This document shows positions 1 through 64,000 of a stretch of DNA of 64,000 nt, one piece after another. The stretch is from a virus, in the IMG/VR virus record IMGVR_UViG_3300023074_000001, positions 1 to 64,000 of that record; one strand, written 5' to 3'. The notes under the pieces were generated by a model. It worked only from the letters and a program-made list of their open reading frames with translations. It was not told the origin of the DNA and ran no database searches. Positions within the stretch are counted from its first letter, which is position 1, and each line of letters starts with the position of its first letter. The position numbers and the translations under genes were made by a program.

Positions 1-2
1 TT

Positions 3-1271
3 CTAGACACATTAGGCAGAAACAAAGTTGATGCTGGCAAAATTGCTCTTTATGAGGAAACCTACAAAAACTTACTCTCCTATAAAGTTGAGGATTCCGA
101 GTTTCGCTGGAGTATGGATCAGCTAAAAGATCTAGCTGCTGATAGGCAAACTTCAGAAGCTATTGTTTCTGGAATGGAAATCCTCAACAGAGGAGCAAAG
201 GGTCCTAAAGGCGAGGATCTTGTAGGACATAATGACGCCAGAAGCCATATTTTGACAAAGTTCGCAGAAATCGATCGTAATCTGTCTATGCAGGAGTCGC
301 CTGAGGGTGACTCTAGGCAGGAAGCCTCAGAGATTTTTGCAGAATACAATGAGATTCGAAAGCATTCTGAAATTAAGTATGGAATTCCCGCACTTGATGA
401 AAAAATTGGCGGCCACAGCAATGGAGAACTAGGTCTTGTGGTAGGCTACAGCAGTAGTGGTAAGACTACCTTAGCTACTATCCAGTTAGCTTGGAATACA
501 GCTATTATGCAGGGTAAGAATGTAGTCATTCTTACATCAGAAACATTGCGTCCTCAAGTTAGACGTAAGCTCATCTGTCGTCACTCTAAGCTAGCCATCT
601 TCGGCCTTGAGCATGGAATTAATTCTCGTCACCTCAAGGCAGGTAGAGGTTATCTTACACCGGAGGAGGAGAGAGCCTTTCCTGATGTCGTCAATGATTA
701 CACAACTAATTCTAGTTATGGCAAACTAGTAATTGTTCAGGTTCCTCGTGGTGCTACTATATCTACCTGTGAAGGAAAACTGAATCGTTTCCAGCGAGAG
801 TTTAATGTAGATTTAGCTGTCATCGATTACCTAGCTTTACTGAAGCCTGACCGCAGGTTCACCTCGCGCAGAGAGGAACTAGCTGCTACAGTACAGGAGG
901 CGAAGCAGCTAGCTACGACATTCGATGATGGTAGAGGCTTACCTATTATTTCTCCCTGGCAGACGTCACGTGATGCTTGGAAAGAAGCTCAAACCGTAGG
1001 CTACTACAATTCATCAGCACTAGCGGAGACCGCCGAGGCTACAAGTTCATCAGATACCGTAATTACTATTCTTGAGCCTAAAGAAAATGAGTCTCGTTTT
1101 GCAGATATGAAGGTACAAGTTGTCAAGAATCGAGATGGTGAAAAATCTCTCGGAATAGACTTACAAGTTGATTACGCTACTAGTTACTGGAGTGAATCTG
1201 CATCGGGGGTTGGTAGCCTTGACACTGTAGGTAATTTCTTAGGCACGGGTGGTAGCTTGTTCGGAGGTTGA
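3..1271 (+). CDS. dnaB: DnaB-like replicative helicase (5' end lies upstream of window)
   Basis: Walker A GYSSSGKT, LTSE, Walker B VIDYL, PWQ, KNRDG motifs; frame is open from base 3. Confidence 0.9.
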   Translation, partial: LDTLGRNKVDAGKIALYEETYKNLLSYKVEDSEFRWSMDQLKDLAADRQTSEAIVSGMEILNRGAKGPKGEDLVGHNDARSHILTKFAEIDRNLSMQESPEGDSRQEASEIFAEYNEIRKHSEIKYGIPALDEKIGGHSNGELGLVVGYSSSGKTTLATIQLAWNTAIMQGKNVVILTSETLRPQVRRKLICRHSKLAIFGLEHGINSRHLKAGRGYLTPEEERAFPDVVNDYTTNSSYGKLVIVQVPRGATISTCEGKLNRFQREFNVDLAVIDYLALLKPDRRFTSRREELAATVQEAKQLATTFDDGRGLPIISPWQTSRDAWKEAQTVGYYNSSALAETAEATSSSDTVITILEPKENESRFADMKVQVVKNRDGEKSLGIDLQVDYATSYWSESASGVGSLDTVGNFLGTGGSLFGG

Positions 1272-1355
1272 CAGAGATCGGTATGGAGGCTAGACTAGGC
1301 TTCTGTACCGATCTTTCTTGTATAAGAGGGACGGTTTTGAAAGGAGCCTACAAAA

Positions 1356-1561
1356 TGGAAACGTTACTAAGTACTGATCGATGTGATAAATGTAATGCCC
1401 AGGCGTATGTGAGGTTTACACATATGGAAGGTATGCAGTTAGATTTTTGTGGGCATCATGCTGCTAAGTTTGCTGATAAGCTGGACTCTCAGGGATTTAG
1501 TATCATGCTGGATACCCGTGAACTATTGAATCGTCGTCCTGTAGGAGCGGAAGTTAGTTAA
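1356..1561 (+). CDS. small Zn-finger-like phage protein
   Basis: CDKC...FCGHH; AAGGAG RBS before ATG at 1356. Confidence 0.6.
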
Positions 1562-1563
1562 TT

Positions 1564-2145
1564 ATGCTACGTCAGAAGTCATGGATCGAGCAAGCTAACG
1601 AAGTAGTAAAGATTAGTGATGTTCTGGCAAGTTTTGGTGTGTTTGTTCCTGCATCTGTGGTTGAAGGCAGTAACAAGAAAATATTTTGTCCGTTTGGGTT
1701 TTACCACTCAGATGGAGGGTTGACTAAAGCTATGCGAATCTACACGAGAAGCAATTCTGTTTATTGCTTCTCGTGTAGTAAGCGTTATGACCCTGTTAGT
1801 CTTGCTGCTGCGAGGTGGGATACATCTTGGGTTACTGCTGCTATTACACTCCTAGAGGACGCTGGTTTTAAACCTAAGAGCCTAGAAGAACGTTGGCAGG
1901 ACGCAGTAACCATCGAAGTTAATACCCCCGATTTAATAGCTTTAGCAGACGCATTAAAAATGTATTGTTCTACAATTTGTGCATCTTGGAATATGTTACA
2001 GTTAGATGAGCAGGTGGCTGATAAATTATCCTCATGCCTATCTTTACTGGATGCCGTAAGAACAGATGAGGATGCAACTAAGTGGTTAAACATTACTAAA
2101 CAAGCAATGAAGCAAGTACTTGACTACAAAGAGAGAACACAATGA
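1564..2145 (+). CDS. primase-type CHC2 zinc-binding domain protein (no TOPRIM domain)
   Basis: CPFGFYH...YCFSC motif; adjacent to helicase. Confidence 0.7.
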   Translation: MLRQKSWIEQANEVVKISDVLASFGVFVPASVVEGSNKKIFCPFGFYHSDGGLTKAMRIYTRSNSVYCFSCSKRYDPVSLAAARWDTSWVTAAITLLEDAGFKPKSLEERWQDAVTIEVNTPDLIALADALKMYCSTICASWNMLQLDEQVADKLSSCLSLLDAVRTDEDATKWLNITKQAMKQVLDYKERTQ

Positions 2146-2999
2146 ATAAGATAATGTTGCTTGGTGATACTCATGGTAATACCAAGTTTGTTGTTAACGC
2201 AGTCATTCCTGCGGCTATCGAACAGGGAGTCAACTGGATTTATCAGGTAGGTGATTTTGGGTATTGGGAGCACACACCTGAAGGAGTAACTTACCTCGAT
2301 GAAGTTCAAGAAGCTTTGACTGGGACTGGAATCAATCTTCTGTTTATCGCTGGTAACCACGACAAGGTTTCTATGATTCCTAAAAGATACTCAAATGTTG
2401 CTGGATTTTATATTGTCAGAAGTTCCATTTGGTATGCACCTAACGGTACTCAGTGGGACCTCGACGGAAAATCATTTCTCGCCTTAGGCGGAGCCTACTC
2501 TATCGATAAGAATTATCGTCTAGAGAGCGAGGAAGCCAATGCTCAGCGAGATGCAACTACCTCAAGACTTCGAGGCGAGTATTCTGTAAATTATATTATT
2601 GCAAGTACTAGGTCAGCCAATGCTGAAACTCTATGGTTTCCTGAAGAGGAAATGACAGATGATGAGCTAGACCGCATTTTAGCAGATTTGCGTGATACTA
2701 AGGTAGATGTTATTCTTACTCACGACAAGCCACTAGCGGCCAATCCTCTAGTTAAATTATTGCCTATCGATGAGTGCATCCCTAACCAGAGGCGACTGCA
2801 AAAAGCCGTTAATACTCTACAGCCAAAGCTTTTGGTTCACGGGCACCTACACATTAGATATACTGACACTATTCGCTGCGGAGATAACGATGTGTTTACT
2901 CGCGTTGAAGGTCTTGGTGCAGATGTACCTAACTTTAATCAACGTATGAGTTCTTGGGAACCAAGTGACGCCTGGGAAATCTTAAATCTCGAAGGGTAA
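2142..2999 (+). CDS. calcineurin-like metallophosphoesterase
   Basis: GDTHG, GDFG, GNHD, THD, HGHLH motifs. Confidence 0.9.
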   Translation: MNKIMLLGDTHGNTKFVVNAVIPAAIEQGVNWIYQVGDFGYWEHTPEGVTYLDEVQEALTGTGINLLFIAGNHDKVSMIPKRYSNVAGFYIVRSSIWYAPNGTQWDLDGKSFLALGGAYSIDKNYRLESEEANAQRDATTSRLRGEYSVNYIIASTRSANAETLWFPEEEMTDDELDRILADLRDTKVDVILTHDKPLAANPLVKLLPIDECIPNQRRLQKAVNTLQPKLLVHGHLHIRYTDTIRCGDNDVFTRVEGLGADVPNFNQRMSSWEPSDAWEILNLEG

Positions 3000-3317
3000 T
3001 TTCTATGCTGATAGATAATATTATCGCCAAGGAAGTCGATATGTATGTCATTTGCTGCGAAATTGCAGCAGAACACGGGTCAGATGAGGCTTTGTATAAA
3101 AAACTGGCTCATGTTCTGTTTTATCATATTCTTGAAATGCGAGAAACCCGTAAAGGAGTTAGCCATGGCTAAGAATGAAAAGAAGGCTGCATCCAAAAAG
3201 AAGCCAATCAAGCAAGCTGAGGTTTGGGCAAATAGAGATATTCCAGATGATGCTCAAGAAATCAGTCAACCTGGACCAACATACGACAATCCTAATGCAA
3301 ACGAGGTTTCCGAATAA

Positions 3318-4103
3318 ATGTTAGTAGGACATCAGGAGGTAATCAAGGCGTTAAGCTTAAGGTTACCTCCTGTCTCTATTATTACGGGGCCTGACTCTGT
3401 AGGCAAAAGACTTATAGGTATCAATGCAGCTATGGTACATAAGGTTGCCAGAGTAGACTTTATTGAAGTAACCAGGTTAACTGTTGGCGAAGCAGCTAGA
3501 ATCAAGGATTTTCTCCGTGTTGCCCCCATGCACAACTATCGTTTTGTACTTATCAATTTAGACTACGCCTCCAAGGCAGCAGTAGATGACTTGCTGAAAA
3601 GCCTAGAGGCTCCTCCTAGCTATGCCAGGTATGTTATCATCAGCTCCTCAAGGGTGCCGCAGAAGATCTTAACTAGAGGGCATCGCTATTTTGTAGGAAA
3701 GCTTAAACCCGAAGAGTTGTCACAAATTCTCGAAGCTAAAGGAATGTCTACCAATACGGCATCAAGGTTTAGCATATTAGGTCAAGTAGGGCCAGCCTTA
3801 GCTGCGGATGCAGATTCATTTTTAGTTTCTATTGTTATTAATGTACTTGAATCTGTAGCAGAAAATGATTATCAGTTATTTATTCAAGCATACAAAGCAG
3901 TAGATGATAGAGCCGCTAGACTTATCGTAGTAGCTATGGAGGAGTCGGCAGCTCAGAGGTGGGCACACTTTGATAAGATGCACCTAGGAATTTTTGCCAA
4001 GAAAAATATTGCATTGAACTTTCTACAGATTTGGGGTAACGTCAACACAGCAAAGCCTCAATTGGCAGTAAAGACAACATTTGAAACTATGATGAGGAAT
4101 TAA
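3318..4103 (+). CDS. clamp-loader delta'-like (HolB-like) AAA+ subunit
   Basis: LVGHQ start, degenerate Walker A GPDSVGK, LLKSLEAPP (cf. LLKTLEEPP). Confidence 0.7.
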   Translation: MLVGHQEVIKALSLRLPPVSIITGPDSVGKRLIGINAAMVHKVARVDFIEVTRLTVGEAARIKDFLRVAPMHNYRFVLINLDYASKAAVDDLLKSLEAPPSYARYVIISSSRVPQKILTRGHRYFVGKLKPEELSQILEAKGMSTNTASRFSILGQVGPALAADADSFLVSIVINVLESVAENDYQLFIQAYKAVDDRAARLIVVAMEESAAQRWAHFDKMHLGIFAKKNIALNFLQIWGNVNTAKPQLAVKTTFETMMRN

Positions 4104-4441
4104 TTATGCCAGAAGAGTTAGAGGAATTAACAGCACAAGATTTTGTCAAGGATAGAGTTAAGGCAAGAAAAGAAATTGAAAACCTAAGACAGGGTAATGT
4201 AGATAGAATTAACACCTTACGTGTCTACGGAGGTGCGGTAGACCCTGGGTTACTGGCTAACTTAAAAATAGACACCTTCATCGATGCCTTCCTTGACCAG
4301 GATGCGAAGCTGGTCTACCATCGTAATCTTGAGGTTGCATTACGCAAGGCTCTTGATGAGGCTCTAGGAAAAGCAAGAACCAGTCAAATTGTTGATGGTT
4401 TAAAGACAAGCACGAAGTTAAGTATCCCGAAGTGAGGTTAG

Positions 4442-5392
4442 GTGAACTTCAATCAGTGGAAGACTCATGCTGAGAAATCCTCTGTTGCTAAAGTAACATA
4501 CTGTTGCGGAGATCAGACGGCACTGGTGGAAATTGTTGTAGACGACATCCGTAGAATTCTTGATGTTCCTGCCACCGATTATGTAGAGGTCTCTGGTAGT
4601 AGCGAAGAATTGATTTGGGATGCCTTAGCTGCGTATCCGCTAGATCCTTCTGCTAACAGATTAATTCTTGTCAGAGACTGTGATCAGATTTCTGACTGGA
4701 CACTCTTTTTTGATTGGTTCAGTGCCAGTAGAGGAAAGTCATCTACTTATTTACTTCTAGTATCTTATGCTAGTGATGCTCCATGTACTTATGTCAAGGG
4801 AAAAAAATCAGGCTACGTCGAGCATATCGAGTTTATCAAATCAAAAGGCAAACTTATTAAATGTTCTCAGCCAAATGAGGAAGATTTGCTTTCCTGGGCT
4901 CAGTCTTATGGATTGAGTCAGGCTTCTGCACAGCATTTAATCCACCGTGTAGCAGGAGATACTTCAAGTATGTTAGATGTATTCCGTAAGGTTCATCTGT
5001 GGAGAGGCTCACCTAATACTAAGGTGATAGATTTGCTTTGTGAAGACAAGCCTCTTGATTCGTTCGTTGATAACCTGTTGCTGGGTGATAAGAAGGCTGC
5101 TGCTAAAACAGATTTTCATGAAGAAGATTTTGGCAAAGTCATCAATCAATTAGACAAGCGGCTAGATGTTATTTTAGAAATTACTAAGTATGTTGTTCGT
5201 CGGGTCTACCCATCAGATATCGCAACTAGTACCGGCATTAATGTCTTCATTGTTAAAAAATATACACCGCTAGTAAAAGACTATAACGTCAGCAAAATCA
5301 AACAACGTAGACAACTGTTAGCTATTTTAGATAGCAAATACAAAGAAGGAGTAAAAGAAGGTTTATGGGAAGTCCTGATAGCCCTATGGTAA
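4442..5392 (+). CDS. clamp-loader delta-like (HolA-like) subunit
   Basis: Size, RLILVRD and VAGD-type segments, C-terminal LAILDSKYKEG collar; next to the delta'-like gene. Confidence 0.6.
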   Translation: MNFNQWKTHAEKSSVAKVTYCCGDQTALVEIVVDDIRRILDVPATDYVEVSGSSEELIWDALAAYPLDPSANRLILVRDCDQISDWTLFFDWFSASRGKSSTYLLLVSYASDAPCTYVKGKKSGYVEHIEFIKSKGKLIKCSQPNEEDLLSWAQSYGLSQASAQHLIHRVAGDTSSMLDVFRKVHLWRGSPNTKVIDLLCEDKPLDSFVDNLLLGDKKAAAKTDFHEEDFGKVINQLDKRLDVILEITKYVVRRVYPSDIATSTGINVFIVKKYTPLVKDYNVSKIKQRRQLLAILDSKYKEGVKEGLWEVLIALW

Positions 5393-5745
5393 AGCGTCGT
5401 AATTTTAGGGAAAACCCTATTACGCCAGAGGAGCTAATAAATTGTACCTGGTATGCAACTGCGGATGACACCATCGGAGGTTGGTGTGTATCAACATCTA
5501 ATAAGCCGGAGTCTCAAAGAGATCCTTATGCAGGCGAGTTCTCAGCGGGTAACTTTATGACCAAAGAGGTAGCTGAGCATATCGTTAGGATACACAATAC
5601 TTGGTGGGAAATCGAGGTATGGAAGACGTACATGCCAAACATCTACGCTACGTATAAGAAAGAATTGATTACCTCTACTGAGACTTTTATCACTCGTATA
5701 AAATCTGCTGTTGACAGGGTTCGTAGTTCTCGGTAGGCTCTGCCT

Positions 5746-6129
5746 ATGAGAAGGCATGATACTTTGATCAGGCGAGCAATGTTGGTAGCTCAGCAGAGTA
5801 CCTATCGCTGGAGGCATGGTGCAGTAGTTGCCAAGGGTAATAAGGTATTCGGCTGGGCTCCCAATAAGCTTCGTAATGCCCCGCTTATTGATGAGCATAA
5901 TGTCTCTGACCACGCTGAGCGAGCTATTCTGAGAGAACTACTGAAGGTTCGTGATGACCTGCGAGGCTGTACTATTTATATTGCTAGAATTAATAAGCAG
6001 GGAAAGTCTATGATGTCACGTCCATGCAATAACTGTATGCTTGCTATTATCGAAGCAGGGATTAAGGAAATAGTGTATACTAATGAGGTAAATGCCTACA
6101 GTGTAGAGCAAGTAAGGACACTCTCATAA
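5746..6129 (+). CDS. Zn-dependent cytidine/deoxycytidylate deaminase-family protein
   Basis: HAE...RPCNNC...AGIKEIVY. Confidence 0.85.
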   Translation: MRRHDTLIRRAMLVAQQSTYRWRHGAVVAKGNKVFGWAPNKLRNAPLIDEHNVSDHAERAILRELLKVRDDLRGCTIYIARINKQGKSMMSRPCNNCMLAIIEAGIKEIVYTNEVNAYSVEQVRTLS

Positions 6130-6142
6130 AAGAAAGTAATAT

Positions 6143-6574
6143 ATGGAAATCACAGCAATAATTTTAGTCCTGACATTTGGCTGGACCGCTACAGTAGCAC
6201 ATGGATTAGCGGATCACATTCTTGGTCAAACAGATAAGATAGCAGCTAATAAAGTCAAACCAGGTAGAGTAGGCTGGTCACACATTCTACAACACGTTAT
6301 GTATTATCATATTGTCATGGTAATAATGTTACTTGTTATTGTAGTTCTGTTTAGTTTGCCTGTGACTTTGTTAGGATTTATATCCGCTATACTATTCTCA
6401 GCGGTAACTCATGCTTTTATTGACAGGCGTTGGCCCGTTAGATGGATTCTAGAAAAAACAGGATCACCCAATTTTGCTGAGATGCAGACACCTATCTGTG
6501 GCATGTATCTGGCAGATCAGGATCTTCATAAGACAGCCTTATGGATTTCAGCAATATTATTTGCGCTGTTATGA
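6143..6574 (+). CDS. DUF3307-like membrane protein
   Basis: AHGLADHILGQT, THAFID and DQDLH motifs with TM helices. Confidence 0.7.
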   Translation: MEITAIILVLTFGWTATVAHGLADHILGQTDKIAANKVKPGRVGWSHILQHVMYYHIVMVIMLLVIVVLFSLPVTLLGFISAILFSAVTHAFIDRRWPVRWILEKTGSPNFAEMQTPICGMYLADQDLHKTALWISAILFALL

Positions 6575-6981
6575 CAGTAAATCCTTTACATTGTAATTTG
6601 TCATCATGGTCAGGTGATAACGATGAATGTCGTTGGTGTTCTCATAAATTAGAGGCGAAGCAAAGGCGGTGGTGCTCAGGCGAGTGTTTACAAACATGGC
6701 GTCTGCACCACCGTTATTTTTTATCAAGACAGACAGCAGTTAAACTGTCAAGACGTAAATGTGATTGTGTAAGACAACTCAATGAAATTCGACATATGCA
6801 TTGCGCACAATGCGGCATCTGTGAAGCCCGAGCTAAATTACTAGGTAGAGAAATGACATGCGATCATATAGTGCCTAGGCAGGGCATCAAATCTAGGTTT
6901 AATTGTATTCATCATCCTAGTAATTTACAGATACTTTGCTCAAGTTGCCACAATGCCAAAACATTAAAAGATAATGAATAG
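6571..6981 (+). CDS. HNH endonuclease
   Basis: CDHIVP...NLQILCSSCHNAKT. Confidence 0.85.
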   Translation: MTVNPLHCNLSSWSGDNDECRWCSHKLEAKQRRWCSGECLQTWRLHHRYFLSRQTAVKLSRRKCDCVRQLNEIRHMHCAQCGICEARAKLLGREMTCDHIVPRQGIKSRFNCIHHPSNLQILCSSCHNAKTLKDNE

Positions 6982-6989
6982 GGGTATTT

Positions 6990-8018
6990 ATGGAGGGTAT
7001 TAGCGTACGAGACGGAAAGTACTCAAACTTTACCGAAGCGGGGGCACGCTTTAATGCTTGCCTGACAGATTGTATAAAGCAAAAACTGCCTATGATTGTC
7101 CCTGGAGGTAGTTACGATTTTCATACGCCCTTGATTGTTCCTTCAGGATTTGGCACAAGAATATTAGGCACTGGTTGGCGGGCTGAATTGAATGCCATGC
7201 CTGGCTTTAATGACTATGTTATTAAGTTCGATTCTAGTAAGGGTGACATTCGAGGATTTGAAATCTCTAATCTTACTATAAATGGTAATTGCAAAGAGCA
7301 GTCTTCTGGGGGTGGCATCCTAGCCTCTGGTGCTGTAGAGTCGTGGTTCACGAAGTTGCATCTGTTCGGTTGCTATAATGAGGCTATTAAATTAGATGGT
7401 ATTTCAGCTGGTGGTTTCGGACATCATAATGAATTATCTTCTAGTTTAATAGATGGTGGCACAGCATCCCCAGGATTAGGTATTGGCTTAGTAGTTTTTG
7501 CTTCTGATGAAAATGTCATTACTACTACTCGCTTCCAAGATCTAGGTGGTGCGGATGCCTTTGCTGCTGGCTTAGAAGTCGGGGCTATTATAGATCGATC
7601 AGGGCTTCAAGTTTATGACAAAATCAACATTGTCAATGGAGCAGATGGGCTGCGAGTTAAGGATACCGGGAGAGTCAGGATTATCGGAGGATGCAATTTT
7701 GATGGTCCTCGCGGGACAGCCCTGATTATCAGCGGAGACAGATGTCTGGTCGAAGGTGCCCAATTTCTTGAAGGTAAAGAAGGCAGATCATATATTCATA
7801 TGAACAACGGAACAGGTAACATTATTCACACTAATGGGTTCCAGGCTCCTGATTCTGCTAAGATGAGATCCTTTATCCGTGAATCTGGTGGAAGTCACAA
7901 TAACATGGTTAACACCAACACATTGTACTATCAGGACGCACAATTAAGTGTGGGCGCGCTGGAAAGAAATAAGCCACGTACAGGTAAGTGGAAAGATAAT
8001 ATAGTATACAGGAGTTAG
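6990..8018 (+). CDS. right-handed beta-helix (pectin-lyase-like) protein
   Basis: VPGGSY...ILGTG, ISNLTINGN and repeated Asn-ladder beta strands. Confidence 0.7.
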   Translation: MEGISVRDGKYSNFTEAGARFNACLTDCIKQKLPMIVPGGSYDFHTPLIVPSGFGTRILGTGWRAELNAMPGFNDYVIKFDSSKGDIRGFEISNLTINGNCKEQSSGGGILASGAVESWFTKLHLFGCYNEAIKLDGISAGGFGHHNELSSSLIDGGTASPGLGIGLVVFASDENVITTTRFQDLGGADAFAAGLEVGAIIDRSGLQVYDKINIVNGADGLRVKDTGRVRIIGGCNFDGPRGTALIISGDRCLVEGAQFLEGKEGRSYIHMNNGTGNIIHTNGFQAPDSAKMRSFIRESGGSHNNMVNTNTLYYQDAQLSVGALERNKPRTGKWKDNIVYRS

Positions 8019-8054
8019 TGAGGTCTCTTTCAACTCACAAGAATAGGAGTACGG

Positions 8055-10508
8055 GTGTCAGTAATTACTAAGAATTATGATGTTGTCAGATCTATCGATG
8101 AGCTGAAGCAGTTTTGGGATAGAATTGTTGCCGAGAAGGCTCCTTTTGGCTTCGATATTGAAACTGGCTATCATGGTGAAGATGATGATAGAGGTTCGCT
8201 AAAGCAGGAAACAAATTTATTAGTAGGTTTCAGCTTTACTAATTCACTTAATTGGGCTAGGTACGTCCCTCTTGCCCATGATTTTGATGAAAACCTTACT
8301 GATCATGTTGCTGTGGCTGAAACTCTTTGGGTTGCGTTCAAGACAGGGCTGATGGTAGCGCATAATGCTGGCTTCGAACTAAGGCGTATGGCAAGGTTCT
8401 TCCGTGAAATGCTATCAGATCATCCTGTGTATGGACCAGAAGTTATAGAGTCTAATGGTTATTTTCCTGTATTGAGTTGTACTCAGGTAGAGATGTATGT
8501 TGTTCGTGATCTTACTGAGTTTGATTTAAAGGGAGCGACTGACAAAACCTTCGGACACAGAATGATTAAGTTTGAAGAACTGTTCGACCACCTTACCGAG
8601 AAGAAAAAGAAAGCATTTAGATTCAATGTTCTTAACCTTACATCACAAGTAATTACCTATGCCTGTGAGGATGCTCTGTGGTGTCTAGCTCATCACCTAA
8701 GGCGTTATCCTATGGTGAAAGATCAGCTCGTTTACCAAGTTGATATGCAAGTTACTTATGTCATCTGTGATATGGAAGACTGTGGTATTCGTTATGATTG
8801 GTTCTTTATGGCGGACGCATCCGCTCGTGCTAAAGATTTCACAGCCAAATTAAATGAAGAGATTCAGACTGAGCTAGCTGGACTACTGGGTATGGAAGGA
8901 ACTACGCTCAACGTAAATCTGGGCAGCCCTAAACAGCTATCTGAGATCCTGTTCGACCGCCTCGGTATGAGGGTGAATGTTTACACCACCAGTACCAAGG
9001 GGGCCTCTAAAGAGGACAAGAAGATGTCTACCGGAAAGATGGCTCTTGATCTCCTTGCTGAACAGAATCCTGTCGTCAAGAAGATTTCTAACTACAAGAA
9101 TCTTAAGCGACTGACAACATCGTTTTTGGACAAGTATGCAAAAGATTATGCATACGCTCCTGATGGAATGATTCATCCATCGCTGAATCAAAGTTATGTA
9201 CGTACAGCTCGATTTTCTTCTGCTAATCCTAATCAGCAGAATCAACCATCGGTCAACTTGAAAGATGATGATGGAAAGACTCCACTAAGCTATTACTACA
9301 AACTAGCAACCGGTGAAAGTTTTAAACTGAACTTCCGTGATGCAGTTATTGCACCTGAAGATTACCTTATCCTTGGGTTCGACCTTTCTCAGGCTGAATA
9401 CAAGGCTGCGGCAGGGTTGGCTAATGAGACAGCTCTTATTGAAGCATTCGAAACAGGTGAGGATGTTCACACGAAGGTAGCTATGATGATGTTCAAGCTA
9501 CCTAAGGATAAAGTAACAAAAGAGTATCGTTCAAAGGCTAAGACTATTGGTTTCGGCTTGCTGTTCGGTATGACTCCTATTGCCCTGGGAAAGAGACTTA
9601 ATTGTAGTAAGGAAGAAGCTGAAGAACTGTTTAATCTCTATTTTGCTGCTTTTCCTAAACTTAAGCGTTGGACTGAAAAGCAAGTAGAGTTCGGCTACCA
9701 GAATGGATATGTTACTACTATCTTTGGTCGTAAGATTCCTATCTGGGAATTAGAGGATTCTCGTCGCTGGATTCGTGAAGGTGGGGAACGTGCCTGCTAT
9801 AACTATCCAGTTCAGGGAGGAGCAACAGGTGATTACGTCAGAATAGCTATGGTACGAGCACGTAAAGCTATTCACAAGGCTGGGTGGAAAAATAAAGTCA
9901 AGCTGTTCATGAATGTCCATGATGCTCTGGAGTTCTATGTGCATAGAAGTTTGAATCCGGCAGAAGTTATTCAGGTTCTTCAGCCAGCAGTAATCTTTCC
10001 AGTTCCAGGTTGGCCTATGATGAAAGCAGATTGGCATATCGGTAAGCGTTGGGGATCAGTCAAGGAAATCACTCTTCTTGAAGATGGAGTCATCCAGATA
10101 GAGGATGGTCCCCTAGTCTCCCCCAGGGAAAGATACTTACCTACACTTGGATCTGAGGAAGTTGTAGAGGAACCTGTCCCCAGGAACAGATACTTACCTA
10201 CACTTCAACTTGAGTCTCAGGAACCAGTAAACCTAGCAACTTCTAAGCATTTAATAGTTGAATTACACCAGATGCCTACTGAGACCCAGTACGCTAATTT
10301 CATAAAGATCCTGACGAAGCTAGGGGGGTTAAACACCGTAGAACTGAAGACTCCTGCGGGGTCGGTGGAACTCGCTCAGACTACTGGTTTGGATGCTGAT
10401 AACGCTAAGCACGTAGCATTGGTGTCTCTAGCACTCAATGGTGCGAGGTTGCGTTTTCAAGCAGAGGATGTTGATTTATTAGCATTATCCGCTGACATTG
10501 CTTTTTAG
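8055..10508 (+). CDS. polA: family A DNA polymerase with 3'-5' exonuclease and C-terminal extension
   Basis: Exo FDIET, HNAGFE, YACEDA; motif A FDLSQAE, motif B RSKAKTIGFGLLFG, motif C VHDAL. Confidence 0.95.
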   Translation: MSVITKNYDVVRSIDELKQFWDRIVAEKAPFGFDIETGYHGEDDDRGSLKQETNLLVGFSFTNSLNWARYVPLAHDFDENLTDHVAVAETLWVAFKTGLMVAHNAGFELRRMARFFREMLSDHPVYGPEVIESNGYFPVLSCTQVEMYVVRDLTEFDLKGATDKTFGHRMIKFEELFDHLTEKKKKAFRFNVLNLTSQVITYACEDALWCLAHHLRRYPMVKDQLVYQVDMQVTYVICDMEDCGIRYDWFFMADASARAKDFTAKLNEEIQTELAGLLGMEGTTLNVNLGSPKQLSEILFDRLGMRVNVYTTSTKGASKEDKKMSTGKMALDLLAEQNPVVKKISNYKNLKRLTTSFLDKYAKDYAYAPDGMIHPSLNQSYVRTARFSSANPNQQNQPSVNLKDDDGKTPLSYYYKLATGESFKLNFRDAVIAPEDYLILGFDLSQAEYKAAAGLANETALIEAFETGEDVHTKVAMMMFKLPKDKVTKEYRSKAKTIGFGLLFGMTPIALGKRLNCSKEEAEELFNLYFAAFPKLKRWTEKQVEFGYQNGYVTTIFGRKIPIWELEDSRRWIREGGERACYNYPVQGGATGDYVRIAMVRARKAIHKAGWKNKVKLFMNVHDALEFYVHRSLNPAEVIQVLQPAVIFPVPGWPMMKADWHIGKRWGSVKEITLLEDGVIQIEDGPLVSPRERYLPTLGSEEVVEEPVPRNRYLPTLQLESQEPVNLATSKHLIVELHQMPTETQYANFIKILTKLGGLNTVELKTPAGSVELAQTTGLDADNAKHVALVSLALNGARLRFQAEDVDLLALSADIAF
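10131..10205 (+). repeat. two copies of AGATACTTACCTACACTT (10131-10148, 10188-10205) within polA
   Basis: Exact 18-mer direct repeat encoding RYLPTL twice; four more copies at 52-53 kb. Confidence 0.95.
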
Positions 10509-11068
10509 GTAGTGTCTTGATACACTCAATCGATGACTAGTCCAGAGTTTTTTGTCAGGTGTCATGTCTGCTCGGGGGAAGTCTATAATTGGAATCAGTC
10601 TATTAGTTATACATTAACAGATAAGGCTGCACATCAAGCAGGACAAACAATTTATTTATCTTGCGGTTGCGTTATAGACTTCCCTCAGTGGAAGATAGAT
10701 CTGAGCACAGGTATGTGTACCATAGAAGATTATGCAGGAAAGATATTTATTAATTTTTATGACGAAGAGTTTATCGGAGAAGGTGATGAGTTTTGAAGGT
10801 TCTACGAGGAGCCAGTGCAGAAATAGGAAATAACAAATGGGCTAAGTTTGATACTGAATTAGATGAGCAAGATCTAAATGATTTGATTATTACTCACAAT
10901 TTAACATCTTCACTTTCTCTCAATCAGAAGTTTCAACTGCTCCGCAAGCAAGCAGAGTTTTTTGTTACTGTGGAGATGGAATCCCAGGGTCTTAGGGGAT
11001 CTAGGACTTCTGCCCAACTACAGGCTAATCTGACTGAGTATATTTCATCTTTACCTAAGGCTGAATAA

Positions 11069-11653
11069 ATGTTAGTCGCTTTTTCAGGTTTTAAAGGCTC
11101 AGGTAAGGATACCGCAGCAAAAGTATTGATCGAAGAGTATGGGTTTACTAGAATCTTTTTTGCTGAGCCAATACTTCAAGCCTTAAAGGTATTAAATCCT
11201 ATAGTATGGCCTGATCCAGATAAATTCGGGTCTGTAGTTCGTTTCAAGGATGTATTAGATCAGTTCGGCTGGGATAAGGCTAAGCAATACACAGAGGTTC
11301 GTAGGCTCGGGCAGGTATTTGGTACCGAGGTCGGAAGAGAGTTCTTCTCTGAAGATTGTTGGCTACAGATTATGGATAAAGACTACCCTGATCTTAGCTG
11401 GGAAAATACTCGCTATGTCATTACAGATTGCCGTTTCGAAAACGAATGCCAGTTCGTTAGAGATAAAGGTGGGTCGATTACGTGGATTTATCGATCAGGA
11501 ACAGGCTCGGATGGACACGCTAGCGAATCTGATGTACCCTTTAACTACGCAAGCACAGTACTTCGAAACGACACAACAATAGAGGATTTGCACGACAGTG
11601 TAAGACTTCTCATGAAGATGAGAGGAATCGATAGTGCCAGCAACAGAAATTGA
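11069..11653 (+). CDS. deoxynucleoside monophosphate kinase
   Basis: SGFKGSGKDT, QVFGTEVGR, ITDCRFENE, HASE. Confidence 0.9.
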   Translation: MLVAFSGFKGSGKDTAAKVLIEEYGFTRIFFAEPILQALKVLNPIVWPDPDKFGSVVRFKDVLDQFGWDKAKQYTEVRRLGQVFGTEVGREFFSEDCWLQIMDKDYPDLSWENTRYVITDCRFENECQFVRDKGGSITWIYRSGTGSDGHASESDVPFNYASTVLRNDTTIEDLHDSVRLLMKMRGIDSASNRN

Positions 11654-12119
11654 AATTAAACTATCTGAATACATAGAAGAAGCTATTGCACTTAGATTTG
11701 ATTTTATCGTTCCTGATTTCCAGGCTGACTTTGTGCAACTACATTCTGCTGTCGTACAGTCTCAGGATATTTTGTCTAAAATAGAGAACATCTTGAGCAA
11801 GGTTATACGAGAGAAATCAGCAGCAGAAAGAAAAGTCTACTTAGATAAGATGCGGTTCCAGGAGAAGTTTGACCGTGCTATTTCTAATGCGGGTAAGAGA
11901 CCTACTCTTGGAGAATACGCTACAGGTAAGGAAAAAGTTTCAGAAGCAAATCTAGCTGCCTTTACTGAGTTGCGCATACTCAATGCTTCTGAATATCTTT
12001 TGTTGTTTGCTACAGAAGCAGTAGATATTATCAGGCTTCATTACTACGGTTTAGATAAGGTTCGTCAAGACCTTAGAAAGAGATTGGACTTGCAATCCGC
12101 TGATTTGCGCAACGCTTGA
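11634..12119 (+). CDS. helical protein, possibly UvsY-like recombination mediator
   Basis: Coiled-coil character and position before SSB/RecA; function is a guess. Confidence 0.35.
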   Translation: MPATEIEIKLSEYIEEAIALRFDFIVPDFQADFVQLHSAVVQSQDILSKIENILSKVIREKSAAERKVYLDKMRFQEKFDRAISNAGKRPTLGEYATGKEKVSEANLAAFTELRILNASEYLLLFATEAVDIIRLHYYGLDKVRQDLRKRLDLQSADLRNA

Positions 12120-12200
12120 GTCAGTGCAGTGATTGTGCTACAATTAACATAGCGTTCCAGACAGTGTTCGCTCATTTTAAAGAGAAAAGAGATTTTACCT

Positions 12201-13112
12201 ATGGCTAAGATGTCCTTCAGCAGTGAGAACAAAGCAGAAGATTTAGCAAGTTTCCCCAAGCTTAAGTTAGACCAAGATGAATCAGGACGTATTTCCTGCT
12301 TTGAGGAACCTGAAGTTGGCTTTGTACACAATATCCGAGCACCAAAGATTGTACAAGGCGAAGTAGTTTATAAGCGTGTAGATACAAAAAATGGCCCTGA
12401 AATGCAGATGGAATATGACTTCATCGGGAATCCGATCTGTCTGGGTGATTTTAATACGCTACAGGATCGCGGTATTGACCCTAAGAATTGCCCCGCTTGC
12501 AAGGCGGCTCAGGAGTCTCCTGATATGTTCCAGGCCCCTAAGCGTCGTTTCGCTATGCATGTTTTCCAGTACACCACAAATGGTACCAAGACTCCTACTA
12601 AGAACTTCCAGGGTTCAGTTAAGATTTGGGCATTCACCGATCAGAAGTTTAACGAACTAATTGATCTTATGGAGGAGGCACCAGGTAGAGATCTTCGTGA
12701 GATTGATATTATTGTCGGCCCCTGCGAGAACAAGCTGTTCCAGAAGTTCAAAATGGTTCACTCCAACCAAGTTAAGTGGAAGGATGCACCTGAGCAGTTC
12801 CAGGAGATTATCGCGGACAACAAGGCAAAGGATCTTACTAAGTTCCTTGGACGTAGTACTAAGAAGGATTGGCTCGAAGACGACCTTGATAAGGTTCGTG
12901 CGCGTTGGAATGTAGCTAACGGGCAGAAGGGTGAAAAGGCTAATGACAGTCTTGCTGGATCTGAGAAGGATCTAGACGCAGGTCTTGCTGGATTGTTAGA
13001 TGACCCATGGGCAGGTGCAAAGAAAGAAGAATCAAAGCCAGCAACTAAGAAAGCTGGTTCCGACGACAACGATGCTCCAGTAGATTTTGAGGAATTACTG
13101 AAAGACATCTGA
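12201..13112 (+). CDS. single-stranded DNA-binding protein (gp32-like)
   Basis: H/C...CPAC Zn site and acidic C-terminal tail DDNDAPVDFEELLKDI. Confidence 0.7.
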   Translation: MAKMSFSSENKAEDLASFPKLKLDQDESGRISCFEEPEVGFVHNIRAPKIVQGEVVYKRVDTKNGPEMQMEYDFIGNPICLGDFNTLQDRGIDPKNCPACKAAQESPDMFQAPKRRFAMHVFQYTTNGTKTPTKNFQGSVKIWAFTDQKFNELIDLMEEAPGRDLREIDIIVGPCENKLFQKFKMVHSNQVKWKDAPEQFQEIIADNKAKDLTKFLGRSTKKDWLEDDLDKVRARWNVANGQKGEKANDSLAGSEKDLDAGLAGLLDDPWAGAKKEESKPATKKAGSDDNDAPVDFEELLKDI

Positions 13113-13135
13113 ATAAAGTAAATGAGGCTCTGGAT

Positions 13136-13591
13136 ATGGTAGCGAAGATCAAGGCGTGTAAAGACTGTTTGTCAACAACACGCAAGCTACCACATCCAGG
13201 GCCTCGTTGTGTTACTTGCCATAGAGTTCGAAAGAAAGTACTTCGTACGAGAAGTCATTCTAGTAGAATGCAAACTCTGTATAATCTTAGCGATGGTGAA
13301 TACGATGCGCTCTACCAGGCTCAAGGTGGTATGTGTTACACTTGTGGTCTATGGACGGGCAATAGAGGGCTTACTAAAAAGCTTTCTGTAGATCATGATC
13401 ACAGTTGTTGTCCCGCACCTCCTATTTGTGGAAAATGTATTAGAGGGCTTATATGTGGCCCCTGCAACACTATGCTAGGAGAATTAGGTGACTCTAAAGG
13501 TCATGCCATTCTACGTCTAACAAAGCTAATGCAATATCTACAAAATCCACCAGCTCAAGATATGTTGAGGAGAATTCGTGATTCAAGGTAG
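13136..13591 (+). CDS. endonuclease VII-family protein
   Basis: QGGMCYTC...SVDHDH...RGLICGPCNTMLG. Confidence 0.9.
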   Translation: MVAKIKACKDCLSTTRKLPHPGPRCVTCHRVRKKVLRTRSHSSRMQTLYNLSDGEYDALYQAQGGMCYTCGLWTGNRGLTKKLSVDHDHSCCPAPPICGKCIRGLICGPCNTMLGELGDSKGHAILRLTKLMQYLQNPPAQDMLRRIRDSR

Positions 13592-13929
13592 TTGCTCTGT
13601 GTGTGGAATTTCTATGCGTTCGCACGATGGTTCTACATATAAGTCTAGACCTACTAGTAAATCAGTAACTAATAGGAATCCCCATAATCATAAGCTACCT
13701 TGGAGTTTCATCGCTGACGAGAATCCGGGAGATTATCGATACTGGCATGATTACGCACCTAACATAGTAACTAACTAGAATAGGCCAAACATGAATCATT
13801 ACGATCCAAAAACAGGATGGTACATTCATTTTGAAGTTAGACGTAGGGATGTATCTGCCGAGACAGTTAAGATAATAAAAGAAATTTTAGATGGTAAACC
13901 GTATATACCTAATGTAGAAAAGAGTAAAG

Positions 13930-14208
13930 ATGAAACCCCTGATTCTTGAATCAGAAGTAGCTCAAGATCTAGCAGTAGGCTGCGACACTAATGGCTACGT
14001 TTATATTGCAAATAACTTCGTAGGCGAGTGGCGATGGGGAGTTAACTATGAGCTAGTTATAAAAGATTCTGCTGGTAACTACTGGGCAACAGTTTATCAG
14101 GAGCAGACCGGCGATAATTATCACAACAGCCTAGAGGATAACTCAGCTCATTTTTATCCAGTAGTTCCAGAAGAGAAAGTTATTACTACCTATAAGAGGG
14201 TTAAATGA
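13930..14208 (+). CDS. hypothetical protein, probable paralog of the 48.5-50.2 kb family
   Basis: C-terminal VVPEEKVITTY motif. Confidence 0.6.
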   Translation: MKPLILESEVAQDLAVGCDTNGYVYIANNFVGEWRWGVNYELVIKDSAGNYWATVYQEQTGDNYHNSLEDNSAHFYPVVPEEKVITTYKRVK

Positions 14209-14548
14209 GTCATCAAATACAGCGGTGTAAGCATGGAGTTCTTTACTCCCAATGCAGGTGTCCTTCGCCTAATAGACAAGTAACAATAGTTCCTTGCACA
14301 TGGACAACATGTACCGAGAGAAGTCCTAAATCTTTAACGGACTCAGAAATAGAGGAGATTGCCTACGCTGAAATCTTTCAGTCTGCTAGAAGCATGATTG
14401 AGGATTGGATCGACGAAGAAGGTGAGTATTCTCGTGAGGACTTCCTTAAAATTCGCGCAAAGGCTCTCTTTCTTATTAGAGAACTAGAAGCAAGGTATGC
14501 GTAAGACTACAACATCAAACTAAAAGATACTAATACTTTGGAGTAACC

Positions 14549-15658
14549 ATGCCACCAAAAGCTAAGGCTCAAGAATCTATTGCTGACATTTTAGCAACAG
14601 CAAACAAAAAGTATGCAGATAAGTTTTCTCTAGGCTTTACCCGTAACGTTCAGTTCTTCGATACAGGCAACATCGCTTTGAATAGTCTCATAGGCGCAGG
14701 AGTTCCTAGAGGACGTATCAGTCAGTTCTATGGACAATCCATGAGTGGTAAGACTACTGCTGCTCTACAGACTGCTGCAATGACACAGAAAAAAATTATT
14801 GAATCAGGTTCTGAAGAATCTATTCTTTATATGGATTATGAGTGCGCTCTCGATGGAGACTACGCCTACAATCTTGGGCTTGATTTAGAGCATCCTTCTT
14901 TTACTATGCTTAGACCCGATGACTTCGAAACTGGTGGGAACATCTCCAGGGAATTAATCAAGTCAGGTCAGGTTCCCTTGGTTATCTGGGATTCCGTACC
15001 ATCGATGATGCCCTCTACTACTTTTGAGGATGAGGTAGGAAAGGCCGCTGTAGCTCCACTACCTAGAGTATTAGCACCATTTTTAGGAACCCTGAATCCT
15101 ATTCTCAACAAAACCAATACCGCAGCTATCTTTATTAATCACATAGGTGAGAAGATTGGTGGTATGCCAGGATTCGGTCCCCCTGCAAAGGTACGCCCGG
15201 GTGGTAAGGCTCTTACTTACTATTCCAGTGTAATGATCGAGTTTGCCGGAACGACCAAGGAAAAGGGTAAGGTCTATAATGTTTACGGTGAAGAAGTTGA
15301 AGTAGCCATTGCTACTGAGGTTAAGATGGTCTGCACCAAGAACAAGGTAGGTGTACCCATGCGTGAAGCTAAGGCTTTGGTTCGTTATGGTGAGGGATTT
15401 GATAACCTATGGTCTGCTCGTAAGATTCTGGAATATAAGAAGCTTATTATTTCTTCTGGAGCCTGGATTAAACTCGACCCTAGCCTAGGCGGTGGAAGCT
15501 ACAACGGAAGCGCTCAGTTTAATTCTCAGATGGCTAGCGACCCCTCCCTGAGGCAGAGACTCATTACCGCAGCTATCGATATTCTGGCAAATGATCCAGC
15601 TCCTACGACCGTAGCGACAGCACAACGTAAACTGATGCCTGAGACTGAAGAAGATTGA
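14549..15658 (+). CDS. recA: RecA/UvsX recombinase
   Basis: GVPRGRI, GQSMSGKTT, WDSV, FINH, PGGKAL, KNKV. Confidence 0.95.
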   Translation: MPPKAKAQESIADILATANKKYADKFSLGFTRNVQFFDTGNIALNSLIGAGVPRGRISQFYGQSMSGKTTAALQTAAMTQKKIIESGSEESILYMDYECALDGDYAYNLGLDLEHPSFTMLRPDDFETGGNISRELIKSGQVPLVIWDSVPSMMPSTTFEDEVGKAAVAPLPRVLAPFLGTLNPILNKTNTAAIFINHIGEKIGGMPGFGPPAKVRPGGKALTYYSSVMIEFAGTTKEKGKVYNVYGEEVEVAIATEVKMVCTKNKVGVPMREAKALVRYGEGFDNLWSARKILEYKKLIISSGAWIKLDPSLGGGSYNGSAQFNSQMASDPSLRQRLITAAIDILANDPAPTTVATAQRKLMPETEED

Positions 15659-15733
15659 CCTAGCCTGCCCATTCTGCTAGAGTAGAGAGACAGCGAGAGT
15701 TGTCTCTCTACTTTTCTTTTTAAGGAGTTTATT

Positions 15734-16840
15734 TTGAGTATTACCATCGATGACGTCAAGGAAAAACTATTAACCCTCGATGAGGTACGTGAGCGACTAG
15801 CACATACTGAGCCGCTAGCTACTTATGATTTCGGCTCAGAGGACCGTGTTGCATTTCGACTTGAGCCAGATTTTAATCACGGGCTGAAGGCACTACCAGG
15901 TAATGTGGCTATTCCTGGGTATATTTCGCTAGGCCAGACGCAACTTCAGCTTACTCGTGATGCTCTTTATGAGGCGGCATCTGAGGCTAAACTTGTAAAG
16001 GGTTTCGTTCAGACTGCACCAGCAGATATTCTTGCTGAGGTACTTAACTGGTATTACAATTCTGGAGCCGAAGGTAAGTCTTTTAAGATTCTAGGTATCC
16101 AGGGAGATAAGGCAGCAGCTATTACTCGCGGAGCGGTACAGCCTTATTCCAACTTGCGTCTGTTGGAGACAGCACTAAACGGTATTGAGGCACAGTATGG
16201 TACGGGTGAAGTGTTTGCGGACTATAAGTTTGTCCATGATCTTCAGCGTACGCACATGCGCCTTATTATTCCCGAGTATGTACGCACTATCGAGAATACA
16301 GGAACCGAGAATGACACCTGGTCTGTAGGTATTCAGCTAAAGAACTCTCTTACGGGGCTTGAGCAGACTGAAATCAACGGTTACCTTTTTCGCTACTGGT
16401 GCACTAATGGTGCCATCGATACTCGTAATAACTCCAATGCTATATGGTCTCGACGTGGAGCATCAGGCCGTAACGAGGATGCCGTATTTGAGTGGGCACG
16501 TGACGCAGTTGATGAGGTACTAGGTGGTCTTGAAGGTAGCCTAGACCTTGTTCAGGGTATGACTGACATCAGTATTGAGGGTACAGCAGTAGAGGCTCTA
16601 CGTGATGTATTCAATACTTACCATATTCCTCAGGCTCATCGCAACCGTATTCTTGGCAATATGGTAAATGAACAGAATCTTACCATGTACAACCTTATGC
16701 AGGCTGTTACTGAAGCAGCTAATGCTGATAACCTATCTCCAGCAGATGTTGATCGTCTTATGCGAGCAGGTGGAGATCTTCCTGAAATTGCTAACGACAG
16801 GTGTGACTCCTGCCATAGGTTCCTAGACCACAATCACTGA
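15734..16840 (+). CDS. DUF932/DUF945-like phage protein
   Basis: GIQLKNS...LFRYWCTNGA motif and NLMQAVT C-terminal motif. Confidence 0.5.
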   Translation: MSITIDDVKEKLLTLDEVRERLAHTEPLATYDFGSEDRVAFRLEPDFNHGLKALPGNVAIPGYISLGQTQLQLTRDALYEAASEAKLVKGFVQTAPADILAEVLNWYYNSGAEGKSFKILGIQGDKAAAITRGAVQPYSNLRLLETALNGIEAQYGTGEVFADYKFVHDLQRTHMRLIIPEYVRTIENTGTENDTWSVGIQLKNSLTGLEQTEINGYLFRYWCTNGAIDTRNNSNAIWSRRGASGRNEDAVFEWARDAVDEVLGGLEGSLDLVQGMTDISIEGTAVEALRDVFNTYHIPQAHRNRILGNMVNEQNLTMYNLMQAVTEAANADNLSPADVDRLMRAGGDLPEIANDRCDSCHRFLDHNH

Positions 16841-17142
16841 GTTGACACGATGAGGCATCTTTGGTAGAGTCCGCAGCTATGAAAGATGCCTCATCGGTGT
16901 ATCTGGATGTAACCGAATACGAAAAAATACGTCTCTCACCGAATACACCAGAATCCTGGTGTATTGCTGTAGAGGGCTACTGGGTACAGATAGTTCCAGC
17001 TATTGTGTATGAATTAGAGTATAGAGGGTTATTGACTCCCGATGAGATGATGTCAACTTACATCATCTGGGACTTGACGGCTGAGTTTGCTAGTGATAAG
17101 CTCAGGACATAAATTGCACCGTAACAAGACGAAAGGAGTACG

Positions 17143-17595
17143 GTGATGTCAGGAAGTGTTATGGTTCTTAACGCAGATTTAACCTTGCTGCATTCCGTAT
17201 CTCTTGAGCATTCTATTAGAATGATTGTTCGCGGTGTAGCAGAACTGCATGAAGCAGGTAATGAGTTTATAGGTAATTTTATACGACCTGTTTCTGTCAG
17301 ATTGGTTAAGTACGTTGTTACCACCTGGAGGTACCAAAGGCAGCCTAAGTGGTCTAAGAATGGCGTTCTGAGGAGAGATAACTTTAGGTGCGCCTTCTGC
17401 GAGGGTAAGGCATCTACTATCGATCACATCTTGCCTCGTTCTCAAGGTGGTAAGAACACCTGGAAGAATACTATTGCTGCATGTTCTCCGTGTAACAACA
17501 GAAAGGCTGACAGGACTCCAGAGCAGGCACACATGCCGCTGAAGTTCAAGGCTCGTGTACCGGAGTGGACAGATTTGTATAAGAGGCCAGAGTAA
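17143..17595 (+). CDS. HNH endonuclease (McrA/HNH_5-like)
   Basis: VLRRDNFRCAFC...TIDHILPRSQGG...CSPCNNRK. Confidence 0.9.
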   Translation: MMSGSVMVLNADLTLLHSVSLEHSIRMIVRGVAELHEAGNEFIGNFIRPVSVRLVKYVVTTWRYQRQPKWSKNGVLRRDNFRCAFCEGKASTIDHILPRSQGGKNTWKNTIAACSPCNNRKADRTPEQAHMPLKFKARVPEWTDLYKRPE

Positions 17596-17643
17596 TTACC
17601 AGCCGATATTTAAGGTAACTTCTTAATATCAGCGAGGTATATT

Positions 17644-19128
17644 GTGGCTGCTCCAACGCTTATTACTGTTCAAGGTAGATATGTTAAATTGGATGGAACA
17701 CCTGAAAAAGGCTCCATCCAATTTACCTCGTCTGTATTTTCGCTTGATTCAGATACTGACACTGTAATGGTTCCCAGTACTATTTCTGCTACCCTAGACA
17801 ATACAGGTAGCGTCTCTGTAGCCTTGCCAGCCACCGATGATCCTGATTGGACCCCTGTAGGCTGGACTTATCTTTTTACTGCACAATTCAGTAAGTCATT
17901 TTACAGCTTTGAGGTTGTTATACCTCATAATGCTCCTGATGGCATATTGTTAATTTCTGAACTTGTTCCTGCACAAAACGCTAATAGTCAGTTGTATGCT
18001 ACGTATTCTCATACACACGCGCAGTATGTTTCTGAATCAGAAATAGGCGCAGTAGTAGGTGAAGCTGTTGAGAATGAGTTGGCAAACTATTCTCCTATAA
18101 CACACTCTCACCCTAGTTTGTACGCTGCATTGATGCATACACATACAGCTGCACAGATTGTGTCAGGGTTTATTGACATAGCTAGATTGCCTGTAGGTTT
18201 GACATCTAACACAGTAGCAGCAGGTAACCATACTCATGCTGATCTGTATGTACCTATTGCTGATTTTGACAGTACCTTAGCTGATTATGTGTTAGCATCT
18301 GATCTTAGTACAACTTTAAATGCATACGCCACTGATGCTGATGTAACTACAACTTTGGCTGATTATGTGTTATCCGCTGGCCTTGCTACAACCTTGAGTT
18401 CATATGTTACTGAAAATGATTTAAGTGCAGCGCTTGATGATTACACAACTGCTAGTGATCTTAGTACTGCATTGTCAGGAAAGGCTAATACTTCACATAC
18501 TCATGCTATTAGTGATGTCCTTAACTTGCAAAGTACATTAGATTCTAAGCAGGCAGCAGGAGATTATTCTACGGTAGCACAAATGCAGTCGGGGGACGCA
18601 GCTGTTCTGTATACCGCCTCCGTAGCTTATGATGCTAGTGTTGCAGCGACAAATGCTGTAAATACTAAAGTTTCTAAATCTGGTGACTCTATTTCAGGAG
18701 ATTTAGAAATTAAGGCAGGAGATAACAGTAAGGGTTACCGTTTGCGTCCTACAGGTGGGGCACTAGATTTCGAATTCGGAGGAGCCGAGTTCTGGCTAGC
18801 TGGAAAATCTGGTTCACCTGGAGATCCTTACGGTGGAGATCAGCACGTAGTCTTAAAGCTTCGTCCCAATCAGGATCTTGTCACAGCAGTCGGAGTGTGG
18901 GAGTATACTGATGGTCCATACGGAGGTGCTAGACATCTTATTGATGGAACCAACGGTGTAGCTAGCTTAGGCTCTAAGAACGGCTTGACAAACCTACGCT
19001 TTGCAGGGTATAAAGATACTCCTGGAGCACCTACTACCGACACCTGGGCAACAGGTGATATGATAATGGACAGCAATAAAGTTTGGTGGCGTTGCTCATC
19101 AGGAGGCAGCCCGGGAACATGGACATGA
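17644..19128 (+). CDS. tail-fiber/virion fibre-like protein
   Basis: N-terminal virion-attachment-like domain, repeated H-T-H-A metal knots, TLADYV repeats, KVSKSGDSISGDL motif. Confidence 0.7.
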   Translation: MAAPTLITVQGRYVKLDGTPEKGSIQFTSSVFSLDSDTDTVMVPSTISATLDNTGSVSVALPATDDPDWTPVGWTYLFTAQFSKSFYSFEVVIPHNAPDGILLISELVPAQNANSQLYATYSHTHAQYVSESEIGAVVGEAVENELANYSPITHSHPSLYAALMHTHTAAQIVSGFIDIARLPVGLTSNTVAAGNHTHADLYVPIADFDSTLADYVLASDLSTTLNAYATDADVTTTLADYVLSAGLATTLSSYVTENDLSAALDDYTTASDLSTALSGKANTSHTHAISDVLNLQSTLDSKQAAGDYSTVAQMQSGDAAVLYTASVAYDASVAATNAVNTKVSKSGDSISGDLEIKAGDNSKGYRLRPTGGALDFEFGGAEFWLAGKSGSPGDPYGGDQHVVLKLRPNQDLVTAVGVWEYTDGPYGGARHLIDGTNGVASLGSKNGLTNLRFAGYKDTPGAPTTDTWATGDMIMDSNKVWWRCSSGGSPGTWT

Positions 19129-19144
19129 TAGAGAGAAAACTAAG

Positions 19145-19693
19145 TTGATTAAAGTAATTTTGGCTGCTACACTGGTACTCAGTTCACTGGCAGCTTGTGG
19201 ATCAGAAACACCGGCAGTAAAGACCACACCTAATACAGTAGCTCAGTCTGCTGACCCCGGTGAAACAGGTATGCCTGAGACAGAGCCAACTAGTTCTGTC
19301 TTAATAGGAAAAATGGGTAAAGACACTCTAATCTTTCCTGAATCTAAGTTGACAGTATTTTTAAGTCTGCCAGTAAAGTTTAGTCCATCTGATACCTCAG
19401 CGGGCCATACTGCCGGTAATAAAGCTTATAAGGTGAAGGTTGTCATAGAAAGTAGAGGGTCAGCAGTATTTGATCTTTCTTATCTTACGGTCGATACCTC
19501 GCTAGGTTCGGAGAGTACTGTAGCGGAGTCTGTAATTGATAGTGCTCAAAGCATTGAAGGCGTTCCTTACGTGAATCTTCCTCCAGGAAAGAAAAAGACT
19601 TTTGAGATTGCCTTCAGCGGTAAGAGTGACAACAATCACGTAGAGGTTTCAGTCGGTAGTACTTTCGGTGAAGTAGCCTTCTTCGAAAACTGA
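19145..19693 (+). CDS. lipoprotein (DUF4352-like Ig fold)
   Basis: Lipobox LAAC, Pro/Thr linker, LPPGKK motif. Confidence 0.7.
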   Translation: MIKVILAATLVLSSLAACGSETPAVKTTPNTVAQSADPGETGMPETEPTSSVLIGKMGKDTLIFPESKLTVFLSLPVKFSPSDTSAGHTAGNKAYKVKVVIESRGSAVFDLSYLTVDTSLGSESTVAESVIDSAQSIEGVPYVNLPPGKKKTFEIAFSGKSDNNHVEVSVGSTFGEVAFFEN

Positions 19694-19696
19694 GGG

Positions 19697-19725
19697 TTGA
19701 CAGACCACGCAAGATGATGTAATGT
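19697..19725 (+). promoter_or_regulatory. SigA-type promoter for first tRNA operon
   Basis: TTGACA-17bp-TAATGT. Confidence 0.75.
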
Positions 19726-19780
19726 AGTACTTGTAAGCGAGAGAAATAGAACTAACAGCCGAAATCATCGCTTACATCAT

Positions 19781-19856
19781 ACGGGTATATGGCCTCACGC
19801 TACGAACGTGTTGAAAGCCTAATGGATACATGCAGGTTCGACTCCTGTTACCCGTG
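19781..19856 (+). tRNA. atypical tRNA-Arg(ACG) lacking a normal D arm
   Basis: Acceptor ACGGGTA/TACCCGT, anticodon arm CACG-CTACGAA-CGTG, T arm GCAGG-TTCGACT-CCTGT. Confidence 0.65.
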
Positions 19857-19951
19857 CTTAGGGTTTGCCAGTAAGTGAATAATGTAGTAGGGTAAGCTTC
19901 GGCTATGCTACTACATTATCTTTATCCCTGCCTAGGCAAAACTGGCTCCAT

Positions 19952-20024
19952 GCGGTCGTAGCTCAGTGGTTAGAGCACTCGGTTGTCACCTGAGAGGTCG
20001 GGGGTTCAATTCCCCCTACGGATA
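19952..20024 (+). pseudogene. tRNA-Asp(GTC)-like gene with unpaired acceptor stem
   Basis: Good D, anticodon and T arms, but 5' GCGGTCG does not pair with 3' TACGGAT. Confidence 0.6.
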
Positions 20025-20183
20025 CGTTGAGGGAAGGCTAGCCAGGTTGCTATACCTGCTTTCCTCAGCTCTAACTTAATCAGCCAGTGTAGGACCGAGC
20101 TGGTGTTGACTTCTTGAGAAGGAACTGTTAGGCTCCAATCTAACAGAACTGAAACAGGCATGAAAATGCTATCGGTCTGCCAA

Positions 20184-20257
20184 GGTGTTGTGGCCTAGTT
20201 GGTTAAGGCATCAGATTGTCAATCTGAAGATCGCGGGTTCGAGTCCCGTCAGCACCG
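20184..20257 (+). tRNA. tRNA-Asp(GTC)
   Basis: Cloverleaf; TCAGA-TTGTCAA-TCTGA. Confidence 0.93.
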
Positions 20258-20444
20258 CATGGTTTTAATTTTGAAGGCAATTAAAAGAATTTGCACAAAC
20301 TGTGAGGGTACAGGATGTCCCCCTGTAGTTATAAGGGGTACATAGTTATCTAATGCCAGCTATTACGTGTCTATGGTGTAACGGTAAACAGGGTGGTTGC
20401 TACAAATGCAACTGGACCGGATTGATTTGGATATAATTTAATAT

Positions 20445-20515
20445 GCGATAGTAGCTCAATGGTAGAGCGAAACGTTGCCAACGTTTATACGGGAGTTCGA
20501 TTCTCCTCTATCGCT
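20445..20515 (+). tRNA. tRNA-Gly(GCC)
   Basis: Cloverleaf; AAACG-TTGCCAA-CGTTT. Confidence 0.92.
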
Positions 20516-20645
20516 CGGGACGACCAGTGAAAAGTACAGGCTGATGCCCTTCTATACTGAAAAGTCTTGAGTAGCTTAAGATGCTCTTGATACTAGCTGT
20601 ATAGTTGGTCGGTGTGTCACTGTCTGGGGACGAAAACTTTTCAAT

Positions 20646-20717
20646 GCGGGGTTAGTATAAAAGTAATTATGCGACGCTTCCAACGTTGAGACACCGGGGC
20701 AGTACCGGTACTCCGCT
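20646..20717 (+). tRNA. tRNA-Gly(TCC)
   Basis: CGACG-CTTCCAA-CGTTG; variant T loop GGCAGTA. Confidence 0.85.
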
Positions 20718-20833
20718 CGTGATAAAATATAAGTGTACTATATGTTATGATACTGGCTATGTGTGGAATCAGGCAGAAGGCAAAAGCATTCCGTGTTACC
20801 CAGACATTCATAATAAATATCCAAGTAAATAAT

Positions 20834-20907
20834 GCCGCCATAGCTCAGAAGGTTAGAGCGTATCCTTGGTACGGATAAGGCGATCGGTTCGATTCCGATT
20901 GGTGGCT
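20834..20907 (+). tRNA. tRNA-Thr(GGT)
   Basis: TATCC-TTGGTAC-GGATA. Confidence 0.93.
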
Positions 20908-21258
20908 CATGGTAGTAAATACGAGTTCATGGATTTGCAGCAAGTGTAAAGCCCTTGGTGATTTTACTATAACTAAGGAGAGCACCTTTACATATTCTGC
21001 AAGGTGCAATTCCTGCGGTAAGTCCAACTGGTTTGCTAAATAAATCTCTTCTCATAAGAGAGGCCGAAGATGGTAGATTCAACCTGACACTTTCTTGATT
21101 AACAGTCAAGGAGGTGATATAAATGCCGGGACCGATGTCCGCACCTAACGGTAATAAGAAGCTAGTAACAGATGCTAAGCTTCGAGAAAGCTTGAGAGCC
21201 AAAAGCCAACTCAAGACAGGCAAAACTCAAAGTAAATAAGAGCAGAAATGCTCTTTTT

Positions 21259-21336
21259 GCACTATGGTAGTAGGTGGTCCTGCTGCACCTCTGCAAAAGG
21301 TGTTTATACGTTCCGGTCCGATTCCGGCATAGTGCT
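21259..21336 (+). tRNA. tRNA-Cys(GCA), divergent
   Basis: CACCT-CTGCAAA-AGGTG; GCACTATG/CATAGTGC acceptor; U73. Confidence 0.75.
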
Positions 21337-21516
21337 CATGAAGATGAAAAAAACTGTTATTAACGATGTTGTTAAAATGGGTATGGATCAAGAAAAAGAT
21401 TTAGCTAGGCGACTGCCGCAGCTTAGCGAAAAGAAATCTCACAAGTTATCGCCACCAGAAGACGGACACGAAAACTAATACCGATTATCCTAACATACTA
21501 ACGTTAGGATAAAGAC

Positions 21517-21882
21517 ATGGCTAAAACTATTCGTGTAGCTGAGGGACCGGTGACGAAAGTAACCGATGGCGATACGTTTGTTGTAGAATACCTCGACTTA
21601 GGTTGGGGTAACAGAGTGTATCCCTTAGATAAAACCAAACCAGGCTACTGTGCTATAAGGATTACTCTACCTGAAAACAAGTGGTACGACGCTCCTGAGA
21701 AAGCTGATAAAGTTCGTTGGAAAGCAGCAACAGATTATTTAAAAACATTGCTGACTCCAGGTACAGAAGTAGTTCTTACTTCTTATGGTTTATTTACTCT
21801 CGGTAGAACCTTGGCGTCTGTGACCTTGCCAGACGGAAGAGATGTTGCTACGCTCATGGTAGAGGCAGGACATACCAAATAA
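21517..21882 (+). CDS. thermonuclease (SNase-like)
   Basis: VTDGDT, DAPE, LGRTLASV, MVEAGH. Confidence 0.8.
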   Translation: MAKTIRVAEGPVTKVTDGDTFVVEYLDLGWGNRVYPLDKTKPGYCAIRITLPENKWYDAPEKADKVRWKAATDYLKTLLTPGTEVVLTSYGLFTLGRTLASVTLPDGRDVATLMVEAGHTK

Positions 21883-21960
21883 CAAAGCCAACCTCTGTTA
21901 GGTTTACGACGGTGCGATCTCTGAGCTGGTACACGATGAGGTTTTGTTATTTGGTGAGGG

Positions 21961-21996
21961 AAGACCCATGAAAATTCATGGGTCTTCTTCTTGTTT
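21961..21996 (+). terminator. intrinsic terminator
   Basis: GAAGACCCATGAA/TTCATGGGTCTTC hairpin followed by a T-rich tract. Confidence 0.7.
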
Positions 21997-22344
21997 GACA
22001 CCGAGGCTAGTATGTAGTAGGCTCATGGCATGGAAATCATCGTATGGATTATTTTTGGGGTAATCGCTACTATCCTCGTTACTCTCTTTGCGCACTTCGC
22101 TCTAGCACTTTCTTGGCTTGCTGCCTTTATTACAGCCTTGATTTTTGTGGTTGTAGGGGTGTGGGTAGCTAATGAAATTGGATAGAATGAGCGATAAGCA
22201 GTTAGCTGATTTTCTTAACCAAACCAAGTATGCTATCTCTCATTATACGTCTATGGAACGAGTCTATCGCCTTAACAAGGAAGCATCGATGGAAGACCTA
22301 GAAGAAATTATTCAAGTCATGAAGCAGAGAAAGGAGAGTAAGTA

Positions 22345-23004
22345 ATGCAAGTTTTTGAATATCATAAAATTCCAGGGCCGTTTAAGCGTGCAACTGAGGG
22401 AGTTAATAAGAACCAGGTCATTGCTTGGCAGTGGTCTAATCCTGAGCTGGAGTATCTAGCAGATGTGCCATGGATTTTTACAGAAAAGATTGATGGAACT
22501 AATATCCGCATCATCTGGGATGGGTATTCTGTCGAGGTACGTGGACGTACTGATCGCGCTAATCTTGCACCTGATCTGGTAAAGACTTTGTTTGCCATGT
22601 TTCCTGAGGAGTTGATGGAGCAGACTTTCGGGGCTAACCCGGCTATTTTGTTTGGTGAAGGCTATGGTCCAGGTATCCAAAAGGGCGGCGGCAACTATCG
22701 TTCAGATAAGAGTTTCATTCTTTTTGATGTGCATATCGGTGGTTGGTGGCTTATGCGAAACTCTGTAGAGGATATCGCTAAGTCTCTAGGAATCGATGTT
22801 GTACCTGTCGGAGCCTCCTGTACGCTTAGGGAAGCTATTAAAGATATGGCAGCTTTAGACTTCATTGACTCTATGGTTGCTGAGACTCCTATGAACATTG
22901 AAGGTATGGTAGGTACTCCTAAGATTCCCCTGTTCAATCGTAAGGGCGAACGAGTCATCGTGAAACTCAAGGGTTGCGATCTCTACGGACTTGAGGTAGG
23001 CTAA
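22345..23004 (+). CDS. ATP-dependent RNA ligase (Rnl2-like nucleotidyltransferase domain)
   Basis: Motif I EKIDGTN, FGEGYG, LFDV, EGMVG, VKLK. Confidence 0.85.
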   Translation: MQVFEYHKIPGPFKRATEGVNKNQVIAWQWSNPELEYLADVPWIFTEKIDGTNIRIIWDGYSVEVRGRTDRANLAPDLVKTLFAMFPEELMEQTFGANPAILFGEGYGPGIQKGGGNYRSDKSFILFDVHIGGWWLMRNSVEDIAKSLGIDVVPVGASCTLREAIKDMAALDFIDSMVAETPMNIEGMVGTPKIPLFNRKGERVIVKLKGCDLYGLEVG

Positions 23005-23820
23005 GCACATGGACGTACTAGAGGACATCTTTTTTTCTATTTTCATTGCTGCTCTTGCGGCTGGGCTTTTGGTAGGTGTGGCGCAGCTCTTTGAGGCGAC
23101 CGACCATAATACTTGCCACGAGCGTGGAGAACTTGCTAATGTGCAGGTAACCTATCGTAAGTGGAAGGGTTGCTATGTTAACCAGAATAACCTTTGGGTT
23201 CCTTATGACAACTGGAAGTACAACCGAGACCATGGGTTTGTGCAGAAATGATGGATGAAAGAATCTTTCTAAGTCTAGTACTGTTTCTAGCAGTAGTATG
23301 TGTTATTGCTGCTTTCGTCCTTCTCGACAATCAGCAAAAGCAGTTTGCAGACTCTTGCCACGCAAGGGGCGGCGCCGTACAGCACATCTATCGTAACGCT
23401 AACTGTGTCAGTACTGATGGTAAGCTGCTTGACACCTTCAGCAAGTAGTGTTAGGCTTCCTACATGACACGAGATGAGGCGCTAAGAGCAGCTGAGAATT
23501 GTTTGAACTATGTAACAACTGTTAGGTTGCCATCACATGATCATGAAGCTGGCAAGGCAATTGCCTTGATGGCTCAAGCTAAGGCCGAAGCAGCTAAAGC
23601 ATATATCGAACTAGCCAAGTTGCTTAGCTACTAAGGAGAGCACTATGAAGTTTGTTGTGGCTTGGGTGTTGTCGGCGCTATTTTTTCTAGCAATGTTTAA
23701 TTGGTATAGCACTAACAGCGATAAGTTTAATGAACGTTGCAGGCAGTATCAGGGTCATGTAGAGTCTAGTTTTATGAAGTACTCATGCGTTGATGCAGCA
23801 AATCAAGTGATCTTCGGCAC

Positions 23821-23849
23821 TTGACAAGCTAGCTGCGACGATGTAAAGT
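23821..23849 (+). promoter_or_regulatory. SigA-type promoter for tRNA operon
   Basis: TTGACA-17bp-TAAAGT. Confidence 0.75.
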
Positions 23850-23909
23850 AGAAGTTGTAAGCAGGAAGAAGTTGCGACATAGCGCACAACGGAATGCTTA
23901 CAACTCTAT

Positions 23910-23981
23910 GGGGGATTCATATACAGGTTATTATGCTGCTTTTGCAAGGCAGACAAAAGAGTTCGAGTCTCTTATCCTCCA
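23910..23981 (+). tRNA. tRNA-Ala(TGC)
   Basis: CTGCT-TTTGCAA-GGCAG; G3:U70 pair. Confidence 0.88.
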
Positions 23982-24218
23982 CGCAAGCAAGTATCGGGGT
24001 AACATTCGGTTACGCAGGGGGTTATAATATGCCCGGTTAAACTCCGGCCGAGAAAGCTTAAAACTTGTGATGACTATGAGCTCAATGGGGCGACATGTAC
24101 TGACCTGATAGCGGCAGCCGAGCCCGAACTGGACAGACTTGACAGGCGAAGCAGTCCTAAGTTATAGTTAGATCCTGCCAGAATTCAAGTCTTAGCTGAC
24201 TGGTAGTTCACAATTAAT

Positions 24219-24292
24219 GGGGTTGTAGCTTAGCGGCTAAAGCAGTTGTCTTACACACAACAGATTCGTAGGTTCGAGTCCTACCAGCCCTA
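24219..24292 (+). tRNA. tRNA-Val(TAC)
   Basis: GTTGT-CTTACAC-ACAAC. Confidence 0.92.
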
Positions 24293-24413
24293 CAAAGGAT
24301 AGTTGCAACTATTCTAGCAGCATTGGCGGTTCGAATCCGTAAGGCTAAACAATGTTGCGAGCATTAAAATGACATAGATTTAATTCGGCCGTACATGCTT
24401 CTATGTCAAGCTT

Positions 24414-24488
24414 GGGTCCGTAGTATTAATTGGTAAAACCCCCGCCTCTTAAGCGGTGAGAATGTCGGTTCGAATCCGACCGGACCCA
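24414..24488 (+). tRNA. tRNA-Lys(CTT)
   Basis: CCGC-CTCTTAA-GCGG. Confidence 0.9.
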
Positions 24489-24654
24489 CTTTAACAAAAT
24501 TCACAAGGAGTTGTTATGGCTGAAGCTAAGTGCAAGGCTTGTGGACATGCACGTAAATCACATTCTATAGTTGGTTGCCTTGATTCAGGAAGATGTACCT
24601 ATCAATGCACTGTAAAGTTTAATGATAAGAAAATGTTTGAGTAACTAAATATTT

Positions 24655-24725
24655 GCACCGTTAGCTGAGTGGTTTAGCTCCGTCCTCTTAAGTCGGAGAC
24701 GTCAGTTCGATTCTGACACGGTGTA
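24655..24725 (+). tRNA. tRNA-Lys(CTT)
   Basis: CTCTTAA loop; cloverleaf. Confidence 0.87.
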
Positions 24726-24857
24726 CGTTAGATGTTAATTCAGTAAATGAAGCGGGGCTTCTTGGTTGTTAGAGCCCGTGAAAGACTGTATCACGAAACC
24801 TTAGCGGGTGAAGTTTCCCAAGACGAACCAAGTGAGGGAAAGCATCTAGCACCACAT

Positions 24858-24929
24858 GCGCCGTTAGCTGAGATGGTTTAGCTGGGGACTTTTAATCCTT
24901 AGACGCGGGTTCGAGTCCTGCACGGCGTA
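24858..24929 (+). tRNA. tRNA-Lys(TTT)
   Basis: GGGGA-CTTTTAA-TCCTT. Confidence 0.9.
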
Positions 24930-25314
24930 CATGTCTAAAGATAAAGATAACAAACGAAATCAATCTAGCGAGAAGCTTCCAGAGTTCGATGCTAAACTTG
25001 ATCGAAGGTGGACCAAAGGAGCTAAGGGTGCAGCCCGAGGCAAGACTGATTCTACTAACGATACTGATTTTGGTAAAATTAATAACTCCCATAAGACGCG
25101 TTGATAATGGTTTCTACTAAAAAGTGTAATTCTTGTGAGCACCCTGCGATTCAGCACAACCAATCAGGTTGTTTTGCTGTTGCTATGGGAAACTCTAAGA
25201 GGAAAGATAGTTCTTGTTTCTGCAAGATGCCTCGCACGTTGATTGAATAGATTTAGATACTGGTCTAAGCACCACGGACGTACGGCCGGAACGGGTAAGC
25301 GCAGTATTTGATGG

Positions 25315-25384
25315 AGCATGGTAGCCCAAATGGTAGAGGCAGAGCCCTGTGAGGGAAGTCTTGGTTCGAATCCAAGTCATGCAC
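25315..25384 (+). pseudogene. tRNA-like element with collapsed anticodon arm
   Basis: Canonical D arm and T arm CTTGG-TTCGAAT-CCAAG; anticodon arm reduced to CCC-TGTGA-GGG. Confidence 0.55.
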
Positions 25385-25538
25385 GTTTGGTTGTGAGTTT
25401 GCCTTTCGTCGGGAAGACGAAACGGAACTCTCGTACGATCAGGTCAGCCTAATGTGCCAGCATTAGGTGTAAGCGCTAGGGAACACCTAGTTAGCTTGGG
25501 TCATTCGTAATGGTAAAAGCAGGGCTGGCACCCTGTTA

Positions 25539-25607
25539 GTGTTGAGTAGCATTTGGATAATGCGCCTCCAGTTACGGGGGAGATACGGTTCAATTCCGCT
25601 CAATGCA
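25539..25607 (+). pseudogene. degenerate tRNA-like element
   Basis: GTGTTGAG/CTCAATGC stem, D arm, non-canonical anticodon loop, T loop TTCAATT. Confidence 0.5.
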
Positions 25608-25809
25608 CAAACCCAGGGACGCCTGGATTAGGTAATCGCTAGGTACCTTAACCTATTGTCTGGTAGACTTGAGACGCCTGACTAGCTATCAGGAATGTCA
25701 AAGAGGATTCAGACCGATTACTGTTTTTTACACAATACCAGATAGGGTAGGTAATACGGAATGTTCTCAACTTGAAAGGGTTGGTCGATTCTGGTAGAGT
25801 GTAATCAAT

Positions 25810-25878
25810 GCCCCTGCTATAGGATATAGACTCAGGTCTTCTAAACCAGATGAGAAGGTTCGAATCCTTCCAGGGGCG
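25810..25878 (+). tRNA. tRNA-Arg(TCT) with short D arm
   Basis: GCCCCTG/CAGGGGC acceptor; CTTCTAA loop. Confidence 0.82.
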
Positions 25879-26066
25879 CATTATGGTGGCAAAACGAAAA
25901 ACAACTACGACTGTTACTCTCAAGAAGGGTAACAAGACTCTCACAGCAAAGAGAGAAACAACAACAGAATATGACAGGAAGAGTAAGACCTGGAAGCAGA
26001 GTCAACACGATACTCTCATCAAAACTGAAGTGAAACCTTATTCTCCTAAACTTAGTAGGTAACTAA

Positions 26067-26606
26067 ATGCTTTCAGTACAAATTTATACTCTTCCCGATG
26101 AAGATTACGTCATCGATTCATCTTATGACATGTATAAAATTGCTTTTAGGCCACTTCTCAAGCTCGCCGCCCAGAATCATATGATGGATTACTATGAGTT
26201 CGAGCAAATGTGGCATAATCCTTACATCGAAAAACATGTTGTTTACGATGATGGGGAACTTGTCGGCCTCAGTGTAGTTACTAGGCACCTTAATCAATGG
26301 TCTCTGATTTCTGAGGCATACTTTGAGCATAATTTTCCCGAGCATTTTGATTCAGGAACCCTATGGTATGTAGGATTTGTTTGTGTAGCTAATAAGTATC
26401 AGTCTTCTGGAGCATTTCAGATGCTGCTAGAGTCTATGTCTGACAACCGTAAAGATGGTATGTTCTTTATGGACTTCTGTACACATAATCTAGATAGAAA
26501 AATTATTACGCTTTGTACGAGGGCTTTGACTTCATCAGATCCTACCGCTACAATGACTCATGTAGACTCTCAGGAGTTCTGGGTTGTGCGGTGGGCAAAT
26601 AACTAG
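26067..26606 (+). CDS. GNAT-fold-like protein
   Basis: LVGLSVV...WYVGFVCVANKYQSSG resembles the acetyl-CoA-binding motif A. Confidence 0.5.
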   Translation: MLSVQIYTLPDEDYVIDSSYDMYKIAFRPLLKLAAQNHMMDYYEFEQMWHNPYIEKHVVYDDGELVGLSVVTRHLNQWSLISEAYFEHNFPEHFDSGTLWYVGFVCVANKYQSSGAFQMLLESMSDNRKDGMFFMDFCTHNLDRKIITLCTRALTSSDPTATMTHVDSQEFWVVRWANN

Positions 26607-26791
26607 CAAACACTAGGCCACCCTTAGCGGGTGGTCTTTTTGTGTAGGAGGACAACAATGGCTGAGAAGTATAGAGGCAAGCATAAGAAAAAAGATCTGC
26701 TAAAGGAATGCCCTGATCATGGGTTGAATGCTACTAAGCAAAATATCAAGGGCGGACTTGTTATCTGCATGACATGCAAGAAACCAGTTCT

Positions 26792-27736
26792 ATGATTGAG
26801 ACAATAAAGATCAGTAATTTTCAGAGTTTGAGAAATGTTGACATCGAATTAGGTAACTTTACGGTTATCGTAGGTCCATCATCATCAGGTAAGTCTGCAT
26901 TAACAAGAGCATTAAAAGCCGTAGCATCTAATGCTCTTGATTCCGATTATATTACTAGAGGAACTAAATTATCTTCTGTGTCTGTTAAAACAGATTCAGG
27001 CACAGTTACTATTGAGAGGTCAGGTAATACCAGTGCTTACAAAGTTGCTAAGGTTGGCAGCCAAGAATCCAGCTTTACTCGCCTTAATCGTCAAGTACCT
27101 ACCGAAGTTACAGAAATACTTGGCATCGCGCCGAGCACCAAAGAGATAGAATCTATCAACTTTGCGGGCCAATTCGATGCTCCTTATCTTTTAAAGGACG
27201 GCTCCAGTACAGTAGCTAGAGTTCTAGGAGAATTAACTAATGTCTCTACTATTTTTGCAGCAGTAAAAGAAGCCAGCAAAAGAGCAAAAAACTCTAGCTC
27301 ACTACTTAACCTGAGAAAGAAAGATCTCGATGAGGTTAAAAAGCAGATTACTGATTATCGCAATGTTACTCAAGAAACTCAGCAACTAGCTGAAATCGAA
27401 ATGTTGATTTCTACAAGTGTCCAAACTGAGGCCAGCCTACGGCTTCTGAAGACTCTGGTGGGGCGCGCTGAGGTGGCCTCAGATGCCCTCAGCGGGGTTA
27501 AAATTATTCCTGAGGTACCTGACATGGATGAGCTGATAAAGGCTCAAAATAATCTAACTAGATTTAAGAATTTACTCAGAGAAATCAATAGCGCCAAGAG
27601 TGTACGTTTCTCTCAAGGAGCATTGGTAGAACAAGCTGATGAGACTATCAGCGAAATAGATATTGAACTACATGACACCCTAGTGCAAGCAGGAAACTGC
27701 CCTCTTTGTAATCAGAAGACCGGAGGACTACTGTGA
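26792..27736 (+). CDS. sbcC: SbcC/Rad50 ATPase, N-terminal half ending at the zinc hook
   Basis: ISNFQS, Walker A GPSSSGKS, Q-loop GQFD, coiled coil, terminal CPLC. Confidence 0.85.
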   Translation: MIETIKISNFQSLRNVDIELGNFTVIVGPSSSGKSALTRALKAVASNALDSDYITRGTKLSSVSVKTDSGTVTIERSGNTSAYKVAKVGSQESSFTRLNRQVPTEVTEILGIAPSTKEIESINFAGQFDAPYLLKDGSSTVARVLGELTNVSTIFAAVKEASKRAKNSSSLLNLRKKDLDEVKKQITDYRNVTQETQQLAEIEMLISTSVQTEASLRLLKTLVGRAEVASDALSGVKIIPEVPDMDELIKAQNNLTRFKNLLREINSAKSVRFSQGALVEQADETISEIDIELHDTLVQAGNCPLCNQKTGGLL

Positions 27737-28953
27737 ACTCAGATCGTAGAGGGATAAGAGAGTCATTAGAGTCTGAAAAATTTCTTCTTGAGTTTGATAC
27801 CAACTCCGAGGATTTCATCAGAGGATTTGAATGTGGCGAAATATGGGCCTGTTTATCTGACAGAGTAGAGTATCTTCATTCTATTATTGTGACTTCTAAT
27901 GCCTTGATGGTGATGCGTATGGTAGACGCAGCAAATAAAAAATTTAATGCTCATTATACTTTCGATGCGCATGAGTTGACACAGGAGCATATTGAGCAAT
28001 TATTACTTGGTCCTGGTGAGTGGATGAGTGTTGTTATCAAGGATGAGTCACATGAGTAACGAAGAAATACCTCCCTGGCATACGCTTCCTGAAGAGGATA
28101 AGACAAAGGCAAAAGAACTGTATGCCGAACTAGACGAATTGACAGCACGCTATGAGAAATTGAGAGACGATGAGAATATTTCACCTGAAAAGAATTGAAG
28201 ATGAGACAGGAATCTCGGGAACAGGCTTGGTAACTGAGGGTGTTGAGTTTTCTGATGGTAGTTGTGCTATGCGTTGGATGACAGAAACTACCTCTACAGG
28301 ATTTTACAAAAACATAGATGATGTGGTACACATCCATGGGCACGGCGGTAAGACTGTCGTCGTCTGGGATTGACAGCTTAAGCTAATTCTGTTAGAGTAC
28401 GAGGCATGAGAGGAGCTGACATGAAACCTTATAAGCGCAAGGACACCCCTGAGGAGACTAGACGGCTCCTCGAACTTCGTAGATCTAATGCCGCAGGTAG
28501 ACATAAAAACAGGAAGAGATATGACAGAAAACGAGATCGCCGAATCCCCTCGGAGAACTAATATTACTGACAAAATCAGCAAAGACGACTTTAGGTTTCT
28601 CAGTTATATAGCTTCTTTCTTTTTAGGGTTCTTTATCCTAGTAGGAGTAATCTCTGGGTGGGCTGGACTTATTTATGTAGTATTTGGAATGCTTATGACT
28701 GTGGTTGTTGTTGCGACAGTCTATACTCTCTACAAAGCTGTTTCAGGATTGTCGGATCTCCTTTATGATTGGTTGGCAAAAGATGAGTAAGTTCAACGAT
28801 CCTAAGGCCAAGGTTCCTTCCAAGAAGAATAAGGCTTCCAAGGAAAAGACTACCGATGCTTATGTTGAAGCATTGAAGGCTGCACCATCTTGGTACAGGT
28901 CGGAAAAATAAATTGACATGCGTGTATCAACTCTGGTAGACTTGGTGCATCGC

Positions 28954-29024
28954 GGCGAATTAGTTCAACGGTAGAACGGCAGACTCATATCCTGTTAACA
29001 AGGGTTCGACTCCCTTATTCGCTA
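28954..29024 (+). tRNA. tRNA(CAT), Met or Ile2
   Basis: CTCATAT loop; cloverleaf. Confidence 0.85.
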
Positions 29025-29624
29025 CATGGCAAATAACACACATGCATTGTTTAGAGAGCTACGAGCAGCCATCCTCGAAGAGTTTTATTCAGAGGCATAC
29101 ACAAGAATTCAGAGCTTAGGTAGACCAGGATTACATGATTTGGCAGAAATCAATCGTGGCGACGCACTAAGAGCATTAAACGTTGCAAGGAGAAGACTCC
29201 TTGCTAAAGATGAGGAGAAACTAAGTGTCGCCGACACCCAAAGCTAAGATGTTCATCTCGCCAGATCAGTTAGCTAATTTTCTGGTACTACCACCAACTA
29301 CTGAAATTATCAGTATGTATGTTTTACCTGACCCGCTAACGTTAAATGTTATCACTAGTGTTCCAGGCCCACATATTGTTGTAGATGAGCCATCTCTACG
29401 AGATTTTCTTAATCTGCCAGAACACACCAAAATTGTTAACATCGTTGTAACTAACGATCCTCTGTCTTTTACTGTTATTCTTATGTCTGCTACAGCCTTT
29501 AATGAGGCGTATATTGACTACGGCGGATACGACCCTGGTCTAAGCTTTATTACTATTGGAACAAACTTTTTCGACTAAGTGGTTGACAGCAACAAATTTG
29601 GTATGCTACGCTAGATACCAACGA

Positions 29625-29699
29625 CGCGGATTAGTGTAGCCTGGTAACACGCAAGCCTCATGCGCTTGAGACTCGGGGGTTCGAATCCCCCATCCGCCA
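29625..29699 (+). tRNA. tRNA-Met(CAT) with initiator-like C1xC72 mismatch
   Basis: CAAGC-CTCATGC-GCTTG; lacks the 3 G-C anticodon-stem pairs of typical tRNA-fMet. Confidence 0.85.
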
Positions 29700-29704
29700 C
29701 TCAT

Positions 29705-29781
29705 GCAGGTATAGCTCAGCGGCAAGAGCAACGGCTTCCAAACCCGTGTTGTCGGGGGTTCGAGTCCCTCTACCTGTGCCA
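29705..29781 (+). tRNA. tRNA-Trp(CCA)
   Basis: TTCCAAA loop; G73 and encoded CCA. Confidence 0.9.
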
Positions 29782-29949
29782 TAATAGAAGGAGTTTTACC
29801 ATGAAAAAAGGTAAGATGATTAAGCAAGACAATCCAGAACCTAAAGTAGGTCGCGGAGTTGTCAAAAAATGTCCTAACTGTACGGACGGTAAAATCGGTA
29901 AGGCTGATTGTAATGCCTGTACTGGGCACGGTTCAAGGCGTCTGTACCT

Positions 29950-30516
29950 ATGAAATTATCTCCTCATGAAGTTGCTTTCCTTGTTATCAATGCAGGGTTT
30001 AGCAAGACTACTATAGTGCCAGGAACTAATGATTCTGAGGCTGTAGTTGCTGTGGCAGTAGCGTTTGCTGAGTCTAGTGCTGATACAGAAAGTATTTCTC
30101 GTACTACTGCCGCTATTACTAGTGAACCAGCTAGCGTAGGGCAGCGAGATCATGGTATCTTTCAGCTCTCAGGACGTTGGCAATACCCTAAGATTCAAAA
30201 AGCTGGTGGGCGTTGGCGTGATCCTGCGACTAACGTAGCTATTGCTTATGAAATTTTTAGGACCAACGGTAGGACTTTTACACCTTGGTCTGTTTTTGAG
30301 AAAAACGCAGCAACAGGTGTGGCACCTTACGAGCAGTATCTTCCTGATGCTAGGATGGGTGTAGCTCAGCCTTGGCCTTATGTTGATGAGATGCAACTGG
30401 CTATGAAAAACTTGCAGACATCGCTTGACACAGCAGTAACGAGTATGACAAAATTGACTACAACAGTAAATGAGATGACTACTAAGCTCGCTGAAGTAAG
30501 AAGTCACTTCAAGTAA
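29950..30516 (+). CDS. lysozyme-like/lytic transglycosylase domain protein
   Basis: AVAFAESS, DHGIFQL, DPATN, PWS motifs; C-terminal coiled coil. Confidence 0.8.
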   Translation: MKLSPHEVAFLVINAGFSKTTIVPGTNDSEAVVAVAVAFAESSADTESISRTTAAITSEPASVGQRDHGIFQLSGRWQYPKIQKAGGRWRDPATNVAIAYEIFRTNGRTFTPWSVFEKNAATGVAPYEQYLPDARMGVAQPWPYVDEMQLAMKNLQTSLDTAVTSMTKLTTTVNEMTTKLAEVRSHFK

Positions 30517-30808
30517 ATAGATTTCCCTTAATTAGTTGTCTGACACAGACGTTCAATCAACTAATGAGGAGATTTCTGTGGAATATCGTGCATGTCAAGG
30601 TGGTTGTGGTCTTGTTTACCCAGTTGGTACACTTGATGAGTGGGTGGGCCGAAACAAGTATAAGATCGGCGAAGGTGTGGTAGGCTACACAGAGGAGCCG
30701 TTCGAAATTGAAATTTACGATAAGTTAATCATGATGTGGCTATGTGAAGGTTGCTGGTACGCATCGTACGATGAAACATAAGTAACATAGAGTCGAAAGA
30801 CTCTTCAA

Positions 30809-30882
30809 GGCTCTGTATTCCAATTGGTAGAGAACTCAGGCTTAGACCCTGAACAGTGTCAGTTCGAATCTGACCAGAGTCA
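30809..30882 (+). tRNA. tRNA-Leu(TAG), short variable loop
   Basis: TCAGG-CTTAGAC-CCTGA. Confidence 0.9.
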
Positions 30883-31432
30883 CATGAAAACTATCCGTAA
30901 GCTTACTAACGGTGTTATTGAAACAACCAAAGTTACTAAGTCGGGGTCTGTTGAAAGAACTTTTAGCGCTCCAGTAAAGAAGAAAAAGAAGTAATTCCGA
31001 TATAACATAATAAGGTTCCAACTATCAGATGGAGTTTTATTATGTACAATCGTGAAGTAGAGATTACTAAGGTTACTGAGCGTAAGTCAGAAGACGGCAA
31101 GTATAAGGCTGAGTTAACAGCCAAGGACCAGGACAAGACTGTGGTAAAGTTTGTTGTTCAAGGTGAGGGTGACTTGCCAGTCTGGGTTCGAGATGGTAAG
31201 CTTCTGAATGTAACGATCGAGGTTGATCGAGTATAGGTAAGACTTCTTGGTGGTAGCTGAGCAAACAAGTCAGCGGCACAGAAGCACACAGTACGTTGCC
31301 AACTTCCGGCAGAGGCCGGTCCTGATTACCAGGATAGCCAAGCGTAGGTTACTATCGATTGTGTGATGGAGTGCGACTTAACTACGTGAAAGAGGAATGC
31401 GCGCCTCTTGACTCGTCAGCACCAAGAATTAA

Positions 31433-31505
31433 GGCTACGTATCCCAAAGGCAGAGGACGCGGACTTAAAATCCGTTCAGTGTCGGTTCGACCCCGACCGT
31501 AGCTA
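31433..31505 (+). tRNA. tRNA-Leu(TAA), short variable loop
   Basis: GCGGA-CTTAAAA-TCCGT. Confidence 0.9.
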
Positions 31506-31507
31506 CT

Positions 31508-31604
31508 TTAGTGATAGTTTAATGTGAGAACGCCTGTTTGTTGTTACAGGTAATTCAGGTAAACGTCAGATCGTATGCTGATACTATTCCTGGTCACTAA
31601 GCCA
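31508..31604 (+). tRNA. tRNA-Asn(GTT)-like RNA with expanded T loop
   Basis: TTAGTGA/TCACTAA-G-CCA, D arm, CCTGT/ACAGG anticodon stem, T stem enclosing 29 nt. Confidence 0.55.
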
Positions 31605-31759
31605 AACTTGGTGTCTGTTGATTTCAGCAGAGTCATCTGTTAGGGTTCAGATGAGACTAGCATAAGTCCTTAACTGGCGGCCAAACCAAACCTAGGAGAG
31701 AAAGCAAGTATTCGAGGAGTGGAGGATCGCAACCTTCCTTGCTGGACCTCCGAAATTAA

Positions 31760-31832
31760 GGCGACGTAGCCCAAAGGTAGAGGCATCAGATTCAAAACCT
31801 GACCAGCGTGGGTTCGACCCCCACCGTTGCTA
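31760..31832 (+). tRNA. tRNA-Leu(CAA), short variable loop
   Basis: TTCAAAA loop; cloverleaf. Confidence 0.88.
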
Positions 31833-31857
31833 CATTATGACAAACAAAGGAAGCACT

Positions 31858-32310
31858 ATGACTAATGTAACACGTGTCGGCATTGGTGTCGCACTTCTTC
31901 GGGTATCTGATAAACATATTACTGAAGTTCTTCTTGGAGAACGTAAGGGTTCTCATGGTGCAGGCGAAATGGCCCTACCAGGTGGACACCTAGAGTATGG
32001 TGAAAGTTTCCACGATACTGCTGTTCGTGAGCTTATCGAGGAGCTTGGTCCTGATGTCAAGTTCACCAAGCCTCAGGTTACTTCTGTTATTAACTTGACA
32101 GATTACATGCCTAAGCATTATGTTGACATCGGTATGGTTGCTTCCTACATCGAGGGTGAGCCGCGAGTGATGGAGCCTGACAAGTGTGAAAGTTGGCAGT
32201 GGGTTTCTGTGGATGAGGTTCTTTATGGTAATGTAAAGGTATTCGCTACGGTACCTCGAATCCTTGAGTCCTGGTATAGTATTGGAAGAATTTCTGTTTA
32301 TGACTCTTGA
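31858..32310 (+). CDS. Nudix hydrolase
   Basis: GGHLEYGESFHDTAVRELIEELG Nudix box. Confidence 0.92.
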   Translation: MTNVTRVGIGVALLRVSDKHITEVLLGERKGSHGAGEMALPGGHLEYGESFHDTAVRELIEELGPDVKFTKPQVTSVINLTDYMPKHYVDIGMVASYIEGEPRVMEPDKCESWQWVSVDEVLYGNVKVFATVPRILESWYSIGRISVYDS

Positions 32311-32611
32311 TATGTTTATGCTAATTGCTATTAGTATAGCAATGATTGCAGTATTTACTAATTTTTTCGGTCTAGGTAGTTATCAGCGAGGAACCTGGTA
32401 TGAGGTTTCCTACGATGAGCTTGACACGACGATGAAGAAGCTATATGCTCTCAAGGCGTTCAACGATTCTGATGGAATCCCTCAGGAGCAGTTGAAGGTC
32501 AAGGCGTTTGTACAGGACGGCCAGGTGTGCTACCTTGTACGGGTACCGAAATGGATTTTCAAGAATGTTGAAATAGAGTTGACCGAAGCCAAAAGACGCG
32601 AGCTGATCGGC

Positions 32612-32640
32612 TTGACACCGTAAGATAGCTAGTGTAAAGT
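32612..32640 (+). promoter_or_regulatory. SigA-type promoter for the tRNA-Glu / Y RNA / rsr unit
   Basis: TTGACA-17bp-TAAAGT. Confidence 0.75.
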
Positions 32641-32709
32641 AAAACTTGTCAGGGCGGCAAGCCTGCTTAAATGTGTATGCCTCGGATCTACGAGCAGCCC
32701 TGACAACAT

Positions 32710-32782
32710 GGTCTCATCGTCTAGTGGACAAGGACGCAACCCTCTCAAGGTTGAAACGAGAGTTCAATTCTCTCTGGGACTA
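32710..32782 (+). tRNA. tRNA-Glu(CTC)
   Basis: CAACC-CTCTCAA-GGTTG. Confidence 0.92.
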
Positions 32783-32786
32783 CAAA

Positions 32787-32872
32787 GTTGAGCCGAATAG
32801 GTATTGGTTATCTAATTATATGTAAATTAACCGCCCCCTTGGGGCATCTCCAATCCTAAATCCATGTTCAAC
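32787..32872 (+). ncRNA. Y RNA-like element 1 (no tRNA module)
   Basis: GTTGAGC-CGAA-stem-TTATC...CAT-GTTCAAC; upstream of rsr. Confidence 0.7.
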
Positions 32873-32883
32873 CTTTAATTTTA

Positions 32884-32949
32884 GTAGAGTCGGAGTTAGT
32901 GGTTTATCTTACTTACAAATAAAAATACCACTAACAAAACATATTCTAC
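32884..32949 (+). ncRNA. Y RNA-like element 2 (minimal)
   Basis: GTAGAGT-CGGA-GTTAGTGGT-TTATC...ACCACTAAC...CAT-ATTCTAC. Confidence 0.7.
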
Positions 32950-32956
32950 GTATTTT

Positions 32957-33029
32957 GCCGCCGTAGCTTAGAGGACAAAGCAGCTGCACGACATGCAGAA
33001 GAACGTGGGTTCAACTCCTACCGGCAGCA
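32957..33029 (+). tRNA. tRNA-Val(GAC), atypical anticodon loop
   Basis: CTGC-ACGACAT-GCAG; no U33. Confidence 0.7.
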
Positions 33030-33034
33030 CAAGC

Positions 33035-33157
33035 AGTGAGTCGAACAGAAAACGATTATCTTACTATTATCAGGAAACTGCTGGGTTCAACTCCCAGGAC
33101 ATCCACGAGGGTGTTGCAGGCTTGCCTTAAACTCGTCTTCTACCCTTTATATTCACT
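33035..33157 (+). ncRNA. YrlA-like Y RNA with permuted tRNA module
   Basis: AGTGAGT-CGAA...T arm CTGGG-TTCAACT-CCCAG, closed acceptor-like GACATCC-ACGA-GGGTGTT...TAT-ATTCACT. Confidence 0.8.
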
Positions 33158-33519
33158 ACTTACTTTCATGGAGGCTTTAACTTGTCTTTCAAGGAAACCA
33201 AGGCACTTAAGGCTGCTGCTCAGAAGCTTGCTGCGGCGAGAAAAGAATTGTTTGCGGCGCAAAAAGCAAAGTCTAGAGATGCAGCTCTAATCAAAGAGCT
33301 TGAGAAGCAAGTAGCTAATCTCACCTATTTCCATAGTCATCTTTTTTACGATGCTAATAAGGATGCGAGACCGTAATTTATGGCAGACAACAAAGAAACA
33401 CGTGCAAAAGTAAGTAAAGCAGCTAATAGCTTAACACGAGCTAAAGAAGCTAAGCTAGATCAATCTGATGCTCGTGAAAAGCTTAGAAAAGCTATTGCTG
33501 AGTACGACAAGTAATACTT

Positions 33520-33640
33520 ATTGGCGAGTCGTAGTTGAATGGTTAACAGTCCAAACCGCTTGCGTGGGTTCGATTCCCACTTCGTAGTTTAATGGCAGAA
33601 CAGCGGTCATCTTCCGTTTAACGATCCTATATTCGCCAAT
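33520..33640 (+). ncRNA. YrlA-like Y RNA with T arm then D arm and no acceptor stem
   Basis: ATTGGCGAGT-CGTA...GTGGG-TTCGATT-CCCAC-TTCG-TAGTTTAATGGCAGAAC...TAT-ATTCGCCAAT. Confidence 0.8.
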
Positions 33641-33643
33641 CAT

Positions 33644-33732
33644 GCTCTTGCTAGGGACCAACGAAGTCGCGTTCGTTGAGCGTAGACCGGCGGGTTTATG
33701 ATGGGAAGGTTCGAATCCTTCCAAGGGCACCA
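33644..33732 (+). ncRNA. tRNA-like RNA (acceptor + T arm + CCA, remodelled interior)
   Basis: GCTCTTG/CAAGGGC-A-CCA; GAAGG-TTCGAAT-CCTTC; two internal hairpins. Confidence 0.65.
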
Positions 33733-33779
33733 TTCGTAATATTCAATTTTCATTGAGTCGAAAGAGAGGCTATAAGCCC

Positions 33780-35381
33780 ATGTCAGCACTAAAGAAGTAT
33801 TCAACTAATTCATTCTCCCAGACTGAGAAGGCTCGTACCGATCAGGTGCAGAACTCAGCCGGTGGCTATGTTTTCAAGGTAAACGATCTCAAGCGTCTTG
33901 AGCGATTCCTTATCATCGGAACTGATGGTGGAACCTACTATGTCGGTGAGCGCGACCTTACTAAGGCTAACGTTGATTTTATTCGTGAGATGATTGCTAA
34001 GTCTCCTGAGACTGTTCTACACACCGTTGTAGATGTTTCAGATAAGGGTCGTGCATATCGTAACGACGCAGCTATCTTTGTGCTTGCGCTTATGCTTAAC
34101 GATGCTCCTGCTGATTTCAAGGCTCAGATAGTTGAGGCTGTACCGGCTGTTGCTCGTATCGCTACTCACGTATTTCAGCTTGCTGCTTACATCGAGAACC
34201 TTGGTGGTTGGGGCCGTGCAAAGCGTCGTGCTATTGCTAAGTGGTTTGAGTCAAAGTCAGCGGATCAGCTTGCATACCAGGCTGTAAAGTACCGTCAGCG
34301 TGATGGTTGGACCATGAAGGATCTTATGCGTCTGAGCCACGTTAAGGGTGTAGATGAGCGTGTAGGCGGGTTCATTCTTGGTCGTGAGACTAACCCTGGT
34401 GGGGACATCATTGATGGTTTCCAGACCATGCAGCTTGCGCTTTCGCCTTCTGAGGTAATTTCTACTCTTGGGCGTTACCCTAATCTGCCTTGGGAGACTA
34501 TTCCTACTCAGTTCCTCAAGGATGCTGAGGTTTGGAAGACTCTATTTGCGAATGGTCAGCTTAAGGGGCAGGCTCTAGTACGTAACATCACTAGGCTTTC
34601 GCGTATTGGCGCATTCAACGATATGGTATTCGCTCGTGAGGTAGCTGACAAGCTTGTTGATTCTGACATGATTGCGAAGACTCGTCTTCACCCAATCCAG
34701 TATCTTCTGGCTTCTGTTACTCACCGTACGGGGCAGATGGATCGTAATGGTTATGGTAGTTTCTATGGTGCAGCTCGTAAGCGTGACTGGGAGATCGTTC
34801 CAGTAATTGCTGATGCGCTGGATGCAGGATTCTACCAGTCATTTAAGTCTATCGTTCCGGCAAACAAGCGTACTATGCTTGGCCTGGATATTTCAGGTTC
34901 TATGGCCGCTACTGCTCTAGGAATTGATTTGAGCTGTGCTCAGGTTTCTGCTGCTATGGCTATGGTCACAGCTCGTACTGAGCCATACACCATGATTCGT
35001 GGATTCTCTACGCAGTTCAAGGATCTAGGCATTACTCCTAATCAGGATTTTGCTACAGTTATGAGTAAGATTAGTAACCAGAACTTTGGTGGTACTGACT
35101 GCGCACAACCTATGATTTGGGCAATGGAGAACAAGGTTGAAGTTGATACCTTTGCTGTCTTTACCGACTCAGAAACTTGGGCTGGTAGGACGCAGCCATT
35201 CCAAGCATTGAAGCGATACCATCAGAAGATGGGTATTGATGCTAAGCTGGCAGTTTTCGGTGTTGCTAGCACGGAGTTCACTATTGCAGATCCTAGTGAT
35301 TCTGCGGGAATGATGGACTTCTGCGGTTTTGATTCCAACGCAGCTAGTGTGTTTGCTGACTTCTCAGCAGGTCGTCTGTAA
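33780..35381 (+). CDS. rsr: Ro60/Rsr (TROVE + vWA) RNA-binding protein
   Basis: NSAGGYVF, RFLIIGTDGGTYY, GWGRAKRRAI, KYRQRDGW, vWA DISGSM, GGTDCAQP, TDSETW. Confidence 0.96.
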   Translation: MSALKKYSTNSFSQTEKARTDQVQNSAGGYVFKVNDLKRLERFLIIGTDGGTYYVGERDLTKANVDFIREMIAKSPETVLHTVVDVSDKGRAYRNDAAIFVLALMLNDAPADFKAQIVEAVPAVARIATHVFQLAAYIENLGGWGRAKRRAIAKWFESKSADQLAYQAVKYRQRDGWTMKDLMRLSHVKGVDERVGGFILGRETNPGGDIIDGFQTMQLALSPSEVISTLGRYPNLPWETIPTQFLKDAEVWKTLFANGQLKGQALVRNITRLSRIGAFNDMVFAREVADKLVDSDMIAKTRLHPIQYLLASVTHRTGQMDRNGYGSFYGAARKRDWEIVPVIADALDAGFYQSFKSIVPANKRTMLGLDISGSMAATALGIDLSCAQVSAAMAMVTARTEPYTMIRGFSTQFKDLGITPNQDFATVMSKISNQNFGGTDCAQPMIWAMENKVEVDTFAVFTDSETWAGRTQPFQALKRYHQKMGIDAKLAVFGVASTEFTIADPSDSAGMMDFCGFDSNAASVFADFSAGRL

Positions 35382-35394
35382 GGTTTGACAGTAT

Positions 35395-35443
35395 AAGTAG
35401 CGAGTGGTAGAGTTTAGCTCAGTAGCCACTCGCTACTTTTTTA
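35395..35443 (+). terminator. intrinsic terminator after rsr, overlapping the next promoter
   Basis: AAGTAGCGAGTGG/CCACTCGCTACTT followed by a T tract. Confidence 0.75.
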
Positions 35444-36041
35444 TCCTACTCATAGATTGAAGATTGATTTGAAGCTTCTCATTGTTCTACTAATTCTTGC
35501 TGCACTAGGCTATCTGGTGTATCGAGGTTATAAGAAGTATCTTGCTCCATTCAAGAAGCCTAAGCAAAGTATTACTGATTCCTATATTGGAGGTTCCGTG
35601 ACTCAAGTTTCTGGTGTTAAGGATTACGTTCGTCGTCCTACTGAGAACTTCGTTAAGCCGACCTTTCCTGCGCCAAGGCCGAAGCCTTCTTCACCGACAA
35701 ATCCTGGCCCGAAGCGAAGCTCGCAAGCAGAGCGTGAGACTTATGATGTTTATCAGACAGATGAAAACTTTGAGTATCCTTCTTCTCCAGACACAAGTAA
35801 TGCGTACGTCTGGGAAGATAGCTCTACTAGTCGCAGTACTGAATCTACGTCGTATTACTCGCCTCCTGCTGAGGCAAGCCCGCCAAGTTCCAGCACCCCA
35901 GATACACCTTCTACGTCCAGTAGTTCTGACTACTGAAGGCTTGACAGCTTAGCGAGACTAGGCTAGGATTAACCAAGTAAGCCGGTTGTGGTACTTGCGA
36001 ATAACAGCCCGTAAGGATAAAAGTAATTTGGCTGTTAGCCT

Positions 36042-36116
36042 GGAGTAGTCGTCTAACAGGACTAGGACACCAGACTTTCAATCTGGGTAATGCGGGTTCG
36101 AATCCCGTCTACTCTA
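36042..36116 (+). tRNA. tRNA-Glu(TTC)
   Basis: CCAGA-CTTTCAA-TCTGG. Confidence 0.92.
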
Positions 36117-36514
36117 CTTTAAATTTTATTGTATAATGGAGATTTGCTATGTCTACTCAAGTACTAGAGAGGCCAGTAGAAACATCAGATTTTAATAAGT
36201 TTTGTCATGTGGTTTGTGCGTGCAGTCCTAAGCTTTCATTGTGCGGGGCATACAAGCCAATACAATGTGGCCTGGCTATTGTTGATAGCAGAGCCATAAA
36301 AACTTGTCCTAAGTGCAAGAAAGATTTCTGTCAGGATTGCATAGATCTTTTGCCATACGAATGTGTACGCTGTGGTCGCTAGACGTCGTAACTTCCCCAA
36401 AGGAAATTTTGCACCTCTCAAGCCTTGCACATGCGAAACACTACACAATCACAGCTTTGCAGCTGGATGCCGGTGTAAAAGACATGCGCAAGAGACTAAA
36501 TGAGGTGTTATTAG

Positions 36515-36937
36515 GTGTTTAGAATCCTTATCACAGGGTCACGAACCTGGGATGATTACGATACCATCTGCAAAGTAATTGTTGATACTATCGTAGCTTA
36601 CGTTAAAGATAATCCTCACCTGAATAAAGGCCCTATTGATTGGGTTACTATTGTCCATGGAGATTGTCCTAAGGGTGCTGATTACTTAGCTGATATGTTT
36701 GCCTCTCAAGTACTTAATTGCCAGGTCGAGCGATATCCTGCTGATTGGGCAACCTTTGGCAAGAGGGCTGGTTTTGTGAGAAACAGACGTCTGGTAGACT
36801 CGATGCCTGATGTGTGTCTAGCCTTTATTCGAGATAAATCCAAGGGTGCTACTATGTGCAGAGACCTAGCTAAGGCTAAAGGCATTCCTACAGAAACCTA
36901 CATCTACGATCCTGAGAAAGTAGCAACCAATGGCTAA
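36515..36937 (+). CDS. SLOG/YspA-like (DUF2493) protein
   Basis: ILITGSR, VHGDCPKGAD, ADW..GKRAGFVRN, SKGA. Confidence 0.85.
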   Translation: MFRILITGSRTWDDYDTICKVIVDTIVAYVKDNPHLNKGPIDWVTIVHGDCPKGADYLADMFASQVLNCQVERYPADWATFGKRAGFVRNRRLVDSMPDVCLAFIRDKSKGATMCRDLAKAKGIPTETYIYDPEKVATNG

Positions 36938-37456
36938 GAGCAAAGATCCTCAGTGTGGAACCTGTAGTAGCTACCTCAACAAAGCTGGCAACTGTTTGAA
37001 TTGTCATCCTACGGGTCGCGCTAGAAAGCCAGGGAATCCTGGACACGGTAATAGCAGGGATAAGAAGGAAAGGCGACCACCAGCACGATGACACAAGAGC
37101 AATTACTTGATTGTTTACATATTCTTCTAGGTAAGTTGCATCTGTATCAAGCTGGTGAAAAGGTTCTAACTCTAGGAGAATGGAATCTTATCTGCGATCT
37201 ATCTGATTGGTATGCAGATAAAGGTAAGTTGATCGCTGAAGGCAGACGCTTGACAGCTATGCAGGTTGTGCTAGACTAGAGAACATAGGGGATGGGGTTT
37301 GCTGGTAGCTACCTCCCAAAATCTGTATGAAACCAGCACTAGGGTATCCGCGATCGGCAGGGCACCGGTAAAACGTCCTGGCAGGTTTGACACCTGCAAT
37401 ATCCACTTTATCAGAATGATCAACTGATGAATGCACTAGGCTTAATTACCCTAGTG

Positions 37457-37575
37457 AGCAACGTAGTTTAAAGGAAAAACAGAGAAACCTTAGTAGGGAA
37501 ACAAGTAGGCATTGCGCTGAACGAAGTAGCCGAACAGTAAGTATTAGATGGTAGGGTCGAGTCTACCCGTTGCGC
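37457..37575 (+). ncRNA. tRNA-like RNA with anticodon arm replaced by a long insert
   Basis: GCAACG/CGTTGC acceptor, D-like TAGTTTAAAGGAAAAAC, T arm GGTAG/CTACC. Confidence 0.5.
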
Positions 37576-38026
37576 ATGGCAGATAGAGTTTGTGATTCTT
37601 GTGACTGGGGTCAGTGCTTACAGTGTCGTAAGGGTAGCTGTCGATGTAAAAATTGTGGTGGAGGTCGTCCGTCGCTGGACCCCCGTAGACGCCGATAAAT
37701 CCTTTAACGACTTATTGTTAGGAGATTTATCATGATCAGTGTAAGTTTTGATCCTGTCCTTGACGGTGAGGGCAACCTTATCGGCCAGAGACTAACTATT
37801 TATTTCAACAACAAGATAGTTAATTCTCTGGATTATCCACCTGAGGCTGTTATGACTCAGGACGACCTAGATAATTATATTGTTGGAAAGCTGTCGGGCA
37901 TTCTGTCTTGACACAGTGGGGCTAGATGATGTAAGGTATTAAGCATAAGACGGCCGGTGGGATGCGCCATACGGTAGCTTCGGGTAGGAAACTAGCTCGC
38001 ATGAAGGCTAAAAACAACGCATACCT

Positions 38027-38099
38027 CGGGCACGAGGGAGACGGTTAACCCGGCTGGTTTGGAACCATCAGACACCCAGTTCGACTCTGGGGTGCCCGA
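38027..38099 (+). tRNA. tRNA-Pro(TGG)
   Basis: CGGGCAC/GTGCCCG-A acceptor; TTTGGAA loop. Confidence 0.85.
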
Positions 38100-38157
38100 C
38101 AAGTAAGAGTATGGCATAGTCCCTTAATTGTCCCATAGTGGTGCTCTTACCGTAATT

Positions 38158-38231
38158 GTGGCTATAGCTTAATGGTCTAGAGCGACAGGTTGTGTCCCTG
38201 TTAGGTGTCCGTTCGAATCGGACTAGTCACC
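38158..38231 (+). tRNA. tRNA-His(GTG)
   Basis: ACAGG-TTGTGTC-CCTGT; C73; no encoded G-1. Confidence 0.88.
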
Positions 38232-38279
38232 GAATACAGAAAGTGTAAGTAACATAAAAATTTACTTACACTTTCTCAT

Positions 38280-38351
38280 GGAGTTCGTAGCTCAATGGTA
38301 GAGCGCTGGGTTGTGGTCCCAGATACGGGGGTTCAATTCCCCTCGATCTCC
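38280..38351 (+). tRNA. tRNA-His(GTG) with encoded G-1
   Basis: CTGGG-TTGTGGT-CCCAG; G-1:C73. Confidence 0.9.
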
Positions 38352-38840
38352 CTACGACAATTTAAGGAAAACTATGATTCAGGCTACACTTTACAAGTGT
38401 CCTCGGTGTGGTAATGTTCTTCCTCGAAAATGCCCCTGCTGATACTATAAACTTAAATGACAACGGCGTCATCAATTTCTGAAGTAAAGGATGTTGATGG
38501 CGAAATATATTTGTATGGATTGTGGAACGCCTCACGATGGTGAACACAAATGTAAAAAGAAATAATTGCTCCCTAGGGTCTTTCGAGACTCCTAGGGATT
38601 TTTTATATAAGGAGAGTAGCACTATGAAACCCATTCATATATGGGATAAGATTATTTATTGGTGGGTAACTACATCAGAAGCTTGGAGATTCACTATTCT
38701 GATGCTTCTGGTATTCTGGGCCATGATGTTTTTCCTCGTAATTTAGGAGCAGTTATGGGTCACAGTGAGCCTAAAGTCTGTCCTGTCTGTGGAACTGTTA
38801 TGACAGGATCAGTATGCCCTTACAAAGGTAAGAGACACGA

Positions 38841-39323
38841 ATGAAACCGATACGATGGCTACTTGATGTTGATGGGGTGCTTAATGCTTCTAGGGCTGGT
38901 TGGTCTGCTGCACCTAATTTAGGGTTAGCTTATGGTAATGGAGCATCATGGAGAATGCGATGGGCTCCTGCTCTGATGGAGCGTATTCGTCAGGTGCATA
39001 ATACGGGCCTCGTAGAGATTTTATGGGCGACTACTTGGGTAGGGTACACAGACCAACTGGAAAGCCTTTTTAGGCTCCCAGCTTTGCGCTCAGCAGGCTT
39101 AACGGCTATGTCTGTGGCAGACAAGCAGGATGCAGCTGAGGAGACTGTTGACTCAGGAGTTAAGTTGATCTGGACAGATGATGTGGCTATTCCTACAGAT
39201 GGTGCACTACGGTTTAAATTAGAGGCACACAACAGTCTGCTGATAGCTCCTAGGTCTAGTAGAGGGTTACGTCCTGAGCATCTTGACCAAATTGACTCCT
39301 ACGTGCTACGGTACGGATCATGA
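38841..39323 (+). CDS. HAD-family phosphatase (RNA-repair 'Swiss army knife' type)
   Basis: LLDVDGVLN, WATTW, IWTDD. Confidence 0.8.
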   Translation: MKPIRWLLDVDGVLNASRAGWSAAPNLGLAYGNGASWRMRWAPALMERIRQVHNTGLVEILWATTWVGYTDQLESLFRLPALRSAGLTAMSVADKQDAAEETVDSGVKLIWTDDVAIPTDGALRFKLEAHNSLLIAPRSSRGLRPEHLDQIDSYVLRYGS

Positions 39324-40865
39324 GCAACACCTATACCCTCGAAGGACTAAGGTTTACTGAAGATGAAGAAATCATCCAATACTTCACGCGCGGGCAATGT
39401 AATGCGCTTGCGTACGAGCTTAATAGACTTAAAGGATATAGTCTTGGAATCTGCTCTAGTAGTGCTGGTGGAGAAGACGATTTCGGCGCTCATGCGTTCT
39501 GTTATACATCTGATGGATTAGTTATTGACATTAGAGGTGTGCAGCACTTTGCCGACTTCAGGATGGATTGGCTTTACTTTCCTTTTGTTACTCGATACAC
39601 GCTGTCTGACTATCACAAAGAAATGAGATTTTGGAAGAACGATACTCACTATACTCAAGACAGGTTTGCTCGTAAGTGGGCTAAAATTATAGTCGATATA
39701 CTCGAAGACCCATTTTACTAAAGAAGCGAGGCGAGACATGGCAGATAAGGCTGTGTCTCGCCTTTCTTCATTTATGGCTAAGTATAGTGATAAACTACAT
39801 CTGTGCTTCGCTGCTTTCTGGATACTGATGGTAATACCTACGTTACTTTTTTGGTCCCAATCTGTTGCTGTAGTATTAGTCTATTCTGTGTATGCTTTAG
39901 TAGGTGCTCACATTGCTGCTTATGAAGGAGCAAAAGATGACGCCCAAATTGCTTTACTCATAAAAGAGGTACGTGAGCTGCGCAAACAGCTTGAAGGCAA
40001 GAGTTGACTGTGGTAGAATCAGGACATGACACACTACACTAAGGCTAATGAAGACCAGAGAAACGACAGGGCACTAAAAGATTTAGTCTACATGGAAGTA
40101 ATGAATGAGTATTCTTCCTACGAGAAGTCCGCTACTTGGTTGCAGAAAATCTATGATAACACCAGCTTTAACAGGGCAGAGGTGTATGGCCTGCTGAAGA
40201 AAGCTATTTGGCATAGAGATCTTTTACAACGAGTATTGAGTAAGTATCCTGAAGATGATTTTTACATAGGAAATCAGGCAGCATTTTTGTCTTCTGAAGA
40301 GGTTATCAAACTTAAGGAAAAATATGCAATTGATTGATTGGCGAGGAAATCCTTATACCGTAGGTAGCAAGGTTATCTATGCCGCTATGAGTGGGCGTAG
40401 TGTAGAACTGCAAGAGGCCGAAGTATTAGAGATTAAAACAGTTTACCGTAATAACTACACAGGCAAATGGGTGACTTACAAAGAAGGTGATCCTATTCCA
40501 CGAGAAATGGAGTACGATTACGATAATAAGTCTTGGGCACCTACAGGTGACGAAATTACTAAATTTGAAACTAGGGTAAAGCTTCAACCTACTCGTAAGG
40601 GCTCTCGAAACTTCTCTATGCGTGAAGATACCGAAACTTGGTATGAGAACAAGCATACAGGAGAGCGTAAAGACTGGAAATGGATTGATGAAACTTACTA
40701 CCTTCCTGCTGCGATTAAGGCACATCAGGAAACTGGTTCTCGATATCATAATAGGTACCGAGAAATTGCCGCAGAGATTGATAAGGATGGCTGGGAGCGC
40801 AAGGAGAAGTATGTTCTTCCTAAGCCGGTAAATCTGACAGTAATCGATAATATTACGGTGATCGA

Positions 40866-41879
40866 ATGAAAGTTGCAATTCTTAATGATGTTCATCTAAC
40901 AGATCCTAACAATCATCCTAGTTCCTGCACATCTGAATACACAGAAGATATGTTTGACCTGCTGTATCAGGCGAGTAAGGTAGCTGAGGAGTCTGATTGC
41001 TCAGCAATTATCCAGCTAGGAGATCTATTTCATATTAAGACTCCAAGTCGTAATTCTCTCAAACTAGTACAACAAGTTATTGAGTGGGCAAGATATACAG
41101 ATCTTCCTGTATTTGTTGTTACCGGAAATCATGATTTGCTCAACGATAGACTAGATAGCCTTGATGAGGGCCAACCTCTAGGAGTACTATATTCTTCGGG
41201 AGCAGTTTATAAAGCTGATCAATACTTCGGTGATTCCAGTTCAGTATTGACAGGAGTTCCTAAAGCTGGACATTATCCAATATACGGTGTTCCGTGGCAG
41301 CAATTCTGGGATGCTGAGCATTCTGTAGCAGATCGAGCAGTCAAGGATGCATTACATGCTTTTAAGCCTTCCGATACTGCTCAGCTAATTGTTACTCATG
41401 CACCGTTCTTTCCGCCAGGAGTTAACCCAGCTTATGAGCACTACTCAACAGAGAAGTTTTCTCGATTCGTTAACCCATCTGGACAATCAAATGTTCAAGT
41501 TGTGTATGGTCACATCCATGACAGGCATGGAGAATACGTTGTTAACGGGGTTCGATTCTGTAATTACGGTGCTCTATCACGTGGGAGCCTTACCGAATCG
41601 AACCTTACTAGAGCTGTTGGAGTTACGATCTGGGATTCTATTACAGGAAGATTTGAATTCGTAGAACTGAAAGCTAAGCCTGCTGAGCAGGTATTTAGGG
41701 TTAAAGAGATTAAAGAAGTCAAGGCTACTCAAGTCAGACTGGATGAGTTCCTAGCATCCGTAGGCCAATCTTCTATTACCATTACCGATATTGCTAGTGT
41801 TCTTGATCATGTCAAGACATTGAAATTAGGTAAAAAAATAGAAGATATTGTTGAGGAACTTCTCACCACTGTAGAGTAG
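40866..41879 (+). CDS. sbcD: SbcD/Mre11-like nuclease
   Basis: NDVHL, LGDLFH, GNHD, THA, GHIH, NYGALSR. Confidence 0.88.
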   Translation: MKVAILNDVHLTDPNNHPSSCTSEYTEDMFDLLYQASKVAEESDCSAIIQLGDLFHIKTPSRNSLKLVQQVIEWARYTDLPVFVVTGNHDLLNDRLDSLDEGQPLGVLYSSGAVYKADQYFGDSSSVLTGVPKAGHYPIYGVPWQQFWDAEHSVADRAVKDALHAFKPSDTAQLIVTHAPFFPPGVNPAYEHYSTEKFSRFVNPSGQSNVQVVYGHIHDRHGEYVVNGVRFCNYGALSRGSLTESNLTRAVGVTIWDSITGRFEFVELKAKPAEQVFRVKEIKEVKATQVRLDEFLASVGQSSITITDIASVLDHVKTLKLGKKIEDIVEELLTTVE

Positions 41880-42106
41880 GTAAAACAATGATTGCAGAAG
41901 ATGGTATGTTTGTCGAACCTGACAAGGAATCGATGTTTATATTTTTCTTCTGCACAATCTGTCCTTTATCTATTCCTTTTATTCATGCTAGAAATGCTTA
42001 TCTGTATCTTGACGGTCACAGACAGAACGCATACCACAAAAGGCGTCTTGAGCTGCAACGATGAAGTGTGATATACTTGATTATTACTATAATTAAAGGA
42101 ACACAC

Positions 42107-42901
42107 ATGACTGAAAAAGACACTAGATTTAAGGTTTCTTGGAGTAGTTTACAAAGACATGAGTATTGTAAGGCTAAGCATTTTCTTGTATTGGAGGGTC
42201 ATACGGTTCCTGGTAAGGACGCAAGAAACTTCCTTGCCGGTAATGTTATTGACTCTGTGCAAAAAGCTTGGCTTGACAATCCTGTAGGTAGTATGGATGC
42301 TATGGTTGATGATCATATGGAAATGGCTATTGCCGAATCTGAAATCAAGGGTAGCATCAAGTGGCGCAATAAGAATGATAAAAAGAATATCAATACTTCC
42401 TGTCATACGGCTGCTGTACAACTTCAACCTATTTTGGAAGCTAGAGTATTGCCTTATGATTATGAGCCTGCTAAGAGGTTCTATACTCCCGTCAAGATTC
42501 GTAAGCCTGATGGTGAAGTATTAGAGATTATTCTTCGAGGTGAGTTCGACTTATTGGTAAAGGATAATTTTGGCAAATTCATAGTATGGGATTTGAAGAC
42601 TACAGCAGACAATGACTATTGGAAAAAAACATTAGGACAACTGGTGTTTTATGATTTAGCCATCTACAGTATGTTTGGTGAGCCTCCTGTAAAGACAGGA
42701 TTTATTCAGCCGCTCTGTGATGAACAAGTCAAGGAGTTCTATTTCGATGACTCTCATAGAGCTGAAATGTGGGGGAGAATTAATTCTATGATGCAGGCTT
42801 TGTGGGTAGAGGATTACAGCCCAAAAGTTGATAACACAGGCTGCTCATTCTGTGAGGTTGCCCACTCCTGCCCTAAGTTCAAGAGGAAGTTATTTAGTTG
42901 A
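42107..42901 (+). CDS. PD-(D/E)XK Cas4/RecB-like exonuclease
   Basis: SWSSL..YC, GEFDLL, DLKT, QLVFY, C..C.....CP. Confidence 0.85.
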   Translation: MTEKDTRFKVSWSSLQRHEYCKAKHFLVLEGHTVPGKDARNFLAGNVIDSVQKAWLDNPVGSMDAMVDDHMEMAIAESEIKGSIKWRNKNDKKNINTSCHTAAVQLQPILEARVLPYDYEPAKRFYTPVKIRKPDGEVLEIILRGEFDLLVKDNFGKFIVWDLKTTADNDYWKKTLGQLVFYDLAIYSMFGEPPVKTGFIQPLCDEQVKEFYFDDSHRAEMWGRINSMMQALWVEDYSPKVDNTGCSFCEVAHSCPKFKRKLFS

Positions 42902-43073
42902 GCAAGCCTGGATACTATGATAAAACTCGTATGTTGGAATTCATGCAAAAAGAAGTAAATTGTTTAAGCTCTAGACTAATAGAATTGCCTCAGTCTACAG
43001 AAAGATTAGCGCTGCAATATTGTGTAGGTGCATTGCAGACAAGCATGTACAGAATTCAACATGGAAGTGATGA

Positions 43074-43322
43074 ATGAGCAATACAGACGCTATTATCGAT
43101 AATCTTAAGGCTCGCAGAAATGCAGCTCAACTAGCTAGGGTACGAGCTGAGACATTAAAAGAAACAGCTCAGGCATCGTACGATGCTGCTATAGCTAGTT
43201 TAAAGTCTGAGTTTGCTGTTGACACCATCGAGGATGCTCGTGCTAGACTTAGTGATCTACAACGTCAATTCGAATCTCAGCTGGAAGACATTACAGCAAA
43301 ATTAGATGCAATGGGGTGTTAA
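43074..43322 (+). CDS. small coiled-coil protein
   Basis: Heptad-rich 82 aa ORF. Confidence 0.6.
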   Translation: MSNTDAIIDNLKARRNAAQLARVRAETLKETAQASYDAAIASLKSEFAVDTIEDARARLSDLQRQFESQLEDITAKLDAMGC

Positions 43323-44574
43323 AGTGGATCAGACAGGCGGAGTTGCAGAGCTAGATATTCTTAGTTGGCTTGACAGTGAAGAATCCGTTAAGCCCAAAAT
43401 AGCAGTTAGATCTTCAGCTCATGCTAAAAGTCTCACTACGGATAACACTGTTAAAATGGGTTTTGAGGTACAGCGAGAGGTATTGCTGAGTTTACTGAAC
43501 AAGGCTATTTCTGCTGTACCTAGTAATACTATGATTCCTGTGCTCAATAACTTCAAGTGCGCAGTAGGCAACGATAAGTTAGTTGTTGTTGGTAGCTCGA
43601 AGAGTATGTCTATTGCAGTAACTACGGATCAGGTTAGTATTAGTACTGAAGGCACACAGGTATTTCCTGCGAAAACATTCCTGAATATTGTTAAAGAATG
43701 TAATCCAGGGTCTACGGTATTTATAGAAGTTACTGATGTTGGTGCAGTCATCGTAGCTGGAAGCTTTAGTGTAGAAATAGCTTTAGCTAAAGCTGATGGA
43801 TACCCCGCACTTGAAGATGTTTCTGCATTAGAGTTTCACCAGGTCAACAGATTGCAATTTATAGATGCTATAAACATTGTGAAATATGCTCTACCTAGTA
43901 GAGAGTTTTCTGGTCAGAGTTCTATGAAGATGATCAACATCAAGGGTGGTAAGTTCACCGCCTGCGACGGATCACGATTTCAGCAGAGTAGGATTCATGG
44001 GTTCAAGTTGCACATGCAGCTACCAGCTGATAGTATCAGCATACTGAACAAGCTGCTAGGTGGCTCTGACCTGGAGAACCTGGAAATTGGTGAGGTTACT
44101 AAGAAATTAATCTTCAAACTCGGCACTACAGTATTCTATGTCAATAAGCTTGATGATCCATATCCTAATGTTGAACAGCTCTGGCTTAGACCTGCTCTCA
44201 CTAACGATCAGGAATTGCTTGTGGATCGTCAGGAATTGATTACAGCAATCAAGCAGGTAAGAACTACAGCTGATACTAATTCTTCTGCATTAGGTCTTCA
44301 AGTAGAGGCCGAATCTATGAGAATAGTAACTAAGGATACTAATAACTCAGCTTCTGCTACTATAGCCTGTAAATGGTCGGGTAAATCTAGAAACATTGTT
44401 GTCAATTACCTGCATCTTGCAGAAATGTTAAAGGCTTATCCCTCAACTGAGTGTAGATTTATGTTAGGTGAGGATACACAGAAGCATAAGTCACCTATTC
44501 TACTGCGAGATGATGATACGATGGCGATTGCAACAATCAGTCAGCTACTTGCGTACCAGCCAGGTTTGCTGTAG
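43306..44574 (+). CDS. dnaN: DNA polymerase III beta-type sliding clamp
   Basis: IPVLNNF, ADGYP, TACDGSRF, DDPYPNV, VNYLHL; three-domain size. Confidence 0.88.
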   Translation: MQWGVKVDQTGGVAELDILSWLDSEESVKPKIAVRSSAHAKSLTTDNTVKMGFEVQREVLLSLLNKAISAVPSNTMIPVLNNFKCAVGNDKLVVVGSSKSMSIAVTTDQVSISTEGTQVFPAKTFLNIVKECNPGSTVFIEVTDVGAVIVAGSFSVEIALAKADGYPALEDVSALEFHQVNRLQFIDAINIVKYALPSREFSGQSSMKMINIKGGKFTACDGSRFQQSRIHGFKLHMQLPADSISILNKLLGGSDLENLEIGEVTKKLIFKLGTTVFYVNKLDDPYPNVEQLWLRPALTNDQELLVDRQELITAIKQVRTTADTNSSALGLQVEAESMRIVTKDTNNSASATIACKWSGKSRNIVVNYLHLAEMLKAYPSTECRFMLGEDTQKHKSPILLRDDDTMAIATISQLLAYQPGLL

Positions 44575-44621
44575 GGTAGTGCTCATGACGGCACAAAGTC
44601 GTCTTAACGAAAGGGTTTTCT

Positions 44622-44861
44622 ATGAAGTCTGCTAAGTTTGTTGCGGTAGCAGTTGCTGCTGTGTTAAGTTTTGGTAGTATGGTCGCCTGTGGTTCTGGAA
44701 ATTCAGAGCCTGTTGACGCCAATATTGATACTGGTGTAGTGATTGACAAGTCCAGTAAGCGTGTTACTATTCTTGAAGACGACGGCGAGCGAGACACCCA
44801 CAAGTTCCGAAACTCTAAGAAGTGTCTTGTTGGTCAGCGTTGGCCTGATTGCAAGAAGTAA
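44622..44861 (+). CDS. small lipoprotein
   Basis: Signal peptide with MVAC lipobox. Confidence 0.6.
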   Translation: MKSAKFVAVAVAAVLSFGSMVACGSGNSEPVDANIDTGVVIDKSSKRVTILEDDGERDTHKFRNSKKCLVGQRWPDCKK

Positions 44862-45202
44862 TGGCTAAGTCAAAGGAAACAGACAATATCTCTGATGGTT
44901 ATCATACTTTCGGAGAATTATACGATCATCGTCGTGCATTGACACGAGCCTTGATGTTGTCAAATACTAAAATTTCTTGGCGTTCAAGGCACCACCACCC
45001 AGATGATGCGCCTATGTTTGAGGGTGGGTATTTTATCGTAGGAATGCAGTTGCCTACGGGACAAATCAGTTACCACTACAAGCTTACTCACTGGAATGAT
45101 TTTGACGGAGTACACACCATCGAGCACGCCCCTAAGTACGATGGACACACTCCACGAGAAACAGTGACCAGACTACTTGACTGGGTAATCAGAAAGATGT
45201 AG
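44861..45202 (+). CDS. conserved phage protein (SDGYHTF / YDGH motif)
   Basis: SDGYHTFGELYDHR, GQISYH, YDGHT. Confidence 0.65.
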   Translation: MAKSKETDNISDGYHTFGELYDHRRALTRALMLSNTKISWRSRHHHPDDAPMFEGGYFIVGMQLPTGQISYHYKLTHWNDFDGVHTIEHAPKYDGHTPRETVTRLLDWVIRKM

Positions 45203-45235
45203 ACTAGTACTACAGCCAGGGAAACTTGGCTTCAT

Positions 45236-45319
45236 GTGTTAGAGGCAACTGTTGGTTGGTTGCAACGGTCTGTAAAATCGTTCCGCGAGGCGTCGGGGGT
45301 TCAATTCCCTCCTAACACA
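45236..45319 (+). tRNA. tRNA-Tyr(GTA)
   Basis: ACGGT-CTGTAAA-ATCGT; long variable arm. Confidence 0.9.
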
Positions 45320-46132
45320 CATACATTAACTTAATACAAAGGTAGAGTCACTTATAGGGCAGGCTGTTGAGAGAAGCCGGTAATTCCGTAGAGATCCCAG
45401 GAGGGTGTAAGACCTTCGCTCTAACCTATTCAAATATTAAGGATTAAACAAGTGGCAAAAGTTGGAGATAACATGTCCGCAGCTGAGCGTAAAGCTGCAC
45501 AGGAAAAGGCTAAACCATTACGCAAAGTATCAAAACCTAAAGTAATATATCCAGATAGAGTAGCTAACGCTCAATCTAGAGAAAAGAAGTAAGTCAAGGC
45601 ACATGGAAACATGTGCCTTTTTCATTTCAGGAGAGTTATCTTGACTAAGAAGGACCCTAACGCAAGTCGCGGTGAAAGGCGTCACTGCCAAAGCCCAACT
45701 TGTGGAAATGTATTTATCGCTAACAACAGCGGGCAGATTTATTGTTCGATCAAGTGTCAACGTGCGGCAGCATATCGAAAAAGGAAGTAACCCTTATGTT
45801 TTTCTGTGATTTTTGTGCCAATAAAAGAAATTGGCCTGAGAGTATGTCTAAGTCTTATGGAGTTTGTGAAATTTGTGATATAACTGCTAGGTGTAATGAC
45901 GTACCCTCATCAGCTTTACCTATGCCTGCTAAGGTTATTGAACCCGAATATGTAGGAAGGCATCGTAAGATAGAAGATATAGCAGCAGATGTCGTTAAGT
46001 CTCGCAAGGATATGCTTGAAAAACTAAAAGACTAATTATGAAAAAGCAGCTGCGCGAACTTCCTTGACACAGCCCCCGGCAGCATGATAGGGTAGCTGTA
46101 ATAAACAAACACAGAGAGGACGATCGGTACAG

Positions 46133-46585
46133 ATGAACCGACGCATGTATTCGCGCCGTGTTGCACTGACTGGTACATTTCTATTGCTTGCTGCTGGTGG
46201 CATGGCTGCCTGTGATAGCGCAGACGATGACCCGAATGAGGATGGTCACTTTTACTGCTCTGATAGTAACGGTACGGTAATTGATGAAAGCTACTGCGAT
46301 GATTCAGATGGAGGTGGGGGTGGCTATTTCTTCGCTTACATGGGAAGCTCTGTCCACGGTAACACCACTTATCCTGTAGGCTCAAGGCTTCCTGCTGGAC
46401 ATCAGAAGTTCTCCGTCAAGGACACAGCAGCTAGGTCAAGGTTCGGTCTTCCTGCTTCTGGTAGAATCAGCAACGGTACAGTAAAGACTGGTGTTATCGG
46501 CAAGGGTGGACCTGGTTCTACTGCTAAGGTAGGATCTGGAGCTAAGGGTGGAGGTGGCACCGGTGGTAAGTCTGGTGGTGGCTGA
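46133..46585 (+). CDS. Gly-rich lipoprotein
   Basis: RR-containing signal peptide, MAAC lipobox, paired Cys, Gly-rich tail. Confidence 0.65.
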   Translation: MNRRMYSRRVALTGTFLLLAAGGMAACDSADDDPNEDGHFYCSDSNGTVIDESYCDDSDGGGGGYFFAYMGSSVHGNTTYPVGSRLPAGHQKFSVKDTAARSRFGLPASGRISNGTVKTGVIGKGGPGSTAKVGSGAKGGGGTGGKSGGG

Positions 46586-46619
46586 GTAAATATGTTAGGG
46601 TGTGCTTGTCACACCACTT

Positions 46620-46695
46620 GCTCCGTAGGCTTGGCTGGTGGCTGGAGGCACGCTTATAACGTGCTTAAAGGTGGGTTCGATTCCCACACGGAGTA
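46620..46695 (+). tRNA. tRNA-Ile(TAT)
   Basis: GCTCCGT/ACGGAGT-A; GCACG-CTTATAA-CGTGC; T arm GTGGG-TTCGATT-CCCAC; weak D arm. Confidence 0.8.
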
Positions 46696-47206
46696 CGTGA
46701 ATAAAAATCATGATGTTGAAGACCTGTTTAACGCATTTGTTGGATACATTTTTCTTGTAGGAATAATTTTTGGCATTGTAGTTCTGGCAGTACTCGTACT
46801 AATTATCTGGCTACTCTTCACCCTCGTTTAAAGGATCATTATGGACAAGGTATTTACCTGGATTTTTAACAACTTCGGTAAGCTTTGGATCGGTGCAGCA
46901 GTACTTGGTCTTGGCATTACTGGAGTAGTTGTTTGGGGATTCATTATGCTCGTTCTGCATTTCACCTGAGGAGTTTATTTTGCCAGAAAAGAAAGACCGC
47001 ATTCGTACCAAGAGCGATGAGCTAGGCGTTCAGGTTAAAGGCGCAACCACTAGAAAATTGATCAAGAATCAAAAAGCTGGTACCGCTGATTTTCGAGATG
47101 ACCCTGATCGAGATGGCGGAAATACTCGTACTAGTAGAGGCTGACAATAGCTTTTACCTGGAGAAACTGATATAATTATTTAATGGCCTGCTCACGCAGG
47201 TATCTC

Positions 47207-47296
47207 GGAGAGCACCGCATGAGGTCATGCGACTAGTCTTGAAAACTAGGGTATCGGGTTAGTAGCCGGATAGGGGATCGTTACCTCTGCTCTCCT
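47207..47296 (+). tRNA. tRNA-Ser(TGA)
   Basis: CTAGT-CTTGAAA-ACTAG; long variable arm; variant T loop. Confidence 0.85.
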
Positions 47297-47582
47297 CATG
47301 TCACTAACATTCTTTTCTGTTGAAATCGATCCTGAGCACGAAAATGGCCCTGGCTTACAGATGTGTCAGGCATACGATCATGCTACGGTATTAGCTAGCA
47401 ATGAAGACGTCAACTGTGCTCTCCCTCCAGTAGAGGTTTTGCAAATGCGTATTGGAGAAGATATTACCCTGGCGCAGGCGTTGTGTATCGTGCATCTCAA
47501 TGCATTTAAACTTGGTCTTCGTGACGGTCAAGTACTTTATGATGCAGACTCACTCCAATAATTTATTCTAGGAGATTTCACT

Positions 47583-48395
47583 ATGGTACTTATCATTGGC
47601 TCTACAGCCATGAATTATTGGTTCTCTGATGCTCGGGAGCCTAAGGACTACGATTACTTTGCTGATCCTGAGGGGCATGTATCACCTTGGATCAAGAATA
47701 ACTCACAGGCTGATCCTTTCTGGGACAATAGCTGGAGGGGTACGCGACTAGACGAACCATTTATGAATAGAATGGCTACTCCGGATGAACTTTATACCAT
47801 CAAGATGTCTCATTCTTATTGGGAATTAAAAAACGGTTCCTGGAGTAAGCATATGGCTGACATCGTTTTTTTGAAGCGTCATGGTGCTAAGCTCGATATG
47901 GCACTACATAATATTTTGTATCCTGTATGGGTCAAGACGCATGGCGCTAAGAAAATGAATTTAGCTCAGGCAGCTGGTAACTTCTTTGATGATGCGGTAG
48001 TCCGTATCTACGATCACGACTCTATTCATGAGAGTTGCGCATTCGGCGATAAGCCTTTGTATGAGGCTATTCTTAAGGATGGTGAGACTGTAGATATCGA
48101 TCCTACTAAGCTGTGGAATATGCCATTTGATACTCAGGTCAAGCTGTTCCGTGAGGAGATTGCGGCTACGGCTCTTGAGCGCTGGATGATTCCCTCAAAA
48201 TACCGAGTCAGCCCTGGTCTGGCTTATACTCTGGCACTTCGTAAGACGATTGTTAGCCTTACTAAGGGCCGGTCTGCTCGCTTTATTGTAGATAATTTTG
48301 AGCATTTCATGAAGCCGCATGACTACATGAGCATTCATCGTGAAAAAATTGATAAGCTGAAGCCTCTGGACAAGACCAAGAAGGGTATGATGTAA
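47583..48395 (+). CDS. putative Pol-beta-type nucleotidyltransferase-fold phage protein
   Basis: N-terminal IIGS...KDYDY motif; YDHDSIHE. Confidence 0.5.
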   Translation: MVLIIGSTAMNYWFSDAREPKDYDYFADPEGHVSPWIKNNSQADPFWDNSWRGTRLDEPFMNRMATPDELYTIKMSHSYWELKNGSWSKHMADIVFLKRHGAKLDMALHNILYPVWVKTHGAKKMNLAQAAGNFFDDAVVRIYDHDSIHESCAFGDKPLYEAILKDGETVDIDPTKLWNMPFDTQVKLFREEIAATALERWMIPSKYRVSPGLAYTLALRKTIVSLTKGRSARFIVDNFEHFMKPHDYMSIHREKIDKLKPLDKTKKGMM

Positions 48396-48519
48396 TGCAT
48401 TACGCTGATACTCCAACACGGGCAGCCTGTGGAGCAAAGCTTTCACTAGGTAAGTCCACTACTAATATGAGTAAGGTTACTTGTACCGGCTGTAAAAGTG
48501 TTATTAACAAGGGCTGGAA

Positions 48520-50187
48520 TTGATGGAAGTAGTTCATTTTAGTATTACGGGGAAACCAAATACTTTATGCTATCGCCCTAAAGATTGGCTACTCCTAACC
48601 ATCAACGAAAAAATAGTGACCTGTGACTCCTGTATTAGGCATTTAAATGCAGACGCGAAGAAAGAAGAGACTATGAGTGAATGTAAGTTATGCGGAACAC
48701 AACTACCTGCTAGCCATCCTGCTGTGATTCTGGCAGAGTTGGAGACTTGGGTAAAGTCGAAAGGCGGGTGGGATATCTTTGAAAGTGAAGATACTCGATA
48801 CGGATTGTACCCTGTAGGTAAGGAGTTTTCTGTCGGTAATAGGTTTGCTTCTGTAGCTGATAAGAAGATGACTCCAGGGTATCCTCCTAACGGCTACGAT
48901 GGTGCATACGAGCAGGGTACTGAGTTTGAAGTATATGTAATTATTAAGGTAGGAGAACAGTATTTCAAGAAGTCAGGTAGTGCTGATTCCTACGGAGAGG
49001 TTTCCTGGGATGGCGATCTGAAGACTGTTCAGCCTAGAGAGAAGACGGTAACCTATTATGAATGACGTAACAGTAGCTGAATTACAGGAGTGGTTCCGCA
49101 ATCACGAGGACGTAAATTATTTGTATGAGCTTGAGTTAGAGTATTCTAGCGTCGGTGATACTATCGAGCTAAGTTCTCTACCTGAAGGGTATTCCATTAC
49201 AGTCAAGGATCTTAAGCTTGAGCGAGAGTATTCTTCCTATGGATACCAAAATCTTCATGATGGCTATATTATTCTGACAGTAAAGGACTCTGAAAGTAAG
49301 GAAAAAGACTTCAAGATTCCGGTTACTTATGCATCCTTCGAGGGCTGGGGCTATGAAATTGACAACATCGTTCCTGCGGTACGTAGAGAGCAGACCATTA
49401 CTACCTATGAGTGGGTATAAATGTACAGCACTAGTGAGGTAGAAACAGCATTATTGAGATTTGCTGAAGACAATCTAGACGAGGGCTCTAGTTACGGAGC
49501 CTTCCTTAATTCTTACAGCGACCTGCGTGGAACAGTGCATGAGATCCCAGAATTAGGCCCTGTTACTATTGTTGATTACCATGAATACGATAGTGATAAG
49601 AACTACGATGGTTGGTCAGAGAAGCTGTATATTATCTTCGACTTATGTGGTATTCTTTATCGCGCTACAGGTACCTATACATCTTATGTAGGTTCTGAGT
49701 GGAATGATACTCTAACTATTGTTGAGCCTAGAAACAAAACTGTTATCGAATATGTGGAGGCTGCATGAACCAGACCCTAACTGATATGAGTATCACCGAA
49801 GCCGCATCTAAGGCTCTTGAGATTCTATTAGTGAGTTGTTATACGGGATACTATAACGCAGAAGCAGAAGAATATCTAAAAGCCGAATTAGAAATCGATC
49901 AGTTTTCTGATCTAGATAATACAATTCGAGCTTGGTCGCAAGTTAAGGGCGAGCTGTACGGAGATAAAAAGAAAGCTACCTTAGATAACTTTACAGCTGA
50001 GTTGGTAGCGGAGTATGGTGGAGAGGGTCAGGGTGACCAGTATTGGGTAGTAATTTCTCTTTCTGATGGAAAGACTACTCGCTACTTCCGTAAGGATGGC
50101 TGGTACGCATCTTATTCTGGCGGCGAACTTGACGGAGACACCTATGAAGTTACACCTCAAGAAAGAATGGTTGTGTTCTACGAATGA
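48520..50187 (+). CDS. four tandem paralogous acidic proteins (48520-49065, 49058-49420, 49421-49768, 49765-50187)
   Basis: Shared G-x-Y-x-SY-x-G and V-x-P-x-E/K-x-x-V-x-x-Y C-terminal motifs. Confidence 0.7.
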
Positions 50188-50545
50188 GTTATGTCAATGA
50201 ATGGATCTGCAAAGCTAAGGGTTGCGGAGCTAAGAATAGTAAGTTTCTCACACACTGTACCCAATGCGGTAAAAAGAAGTAATCATGGCTGATAAGAAGA
50301 ACAACAAGTTCTCTATTATCTGTCGCGGCTGTGGTCACGGACAGAAGTAAGGCATACAGCAGTTTGTGAAAATAAGCTGCTTCTGGAAGGTAAATTGCTG
50401 AGGTCAGCAACCCTATTTGCTAAATAGGTGGTAGGTAAAACTATGGATTTCGAATATCCTGCCTTCCTCATTGAAGGAAGTTGATTTTTTAGGGAGAAGT
50501 CTTAGTGCTATTTTTTTATTTTATTATTAAAAGGAGAATAATGTT

Positions 50546-51022
50546 ATGAGGAAATTAGCTTTACTTGCTGTACCGTTTATTTTATTAGTAGGCTGCAATA
50601 AACCTACTGATTTACCACCTACACCTCCTACCATGCCAGCTCCGTCTGTTGTTGTTTCAACAAAGACGCTAGAGCCTCCTAATGTGCCTGCTGTGACTAT
50701 TACAGCAACCCCGAAGCCTGCCGAAAAGGAGTCACCGAGAGTACCTACAGCATCACCATCTGAGCCTGCTACGGTAGGTGTGCAGTTTGCTCAAAGATGG
50801 GGTTTGCGTTACCCTAACGTTCCTGAGTATGCAATCTTAAAGGCTGCTAATGCGACATGTAAGATTATCGAGAAGAATGAGCTTTCCTGGAATATCGAGC
50901 CTGGCATTCTTAAAAGCATTGAAGATGTTGTTAACATAGCTGGACTACCAGATAACGATGCACTAGAGTTTGCTCAAGATGCTAATCAGAACTACTGTGC
51001 GAGTGTGTCAAACCCCACTTGA
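50546..51022 (+). CDS. Pro-rich lipoprotein
   Basis: LVGC lipobox, Pro/Thr linker, C-terminal domain with two Cys. Confidence 0.65.
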   Translation: MRKLALLAVPFILLVGCNKPTDLPPTPPTMPAPSVVVSTKTLEPPNVPAVTITATPKPAEKESPRVPTASPSEPATVGVQFAQRWGLRYPNVPEYAILKAANATCKIIEKNELSWNIEPGILKSIEDVVNIAGLPDNDALEFAQDANQNYCASVSNPT

Positions 51023-51554
51023 CCTGCACAAACTCTCATGTTACACTAAGGCTGCTGGAGAAAACTCTCTGGCAGCTTTTTTATTTTATCAGAAAGGTCG
51101 AACGTTATGACGTTGCTATGGATTATTGTCCTTAGCTTGTTGGCGTATCTGATTACTGGGATTCCTGTAGGCATCTATTCCCGTAATAGATCTGTCAATA
51201 AGTCTTTTAATGAGCATTACGACGACAACAAGCGTCTATACTCCAGGGAAAGTGAGGAGGATCAGATTCTACGAGCCATGAGAGACTCTGAAAGATTTAA
51301 TGAAGAAGAGAAATTGTTCGCAGGAGTCTGCGGAACTATATTCTGGCCTTTATTCCTTGTGGGGTTTGCCTGGCACTATCTCTTCAAGGCTGTAGCAAAA
51401 AGGATTGCGCCTATTCTGCCAAAAGCAGAATCTGAAAAGAAAGTAGACCTCATTCTTCAGCGCAAGAGGCTAAGGGAAGAATCTGACAGAATCATCAAGA
51501 TTGCTCGACAGCTTGGCTTCAGTACAGAAGAACTTAAAGAAATGGAATCAATAG

Positions 51555-52202
51555 TTGAAAACAATAGATGAGCTGATTCAAGAGACACGACGTATTCGTA
51601 AGCGTGTAGATAGAAGAGTAGCTGAAGCTAGACTTATTGCCGGTAGCGGTAAAAAACTACAAGAAGAAATCAAATTAGCAGCTGCGGACGTAGAACTCTA
51701 CAATCAAGTAGCTATCACTTTAGCATCGATCGGAGAGACAAAGCAAGCTGCTGCACAAGAGACAATCGAACAATTGGTAACACGAGGATTGAATAGTATT
51801 TTCGGTGAGGATTTATCTTTTCATCTGGTGCAGACTCAGAGGGGCAAGACGCCCGAAGTTAAATTCCTCGTAAAATCTAGGGGCCTTAACGGGGCATCTG
51901 TGGAGACTGCTGTGATGGACGCCAGAGGCGGTGGTATGGCTGCTGTGGTAGGGTTCCTGCTGAGGCTGGTGGTCCTATTGCTGGATAAGAAGAAAACTGA
52001 TCCTGTCCTGATCCTGGATGAGAGTTTCAGTCACGTCTCGGCAGAGTATGAGCGCCCGCTAGCTGAGTTTATCAAAGAATTGATCGACAAGACTAAGGTT
52101 CAGATTATCCTGGTAACGCATTCTGATGCCTTCAGTGAGTTTGCTGATAAGCGATACAAGTTTACTCTTGTACAAGGAGTTACTAAGGTAAAGGAATTAT
52201 GA
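51555..52202 (+). CDS. sbcC: SbcC/Rad50 ATPase, C-terminal half
   Basis: Coiled coil, signature-like ARGGG, Walker B LILDESFSHVS, H-loop LVTH. Confidence 0.85.
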   Translation: MKTIDELIQETRRIRKRVDRRVAEARLIAGSGKKLQEEIKLAAADVELYNQVAITLASIGETKQAAAQETIEQLVTRGLNSIFGEDLSFHLVQTQRGKTPEVKFLVKSRGLNGASVETAVMDARGGGMAAVVGFLLRLVVLLLDKKKTDPVLILDESFSHVSAEYERPLAEFIKELIDKTKVQIILVTHSDAFSEFADKRYKFTLVQGVTKVKEL

Positions 52203-52371
52203 TGGAGTTCTATATTAAGGTTAATGCAGACAAGAAACAGTTGCAGGAGTTGTTCGGCTCAGAGCTTTCTGAAGATGAACTTGTCAGCAAGGTTATCGAA
52301 CATCTCTACAGCACAGAAATCAAGGATTACTTCGAGTACAACAATGCTCCTCTAGAGCTATCCTGAGGGAC

Positions 52372-53070
52372 AGATACTTACCTACACTTCAACTCAAGGA
52401 GAAGATAAGCACCATGAACAGATTTGATCATCAGAGCAAGCAAATTAAGATCCAGCGAGATACTGTAACTGCCGCCTATGCAAAGTACCTGAGGGCTGTT
52501 GATACCTCGCAGTCTTATCCTCCAGCTACTCGTAAGGAAATGATAGCTAAGGCGTATGAGGAACTTAGCAGAGCAGAAAAGCAAAGTACGCAGACCTACA
52601 TTCGAAGCATGAAGGATTTTGATAGCAATGTTTGACATATTCAAAAAAGATGTAACTATCAAATGTTACAATCTTGAGGAATTAGCTAAGTTGCTTGAAT
52701 TGAACGAGAAGTTTTTGATCCTGTACTTGAGCAAAGACCTATAGCTGAGATCCTAGGCAGGTCCCTCTAGAGGGACTAGATACTTACCTACACTTCAAAC
52801 TTGGAAGGAGACAACATGATCGGTTTAGTAATCTTGGGTAGCATGGCTCTAGCTCTGCTAGCTATCGTTGTTCTAGGAACCTGTCCCCAGGGACAGATAC
52901 TTACCTACACTTCGAATCAGGAGGAGGATCAGCATGGAACATCTTAAGGTTATAGCTTCAGCATTGTTTGATCTCTTCTCTGACAAGACTCACAGAGAAG
53001 CTATGCAGTTGATCTACAGATGGTTCTATCAGTGAGCCATCTCCTGAGGGACAGATACTTACCTACACTT
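52372..53070 (+). repeat. four copies of AGATACTTACCTACACTT (52372, 52778, 52895, 53053)
   Basis: Exact 18-mer, preceded by an AGGGAC-like sequence and followed by a purine-rich RBS. Confidence 0.95.
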
Positions 53071-53969
53071 CGATTTGAGAGAGGAGAGCACTGTGTTTAA
53101 GAAACCTATCAAGGTTAGATGTGACACCACCGAAGAACTAGGAAGACTGCTGGATTGGTTGAGAACTGATTCAGGATTATCTGAGTTGAACAGACAGCGT
53201 TATGCGGTAACCGCAGTTATGGCGATGCAGTATTGGGAGAATCCTCATGAGCTTATGTATTTTGAGGTAACAGTTCCTTACTACATTTATAAAAAGCAAA
53301 GAGATAAGTTTGTGCAGACAGAAGTTATCGATCGTGTCTTGCAACAGCGGGTGTTTTCTGAGATACTAGGCAGATCATGACTAAGCCGGGGAAACGTTCT
53401 GAGCCAGCTAAGGCTGGAAGAGTATCTAATCAATTTGTCGAGAAGCTGGAAAAATACGGAGCTTCAGAGAAGTTACTGAAAAAGCTAAAGGAATCTGAGG
53501 AAAAATGATGGAAGAAATAGCTACCGTAAAGCTTAATTACGTTGAATTATGTACCCTCCTAGACTCAGGTACCGTTGAGCATGGTTCGGCGCTGTACGTA
53601 AAACTGAGGGCCGCTAGAGATGCCTTCACGCAGACTCCGAAGGTTTATGGAAACGGTCTAGGTATTAGGATGCAGAAGGTGACTCAGTGAGCAAACCTGA
53701 CTCGGGGGATGTCGTTCCTGAAGGAAGCAACTGGTCTCAGACAGGAAACAAGATACCTATGACTGCCGAGAAAATAATTAGAGTCTTTAGTAGAGCGAAG
53801 AAGGGTAAAATTAAATGAGCAAACCGGATCCAGATGAGGTATATCGAAAGGGCACTAGTTGTGAGCCATGCGGCGGCATAGGAACTGTTGCTGTAAGGAC
53901 TAAATCTAAGCTGACTAACTATGCTAGTTACAAATGCAGCAAGTGTAACGGTAAAGGAAAATATATTAA

Positions 53970-54803
53970 ATGAGTAAAGCTGATGATGAATACACGAATA
54001 TGGTTTTTGACGTTTTAGCGTATGGTAAGCCGCGAGAGGATCGTACAGGCACAGGAACTATTTCTCTGTTTTCGTATCAGCTGATATTTGATATGGCTGA
54101 TGGTTTTCCATTACTGACTACCAAGGATATGACAGCAGGCTTTAAGCATATTGTTGCTGAAATGCTCTGGATGTTACGAGGATCTACCAATGCTGATGAG
54201 CTTGCAGAAATGGGTTTTGGTATCTGGCGTAAGTGGGCTAAGCCTGACTCTAACGGTGACCTAGGGCCTGTTTATGGACATCAGATGCGTAATTTTAACG
54301 GCCATACCTATAATTCTCCAGGCAATGAGCACGGAGTAGATCAGATTTCCTGGATCATTAATGAACTGAAGACCAATCCTGAATCCAGGAGAATGGTTGT
54401 CAGTTTGTGGAACCCTAATCAGCTTGATGAGATGGCATTACCTCCGTGTCATTGGGCGTTTGAGCTTTATGTAGACAGTAATAGGCTTAACATGAAGCTG
54501 CATCAGCGCTCATGTGATGTATTCCTTGGTGTTCCGTATAACATTGCTGAATACGCGCTATTGTTGCATATGCTTGCTGATGTTACTGGATATATTCCTG
54601 GAATACTTATTCACGATATGACTAACGTGCATATCTACAACAACCATATTGAACAGATCAAAAAACAAATATGGAGAGTTGGTCATCCTGCACCTACTTT
54701 AGTCAGGCGCAAAGTTGATTCTATATTCGATTTTGACATAAATAGCTTTAGTCTCTCTGGCTATAAGTATCACCCTAAGTTAACGGGTGAGGTATCTGTT
54801 TGA
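53970..54803 (+). CDS. thyA: thymidylate synthase
   Basis: DRTGTGT, LGPVYG, MALPPCH, QRSCDVFLGVPYNIAEY, HIYNNH. Confidence 0.97.
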   Translation: MSKADDEYTNMVFDVLAYGKPREDRTGTGTISLFSYQLIFDMADGFPLLTTKDMTAGFKHIVAEMLWMLRGSTNADELAEMGFGIWRKWAKPDSNGDLGPVYGHQMRNFNGHTYNSPGNEHGVDQISWIINELKTNPESRRMVVSLWNPNQLDEMALPPCHWAFELYVDSNRLNMKLHQRSCDVFLGVPYNIAEYALLLHMLADVTGYIPGILIHDMTNVHIYNNHIEQIKKQIWRVGHPAPTLVRRKVDSIFDFDINSFSLSGYKYHPKLTGEVSV

Positions 54804-55906
54804 TGGAGCCATTCAATGCAACCCCAGAAGAAGCAGAAGAGTTAATTTGGTGGCTCGTCTATCTGCTAGGTGGTAGAGTAACTATTCCAACAGATGATGA
54901 GTTTTGGGATAACAATTTACCCGAACACAGACGGCTGTCGGTGGGTCACGACGACCAGGGTAATCCTGTCTTGCTTGCTGAGCAGCAGGTATGGAGTGAC
55001 TTGACATAGAGGCTTTGAGGAGGTAGGTTGTGGGTATGGACATGACCTATCTCAAGACAGAGGAACGTAGGTGGCTTAAGTATCATCTAAGCTTGACTGA
55101 CCCAGACTTGGATAAGGTCTGGGAAATCATGATGGCTCAGTTTGTGCAGAAGGTTGCTAAATCTAAGGCTGTGACATATACTGCCAGGAGTCCTGAACGG
55201 CGAGAGATCTCTCGCTGTGGGTATCCTGTGGATTCATCTGGAGATGATGAGCCTATTGACATGCAGGAACTAACAGCAAAATGTTATACTGTTGTCGGAA
55301 GCTGGGAGTGGCAGTCAGGAACTAGATCTCCGCAGATTCGTGAACGCAACATTAAAGATTATGAAACTTTGCGAGGCACCTATAAAGATGAATGTAATTG
55401 TGCCCCTTGTAATCCCTGACACCAACTAACAAGATAGGAAGCAAATGGCGCTACGCAGACGTTCTGAGATGACTCACTATGTTGATTTCGGAGACCTTGA
55501 GAGTTTCATCAAGGAAACTTACGGATTTACCTATAATATTGCCGCAGCTGAAGAATGCGGCAACGATACTTCATTGACTTACCACATCGATGGCGTCCTT
55601 GATCTTTTTGAGCATAGTCTTTTTGAGCAGATGTTAGCAGGAGAATGGCTTCCTTACAAAACTCGACTTATTCTCAATAAGCTGCACCAAGATGGACATA
55701 TTCCCGCAGGTAATTATCTCATGACTGTAGATTGGTGAATCATTATGTTTGGAAATTCTAGGAAAATTAATCAGGCTGCCATGTCTGCTGCCGTTAAGGG
55801 AATGAAGAAGGATAAGCTTCTCAAAAAGGGTAGTGGCGGCCATAGCTGCGATGGTGGCTTTATCGGTAAGAAGCCCTGCATTGTGTGTAATCCTCGCTAA
55901 AACCCC

Positions 55907-55941
55907 TAAAGGAGCCTACTTGACGGTAGGCTCCTTTTTGT
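55907..55941 (+). terminator. intrinsic terminator containing the next -35 box
   Basis: AAAGGAGCCTAC-TTGACG-GTAGGCTCCTTT followed by TT. Confidence 0.75.
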
Positions 55942-56489
55942 GTATGGTCTAGCTATGAGTGTTGATCTAGTAAAAACCATATACGCCGAAGATGTTAATG
56001 TAGGCGATGAACTTGATTTTGCAGAAGACGAATACTGCTGGAATGACTTAGCAGATTCAGCCTATGCTACGATAAGCCGTAGAACTGAATGGTATAACGG
56101 TCATACCGGAGAGCCGTGGGTTACTCTTATAACTTCCCAAGGTGATTTTGAAATGCCAGCAGCGCATCAGGTAAAGAAGAGAGTGATTGAATGAACAACA
56201 CATTAGTTATTACTGTTGGTGGGCATGATAGTAAGACTCATGCACAGTTTTTATCAGAATACTTAGGCACCAACGTTCAAATAACAGCTAAGCGAAAGAA
56301 ATGGTATCAACGGCATGTTGAGCATGTCATCAGAGCACAGAACGTCTCCTCAGTTGCCGTAAAGTTCATCAGCGACTACGCTAACAACAGCGGGCTACCA
56401 CTCAAGGTCAAACTTTTCTAGGCTTGACAGCAAGATTTGAGCGATGTAAGCTCTAGCTATCAACAACAACGAGGCAGAAAGGTACCACC

Positions 56490-57005
56490 ATGGCTAAGAT
56501 TGTCATCATCATCGAGGACTGCCGTGACAAGGTTTCTCCGAATTGCACGAAGACTTTCTCTCGTACCCCAGGACGTCGAGGTCGGCCCTCCGTCAACTGT
56601 GTGCCGTGCCGAGATGCCCTGAAGGCTAAGACGGCTTCTAAGTCTGGTGCGGATGTTGCTGAGCATGACTGTAATTCTGTTGGCTGGGATTGCATGGTCA
56701 ACAACGGAGTCAAGGAGCATCACCAGATTTCCAAGGTTGTTACCTGTCCCTGTAATAACACCTTCACCGTCATGCTGGGTCGTCGTGGCCGTCAGCCTAC
56801 TAAGTGCGAGGCTTGCCGTCATGCTGGTACGGTGTACCGTGAGAACACCGAGGGTGAGATGGAGCTTATCCGCGCTGAGGAGGCTCGGGAGAAGGCTCGG
56901 GAGAAGGCTGAGCAGGCTGGACGTGAACGTGCCGCCCGACTTTGTGAGATGATGAAGCCGATTATTGACCGTGACAACCGTCGTCGTAATTTGGTTAAGG
57001 TTTGA
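56490..57005 (+). CDS. Cys-rich protein with two GRRGR-x-CxxC repeats (putative DNA binding)
   Basis: GRRGRPSVNCVPC and GRRGRQPTKCEAC; strong promoter upstream. Confidence 0.6.
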   Translation: MAKIVIIIEDCRDKVSPNCTKTFSRTPGRRGRPSVNCVPCRDALKAKTASKSGADVAEHDCNSVGWDCMVNNGVKEHHQISKVVTCPCNNTFTVMLGRRGRQPTKCEACRHAGTVYRENTEGEMELIRAEEAREKAREKAEQAGRERAARLCEMMKPIIDRDNRRRNLVKV

Positions 57006-57532
57006 TATGTATGAAATAGCAGGCATTATTGCTTGTATTTTAGGTGCCATAGGACTTATATGTTCTTTAGGCGCACTTATCTATGATATCGCTGAACCCG
57101 TACAACCAGAAGCCGATAAAGTAAATGTGAAAAAGCTAGTGGCTGAGAATACAGAACTGAAGACAAAAGTAGCAGAATTGGAAAACATAGTTTCTGCTGA
57201 GCAGATGGTTAGAAATTGGAGCGCGCCAGATATGAAAGAAACACTTAGTAATGCCACGCAGGAATAATAGAATCGCGGAGGATGCTTGGCTGCCTACATT
57301 TAAGGCAGAAGATGAGAGGCGCGACCTTCCTACGTGCAATAAGTTTCCCCATAAAACCCTATTCACCACGGGCTATCGCGCTCAGGTAGCGGTAGATGAG
57401 ATAAATGCTCGCTCGCATAGGGATGATAAGCCTAAGCGAGTATATGAATGCCTAGAGCGTGCCGGAGGCTGTGGTTATTTCCATACAACAAAGCAAAGCG
57501 AATACAGCGAATAAGTTTTGATAGGCGGCAAT

Positions 57533-57904
57533 ATGAGAACAGAACCCTGCAAGCAATGTAATATGTTTGATTTCTATTACCGGGGAACCTTCTCATACTG
57601 CCGCCCTTGCCATTCTCAGGCACAAAGGCGTTATGCTGCTAAGCAAACTGAGAAGCAATTAGTGCAGCCTCCTAGGAGAAGTCTAGAAGAAATATTAGAG
57701 TTGAAAAACTCATTCTCTAGAAATAAGACCCATTGCGTTAATGGTCATCCTTTCTCCGGAGATAATGTGCGCTACTCAAGCCAAAAAGGCGGGCGCAATA
57801 TGTTCCGCAGATGCAGGGCTTGCGAGCGGAACGCTAAGCGTGTAAAGTATGGGCTAGCACCGGAGCCAACACCTATGACTCTGGGTAAATTGCTAGAGGA
57901 GTAA
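57533..57904 (+). CDS. Zn-finger protein (KTHCxxGH type)
   Basis: KTHCVNGHPFSGDN...RRCRAC. Confidence 0.6.
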   Translation: MRTEPCKQCNMFDFYYRGTFSYCRPCHSQAQRRYAAKQTEKQLVQPPRRSLEEILELKNSFSRNKTHCVNGHPFSGDNVRYSSQKGGRNMFRRCRACERNAKRVKYGLAPEPTPMTLGKLLEE

Positions 57905-59176
57905 TCATGTGGTATGGTAAGTTCTTCAAAGAAGCTCAGCTTGTAGGTTCAATCTTGATGGTCGAAGGCCCTGAGCGTGCTATTGTGCTTGATACTGAGG
58001 TTGAGTCTCTTGAGGAGGCTTGCCAGATCATGCTGGACATTCACAAGCAGGCTCCGCACTGCTCGCCGGTAGTTCGCAAGCGCCTGAAGAAGGTTTGACA
58101 CATATAGTTGATGTTGCTAGAGTAGTTATATCGAAAGAAAAACTACTGAGGAGATCAGCTAATGTGTAATGCACCGCAGTGTGCTACGATCAAGAAGTAC
58201 GGTCAGAACCAGCCTGAGGCACGTAGGGCTGATCAGGAAAAGCTTGAGCGAGTACTTTACAACCGTAACCCGAAAACCGACTAAGAAAGGCAACTCTTTT
58301 AGTATGCCTAGGACACCTAAGTATCGTTCCCACGAAGTTGGGGATGTAGTTGCAGCTATCGAAAGCATGAGCCCCAAGGAAGCCAAAGAAGCAATGAAGG
58401 CTATTCAAAAGGGCAATGTGCCGGGCATGAGCAGGAAGCAAATCAAGGCGCTTGAGAAGCCCATTAAGCAGCTCGAAAAGAGGCTTGAGGGTGGCGTTCA
58501 ACTCGGTGCTACTGCTGCCGGTATCAAGGACTTCTTTAACAGCCACAAGGGAAATGCAGGTAAGGCTAAGCCTCCTCCCGGCCGTAGTTCCTGGTGGTGA
58601 CTTATGCGTAAGACGTGTTCGGTATGTAATAAACCTATAGGGCCTTTTGGTCACGCATGTGATTACCCTGGGAAGTGATTTGAAAGTAGGGACAGAGGTT
58701 TCTGTCCCTACTCCTATTTAGACAGGAGTGCATTATGGTTTTGACTGATGTTACCAACAAGGACATGGAAGCTACTCTTGGTTGGTTCGAGAAGCTTATT
58801 GTTGCTATTGGTGATGGAATTATGGCTGTGGTAAACTTTCTTCCAGACGTAGTTCTCGGGGGAATTGTAGTTGTACTTATTATTCTTGCCATTTATCACC
58901 ACATCAAGAACTAATGATGTTCAAGGTTAAGAAGACTTATCAGTACTTTGTGGCTTACACCTATAATTCGAAAGACAAGACCTCAATTAGTAATTGGCAG
59001 TTTGGCTTTACTAAGAGGCTTACTACAAATGCTGATCTTGAGGTAATTCGTAAGCATCTATGCGATGTGCATCAAGTAAATCATGTCACATTTCTTACAT
59101 ACCCGAAGTTGATGAGGGTTGACAGGAAGCTCAGGCGCAGGTAAGCTAACTTCATCACCTAGCGAAGGGGTCACTA

Positions 59177-59622
59177 TGGAGCTGTTTGATGCCAGTATCC
59201 TGGCTAAGGAGCTTATCTCTCAGTACGTTCCGCAGTATCGATTCTCCTGGAATAGCCTGAAGACTAAGTACGGTGTATGCAGCTACAGCAACAGGACCAT
59301 CTATCTGTCTCGGCATCTTACTCCGCTACGTACTGAGGCTGCTGTCCGTCAGACGATTATGCATGAGATCGCTCATGCCTTGACTCCTGGCGCAGGACAC
59401 GGTATGCTGTGGAAGATTCAGATGCAGCGATTTGGGTATAAGCCTGAGCGTTGTAGTTCTGATGTAGTAGACAAGTCCAGTATCTCAAACTGGAAGGCTA
59501 CATGCCCTGGCTGTGCTAAGGTTGTCTACATGGTTCGCAAGCCAAGAGTTGTTAAGTCTTGCGGCAAATGCGGTCATGGTAAGTTCAACCGTAAGTACAT
59601 CTTGGAATTCAAGAAGATTTGA
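59177..59622 (+). CDS. SprT-like metalloprotease
   Basis: HEIAHAL...GHG..W and C-terminal CxxC pairs. Confidence 0.9.
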
Positions 59623-60611
59623 CCGCCTCGGACGGTACTGGTAGGATGTGGAGAGAGTTTAACGATTCTCGTAGAAGCAGATGATCACCAGTACCGTCCG
59701 TTTTTGTTTTCTCAGAATGAGAGGTTAGCGCTATGGACACGACAATTGAAGGTGTGCGTCAGGTCTGGTATCGACAGACCTTGCTCGCTAAGCCAGTTAA
59801 GCCTAGTCGTTGCAGAGATTGCGGGGAGGCTATTCTTTTTGTCTCTTCCGATCGGAAGCATTCCTATTATCCTGTTGATGTCGTGCGAAGTGAAACTGAG
59901 CCTGGTAAGGTCGTTCCTCTAGTAGGTCAGAATCACCTGACTACGTGTGTCATCGCTATTCTGGAGCGTAAGCGAGCTACACAGCAACCCTCAACTGAGG
60001 TGCCTGCTGTCAAGTCTGATGAGCCAGCAGAGGTTAGAGTTACCTTGACACGCGGCAATGAGAGTGTTGCGGTAGTCGCATCGGGCAACAATAAGTCTGA
60101 GGCATCCGAGCACGCACGTGCTAAACTCGCAGAGTATCCTGGCTTTGAGGTTTCTCGCTGGGCTGTTGTGAGTTTGGCAAACTAACTAAGAAGGGTTACA
60201 CTATGAACGAAGGCAGGCGTAATTGGATTATTGTCTGGATTGCCGTTGCGCCACTCATGATTATCAGTTGGGTTTTCTGGCTGATCAGGCTTCCGTTTAC
60301 CTGGTTTGTCAAGGGTGTTGAGAAGGTCTGTTCGTGGGTTGACAACAAGGTATCCAACCGTTAGGGTTTAGGCATGACAAGGTATTGGTACTGGGTAGTT
60401 GCATCGCTAGACAGATCTACGCTAGCGCTGGAATTGGGATTCGATGATCCTATTACAACAGCTGAGCAACTTAACGAGATTGCCATTCATGTTAAGAAGC
60501 ATTTTAACATTGAGTTTGGCAGCTGCGTAGTCACAAACTTTATTTTTCTCAGGACCGAAGTTGTTAAAGACGGTGGACAACCTAGCTAGTATGTAGTAAG
60601 CTTCAAATCAT

Positions 60612-60844
60612 CAAGTAGCCCGCTAACCAGCTAAACCGTGGGCCCACCGAGGAGCGATCCTTATCGGGTGGGTAGCCGAGGCCGTGCTGCGCTGGATACA
60701 GTCTGGTAAGCTAGTCAGGCCGAGCTACTTGTGGTTTGTGGTAGAATCTAGTAAGTTTTAATCAAGTCAAGCAGCCCGCGCACCACGCAGCATTAAGTCT
60801 GTGGATTTCGGCCAGCCGGTGAGAGTCGGGCCGGGCTACTTGAC
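60612..60844 (+). ncRNA. two related closed-stem small RNA candidates (60612-60731, 60766-60844)
   Basis: Shared ends CAAG(T/C)AGCCCGC...GGCCG(A/G)GCTACTTG. Confidence 0.5.
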
Positions 60845-60917
60845 AGCACGAACGCAACCTGATAGATTACTTCCACCAGGGCAACAACGCCCAAACAAAC
60901 GAAAGAGGAAAACCATT

Positions 60918-61463
60918 ATGGCTACTGTTACTAACGTTGTTCTGCTTGACTCCCTCGACGAGCGGATCAAGAGTGGCGTTGAGACTGTTACCTTCTTCGA
61001 CCCGATGACCGGTCAGGAGATGGAGATCGAACTGGGCGAGGCTAACCGTAAGCACTTCACCAACCACATCGAAAAGCTTCAGAAGTACATCGATGCTGCC
61101 CGTAAGGTTGAGGCTGCCCCTAAGAAGGCTGTTGCCGCTCAGAAGGGTAACCAGAGCGTTATCCGTGAGTGGGCTAAGGCGAATGGCTTTGAGGTTGGTG
61201 ACCGTGGTCGTATCAAGGCTGACATCGTTGAGGCTTACCACAAGGCTCAGGTCGTGCCGACTCAGACTGTGATCCCCGAAGCTGAGACTAAGGCTGAGGA
61301 GATTGCAGTTGAGATTGAGCAGGCTCGCACCGAGGAGCCCGTTAAGCTTGTCGAGGTGTCCTCTGAGGCTCCTGAAGCTGAAGTCAGCGACAACGAGCAG
61401 GCTATCGCTGATGCCCTGGCGTCCATCAAGGCTGAGGTTGTCAAGAGTGGCGCTAGCGAGTAA
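60918..61463 (+). CDS. lsr2: Lsr2-like nucleoid-associated protein with acidic C-terminal extension
   Basis: N-terminal dimerisation domain (ETVTF...EIEL...N) and IREWAKANGFEVGDRGRI DNA-binding motif. Confidence 0.92.
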   Translation: MATVTNVVLLDSLDERIKSGVETVTFFDPMTGQEMEIELGEANRKHFTNHIEKLQKYIDAARKVEAAPKKAVAAQKGNQSVIREWAKANGFEVGDRGRIKADIVEAYHKAQVVPTQTVIPEAETKAEEIAVEIEQARTEEPVKLVEVSSEAPEAEVSDNEQAIADALASIKAEVVKSGASE

Positions 61464-62223
61464 GCTTTGAGCAATAGGCAAGCACGGGTAGAGCGTAGGG
61501 CAACTGAAAGAAAGGTTGCCCGCCTCGCACAGGAAATTAAAGACAAACGCATTGCAGAACGTGATAGGCTCAAGAAAGAATTAGCCAGTATTCCTACAGT
61601 TAAGCCTAAAAGAAAGTCCTAATATGCTTCTTGTATTAATGGTCGTAGCCTATTGGCTTGGCTCAGTTGCGGGCACATCATGGTTTATTATGATTGCTAC
61701 GGGGAACCTGCATCATCTCAATGCCTACGTGCCAGCACTCAGCTATTCAGAAGTTTTCTCAGCTATCCTTTGGCCTAGCCTGGTTATTCTGGTAGTATCC
61801 GTGGTGTGGCAAATCATTACAGCTTCAGATTGACGTACGTTAGACCAGTATGGTAGCCTGCCTTACACAGCAGGCGAGAGCATCGATGCTCTCCTGGTCA
61901 CAATGCTTGCCTCACGGCTTGACAGACATCATAATGACAACTTGGAGGTAGTACATCATGACTTTCTTCGAAATCCTCAATGAGATCTTCAAGGCGCACC
62001 GTAGCGGCGACATGGTGCGTAAGCACATTCTGATGGAAATGCTCGATGATGTTGAGCCGACTTACGCTGACACCCTTGACAGGATCGAATATGCCAGCTA
62101 GGCTGTAACCTGAAAGACCTGCTGAGCTAGCTCGGTAGTGTGGGCGGGGGAGTGGATTCCCATAGTGGGATGATACCTAGATCCGTGGCCCACATCCAAT
62201 TTTCCTGAAAAGGATTATGAATA

Positions 62224-62589
62224 GTGCCTCACAGTTTACGCGCACCTAAAGTGAGAAAGTATTTACTGGAAAAGTACGGTCCTGTTTGCCAGATTTGCCT
62301 TGAGTGGAAACGTACTGGTAGGGTAACGCTTATCGATCTTACAATCGATGGCGGGCCGCTATCGTATTCCGTTGACCATAAGATTGCTCGCGCCGATGGC
62401 GGGCCGAATACCAAAGAAAATATGCAGCCAGCACATAGGTTGTGCAATGAAGTTAAGGGCAGCAGTATTGACAATAGGCTAGGCAATATGCCTAAGATGC
62501 CGAGACGCAACACAGCGCCGCCACAGACAATCATCCGTGGATCTGAGTTGCGCTACACCTCAGCTAGTGCTAAGCTAGTTTCAGCTTAA
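62224..62589 (+). CDS. HNH endonuclease
   Basis: CQIC...SVDHKIARADGG...NMQPAHRLCNEVKG. Confidence 0.85.
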   Translation: MPHSLRAPKVRKYLLEKYGPVCQICLEWKRTGRVTLIDLTIDGGPLSYSVDHKIARADGGPNTKENMQPAHRLCNEVKGSSIDNRLGNMPKMPRRNTAPPQTIIRGSELRYTSASAKLVSA

Positions 62590-62685
62590 GACATTCACAC
62601 CTAGAAAGGCGCAACAATTTATGGTACCTACTAATTCGGATAGTAAAGAGATCATCTCTCCTCTCCTTCCAAAGAAGGAAACTAA

Positions 62686-63090
62686 GTGACTGACTATGCT
62701 AGGCTCAGCCTTGACGCACTCAAGTTGAAGGCTGCTGATCTGAAGATCAAGGGTCGCAGCAAGATGAATAAGGCAGAGCTTATTGCAGCTATCGAGGCTA
62801 CTCAGCCTCTTAAGGCTGAGTCTGTCGTCGATGCAATTGTTGCCGGTATTCGTAACGACCGTGAGGCTCGTAGCAATAAGGGCCGATCTGCTGGTAATGC
62901 ATCGCCTAAGACCAAGAAGATGCACCCTGACACCAAGGCTGTACAGTATCGTCTGTCGCGTGGTAGTATGACTGCAAAGCTTACTCCTAAGCAGTCTAAG
63001 CGAGTTCGCAAAGCTGAAGCTAAGTTCTACAATGCTCAGCGGTACAACGTGTGTACTGGTATGGGTGCCAATAACTTCACCTACGCCTAA
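62686..63090 (+). CDS. Rho N-terminal (HeH)-domain basic protein
   Basis: LKLKAADLKIKGRSKMNKAELIAAI. Confidence 0.75.
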   Translation: MTDYARLSLDALKLKAADLKIKGRSKMNKAELIAAIEATQPLKAESVVDAIVAGIRNDREARSNKGRSAGNASPKTKKMHPDTKAVQYRLSRGSMTAKLTPKQSKRVRKAEAKFYNAQRYNVCTGMGANNFTYA

Positions 63091-64000
63091 GGATTGAGTA
63101 CAATGGCTAAGGCCAGTCGGCGCAAGTTTCTTTGTCTTGATTGTGGTATTGACACAGCTCGAAACAATGAGCTGTACATGTTGATTAATCAGACATGGGC
63201 GTTGACTGGCCTTAGTAAGTTTGGTATGCTCTGCGTGCTCGACGTTGAACGTCGTATCGGCCGTAAGCTGGTAAAATCAGACTTCAACGCTAGTTACCTC
63301 AACGACTTGCGGACAGCCAGCAAGAGTGCTAGGCTGATCAGCAGAATGACAAACCAAGGAGAGTAAATCATTATGGGTGGAATGCACAGCCTCTACGATA
63401 CCCCTGAGCAGTGGATCGGCCGTCAGGTAACTTATAGCGGCGTCAACCGTCCTGAGCTTGCTGGGCGAAAGGGAAAGATCGTTAGTTTTAGCAAAAACTC
63501 CAACAACATCACCTACGGTGTAGCCTTCCCGGGGCACCCTAAGATTGAGTTTGGCTCAGAGTGGGCCTGGAAGTTGGTCCCACAGAGCGAAGCTGACCAG
63601 ACTGCGGCACTTGATGCCTTGCTCACCGATGCTGCGGGTGGTAAGCTTCAGGTAGCTAAGAAGGAAATCGAACGTCTTGAGGAACGTATTGCGGAACTTC
63701 GCATGTTCGTCAAGGTTCACGAGTCTCTGTGATTCTGCCACGATTGATGGCAGGCGTAGTATTTTTGGTGGTAGGGTGGGTTATTGCACAGTTTCCAAGT
63801 ACTTGGATTCCAATAGCTCACCTTATTCCATTTACTGCGCTAGCTATATTCGTTTACGGTGTCTACAGGGTATGGAAGGCTTAGATGTTTACCAAAGGTA
63901 GTCGAGTAATAATCTCTCGCCCGATAAAGGCATGGGGAGACTACCTTAAAGGTAAAACAGGAAAGCTAATTACCGTATCTAAGACGCAACGTCATGCTAC

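What the first reader, a model, noticed from the sequence alone, without database searches (positions are those of the whole stretch)
19781..19856. tRNA-Arg(ACG) with its D-loop-like segment on the wrong side of the anticodon arm
Seen: a 76-nt RNA with perfect acceptor and T arms and a CTACGAA anticodon loop. Only about 8 nt (TATGGCCT) occupy the D-arm position. A D-loop-like string GCCTAATGGATA lies 3' of the anticodon arm. Known: the D-loop GG contacts the T loop, and A20 is the ArgRS identity element. Inference: a rewired tRNA that rebuilds the elbow from the variable-arm side, possibly evading host tRNA nucleases. Standard tRNA finders would probably miss it.
Basis: partly seen in the sequence, partly recalled or inferred. 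Interest (0 to 1): 0.75.

Follow-up and report, generated by a model that had tools for sequence, protein, structure and literature searches.

The report
Phage arginine tRNA with permuted core
This 76-base gene of an uncultured soil phage is very probably a working arginine tRNA in which one D-stem strand and the D-loop lie after the anticodon arm and pair back across it, a non-cloverleaf layout shared by many phages that gene finders mostly miss.

Summary
Window 19781-19856 (+) has a perfect 7-bp acceptor stem, a standard T arm and a CTACGAA anticodon loop. No D hairpin lies before the anticodon arm, and AATGGATA lies just 5' of the T arm. ARAGORN misses it, and Rfam tRNA scores 26.3 bits, below the cut-off of 29.

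It is not a one-off. Two motif scans of IMG/VR gave 65 distinct sequences with the same layout. The same layout occurs in Streptomyces phage Mildred21, Rhodococcus phage NiceHouse, Xanthomonas phage Xoo-sp13 and Felix O1.

The nucleotides after U8-A9 pair across the whole anticodon arm with the nucleotides just before the D-loop. Two pairs covary as strongly as true helix pairs: 63 of 65 and 65 of 65 paired, with 4-5 pair types each.

All D-arm parts are therefore present but in permuted order. Arg anticodons, A20, non-redundancy with canonical Arg tRNAs and codon use all point to a real tRNA-Arg. Expression and charging are untested, and nuclease evasion is speculation.

Seven literature searches found no description. 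This scan had already found the same family on other DNA.

The parts
19697..19725 (+). Possible promoter TTGACA-17 nt-TAATGT, 55 nt upstream of the tRNA
   Evidence: The pattern occurs once in the window and in 0 of 100 shuffles. A stretch 85% identical lies beside the genome's other tRNA cluster at 83078-83110(-). The tool's sigma-70 scan did NOT call it, because the -10 hexamer matches only 3 of 6. Low confidence.
19781..19787 (+). Acceptor stem, 5' strand ACGGGTA (positions 1-7)
   Evidence: 7/7 Watson-Crick pairs with 19849-19855. All 7 pairs covary in the family, but members were selected for 7/7 pairing.
19788..19789 (+). U8 A9
   Evidence: TA is invariant in 65 of 65 family members and was not part of either search pattern.
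19790..19793 (+). TGGC: 5' strand of the long-range D-stem equivalent (topologically positions 22-25)
   Evidence: G19791:C19819, G19792:C19818 and C19793:G19817 pair; T19790.T19820 is a mismatch. In the family the two core pairs are paired in 63 of 65 and 65 of 65 sequences, with mutual information 1.57 and 1.45.
19794..19794 (+). Single connector nucleotide C (position 26 equivalent)
   Evidence: Alignment column 15: C 35, G 15, A 12, T 3 of 65.
19795..19811 (+). Anticodon arm: stem TCACG/CGTGT (U27.U43 mismatch plus 4 Watson-Crick pairs), loop CTACGAA, anticodon ACG at 19802-19804
   Evidence: All five stem pairs covary in the family. U.U at 27:43 occurs in 12 of 65 members.
19812..19816 (+). 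Purine-rich linker TGAAA between the anticodon stem and the returning D-stem strand
   Evidence: Linker length is 4 nt in 46 members and 5 nt in 11 of 65. Composition is 75% A+G, and TGAAA occurs in 6 members.
19817..19820 (+). GCCT: 3' strand of the D-stem equivalent (topologically positions 10-13)
   Evidence: Pairs with 19790-19793.
19821..19828 (+). D-loop AATGGATA (A14 A15 U16 G18 G19 A20 U20a A21)
   Evidence: Sequence. A follows GG in 12 of 13 Arg members that no search pattern forced, while T follows GG in 6 of 6 non-Arg permuted members (read by eye). The assignment of canonical numbers is inference.
19829..19831 (+). Connector CAT; T19831 is the position 48 equivalent (possible partner of A15)
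   Evidence: T precedes the T stem in 18 of 18 members of the first scan, whose pattern did not force it.
19832..19848 (+). T arm GCAGG-TTCGACT-CCTGT
   Evidence: GGTTCGA was part of the search patterns, so its invariance in the family is by construction.
19849..19856 (+). Acceptor stem 3' strand TACCCGT and discriminator G73; no encoded CCA (CTT follows)
   Evidence: No CCA-adding enzyme family (PF01743) was found in the phage genome.

Best explanation
Window 19781-19856 encodes a functional elongator tRNA-Arg (anticodon ACG) with all standard tRNA modules, but its D arm is topologically permuted.

The order along the RNA is:
- acceptor 1-7 and U8-A9;
- one D-stem strand (equivalent to 22-25) and one nucleotide (26);
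- the anticodon arm;
- a 4-5 nt purine-rich linker;
- the other D-stem strand (equivalent to 10-13) and a normal Arg-type D-loop (A14 A15 Y G18 G19 A20 ...);
- 2-4 nt ending in U48, then the T arm and the acceptor 3' strand.

The short D-stem equivalent therefore encloses the anticodon arm and stacks on it as one interrupted hairpin. The D-loop emerges next to the T arm, where G18-G19 can still dock on the T-loop, U8 can still meet A14, and A20 is still offered to arginyl-tRNA synthetase.

Shown here: the sequence, the family, the covarying pairs, the association of A20 with Arg anticodons, and non-redundancy with canonical Arg tRNAs.

Inferred:
- the L-shaped fold;
- 5' and 3' processing and CCA addition by host enzymes;
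- charging by the host ArgRS;
- A34-to-I editing, so that the tRNA reads CGU, CGC and CGA;
- origin by duplication of the D-arm and anticodon-arm segment followed by loss of the outer halves.
For: 1. Family.
- blastn found same-layout genes in Xoo-sp13, Stenotrophomonas phage CM1, Mildred21 and NiceHouse.
- The 65 sequences of 72-82 nt all show the layout. Six others (69, 86, 90, 91, 94 and 95 nt) were dropped by length.

2. Structure, on a MAFFT alignment not fitted to any structure (A1).
- 93.9% of cells pair, against 59.3% in shuffles and 37-46% with slid partners.
- The covariation score is 0.923 against 0.231; 0 of 500 shuffles reach it.
- Long-range pair 12:45 is CG 33, GC 15, UA 11, AU 4 and unpaired 2.
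- Long-range pair 13:44 is CG 30, GC 25, AU 5, UA 3, UG 2.
- In an all-against-all mutual-information ranking these two pairs come 4th and 6th, among the true helix pairs. The best non-helix pair scores 0.65.
- U8 and A9 are invariant in 65 of 65 without being forced by a pattern.

3. Arg identity.
- Of 90 covariance-model hits of at least 45 bits in 100 loci, 86 carry Arg anticodons: TCT 49, ACG 14, TCG 13, CCT 9, GCG 1.
- A follows G18-G19 in 12 of 13 Arg members that no pattern forced.
- T follows G18-G19 in all 6 permuted non-Arg members (Ile GAU x2, Ile UAU x2, Val UAC, CAU).
- A20, C35 and A/G73 are the arginine determinants named in PMC9976931 (passages read). The window has A19826, C19803 and G19856.

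4. Use as a decoder.
- In 31 loci that hold both a permuted Arg and an ARAGORN-called Arg tRNA, only 2 share an anticodon. One of those two is ARAGORN's call of the permuted gene itself.
- Shuffles give 10.2 +/- 2.2 shared anticodons; 1 of 10,000 shuffles is that low.
- This phage has no other tRNA for CGN. ARAGORN on the whole genome finds only Arg-CCT, and Rfam adds an Arg-UCU at 25810.
- CGT, CGC and CGA together make 53% of its 1689 Arg codons.

5. Context.
- The gene is the first in a same-strand tRNA region.
- The model scores it 75.6 bits, against at most 33.5 for the genome's other tRNAs. This sequence was in the seed alignment, so its own score is partly by construction.
- No phage ArgRS was found (PF00750), so a host enzyme must recognise it.
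Against: - There is no expression, processing or charging evidence, and no RNA run holds this DNA.
- RNAalifold on the same alignment predicts only the acceptor, anticodon and T helices, not the long-range helix.
- Only two long-range pairs are consistently Watson-Crick. The flanking positions are mostly U.U (45 of 65) on one side and Watson-Crick in only 31 of 65 on the other.
- The single-sequence minimum-energy fold is not tRNA-like beyond the acceptor stem. Its z-score is only -1.65, and 13 of 200 shuffles fold as well.
- The anticodon stem has a U.U mismatch and only 4 Watson-Crick pairs.
- Rfam tRNA scores below its cut-off.
- The invariance of AAYGGAW, TG and GGTTCGA in the 65 sequences is forced by my search patterns.
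- The predominance of Arg is biased, because the loci were fetched with an Arg-type D-loop motif.
- The acceptor was selected to be 7/7.
- Discriminator bases vary (G 22, T 22, A 21).
- The three-dimensional argument rests on recalled knowledge of canonical tRNA geometry, not on a model.
Confidence: 0.8

Rival explanations
1. The permuted core is an adaptation, not a neutral variant. It keeps ArgRS, EF-Tu and ribosome recognition but alters the connectivity of the D region, so that a host tRNA-targeting nuclease or modifying enzyme that reads the canonical D-arm no longer acts on it. This extends the first reader's idea. It is compatible with the best explanation and adds a motive.
For: - In this work the layout was seen only in virus records, in phage genomes, and in 14 bacterial assembly loci, 8 of which are dense tRNA arrays.
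- The window's tRNA region holds an RNA ligase gene (phrog_548, E 2.1e-21, 22345-23004), the kind of enzyme used in T4 tRNA repair (recalled).
- Phage tRNAs that evade anticodon nucleases through loop changes are in print (PMC10264068, title and abstract start only).
Against: - No defence system that targets tRNA-Arg through its D arm was identified or tested.
- The anticodon loop, the usual nuclease target, is the ordinary CUACGAA.
- Canonical Arg tRNAs with other anticodons sit beside permuted ones in the same arrays, which argues against a general need to avoid the canonical fold.
- The RNA ligase says nothing about this particular RNA.
Confidence: 0.15
2. It is a tRNA-like RNA that is not used in translation. 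It could be a decoy or sponge for ArgRS, RNase P, a nuclease or a modification enzyme, or a processing or punctuation signal in the polycistronic tRNA transcript.
For: - No charging or expression data exist.
- The layout is non-canonical, and the score under the general tRNA model is below its cut-off.
- The same phage carries other odd structured RNAs between its tRNAs (earlier notes; not checked here).
Against: - A decoy would not need an anticodon that complements the canonical Arg set, yet only 2 of 31 loci share an anticodon, against 10.2 expected.
- It would not need A20 to track Arg anticodons.
- It would not need a 7/5 acceptor/T branch with a standard T-loop, or conserved U33 and purine 37 (52 of 65 loops are CUNNNAA).
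- The phage would otherwise lack any tRNA for the codons that make up 53% of its Arg codons, while it encodes tRNAs for the rest.
Confidence: 0.08
3. It is a pseudogene, a rearrangement relic or a chance look-alike of a tRNA.
For: - ARAGORN does not call it.
- The single-sequence folding z-score is weak.
Against: - 65 distinct sequences from unrelated phages keep every helix through compensatory changes.
- The same gene is kept full-length in 252 GenBank phage records of the Felix O1 type alone.
Confidence: 0.01
4. The transcript is cut and re-ligated into the canonical order, as happens for permuted tRNA genes of red algae. The mature RNA would then be an ordinary cloverleaf.
For: - An RNA ligase gene lies 2.5 kb downstream.
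- Permuted tRNA genes that are processed to normal tRNAs exist in Cyanidioschyzon (PMC3728597, abstract start only).
Against: - Restoring the canonical order would need an internal segment to be excised and reinserted, which means three cuts and three joins. No bulge-helix-bulge-like motifs were seen.
- The covarying long-range pairs and the conserved linker lengths are explained directly by the unprocessed RNA folding as it stands.
- No search for splice motifs was run.
Confidence: 0.02

Closest known systems
Canonical class I bacterial and phage tRNA-Arg (Rfam RF00005), e.g. Felix O1's annotated tRNA-Arg(ACG) at NC_005282 28168-28243 and E. coli tRNA-Arg(ICG) (recalled)
   Same: - 7-bp acceptor stem, 5-bp T stem and a UUCGANU T-loop.
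- Anticodon loop CUACGAA, identical to the loop of the Felix O1 gene.
- U8, and an Arg-type D-loop with G18 G19 A20.
- C35 and G36, with a G73 discriminator.
   Different: - The D-stem strands are separated by the whole anticodon arm, and the D-loop follows the anticodon arm.
- There is no separate 4-5 nt variable loop. Instead a 4-5 nt linker lies after position 43, and 2-4 nt lie between the D-loop and the T stem.
- The general tRNA model scores it 26.3 bits, against 39-74 bits for this window's ordinary tRNAs.
D-arm-lacking mitochondrial tRNAs of metazoa (e.g. [quoted passage not shown]
   Same: There is no D hairpin between the acceptor and the anticodon stems; a short connector lies there instead.
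   Different: - The mitochondrial tRNAs have lost the D-loop and, according to the review, gain flexibility from the connector.
- Here the D-loop (G18 G19 A20), U8 and a standard T-loop are all kept, and a D-stem equivalent is re-formed by long-range pairing.
- The setting is bacterial translation, not mitochondrial.
Circularly permuted tRNA genes of Cyanidioschyzon merolae (PMC3728597, listing only) and permuted two-piece tmRNA (Rfam RF04321)
   Same: Modules of a tRNA-type RNA are encoded in a non-standard order.
   Different: - Those are whole-gene circular permutations that are resolved by processing into a normal tRNA or a two-piece RNA.
- Here the permutation is internal to the core and is inferred to persist in one continuous mature RNA.
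Allo-tRNAs and (8/4) or (9/3) tRNAs of bacteria and phages (Mukai et al. 2017, PMC5389517, passages read)
   Same: These are natural non-canonical tRNA architectures found in bacteria and phage tRNA clusters that standard annotation overlooks.
   Different: - They change the lengths of the acceptor and T stems but keep the cloverleaf order of arms.
- The paper's text has no match for 'D-loop' or 'tRNAArg' that describes this layout.

Membership tests
tRNA (Rfam RF00005, canonical cloverleaf) | Score at or above the family's gathering cut-off (29 bits) | tested here: not met
   The window element scores 26.3 bits. Of 22 family members in 20 loci, 11 pass at 29.5-40.8 bits and 11 do not.
tRNA (Rfam RF00005, canonical cloverleaf) | D hairpin (stem 10-13/22-25 closing the D-loop) between position 9 and the anticodon arm | tested here: not met
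   Only 6 nt lie between U8-A9 and the anticodon stem, and the model alignment deletes 15 D-arm positions.
tRNA (Rfam RF00005, canonical cloverleaf) | 7-bp acceptor stem, 5-bp T stem with a UUCRANY loop, and a 7-nt anticodon loop with U33 and purine 37 | tested here: met
   The anticodon stem has one U.U mismatch plus 4 Watson-Crick pairs.
Bacterial tRNA-Arg identity (A20, C35, A/G73; PMC9976931) | A at position 20 of the D-loop, C35, and discriminator A or G | tested here: met
   The window has A19826 after G19824-G19825, C19803 and G19856. In the family A20 tracks Arg anticodons: 12 of 13 Arg members against 0 of 6 non-Arg members. Numbering position 20 in a relocated loop is inference.
Bacterial tRNA-Arg identity (A20, C35, A/G73; PMC9976931) | Arginylation by ArgRS | not testable with these tools
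   No biochemical data. The phage has no ArgRS of its own.
   G19791:C19819 and G19792:C19818 pair. R1 scores it 75.6 bits, against at most 33.5 for the other tRNAs of the genome. This sequence was in the seed.
D-arm-lacking (mitochondrial-type) tRNA | Loss of the D-loop and of its G18-G19 contact with the T-loop | tested here: not met
   AATGGATA with GG and a canonical T-loop are retained. The contact itself was not tested.
Permuted tRNA gene processed to a canonical tRNA (Cyanidioschyzon type) | The 3' half is encoded upstream of the 5' half, joined through a circular intermediate | tested here: not met
   The acceptor 5' and 3' strands are in normal order at the two ends of the gene. Only the D-arm parts are reordered.

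The most novel reading that the evidence does not exclude
Phages maintain a second natural solution to the tRNA L-shape. A permuted-core fold arose by duplication and loss in a tRNA-Arg. It has since spread to Ile, Val and CAU-anticodon tRNAs and to phages of Actinobacteria, Proteobacteria and others. It is kept because the changed backbone path through the D region makes these tRNAs poor substrates for host tRNA-directed nucleases or modification enzymes, while ArgRS, EF-Tu and the ribosome still accept them.
Probability: 0.15. Interest if true: 0.92.

Novelty: new variant of a known kind. Interest (0 to 1): 0.8.

Why it matters

If these genes are charged and used, they are natural non-cloverleaf tRNAs working on bacterial ribosomes. 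They would show that the order of the D-arm strands is not essential for ArgRS, RNase P, EF-Tu or decoding.

Practical consequences:
- Phage tRNA inventories, and codon-usage arguments built on them, undercount Arg (and some Ile, Val and Met) tRNAs.
- Some 'hypothetical protein' calls lie over tRNA genes. Examples are NiceHouse gene 178 and the start of Felix O1 ORF45.
- Mildred21's gene is labelled tRNA-Phe(gaa), although its loop reads UCG.
- The layout offers a ready scaffold for orthogonal tRNA design.

The question is directly testable, because Felix O1-type, phi92-type and 121Q-type coliphages carry a member.

Tried and rejected
- Hairpin in the 21-nt segment after the anticodon arm (ATG-GATA-CAT in the window). 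Rejected: other members, such as those with ...AATGGATGAAAAT, cannot form it, and no column pair inside that region has high mutual information together with pairing.
- Single-sequence minimum-energy fold. It is not conserved and not tRNA-like beyond the acceptor stem.
- RNAalifold. It did not recover the long-range helix, so that helix rests on pair counts and mutual information only.
- Expression. The look-up of sequencing runs listed no RNA holder. It listed two DNA runs of leaf-litter metagenomes, one of which may be the source.
- Phage-encoded ArgRS or CCA-adding enzyme. None was found.
- blastn of an IMG/VR member of the UCG subtype (L062) against GenBank phages gave no match at E 1e-8.
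- My first regex for the base after GG mis-set the register, and the second sometimes caught the stem instead of the loop. The 12 of 13 and 6 of 6 counts come from reading the printed segments by eye.
- The tool's promoter scan found no sigma-70 site upstream. The TTGACA-17-TAATGT site is my own reading.
- Rfam was not run on the last 17.7 kb of the genome (L376). That part was covered only by ARAGORN and by model R1.
- Literature. Seven full-text searches and term look-ups in four papers found no description of this layout.
- PMC10690425 lists a candidate structured RNA (DNAVirus_2961) that overlaps an ARAGORN tRNA-Arg call. Its figure and supplement could not be seen, so overlap with this family cannot be excluded.
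- Subscription journals are not covered by these searches.
Full report
**The sequence.** Window 19781-19856 (+) reads, in order:
- acceptor 5' strand ACGGGTA;
- TA;
- TGGC;
- C;
- TCACG, CTACGAA, CGTGT;
- TGAAA;
- GCCT;
- AATGGATA;
- CAT;
- GCAGG, TTCGACT, CCTGT;
- acceptor 3' strand TACCCGT;
- G.

The acceptor stem is 7/7 Watson-Crick. The T arm is standard. The anticodon loop is CUACGAA with anticodon ACG.

ARAGORN finds 23 tRNAs in the window but not this one. The Rfam tRNA model aligns it end to end at 26.3 bits, below its cut-off of 29. To do so it deletes the D arm (15 model positions against 4 nt) and inserts 17 nt in the variable region. The single-sequence fold is unremarkable: z -1.65, with 13 of 200 shuffles folding as well.

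**The setting.** The window is the first 64 kb of a 135,654-bp IMG/VR virus record with direct terminal repeats.
- Genes near the element include a UvsX-like recombinase, an HNH endonuclease, a tail-fibre-like protein and an RNA ligase.
- The best protein match of the recombinase is to Microbacterium phage Magritte at 39% identity. An actinobacterial host is therefore only a guess.
- The element opens a same-strand run of tRNA genes.
- ARAGORN on the whole genome finds 33 tRNAs, and only one is Arg (CCT, 82927-83000, minus strand).
- Rfam adds a further odd Arg(UCU) at 25810-25878 and nothing for CGN codons.
- The last 17.7 kb was not scanned with Rfam.

**Homologs.** blastn against GenBank phages found stretches that run from the anticodon loop to the 3' end in Xanthomonas phage Xoo-sp13, Stenotrophomonas phage CM1, Streptomyces phage Mildred21 and Rhodococcus phage NiceHouse. 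Read out, all four have the same order of parts.

Two motif scans of IMG/VR then widened the set.
- The first scan tied an NCG anticodon loop to an AAYGGAW motif close to GGTTCGA. It stopped at 120 loci, of which 13 held 74-77-nt genes with a 7/7 acceptor and this layout. One more had 6/7. The rest were chance matches in coding DNA.
- The second scan put no condition on the anticodon. It stopped at 116 loci.
- Over all loci then held, 88 matches passed a filter of 7/7 acceptor pairs and at least 4/5 T-stem pairs, giving 71 unique sequences.
- I kept the 65 sequences of 72-82 nt and dropped six (69, 86, 90, 91, 94 and 95 nt), which are ordinary or other elements.

**Structure.** MAFFT aligned the 65 sequences in 89 columns without reference to any structure. 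On my proposed structure, 93.9% of cells form standard pairs. Column shuffles give 59.3%, and slid partners give 37-46%. The covariation score is 0.923 against 0.231, reached by 0 of 500 shuffles.

The acceptor helix was selected for in full and the T helix for 4 of its 5 pairs, so the informative helices are the other two.
- All five anticodon-stem pairs change on both sides.
- Long-range pair 12:45 is paired in 63 of 65 sequences (CG 33, GC 15, UA 11, AU 4).
- Long-range pair 13:44 is paired in 65 of 65 (CG 30, GC 25, AU 5, UA 3, UG 2).
- In an all-against-all mutual-information ranking these two pairs come 4th and 6th (1.57 and 1.45 bits), among the true helix pairs. The best pair outside a helix reaches 0.65.
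- The flanking positions are weaker. The outer one is U.U in 45 of 65 sequences. The inner one is Watson-Crick in 31 of 65.
- RNAalifold predicts the three ordinary helices but not this short one. The long-range helix therefore rests on covariation, not on energy.
- In the window it is G19791:C19819, G19792:C19818 and C19793:G19817, with T19790.T19820 mismatched.

**Topology (inference).** The strand after U8-A9 runs into the 5' strand of the anticodon stem, as positions 22-25 do in a cloverleaf. The strand after the linker runs into an A-A-Y-G-G-A loop, as positions 10-13 run into the D-loop. The order is therefore:

8-9 | 22-25 | 26 | anticodon arm | linker | 10-13 | D-loop 14-21 | short connector ending in U48 | T arm.

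- The D-stem equivalent and the anticodon stem become one interrupted hairpin, which is how they stack in a normal tRNA.
- The D-loop still ends beside the T arm.
- U8 and A9 are invariant in 65 of 65 sequences without having been selected.
- The base before the T stem is T in 18 of 18 members of the first scan, which did not force it.
- The linker is 4 nt in 46 sequences and 5 nt in 11 of 65, and it is 75% purine. It may take the place of the variable loop in the D-stem groove. That last point is speculation.
- A duplication of the segment holding the D arm and the anticodon arm, followed by loss of the outer halves, would produce exactly this order.

**Is it a working tRNA-Arg?** Four lines of evidence bear on this.

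1. Anticodons. A covariance model built from the 65 sequences found 100 hits at E 1e-5 or better in 100 loci. The 90 hits of at least 45 bits all have the layout.
   - 86 carry Arg anticodons (UCU 49, ACG 14, UCG 13, CCU 9, GCG 1).
   - 4 do not: Val UAC, CAU, Ile UAU and Ile GAU.
   - Mildred21 alone has four permuted genes: Arg UCG, UCU and ACG, and Ile GAU. NiceHouse has two.
   - The predominance of Arg is biased, because the loci were fetched with an Arg-type D-loop motif.

2. Identity. [quoted passage not shown]
   - Among members that no pattern forced, A follows the GG in 12 of 13 Arg genes.
   - T follows the GG in all 6 non-Arg permuted genes (read by eye).

3. Non-redundancy. In 31 loci with both a permuted Arg and an ARAGORN-called Arg tRNA, only 2 share an anticodon. 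One of those is ARAGORN's own call of the permuted gene. Shuffles give 10.2 +/- 2.2, and 1 of 10,000 is that low.

4. Need. In 132 crude ORFs of this phage the Arg codons split as follows: CGT 30.0%, CGC 11.4%, CGA 11.8%, CGG 3.0%, AGA 28.9% and AGG 14.9%, of 1689 in all.
   - An inosine-modified ACG tRNA would read 53% of them.
   - The phage's UCU and CCU tRNAs would read most of the rest.
   - The phage has no ArgRS and no CCA-adding enzyme, and the gene encodes no CCA. Host enzymes would have to process and charge it.

None of this shows expression. No RNA run holds this DNA.

**Detectability and annotation.**
- ARAGORN of 65 bare sequences and 1 of 65 with 40-nt flanks, as a 90-nt Arg(gcg).
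- The Rfam tRNA model passes its cut-off for 11 of 22 members in 20 loci, at 29.5-40.8 bits. Most ordinary tRNAs in the same loci score above 41 bits, up to 69.
- In GenBank the Mildred21 gene is labelled tRNA-Phe(gaa), although its loop CTTCGAA reads UCG in the family register.
- The NiceHouse gene lies under a 'hypothetical protein'.
It is unannotated and overlaps the start of ORF45. The phage's annotated canonical Arg is ACG.
- That gene is kept over at least 80% of its length in 252 GenBank phage records, including Felixounavirus, phi92-like, 121Q-like and Klebsiella phages.
- In 40 rows spread down the ranking, 27 have no feature there and 5 records have no annotation. A further 5 have a CDS, 2 say tRNA-OTHER and 1 says tRNA-Leu. 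None says Arg.

**Bacterial assemblies.** The anticodon-free motif scan of one genome per species stopped at 120 loci. Fourteen of them hold the layout.
- Eight of the 14 sit in arrays of 4 to 27 ARAGORN-called tRNAs within at most 8 kb.
- Most are MAG contigs.
- Named isolates seen are a 15.8-kb contig of Rhizobium rosettiformans and a 464-kb scaffold of Brucella cytisi.
- I did not test whether these are prophages.

**Literature and earlier notes.** Seven full-text searches and look-ups in four papers found no description of this layout.
- The 2020 review of non-canonical tRNAs has no occurrence of 'phage', 'permut' or 'rearrang'.
- One candidate RNA in PMC10690425 that overlaps a tRNA-Arg call could not be inspected.
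- This scan had noted the same family several times on other DNA, including an Ile(UAU) member. I had reached the permuted-core reading before that look-up (note). I re-derived the evidence on my own alignment.

**Rivals and limits.** A pseudogene or chance match is excluded by the compensatory changes and the wide conservation. A non-translational decoy does not explain the anticodon complementarity or the A20 pattern. Re-ligation into canonical order would need three cuts and joins, and nothing in the sequence suggests it. The adaptive reading, evasion of host tRNA-directed enzymes, remains open and untested.

The main weaknesses are:
- there are no RNA or charging data;
- only two long-range pairs are solid;
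- part of the apparent conservation was forced by my search patterns;
- the three-dimensional argument is reasoning from the canonical tRNA, not a model.

Noticed in passing
window 25810-25878 (+): A second odd arginine tRNA: anticodon loop CTTCTAA (UCU) with a miniature D arm (TATA-GGA-TATA, a 3-nt loop). Rfam tRNA scores it 30.4 bits, and ARAGORN misses it.
   Followed up: partly
window 47206-47296 (+): A 91-nt tRNA-Sec-like RNA (RF01852, 42.8 bits, below the cut-off of 47). By RNAfold it has an 8-bp acceptor stem, a 6-bp D stem with a 4-nt loop, a long variable arm and a 4-bp T stem. The anticodon loop is CTTGAAA (UGA, serine codon UCA). It resembles the (8/4) tRNA-Ser of phages described by Mukai et al. 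ARAGORN misses it.
   Followed up: partly
window 20646-20717 (+): A tRNA-like gene (Rfam tRNA, 40.7 bits in the E-value search) with loop CTTCCAA (UCC, Gly) and an unusual T-loop, GCAGTAC. It is not called by ARAGORN and not listed in the gathering-mode scan.
   Followed up: no
window 22345-23004 (+): An RNA ligase gene (phrog_548, E 2.1e-21) lies inside the tRNA region. An HNH endonuclease lies at 17143-17595.
   Followed up: no
window 19733-19775 and 19879-19919 (+): Hairpins flank the tRNA. The leader has GTAAGCGA...TCGCTTAC. The trailer has a perfect 12-bp stem, ATAATGTAGTAG...CTACTACATTAT, followed by CTTTAT. The word TAATGTAGTA also forms the -10-like part of the upstream promoter-like site.
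   Followed up: no
Mildred21 73703-73779 (L248:54-130); L216:10637-10713(-); L158:2038-2113(-); L191:743-823(+); L223:6091-6167(+); L185:4651-4744(-): Permuted-core tRNAs with non-Arg anticodons: Ile GAU, Val UAC, CAU, Ile UAU, Ile GAU and Ile UAU. Several share the TACC-C...TGAAA-GGTT core with Arg(ACG) members, which suggests identity switches within the permuted lineage.
   Followed up: partly
L011, L086, L104, L119 (about 90 nt each): An element with a 7-bp closing stem and two T-arm-like hairpins in series (GGGGTTCGAATCCC and ACAGGTTCGAGTCCTGT), present in four viral contigs.
   Followed up: no
L085:1919-2015 (+): A G+C-rich hairpin followed by what looks like an acceptor stem, a D-loop-like AATGGAACAT and a T arm, with no anticodon arm.
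   Followed up: no
L131:3273-3778 (+): A tmRNA gene (Rfam, 106 bits) starts 24 nt after a permuted tRNA-Arg(UCU). Y-RNA-like (YrlA) weak hits lie beside permuted tRNAs in L187 and L141.
   Followed up: no
own genome 81819-81898 (-) (L373:17819-17898): A further tRNA (Rfam, 39.9 bits) with a long D region and loop TTTAATG, not called by ARAGORN.
   Followed up: no
L110:756-835 (-): A second Arg(ACG) gene of ordinary arm order but with T-loop TTAGAGT lies directly beside a permuted Arg(ACG). This is the only real case of a shared anticodon among the 31 loci.
   Followed up: partly

Follow-up and report, generated by a model that had tools for sequence, protein, structure and literature searches.

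Selected tRNA-derived RNAs without an anticodon near the Ro60 gene of a soil phage

The Ro60 locus and its Y RNA array

The window, meaning the whole 64-kb stretch analysed here, forms the start of a complete soil phage genome of 135.7 kb, which carries 33 tRNAs and an Rsr/Ro60 gene and whose probable host is an actinobacterium; the window sequence was found solely in DNA metagenome runs. The rsr gene (33753..35381; coordinates written with two dots are on the plus strand) encodes a Ro60 ortholog of 542 aa (Pfam TROVE 1.8e-35, vWA_Ro60 1.6e-60) and is followed by a terminator-like site at 35421-35437. Y RNAs are known tRNA mimics and partners of Ro, and four of them, all absent from the list of elements in the original prediction, lie upstream of rsr. 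A promoter-like site, TTGACA-17-TAAAGT (32612..32640, a consensus match only), stands ahead of the array, followed by tRNA-Glu(ctc) (32710..32783), with Y RNA 1 (32784..32876) starting at the next base. Y RNA 1 was recognized by a motif pattern common to the Y RNAs of 10 other loci (5' GTTGAGCCGAAT..GGTTATCT, 3' ..ATGTTCAAC), and features a terminal stem without a tRNA-like domain. Y RNA 2 (32880..32952; 5' GTAGAGTCGGAG..GGTTTATCTT, 3' ACATATTCTAC) is separated by tRNA-Val(gac) (32957..33030) from Y RNA 3 (33031..33160; 5' CAGTGAGTCGAAC..GATTATCTT, 3' TATATTCACTAC), which contains an internal T arm, CTGGG-TTCAACT-CCCAG, and starts at the base after tRNA-Val, the second zero-spacer junction of the array.

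Y RNA 4 (33517..33640), with the terminal stem TTGGCGA/TCGCCAA, was assigned as YrlA-like from its fold (z = -2.5), a partial match of 17.4 bits to the Rfam YrlA model and its orthologs (L019:332-467 and L023:1908-2045), among which the stem covaries. The joint between its T arm and D arm is only 3 nt long, indicating that the acceptor-like stem-loop has been lost. The Y RNA span (32784-33640) is punctuated by tRNA-Glu, tRNA-Val and the tRNA-like element c3, and the four Y RNAs apparently share an operon with rsr.

Element c3 (33644..33732) begins 3 nt after Y RNA 4 and ends 20 nt before rsr. The description of it as a tRNA-like RNA with a non-tRNA interior was correct: the acceptor stem forms all 7 pairs (GCTCTTG/CAAGGGC), the T arm is canonical (GAAGG-TTCGAAT-CCTTC) and ACCA is encoded. 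No sequence-level ortholog of c3 was found in the relatives, and its T arm and 3' acceptor resemble those of a tRNA-Arg(tct)-like element at 25810-25879 and of a mini element in locus L014. In the relatives L004, L014, L019, L022, L023 and L026, Y RNAs start at most a few nt from a tRNA or from a truncated tRNA-like, and in these truncated forms, with overall lengths of ~49-125 nt, the acceptor and T arm persist with unrelated interiors. The proposed retention of the acceptor/T-arm half thus recurs for the c3 class beside Y RNAs, so that conservation of c3 is seen at the level of its class, and that of c4 and c5 directly.

The original prediction had joined c3 with five other elements (c1, c2, c4, c5 and c6) into one family of tRNA-scaffolded RNAs. 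ARAGORN at default settings called none of the six and none reached the gathering score of the Rfam tRNA model (29 bits). The single family could not be maintained, since the elements are mutually non-alignable and a c4 covariance model recovered one copy per genome and otherwise tRNAs alone (weak matches to 6-7 tRNA-Ala(tgc) genes, tRNA-Tyr and other tRNAs). Three members were borne out: c3, c4 and c5 are real non-coding RNAs derived from tRNA, maintained by selection and devoid of an anticodon. As discussed below, c1 is most likely coding, c2 is possibly a pseudogene and c6 is possibly tRNA-derived.

The conserved c4-c5 unit

Just before the c4-c5 unit lies another promoter-like site (37250..37277), TTGACA-16-TAGACT including an extended TG, again a consensus match only. 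Such sites thus precede both this unit and the Y RNA/rsr array, in a consensus scan whose promoter-like total of 34 is no excess over the 35.9 obtained in shuffles. A conserved hairpin identified by eye, GCTGGT...ACCAGC with ACCTCCC in its loop (37301..37337), is located upstream of c4.

Element c4 (37342..37406) recurs in 7 genomes at a length of 64-70 nt, and was confirmed as an anticodon-less tRNA-like RNA with a 6-bp acceptor, a T-like hairpin, which covaries, and a capped helix (CAGNGC/GTNCTG) where the anticodon arm would be. The cap is a TTCG-closed stem on this helix in 5/7 homologs. The single-sequence fold gave z = -1.9. With 17 pairs scored across the 7 homologs, pairing holds in 99.2% of cells versus 38-44% with slid partners; compensatory changes occur at 7 pairs, and the covariation score was reached by 0/500 shuffles. 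Alanine identity bases are retained throughout, with G1-C72 in 6/6 of the homologs that have the letter, G2-C71 and G3.U70 in 7/7, and A73 and C74 invariant, while the minor determinant G4-C69 is present in 2/7. Among the window acceptor stems listed by our own acceptor-plus-T-arm scan, run without a shuffle control, G3.T70 occurs in tRNA-Ala and c4 only. The bacterial alanine identity set given in the available portion of PMC9976931 (A73, G2-C71 and G3.U70) is matched by these bases. T-loop position 56 is T in 5/7 homologs, a drift expected without a D loop as pairing partner. The conserved middle helix, together with an invariant G.U at column 22:40, points to a function of its own for c4.

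Two covarying hairpins and a conserved ATGCAC...GTGAG linker (37407..37456; 8 loci, by eye) join c4 to c5 (37457..37575). Recurring in 8 genomes, c5 possesses, as predicted, an acceptor, a D arm and a T arm around a long insert; the acceptor carries an A1.G72 mismatch and the insert is 48-75 nt in length. Its fold as a single sequence has z = -0.1. Among the 8 homologs, 10/15 pairs show compensatory changes, and 89% of cells are paired versus 40-51% with slid partners. The anticodon stem is replaced in all 8, with G27-Y (GC 5, GT 3) and a covarying N28-N (AT 5, GC 2, TG 1) followed by an interior in which GAA invariably faces AGUA (AGTA in the DNA), and GAAC..AGTAG motifs are repeated within the insert. 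This platform of the bulged-G type and the purine-rich repeats probably serve a protein partner, judging from the sequence signature.

The homologs therefore support, for c4 and c5, the proposal that the acceptor/T-arm half is selectively kept: their stems covary, their identity bases do not change, and the relatives have the same non-canonical RNAs, with no ordinary tRNAs in their place. Random decay was rejected for both: base changes are compensatory, positions that depart from Watson-Crick pairing do not vary, and the non-canonical form is shared by 7-8 genomes, among which Rsr identity falls to 66-76%.

Junctions between tRNAs and open reading frames

Immediately behind c5 (counted with N73 + C) comes the ATG of a 40-codon ORF (37576..37698), and a start codon directly follows c5 in 6/8 homologs. 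The arrangement extends to ordinary tRNAs. In genomes G000, G001 and G002, 23/85 tRNAs called by ARAGORN have an ATG or GTG at +1 with at least 25 open codons, against a background of 551/29000 positions (1.9%), and +1 start codons also occur after three tRNA-likes other than c5. A 57-aa ORF at +1 of the window tRNA-Lys has a homolog in L010 at +1 of tRNA-Arg(tct).

Retained acceptor/T-arm modules as candidate processing handles

The acceptor/T-arm minihelix is the part of tRNA that is read by RNase P, by RNase Z or 3' exonucleases, and by the CCA-adding enzyme. The explanation that we consider best, and to which we give about an even chance of being right, is that this module persists as a handle for processing and stabilisation, by which Y RNAs and leaderless mRNAs are released, and that separate functions reside in the replaced interiors. 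Beyond what the sequence, conservation, covariation and junction statistics show, we infer that the arrays on the plus strand, made up of tRNAs, Y RNAs and very short ORFs, are transcribed as long precursors and cleaved by tRNA enzymes, with charging and protein binding as possible further steps. Cleavage at the 5' side of a handle would generate the 3' end of the upstream RNA, in the case of c3 that of Y RNA 4, while cleavage at the 3' side would generate the 5' end of the downstream RNA, in the case of c5 a leaderless mRNA starting from its AUG. Element-specific functions would be lodged in the replaced interiors. Full alanine acceptor identity combined with the lack of an anticodon makes c4 probably a substrate of host AlaRS, as far as identity bases can tell. 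Among the functions originally offered, processing signals thus fit best, Ro substrates or partners are plausible by position only, and decoys for anticodon nucleases are a misfit for RNAs without an anticodon loop.

The three elements suit this explanation unequally. As its interior is free to vary, the c3 class is probably a handle only. An encoded CCA inhibits RNase Z, so the 3' side of c3 may escape cutting and the handle model would then apply to its 5' side only. The conserved interior of c5 argues against a pure handle, which would not need it. With neither an ORF nor a known RNA abutting either end, c4 is poorly explained as a handle.

Alternative explanations

Binding to Rsr is an unlikely, though reasonable, alternative for c3, c4 and c5, which would act as Y-like tethers or quality-control substrates, attracting tRNA-binding effectors by their tRNA shape, a role proposed for YrlA. 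Lying between Y RNA 4 and rsr, c3 occupies the place that the Rsr-bound, T-arm-bearing YrlB has in Mycobacterium smegmatis according to the available text of PMC4201824, and every one of the 7-8 genomes that carry c4 and c5 has them ~2 kb downstream of rsr. Near-matches to GNCGAAN0-1G exist in c3 (AACGAAG) and in several c5 homologs (window, AACGAAG; L014, ATCGAACG; L023, ATCGAAG); however, all are short, miss the initial G and vary in position. All three RNAs lack the terminal stem of Y RNAs and the GGTTATCT / ACATATTC blocks common to 32 tabulated Y-like RNAs, and the interiors of the c3 class are not conserved. In addition, c4 and c5 are apparently under their own promoter-like site, and are missing from remoter phages with a Ro gene, among them G003 and Streptomyces phage Jada, whose genomes are complete.

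With a similarly low probability, c4 may be a charged effector, namely an anticodon-less alanine acceptor comparable to a tmRNA tRNA-like domain without its message, which once alanylated would enter the Ala-tRNA/tmRNA pathways of the host. Francklyn and Schimmel reportedly described in 1989 that anticodon-less minihelices are charged by AlaRS. Also in favour are the invariance of the identity set while adjacent pairs covary, the TTCG-capped helix in place of the anticodon arm and the T at position 56. If alanylated, c4 could block or divert ribosome rescue, or give alanine to a non-ribosomal acceptor. On the other hand, no tmRNA match exceeded 18 bits, SmpB was not found in the phage, c4 has no tag frame, and its identity bases may be mere inheritance from tRNA-Ala, held for fit to RNase P or the CCA enzyme.

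That the elements are functionless tRNA pseudogenes, chance folds or coding overlaps is improbable as a general account, its evidence coming from c1, c2 and c6. The whole of c1 (20931-21026) lies within a 44-codon ORF with two CxxC motifs (20909..21043) at +1 of tRNA-Thr(ggt), like 22 other tRNA-ORF junctions, and L010 has a 36-codon CxxC..CxxC ORF at +1 of its own tRNA-Thr(ggt). The fold of c1 is stable (z = -2.7), but the T arm proposed for it is bulged, has the loop TGCAATT and must compete with a better hairpin; c1 is most likely a protein-coding ORF, although a search revealed no detectable homolog of it. For c2 (25315..25384), the collapsed anticodon stem was seen as described, with the D and T arms intact and an acceptor of 6/7 pairs. 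It scores 27 bits with the Rfam tRNA model (z = -0.4), no ortholog was found in relatives, leaving it specific to the window, and it is possibly a pseudogene. The conserved non-coding block that c2 adjoins is adjoined in G002 by an ordinary tRNA-Lys, a correspondence that suits decay from a tRNA but would also be expected of a retained handle. Element c6, placed at 45341-45427, is indeed conserved in 3 genomes, but its closing stem begins at 45356 (AGGGCAGGC), and its 3'-proximal hairpin has an 8-nt loop instead of a T loop. The cloverleaf-like core (45356..45427) lies 36 nt downstream of tRNA-Tyr and is possibly a fourth selected tRNA-derived RNA; its 3 sequences provide only 1 compensatory pair, as decay would also allow.

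Least probable are counter-defence decoys absorbing host toxins that hit tRNA 3' ends or acceptor stems or read the tRNA elbow: the mimics retain precisely the portion visible to such enzymes in a phage with a heavy outlay on tRNA biology (33 tRNAs, an RNA ligase at 22345-23004, and Ro), but no toxin or defence partner was found, anticodon nucleases are excluded as the target by the missing anticodon loop, one copy each per genome is a weak titration unless expression is very high, and both the placement of the c3 class beside Y RNAs and the +1 start codon of c5 are left unexplained.

Comparison with known systems

The closest known counterparts of Y RNAs 1-4, though not of c3-c6, are the bacterial and phage Y RNAs of YrlA type (RF02553; Chen et al. 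2014, PMC4201824, as far as its available text describes them). Both are on the same strand within 1 kb upstream of a Ro60 ortholog, share a terminal stem whose 5' motif resembles GNCGAA and occur as several per locus; the internal T-arm/D-arm mimics of the YrlA type are both present in Y RNA 4 and in part in Y RNA 3. In M. smegmatis, YrlA and YrlB derive from one precursor upstream of rsr, and the Y RNAs are processed along with tRNA-like features, RNase P cutting YrlA, which gains CCA (PMC4201824, available text). Different from the YrlA type, the phage has four Y RNAs in tandem punctuated by real tRNAs, and Y RNA 4 lacks the acceptor-like stem-loop, its 17.4 bits being far below the Rfam YrlA threshold of 69. 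The topology of c3-c5 is the opposite of that of YrlA, with open acceptor ends and the anticodon side closed or replaced.

Element c4 resembles tRNA-Ala minihelices and the tRNA-like domain of tmRNA in G1-C72, G2-C71, G3.U70, A73, the T arm and the missing anticodon, and its core emits a helix at the anticodon-stem position as in tmRNA. Unlike tmRNA, c4 has no message, pseudoknots or tag frame within its 64-70 nt, and a tmRNA model search gave no match to c4. In c5, the AGTA opposite GAA with Watson-Crick or wobble flanks in 8/8 homologs is the sequence signature, as distinct from the fold, of the bulged-G (sarcin-ricin/loop E) motif, which is defined by AGUA opposite GAA. Known examples of this motif are in rRNA and other large RNAs; it is not known to occur where a tRNA-shaped RNA has its anticodon stem.

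The tRNA genes of phage T4 are interspersed with those of the 'species 1 and 2' RNAs, which are small, stable, of unknown function and tRNA-like at their termini, and which host tRNA enzymes process. The present RNAs are alike in size, termini and setting, and differ in their link to Ro and +1 ORFs, which the T4 RNAs, as usually described, do not have. Animal mitochondria punctuate polycistronic transcripts with tRNAs, and mascRNA is a tRNA-like used in 3'-end processing. Likewise here, a tRNA or tRNA-like, for which degenerate tRNA shapes suffice, abuts the next functional RNA with zero spacer, so that tRNA enzymes would define the ends of that RNA; different from mitochondrial punctuation, the setting is a phage and the predicted products are Y RNAs and leaderless ORFs.

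The six elements and their genome

The six candidate RNAs (c1 to c6), predicted to keep the acceptor and T-arm half of a tRNA around a replaced interior, proved to be a heterogeneous set, and the original prediction stands only in part. The tests for a tRNA were the curated threshold of Rfam RF00005 (29 bits) and a default ARAGORN call; none of the six was called by ARAGORN or reached the Rfam threshold, and c1, c4, c5 and c6 gave no match to the Rfam tRNA model at E <= 10 in the window. Their grouping into one family was rejected, as a covariance model of c4 yields a single copy per genome and misses c1, c2, c3, c5 and c6. Two of the elements, c4 and c5, represent new variants among tRNA-like RNAs. 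Among the roles that had been offered, namely decoys for anticodon nucleases, substrates of Ro or a ligase, and processing signals, the last fared best, with the functional interpretation as a whole only partly supported.

The source record is a complete single-contig virus of 135,654 bp with direct terminal repeats and a G+C content of ~44%, of which the window is the initial 64 kb; ARAGORN counted 23 tRNAs in the window and 33 genome-wide. An RNA ligase domain is located at 22345-23004, and ORF 33753-35381 is rsr, the Ro60/Rsr ortholog (TROVE 1.8e-35; vWA_Ro60 1.6e-60). By Rsr, the closest cultured phages are Streptomyces phages (53-59% identity), followed by mycobacteriophages (~38%), and the closer relatives are all uncultivated contigs, represented by the genomes G001 and G002 with 70% Rsr identity and a syntenic tRNA region. 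Beyond these two, 18 additional metagenome loci were recovered, and 367 phage records were found to carry a Ro homolog. For the window segment 33400-38400 no RNA dataset was listed, and four DNA metagenome runs were found, one being the probable source.

The c4-c5 unit

Element c4 (37342-37406) has a single-copy homolog in each of six other genomes. These score 67-87 bits on a model derived from them, and the next matches (<=21 bits) are ordinary tRNAs, including six to seven tRNA-Ala. The covariance-model search for c4 and c5 covered 318 kb and four records; the c4 model run on Streptomyces phage Jada and three further genomes (G003, G004 and G005) retrieved tRNAs only, and a distant blastn search of 50,697 phage records with the c4-c5 unit as query gave no match. 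Across the seven aligned sequences, the 17 pairs of c4 are 99.2% paired, against 38-44% with the partners slid. The covariation among homologs that had been named as a check is borne out for both elements: compensatory changes occur at 7 of these 17 pairs in c4, with a score reached by none of 500 shuffles, and at 10 of 15 pairs of the acceptor, D arm and T arm in the eight sequences of c5. The middle helix of c4 is capped by a TTCG-closed extension in five of the seven sequences and by an 11-nt loop in two.

G1-C72, G2-C71, G3.U70, A73 and C74 are invariant in c4, and pair 4:69 takes three forms. According to an excerpt of PMC9976931, bacterial alanine identity has A73, G2-C71 and G3.U70 as major determinants and G4-C69 and G20 as minor ones. 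The major determinants are present in all seven c4 sequences and G4-C69 in two; G20 is unassignable without a D loop. Since the alanine identity set is invariant, the sequences suggest that c4 may be charged by AlaRS. One rival to a processing role starts from here: c4 would be an anticodon-less alanine acceptor evolved from tRNA-Ala and charged by host AlaRS, and the charged RNA could, for example, donate alanine or, as a message-less tmRNA-like domain, interfere with ribosome rescue. The processing model treats the retained acceptor/T-arm module as a handle, that is, a cutting and stabilising site for neighbouring RNAs, and under it c4 is not accounted for by its position. SmpB and a CCA-adding enzyme were both sought among the proteins encoded by the phage, and neither was found. 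Locus L017 contains, at 5388-5431, a second c4-like element of 44 nt. It combines a G3.T70 acceptor stem and a canonical T arm, joined through a 13-nt linker, with A73-C. The c5 of that contig follows shortly downstream, and ~500 nt separate this element from the first c4.

Homologs of c5 (37457-37575) occur in seven other loci, that in L001 scoring 20.9 bits on the Rfam tRNA model. At the place where an anticodon stem would begin, all eight sequences have G paired with C/T, a covarying pair (AT in five, GC in two, TG in one) and GAA opposite AGTA; AGUA opposite GAA is the sequence signature of the bulged-G (sarcin-ricin / loop E) motif. The insert of 48-75 nt carries repeated GAAC..AGTAG words, and neither RNAalifold nor single-sequence folds gave it a consensus fold. 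A start codon directly follows N73-C of c5 in six of the eight genomes, and a Shine-Dalgarno leader is found in the remaining two. The order of the unit is conserved, namely a promoter-like site (37250-37277), a hairpin with an ACCTCCC loop, c4, two covarying hairpins, c5 and the ORF. As judged from sequence, c5 fits a handle that would release a leaderless mRNA and bear a conserved platform. A reading of c5 as a mini-tmRNA was rejected, as the peptides after the conserved TAGTA are unrelated and, by eye, no stop precedes the T arm in L014 and L002. The hairpin upstream of c4 (37301-37337, closed by GCTGGT/ACCAGC) is kept in the c4-bearing relatives, and the ACCTCCC in its loop is an anti-Shine-Dalgarno-like word.

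The Y RNA array and c3

Element c3 (33644-33732) agrees with its original description: the acceptor is 7/7, the T arm is canonical, CCA is encoded and two hairpins make up the interior. It scores 13.2 bits on the Rfam tRNA model, through the T arm only, and no sequence ortholog was found in the relatives; its T arm and 3' acceptor strand are close to those of the tRNA-Arg(tct)-like gene at 25810-25879 and of a 49-56 nt 'mini' element in L014. The list in which c3 was placed omitted four Y RNAs immediately upstream (32784-33640), all on the + strand: Y1 (32784-32876), Y2 (32880-32952), Y3 (33031-33160) and Y4 (33517-33640). A terminal stem, a 5' G(A/G)G(T/C)CG..GGTTATCT block and a 3' ACAT(A/G)TTC block are common to all four and recur in the Y-like RNAs that precede rsr at 10 other loci. 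The whole set comprises 32 distinct RNAs, with three to six forms seen at stem pairs 3-5.

YrlA-like RNAs adjoin Ro in 254 bacteria and 22 phages according to an excerpt of Chen et al. 2014 (PMC4201824); the Y RNA class is therefore known, and Y1-Y4 are members of it. Y4 is located 113 nt before rsr on the same (+) strand, where the YrlA criterion places such RNAs less than 4 kb from a Ro60 ortholog on the same strand, and its orthologs in L019 and L023 are YrlA-type RNAs. Its match to Rfam YrlA (RF02553) is partial, restricted to the T-arm/D-arm core at 17.4 bits and below the gathering score of 69 bits; the best relative, L002:2887-3003, is matched over its full length at 29.8 bits. Both the T arm and the D arm of Y4 are matched by the model, with the intervening acceptor-like stem-loop down to 2-3 nt; this stem-loop is retained in the orthologs in L019 and L023. 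The motif GNCGAAN0-1G is missed by one base in each of Y1 (GCCGAATA), Y2 (GTCGGAG), Y3 (GTCGAACA) and Y4 (GTCGTAG), and an exact GTCGAAG is found in the orthologs from L014, L018, L019 and L023.

The array opens with a promoter-like site ahead of tRNA-Glu and ends with a terminator-like site after rsr. Y1 runs from the base after tRNA-Glu and Y3 from the base after tRNA-Val, and c3 starts 3 nt past Y4 and ends 20 nt short of rsr. The Y RNAs of the relatives likewise start no more than a few bases away from a tRNA or a truncated tRNA-like element, and the interiors of these truncated elements are unrelated to c3 and to one another. This fits a c3 class that is a pure handle, its interior free to vary. 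Ro binding is another rival, and c3 does lie between Y4 and rsr; the Y RNA terminal stem with its Ro-binding motif is absent in c3, c4 and c5, the ends of which form a tRNA acceptor stem, and the GGTTATCT and ACATATTC blocks are absent from all three as well. Counter-defence decoys are a further rival. As c3, c4 and c5 have no 5-bp stem with a 7-nt anticodon loop, decoys for anticodon nucleases do not fit them.

Searched against cultured phages, Y4 and c3 had as their sole match the T arm of a Bacillus phage tRNA. Streptomyces phage Jada (MZ820094), the one Ro-carrying phage record that was checked for them, has two unannotated Y RNAs at 2587-2850, ~600 nt upstream of its annotated Ro gene. 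At ~7345-7421 it also has an unannotated D-arm-poor tRNA-Arg(tct)-like element, and the annotated CDS 111 (GTG) begins at the base directly following the 3' end of this element.

Elements c1, c2 and c6

Decay, by which the elements would be pseudogenes, is opposed by the covarying stems of c4 and c5 and is one of two readings of c2 (25315-25384). Here the D and T arms are normal, the acceptor is 6/7 and the anticodon stem has collapsed, with a CTGTGAG loop in canonical register and, by eye, two of five stem pairs; the Rfam tRNA score is 27 bits, and no ortholog was found. The element adjoins a conserved non-coding block, the counterpart of which in G002 is adjoined by a canonical tRNA-Lys, and c2 is compatible with either a retained handle or a pseudogene. 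The block itself (25385-25610, ~230 nt) is conserved in G002 (L010, reverse strand, ~7340-7110) with covarying hairpins and has no Rfam match. It ends in a tRNA-like element (25539-25608), the stems of which covary and the 'anticodon' loop of which reads AGTTACG, against GTCATAC in G002.

Proposed as a tRNA-scaffolded RNA, c1 (20931-21026) is read instead as part of ORF 20909-21043, which wholly contains it and encodes 44 codons with two CxxC motifs. The ATG of this ORF is the first base after tRNA-Thr(ggt), and G002 has a 36-codon CxxC..CxxC ORF at the same place after its own tRNA-Thr(ggt). The RNA reading is disfavoured, as blastn found no homolog of c1 in the relatives and a GCACCTT/AAGGTGC hairpin competes with the proposed T arm. 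The preferred reading is that c1 is probably coding, judging by the start of the ORF at +1, its length and its pair of CxxC motifs; the peptide had no homolog by blastp-short against the ORFs of all loci or by a protein homology search confined to lengths of 24-77 aa.

For c6 (core 45356-45427), a conserved element was upheld, possibly of tRNA ancestry, with only one compensatory pair in three sequences. It is kept downstream of tRNA-Tyr in both G001 and G002 and is followed there by intrinsic terminators; an exact-pattern scan of viral contigs gave these two genomes only. Its consensus fold has a closing stem and an inner arm that ends in a T-arm-like hairpin (TTCGATT loop in L009), and the loop of its 3' hairpin measures 8 nt.

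tRNA-to-start-codon junctions

An ATG or GTG that directly adjoins the 3' end of the tRNA (N73 and C) and opens at least 25 codons was found at 23 of the 85 tRNAs of this genome, G001 and G002, compared with a background of 1.9% of positions. Such starts in the window include 20259, 20909, 24931, 29026, 30884 and 46697. For one such ORF family, the tRNA ahead of the +1 start differs between two genomes. With the acceptor strand occupying the bases upstream, these starts leave no room for a Shine-Dalgarno sequence, and their placement implies mRNAs that would be leaderless or have a 1-nt leader through tRNA 3' processing. A limited literature search found no phage description of such junctions and nothing specific on phage tRNA-like families.

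Several other non-canonical genes were observed. The 80-nt tRNA-Cys(GCA)-like gene at 21258-21337 has an oversized D region, a TCCGATT T loop and an ATG ORF at +1; it is uncalled by default ARAGORN and kept in G001 and G002, the G002 copy being called tRNA-Cys. A tRNA-like element at 19781-19856, absent from the original prediction, has a 7/7 acceptor, a canonical T arm and a rearranged interior with a CTACGAA loop (ACG); at the corresponding position G001 has an ordinary tRNA-Arg(acg). Here too the ends are kept and the interior is changed. Default ARAGORN also leaves uncalled 20646-20718 (tRNA, 40.7 bits), 25810-25879 (tRNA, 30.4 bits) and 47207-47297 (42.8 bits on the tRNA-Sec model), and a non-canonical tRNA or tRNA-like gene at genome position 67355-67424 was found only by the scan made here; three of these four are followed by a start codon, at +1 or +3. 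Perfect TTGACA hexamers, followed after 16-18 nt by TAGAGT/TAGACT-like hexamers and often with an extended TG, lie ahead of tRNA/sRNA arrays on the + strand only (for example 28370, 28913, 32612, 35385, 35941, 37250 and 44743); overall, promoter-like matches are not above shuffles.

Processing model and comparison with known systems

The simplest account is that the arrays would be transcribed from promoters as precursors, in which host RNase P and RNase Z would cut at tRNAs and stripped-down handles, setting free Y RNAs and leaderless mRNAs; the acceptor/T-arm half would be retained for cutting, CCA addition and stability. The enzymatic steps are those that we infer. If the handle model is true, the tRNA genes of large phages reach beyond codon supply to organise RNA processing, fixing the ends of Ro-associated Y RNAs and making leaderless mRNAs for many tiny ORFs, and the persistence of degenerate tRNA shapes in phage clusters, the 'broken' tRNAs seen by annotators, would be explained. 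The apparent four-Y-RNA operon offers a compact system for the role of Ro and Y RNAs in infection by Ro-carrying actinobacteriophages. Element c4 offers a direct test case for a viral RNA that may be preserved for its alanine identity outside decoding, and c5 may be a compact tRNA-scaffolded display of the bulged-G motif. The joint proposition of a clade with mitochondrion-like tRNA punctuation and a c4 that is tRNA-Ala-derived, AlaRS-charged and off-decoding is speculative and rather unlikely to hold in full.

The known system to compare is tmRNA. Its covariance model gave a best match of 18.2 bits across the whole genome, on tRNA T arms and against a threshold of 47, and the permuted tmRNA families had no match in the window. 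The c4-c5 unit differs from tmRNA in having no internal tag frame with a conserved stop and no evident pseudoknots, as the c5 insert gave no consensus fold, and c4 resembles it in 7/7 sequences by combining a T arm with an acceptor stem of the alanine type (G3.U70, A73). A second likeness, to the bulged-G motif, is suggested for c5 by an AGUA strand opposite a GAA strand with flanking standard pairs, in 8/8 sequences.

What the first reader, a model, noticed from the sequence alone, without database searches (positions are those of the whole stretch)
33733..33782. Permuted Y-RNA motif at the rsr ribosome-binding site: candidate autoregulatory operator
Seen: the leader reads TTCG-TAAT-ATTCAAT-TTTC-ATTGAGT-CGAA-AGAGAGG-N10-ATG. 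It contains both strands of the shared Y motif (AT-ATTC and GAGT-CGAA) in reversed order, as a hairpin touching the Shine-Dalgarno. Inference: free Ro60 binds this Y-RNA mimic and represses its own translation, balancing protein to Y RNA. I know of no description of this for rsr.
Basis: partly seen in the sequence, partly recalled or inferred. Interest (0 to 1): 0.8.

Follow-up and report, generated by a model that had tools for sequence, protein, structure and literature searches.

The report
Y-RNA-mimic hairpin before phage Ro60
Just before the ribosome-binding site of this phage's Ro60 gene sits a small hairpin that copies, with its two strands swapped, the stem by which Ro60 is thought to grip its partner Y RNAs; the same device recurs before Ro60 genes of many phages and bacteria, so Ro60 probably limits its own synthesis, although nobody has tested this.

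Summary
At 33733-33782 the leader of a phage Ro60 (rsr) gene reads exactly as described. It folds into a 7-bp hairpin whose two strands are those of the closing helix of four Y RNAs just upstream, in swapped order. Its 3' flank is G-U-CGAA-A-G, the published candidate Rsr-recognition motif GNCGAAN0-1G, and it runs into the Shine-Dalgarno.

A compact permuted hairpin of this kind ends within 45 nt of the start in 65 of 173 distinct rsr leaders (46 of 94 viral, 19 of 79 bacterial). These comprise 28 distinct stems, with at least 22 changes of state on the Ro60 tree. Flank letters that the search did not constrain match those of Y RNAs.

It is not universal. The window's closest relatives instead place a normal Y RNA against the Shine-Dalgarno, and 53 of 173 leaders show neither arrangement.

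Best reading (about 0.55): an autogenous translational operator that mimics Y RNA. Ro60 binding and repression are untested. The outer TTCG/CGAA pairing is peculiar to this phage.

Eight full-text searches found no description. Two key reviews were not held. This scan has noted the same device in at least 18 other genomes.

The parts
33741..33747 (+). Upstream arm of the leader hairpin (ATTCAAT). It is the equivalent of the 3' strand of the Y-RNA closing helix.
33737..33740 (+). TAAT flank. Its last two letters, AU, stand before the 3'-type strand, as in the Y RNAs.
   Evidence: AU precedes the strand in 40 of 65 leader hairpins. In viral hairpins A is 82% at position -2 and U is 87% at -1, against about 30% in background.
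33748..33751 (+). Loop TTTC. It closes the end of the helix that is open (5' and 3' termini) in Y RNAs.
33752..33758 (+). Downstream arm (ATTGAGT). It is the equivalent of the 5' strand of the Y-RNA helix.
33757..33764 (+). G-U-C-G-A-A-A-G, a letter-for-letter fit to the published YrlA motif GNCGAAN0-1G. Its last G lies inside the Shine-Dalgarno.
   Evidence: The motif is from PMC4201824, section 6.
33733..33736 (+). TTCG, which pairs with CGAA 33759-62 in the minimum-energy fold. This outer helix is specific to the window and is not conserved in other leaders. It could alternatively pair with ACGAA at 33661-65.
33763..33769 (+). Shine-Dalgarno AGAGAGG, directly after the hairpin.
   Evidence: It is conserved in L015 and L019.
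33768..33778 (+). Mini-hairpin GGCU-AUA-AGCC between the Shine-Dalgarno and the AUG.
   Evidence: The same letters occur in L015 and L018, and a variant in L002/L016 and L019.
33780..35381 (+). rsr / Ro60 gene (533 aa).
32787..32872 (+). Y RNA candidate Y0 (helix GUUGAGC/GUUCAAC).
32884..32949 (+). Y RNA candidate Y1 (helix GUAGAGU/AUUCUAC). It is short and has no tRNA-like module.
33035..33157 (+). Y RNA candidate Y2 (helix AGUGAGU/AUUCACU). Both of its strands are the nearest in letters to the leader hairpin.
33523..33637 (+). Y RNA candidate Y3 (helix GGCGAGU/AUUCGCC), with T- and D-arm-like parts.
   Evidence: The Rfam YrlA match is weak: 17.4 bits against a gathering score of 69, E 0.66.
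33644..33732 (+). tRNA-like element with a 7-bp acceptor stem, a T arm and an encoded CCA. It ends one base before the hairpin region. ARAGORN and Rfam do not call it.
   Evidence: read by eye.
32612..32640 (+). Promoter-like site (TTGACA-17-TAAAGT). It is the only one on the + strand upstream of rsr in 32600-33780.
   Evidence: The number of sites is not above shuffles, so this is weak.
35421..35437 (+). Terminator-like hairpin with a T run after the rsr stop.
   Evidence: weak

Best explanation
The hairpin is a cis-acting copy of the Ro60-docking helix of Y RNAs, built into the rsr mRNA at its ribosome-binding site. It most likely works as an autogenous translational operator. Three things are shown here. 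The leader carries the same helix letters (GAGU paired with AUUC, plus three covarying pairs). It carries the same unpaired flanks (AU before, CGAA after) as the four Y RNAs encoded upstream, with the far end closed by a loop instead of by the RNA termini. Its 3' flank runs straight into the Shine-Dalgarno. One step is inferred from published work on Y RNAs: that this helix and motif is what Ro60/Rsr recognises, mainly through the 5' strand. The remaining steps are inferred without a test. Ro60 not occupied by Y RNA would bind the leader, and a 60-kDa ring seated 0-4 nt from the Shine-Dalgarno would keep the 30S subunit off. When Y RNAs are in excess they would take up Ro60 and translation would resume, so that the protein is matched to its RNA partners. 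The mRNA is probably cut out of a long tRNA/Y-RNA precursor, so its 5' end may lie at or just before the hairpin. In relatives without the hairpin, a complete Y RNA lies against the Shine-Dalgarno and may serve as the same kind of site.
For: (1) Anatomy. The letters and the fold are as described. There is one swapped-order copy in the window, and it is at rsr.
(2) Published motif. GNCGAAN0-1G near the 5' end of YrlA RNAs overlaps the sequences needed for Rsr binding and resembles the GGUCCGA contacted by X. laevis Ro60, and Ro60 contacts mainly the 5' strand (PMC4201824 section 6; passages of bioRxiv 10.1101/312249). The window reads GUCGAAAG.
(3) Recurrence. Of 173 distinct rsr leaders, 65 have a compact swapped-order hairpin (at least 5 bp, loop up to 8 nt) ending within 45 nt of the start: 46 of 94 viral and 19 of 79 bacterial.
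(4) A conditional test that is not circular. GRGHCGNN occurs 81 times in the leader windows and 66 of those (81%) have a local upstream partner. Elsewhere in the same loci 393 of 3450 (11%) do (odds ratio 34). The p value is inflated by relatedness.
(5) Diversity. There are 56 distinct hairpins, 28 distinct stems and 12 combinations of core pairs. The state changes at least 22 times on a Ro60 tree of 171 of the 173 rows, against 46-56 changes in the 10 printed of 200 label shuffles.
(6) Unconstrained flanks match Y RNAs. In viral hairpins the two letters after CG are R in 92% and A in 68%, and the two letters before are A in 82% and U in 87%. In Y-type helices the figures are 87%, 71%, 50% and 54%. 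Background is 20-32% per letter. The bacterial set shows the same trend.
(7) Position. The distance from the core to the start codon peaks at 10-18 nt, so CGRA is followed at once by the Shine-Dalgarno. In several clades the Shine-Dalgarno lies inside the stem (L005/L022, L027, L066, L067, L119).
(8) The hairpin persists where no Y RNA is adjacent. In Spelly and Tomas the intergenic gaps are 36 and 28 nt, and in L029 and L033 the hairpin overlaps the end of an upstream open frame.
(9) Complementary arrangement. Of the 108 leaders without the hairpin, 55 have a normal-order Y-type helix ending within 60 nt of the start, against 0.045 expected per window.
Against: There are no binding, toeprint, reporter or expression data. 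The hairpin is thermodynamically ordinary (z -0.11). The closest relatives lack it: L014 at 76%, L015 at 75%, and L001 and L002 at 70-71%. Neither arrangement lies within 60 nt of the start in 53 of 173 leaders. Of the two Mycobacterium phages sampled, neither has it, out of 211 such records with Ro60. The leader helix does not always use the letters of the same phage's Y RNAs: in Jada the Y RNAs read GGGU/AUCC and the leader reads GGGC/GCCC. Only 26 of 65 hairpins fit CGRA-N0-1-G exactly. A 4-bp covariance model built from the hairpins was too weak even to recover the window's own copy. The core pairs in my alignment pair by construction of the scan.
Confidence: 0.55

Rival explanations
1. 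Ro60 does bind the hairpin, but the outcome is not a translational block. Possibilities are protection of the processed 5' end of the mRNA, delivery of the mRNA to an exonuclease as Y RNA tethers Rsr to PNPase, or activation by remodelling the Shine-Dalgarno region.
For: The mimicry evidence is the same as for the main reading. The hairpin starts one to five bases after a tRNA-like element with CCA, and no promoter-like site lies between 32640 and the gene, so it may sit at the very 5' end of a processed mRNA. A second mini-hairpin covers part of the Shine-Dalgarno.
Against: The constant feature across clades is contact with or overlap of the Shine-Dalgarno. That is what a block of initiation needs and what a 5'-end cap does not. 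In L029, L033, Spelly and Tomas the hairpin follows a coding gene and not a processing site.
Confidence: 0.2
2. The shared helix and flanks are a signal for something other than Ro60, for example a processing nuclease or modification enzyme that matures Y RNAs and also cuts or marks the rsr mRNA. Alternatively the hairpin is only a structural context for the ribosome-binding site.
For: Y RNAs, tRNAs and rsr appear to be one transcription unit. In M. smegmatis YrlA and YrlB lie upstream of Rsr and are processed from a single precursor (PMC4201824, passage). No binding data exist for any of these phage RNAs.
Against: The conserved letters coincide with the motif that published mutational and structural work assigns to Ro60/Rsr recognition. 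The element is tied to rsr itself: the strict scan finds only one swapped-order copy in 64 kb.
Confidence: 0.12
3. It is a relic without function, left from a junction between two tandem Y RNAs (the 3' strand of one followed by the 5' strand of the next) or from a decayed Y RNA that once lay against the gene.
For: In relatives a whole Y RNA occupies this place (L015, L002). At a tandem Y-Y junction in L024 the two neighbouring strands can pair over 9 bp. The letters ACGA(A)GU at 33661-67 and AUUCGU at 33732-37 resemble the helix of the Y RNA of L001/L002.
Against: A relic would not keep a perfect 7-bp stem and both flanks. It would not recur with 28 different stems and at least 22 changes of state. 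It would not be kept in 28-36-nt gaps behind protein genes. An internal deletion of a Y RNA would leave the strands in normal order.
Confidence: 0.06
4. It is a chance resemblance in AT-rich leader sequence.
For: The two hexamers in this order occur by chance at 0.13 per window. The fold is not unusually stable.
Against: It lies at the one place predicted, with extra complementarity. It also recurs in 65 of 173 leaders, against about 0.045 expected per leader window for the looser scan with loops up to 25 nt.
Confidence: 0.02

Closest known systems
Ro60-binding stem of Y RNAs (bacterial and phage YrlA/YrlB, D. radiodurans Yrn1, metazoan Y RNAs)
   Same: It has the same helix letters and the same flanks as the window's own four Y RNAs. 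It contains GNCGAAN0-1G, the motif that Chen et al. 2014 propose for Rsr recognition.
   Different: The strand order is swapped. The end that holds the 5' and 3' termini in a Y RNA is closed by a 4-nt loop. The side that leads to the effector or tRNA-like module is open and continues into the Shine-Dalgarno. There is no effector module. It is part of an mRNA and not a stable small RNA.
Autogenous translational operators that mimic the protein's main RNA ligand (E. coli thrS operator mimicking the tRNA-Thr anticodon arm; ribosomal-protein leaders such as S8, S15, L1, L20). These are recalled from general knowledge and were not read here.
   Same: A copy of the ligand's binding site is placed at the ribosome-binding site of the protein's own mRNA. 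Competition between the ligand and the mRNA would set the protein level.
   Different: The protein is Ro60 and the ligand is Y RNA. The copy is a circular permutation of the ligand's helix. Nothing has been tested.
Coat-protein operator hairpin of RNA phages (MS2/R17 replicase start). Recalled, not read here.
   Same: A small hairpin at the Shine-Dalgarno or start is bound by a protein to shut off translation. In some rsr clades the Shine-Dalgarno lies inside the stem (L005, L027, L066, L119).
   Different: That system represses another gene and involves no mimicry of a separate RNA partner.
Rfam families (release 15)
   Same: The upstream Y3 gives a sub-threshold YrlA match.
   Different: No family matches 33733-33782 even at E up to 10. 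At gathering thresholds only tRNAs are found in the window.

Membership tests
Y RNA (YrlA type) | [quoted passage not shown] | tested here: not met
   The stem is a local hairpin with the strands in the opposite order, closed by a loop where a Y RNA has its termini.
Y RNA (YrlA type) | Motif GNCGAAN0-1G on the 5' strand | tested here: met
   GUCGAAAG at 33757-33764. The motif is from PMC4201824, section 6.
Y RNA (YrlA type) | Effector module (large internal loop or tRNA-like T/D-arm domain) | tested here: not met
   There is only a 4-nt loop. The Rfam YrlA model gives no match on the hairpin.
Y RNA (YrlA type) | Stable small RNA bound by Ro60 in cells | not testable with these tools
   No RNA run is listed for this DNA.
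Autogenous translational operator by ligand mimicry | Lies in the protein's own mRNA at or overlapping the ribosome-binding site | tested here: met
   CGAA at 33759-62 is followed at once by AGAGAGG, and the ATG is at 33780. The same position is seen in 65 of 173 leaders.
Autogenous translational operator by ligand mimicry | Resembles the protein's primary RNA ligand in the recognised part | tested here: met
   The helix and flanks equal those of Y0-Y3. The unconstrained flank preferences match those of Y-type helices.
Autogenous translational operator by ligand mimicry | The protein binds the operator | not testable with these tools
   Needs EMSA, filter binding or CLIP.
Autogenous translational operator by ligand mimicry | Binding lowers translation and the free ligand relieves it | not testable with these tools
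   Needs toeprinting and reporter fusions.
Intrinsic terminator | G+C-rich stem followed by a run of U | tested here: not met
   The stem has a single G-C pair among seven, the rest A-U and one G-U, and there is no U run. No terminator-like site was called on the + strand between 32600 and 35420.
Ro60 / Rsr protein (the gene served) | TROVE domain plus vWA domain, and full-length similarity to solved Ro60/Rsr | tested here: met
   Pfam PF05731 and PF25045. 2nvo at 3e-105 and 1yvp at 1.4e-90 over residues 12-532.

The most novel reading that the evidence does not exclude
Ro60 and Y RNAs form a widespread homeostatic circuit. A strand-swapped miniature of the Y-RNA docking helix at the rsr ribosome-binding site is the sensor of free Ro60. 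In other lineages a complete Y RNA placed against that site plays the same part. Y RNAs would then act as anti-repressors of their own binding protein. The device has been gained or lost at least 22 times, in phages and in Actinomycetota, Myxococcota, Armatimonadota and Chloroflexota.
Probability: 0.4. Interest if true: 0.8.

Novelty: new member of a known kind. Interest (0 to 1): 0.66.

Why it matters
How cells and phages keep Ro60 in step with its Y RNAs is not known. A conserved Y-RNA mimic on the rsr ribosome-binding site would give a direct mechanism that is easy to test, as a feedback loop of the thrS or ribosomal-protein type. It would add Ro60 to the RNA-binding proteins that read a copy of their ligand on their own mRNA. 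It would provide a minimal RNA of about 25 nt for studying Ro60 recognition. It also occurs in cultured, tractable systems: Streptomyces phages Jada, Comrade, Spelly, Beuffert, Tomas and Coruscant, and Nocardia and Polyangium strains. For annotation, it marks true rsr starts and shows that phage Y RNAs escape the current Rfam YrlA model.

Tried and rejected
Rfam. At gathering thresholds the window gives only tRNAs (21 matches). At E up to 10 on 33380-33900 nothing covers the hairpin (5 matches).

Exact search. The 23-letter hairpin core has 0 matches in viral contigs.

Covariance model. Model R1, built from 52 hairpins, kept only 4 base pairs. In the own genome it missed the window's hairpin and gave one E 2.2 match inside an apparent coding stretch at G000:130778-130809. 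I dropped the model and used my own scans.

Pair counting. The count of structure pairs on A2 gave 99.6% of cells paired, 38 cells changed on both sides, and 0 of 500 shuffles as high. This is circular for the four core pairs, because the scan that chose the rows required them to pair. I do not use it as evidence of structure. A2 holds 52 of the 65 compact hairpins. I left out 13: nine rows (L052, L061, L064, L069, L070, L071, L085, L092, L169) that are identical or nearly identical in the hairpin to rows kept, L094, which resembles the kept L073 and L050 but differs from each by three or four letters, L053, which the scan picked in a shifted register, and L099 and L151, which are doubtful with 8-nt loops.

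Expression. No RNA holder is listed for window:32700-34700. Logan contigs of four soil runs were laid on 33000-34300. One record covers 33500-33807 with 13 other letters, so near relatives with the same arrangement exist. The table of differences was cut before the hairpin, so nothing can be said about variation in it.

Other readings. A terminator reading was rejected. Chance was rejected. Simple deletion of a Y RNA was rejected because the strand order would then be normal. A promoter reading of the TTGACTC that precedes the Y RNA in L001/L002/L019 was considered and set aside, because by eye no consistent -10 follows.

Literature. Eight full-text searches listed no paper on Ro60/Rsr autoregulation or a leader mimic. 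For most hits I saw only titles and the starts of abstracts. I read section 6 and found passages of PMC4201824. I read found passages of PMC10159003, PMC8058203 and bioRxiv 10.1101/312249. The two main reviews, PMC6047535 and PMC6542706, are not held. Subscription journals are not searched and supplements are closed; the supplemental tables and covariance models of Chen et al. 2014 may list phage Y RNAs. A prior description therefore cannot be excluded.

The statement that 1yvp holds the Y-RNA helix as two separate strands is recalled and was not checked, and I do not rest on it.
Full report
**What the window is**

The window is the first 64 kb of a complete 135,654-bp virus record with terminal repeats. 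It has 23 tRNA genes. It is only distantly related at the DNA level to the tRNA-rich Streptomyces phages: 117 records at 60-80% identity, all over the Ro-like gene. The ORF from ATG 33780 to 35381 is a Ro60/Rsr. Pfam gives TROVE and vWA_Ro60, and full-length similarity to solved structures gives D. radiodurans Rsr 2nvo at 3e-105 and X. laevis Ro60 1yvp at 1.4e-90. Relatives start with the same residues at this ATG, not at the in-frame TTG at 33753 that the ORF listing reports.

**The observation**

Upstream on the same strand a strict scan finds four normal-order Y-type RNAs, at 32787-32872, 32884-32949, 33035-33157 and 33523-33637.
- Each is closed by a 7-bp helix, NNN-GAG(U/C) paired with (A/G)UUC-NNN, in which NNN covaries.
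- Each has AU before the 3' strand and CG(A/G/U)A after the 5' strand.
- The scan finds one element with the two strands in the opposite order, at 33741-33758 (sequences).

The leader strands are closest in letters to those of the third RNA, Y2, and differ from it by a compensated G-C to U-A pair in the stem. Only the fourth RNA touches the Rfam YrlA model, at 17 bits against a gathering score of 69. The hairpin is the minimum-energy fold of 33726-33800 but is not unusually stable (-10.1 kcal/mol, z -0.11). The two hexamers in this order occur once in the window against 0.13 expected.

**The link to published work**

Chen et al. [quoted passage not shown]
- It overlaps the sequences important for Rsr binding in D. 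radiodurans Yrn1.
- It resembles the GGUCCGA contacted by X. laevis Ro60.
- They note that Ro60 mainly contacts the 5' strand.

A 2018 preprint says the same (passages). The window's leader reads G-U-CGAA-A-G at 33757-33764. The last G already lies in the Shine-Dalgarno AGAGAGG.

**Homologous leaders**

I collected rsr loci from four sources:
- IMG/VR: 6 loci with the protein as query and 80 with an alignment.
- Metagenome contigs: 20 loci.
- GenBank phages: 10 sampled of 367 records with a Ro60 homologue.
- One genome per prokaryote species: 80 loci.

I set starts with a local tblastn and the nearest in-frame start. After removing identical leaders, 173 remain: 94 viral and 79 bacterial.

By eye and by scan the swapped-order hairpin recurs directly before the Shine-Dalgarno or start codon.
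- In close relatives of the window it has other stem letters: L033 (64% Ro60 identity), L029 (70%) and L018 (68%).
- In 7 of the 10 named phages sampled it is present: Jada, Comrade, Spelly, Beuffert, Tomas, Coruscant and a Microbacterium phage. There the core reads GGGC/GCCC or GAGC/GCUC.
- It is not present in the two Mycobacterium phages sampled, and FuzzBuster is unclear.
- In bacteria it occurs in Armatimonadales, Myxococcota including two Polyangium isolates, Nocardia and Chloroflexia.

**Counts**
- A loose scan (core GRGH-CG, four core pairs, at least one more pair, loop up to 25 nt) hits 71 of 173 leaders, against 0.045 expected per 52-nt window from the rest of the same loci on both strands.
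- With loops of 8 nt or less the count is 65 of 173: 46 of 94 viral and 19 of 79 bacterial.
- The scan demands pairing, so I also asked a conditional question: given the 5'-strand word GRGHCGNN, how often is a complementary partner just upstream? In the leader windows it is 66 of 81 (81%). Elsewhere it is 393 of 3450 (11%). The odds ratio is 34. The nominal p of 6e-46 is inflated because the sequences are related.
- The 65 comprise 56 distinct hairpins, 28 distinct stems and 12 combinations of core pairs. The fourth core pair is U-A, C-G or A-U.
- On a FastTree of 171 of the 173 Ro60 proteins (two under 350 aa were dropped), presence or absence changes at least 22 times, against 46-56 changes in the 10 printed of 200 label shuffles. 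The trait is inherited within clades but has been gained or lost many times.
- At positions that neither scan constrains, the leader hairpins share the preferences of the Y-type helices and differ from background. After CG, viral hairpins have R in 92% and then A in 68%, and Y helices have 87% and 71%. Before the 3' strand, viral hairpins have A in 82% and U in 87%, and Y helices have 50% and 54%. Background is 20-32% per letter. The bacterial set behaves alike.

**Position**

The distance from the end of the core to the start codon clusters at 10-18 nt. CGRA is therefore followed at once by the Shine-Dalgarno. In L005/L022, L027, L066, L067 and L119 the purine run that must serve as the Shine-Dalgarno is itself the 5'-type strand of the stem.

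The hairpin does not depend on a neighbouring Y RNA.
- In Spelly the gap between the preceding annotated gene and rsr is 36 nt, and in Tomas it is 28 nt. The hairpin and the Shine-Dalgarno almost fill it.
- In L029 and L033 it overlaps the end of a 208-aa and a 169-aa open frame.
- Jada's Y-type RNAs lie 1.7 kb upstream.

**What speaks against, or limits, the reading**
- The window's nearest relatives do not have the hairpin. L014, L015, L001/L017, L002/L016, L019, L020 and L024 (67-76% identity) have a complete normal-order Y RNA whose 3' strand ends 4-12 nt before the Shine-Dalgarno. In L015 the Shine-Dalgarno region is otherwise letter for letter that of the window.
- Of the 108 leaders without the hairpin, 55 have such a helix ending within 60 nt of the start, against 0.045 expected per window from a reverse-strand control. 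The other 53 show neither arrangement.
- Only 26 of 65 hairpins fit CGRA-N0-1-G exactly.
- The leader's core letters need not equal those of the same phage's Y RNAs, as in Jada.
- There are no RNA data (see Tried and rejected).

**Mechanism**

It is shown that a conserved, covarying miniature of the Y-RNA closing helix, with its unpaired flanks, lies on the rsr ribosome-binding site. It is inferred from the literature that this helix and motif is the Ro60 site. It is inferred without any test that free Ro60 binds it and blocks initiation, and that Y RNAs compete.

The swap of strands leaves the local duplex and the polarity of the 5'-type strand unchanged. It only moves the closure from the effector side to the terminal side, which puts the Shine-Dalgarno where a Y RNA's effector module begins.

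The transcription unit probably runs from a promoter-like site at 32612-32640 to a terminator-like hairpin at 35421-35437, with tRNAs, Y RNAs and a tRNA-like element (33644-33732, with encoded CCA) in between. That evidence is weak. I put the operator reading at 0.55. The rivals are Ro60 binding with another outcome (0.20), a signal not read by Ro60 (0.12), a relic (0.06) and chance (0.02).

**Comparison and novelty**

The hairpin works like the thrS and ribosomal-protein operators, which I recall and did not read here. It is not a Y RNA: the terminal stem and the effector module are not met, and only the motif is met. No Rfam family covers it.

Eight full-text searches found no description. 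Two central reviews were not held and supplements are closed.

This scan's own earlier notes describe the same device in at least 18 other genomes, with the same verdicts. I had reached my reading before that look-up. I count those notes as agreement and not as evidence.

I class the finding as a new member of a known kind, with interest 0.66.

Noticed in passing
window 33644-33732: tRNA-like element with a 7-bp acceptor stem (TGCTCTT/AAGGGCA), a good T arm and an encoded CCA. Two odd hairpins stand in place of the D and anticodon arms. ARAGORN and Rfam do not call it. It ends one base before the leader hairpin region and may set the 5' end of the rsr mRNA.
   Followed up: partly
window 33768-33778: Mini-hairpin GGCU-AUA-AGCC between the Shine-Dalgarno and the AUG, taking in the last two G of the Shine-Dalgarno. 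It is identical in L015 and L018 and has variants in L002/L016 and L019. It may shorten the 10-nt spacing or add to occlusion.
   Followed up: no
window 32787-33637: Four Y-type RNAs with different middle modules. All are below the Rfam YrlA gathering score, and only one gives even a weak match, so phage Y RNAs of this clade escape the current model.
   Followed up: partly
L001/L017, L002/L016, L019, L004/L032: the 20 nt before the rsr-proximal Y RNA: A conserved (C)TTGACTC, or CTGACTC in L004/L032, followed by 4-5 nt and GAGTCG. The GACTC can pair with the GAGTC of the Y RNA's 5' strand. This is an alternative small hairpin at the Y RNA's 5' end, just after a tRNA-like 3' end. Its meaning is unknown.
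   Followed up: no
L024:1347-1370 (also L020:457-479): At a junction of two tandem Y RNAs, the 3' strand of the first and the 5' strand of the second can pair with each other (9 bp in L024). This is a possible evolutionary source of swapped-order hairpins.
   Followed up: no
About 420 nt into the rsr coding sequence of L001, L002 and L015-L018 (for example L015:1919-1935): A conserved GGTCTTGG-TGG-TTGGGGTCGTG matches the loose hairpin scan. It encodes the near-invariant GGWGR of Ro60, so it is probably a by-product of codon conservation.
   Followed up: no
window 25810-25878: An Rfam tRNA match at 30.4 bits, just above the gathering score, that ARAGORN does not call. It is one of several aberrant tRNA-like genes in the array.
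   Followed up: no
L039 (Microbacterium phage FuzzBuster), about 60-90 nt before the annotated rsr ATG: A GGGTCGAAGG word with a possible upstream partner lies well upstream of the annotated start. Either it is the 5' end of a Y RNA or the start is mis-set.
   Followed up: no
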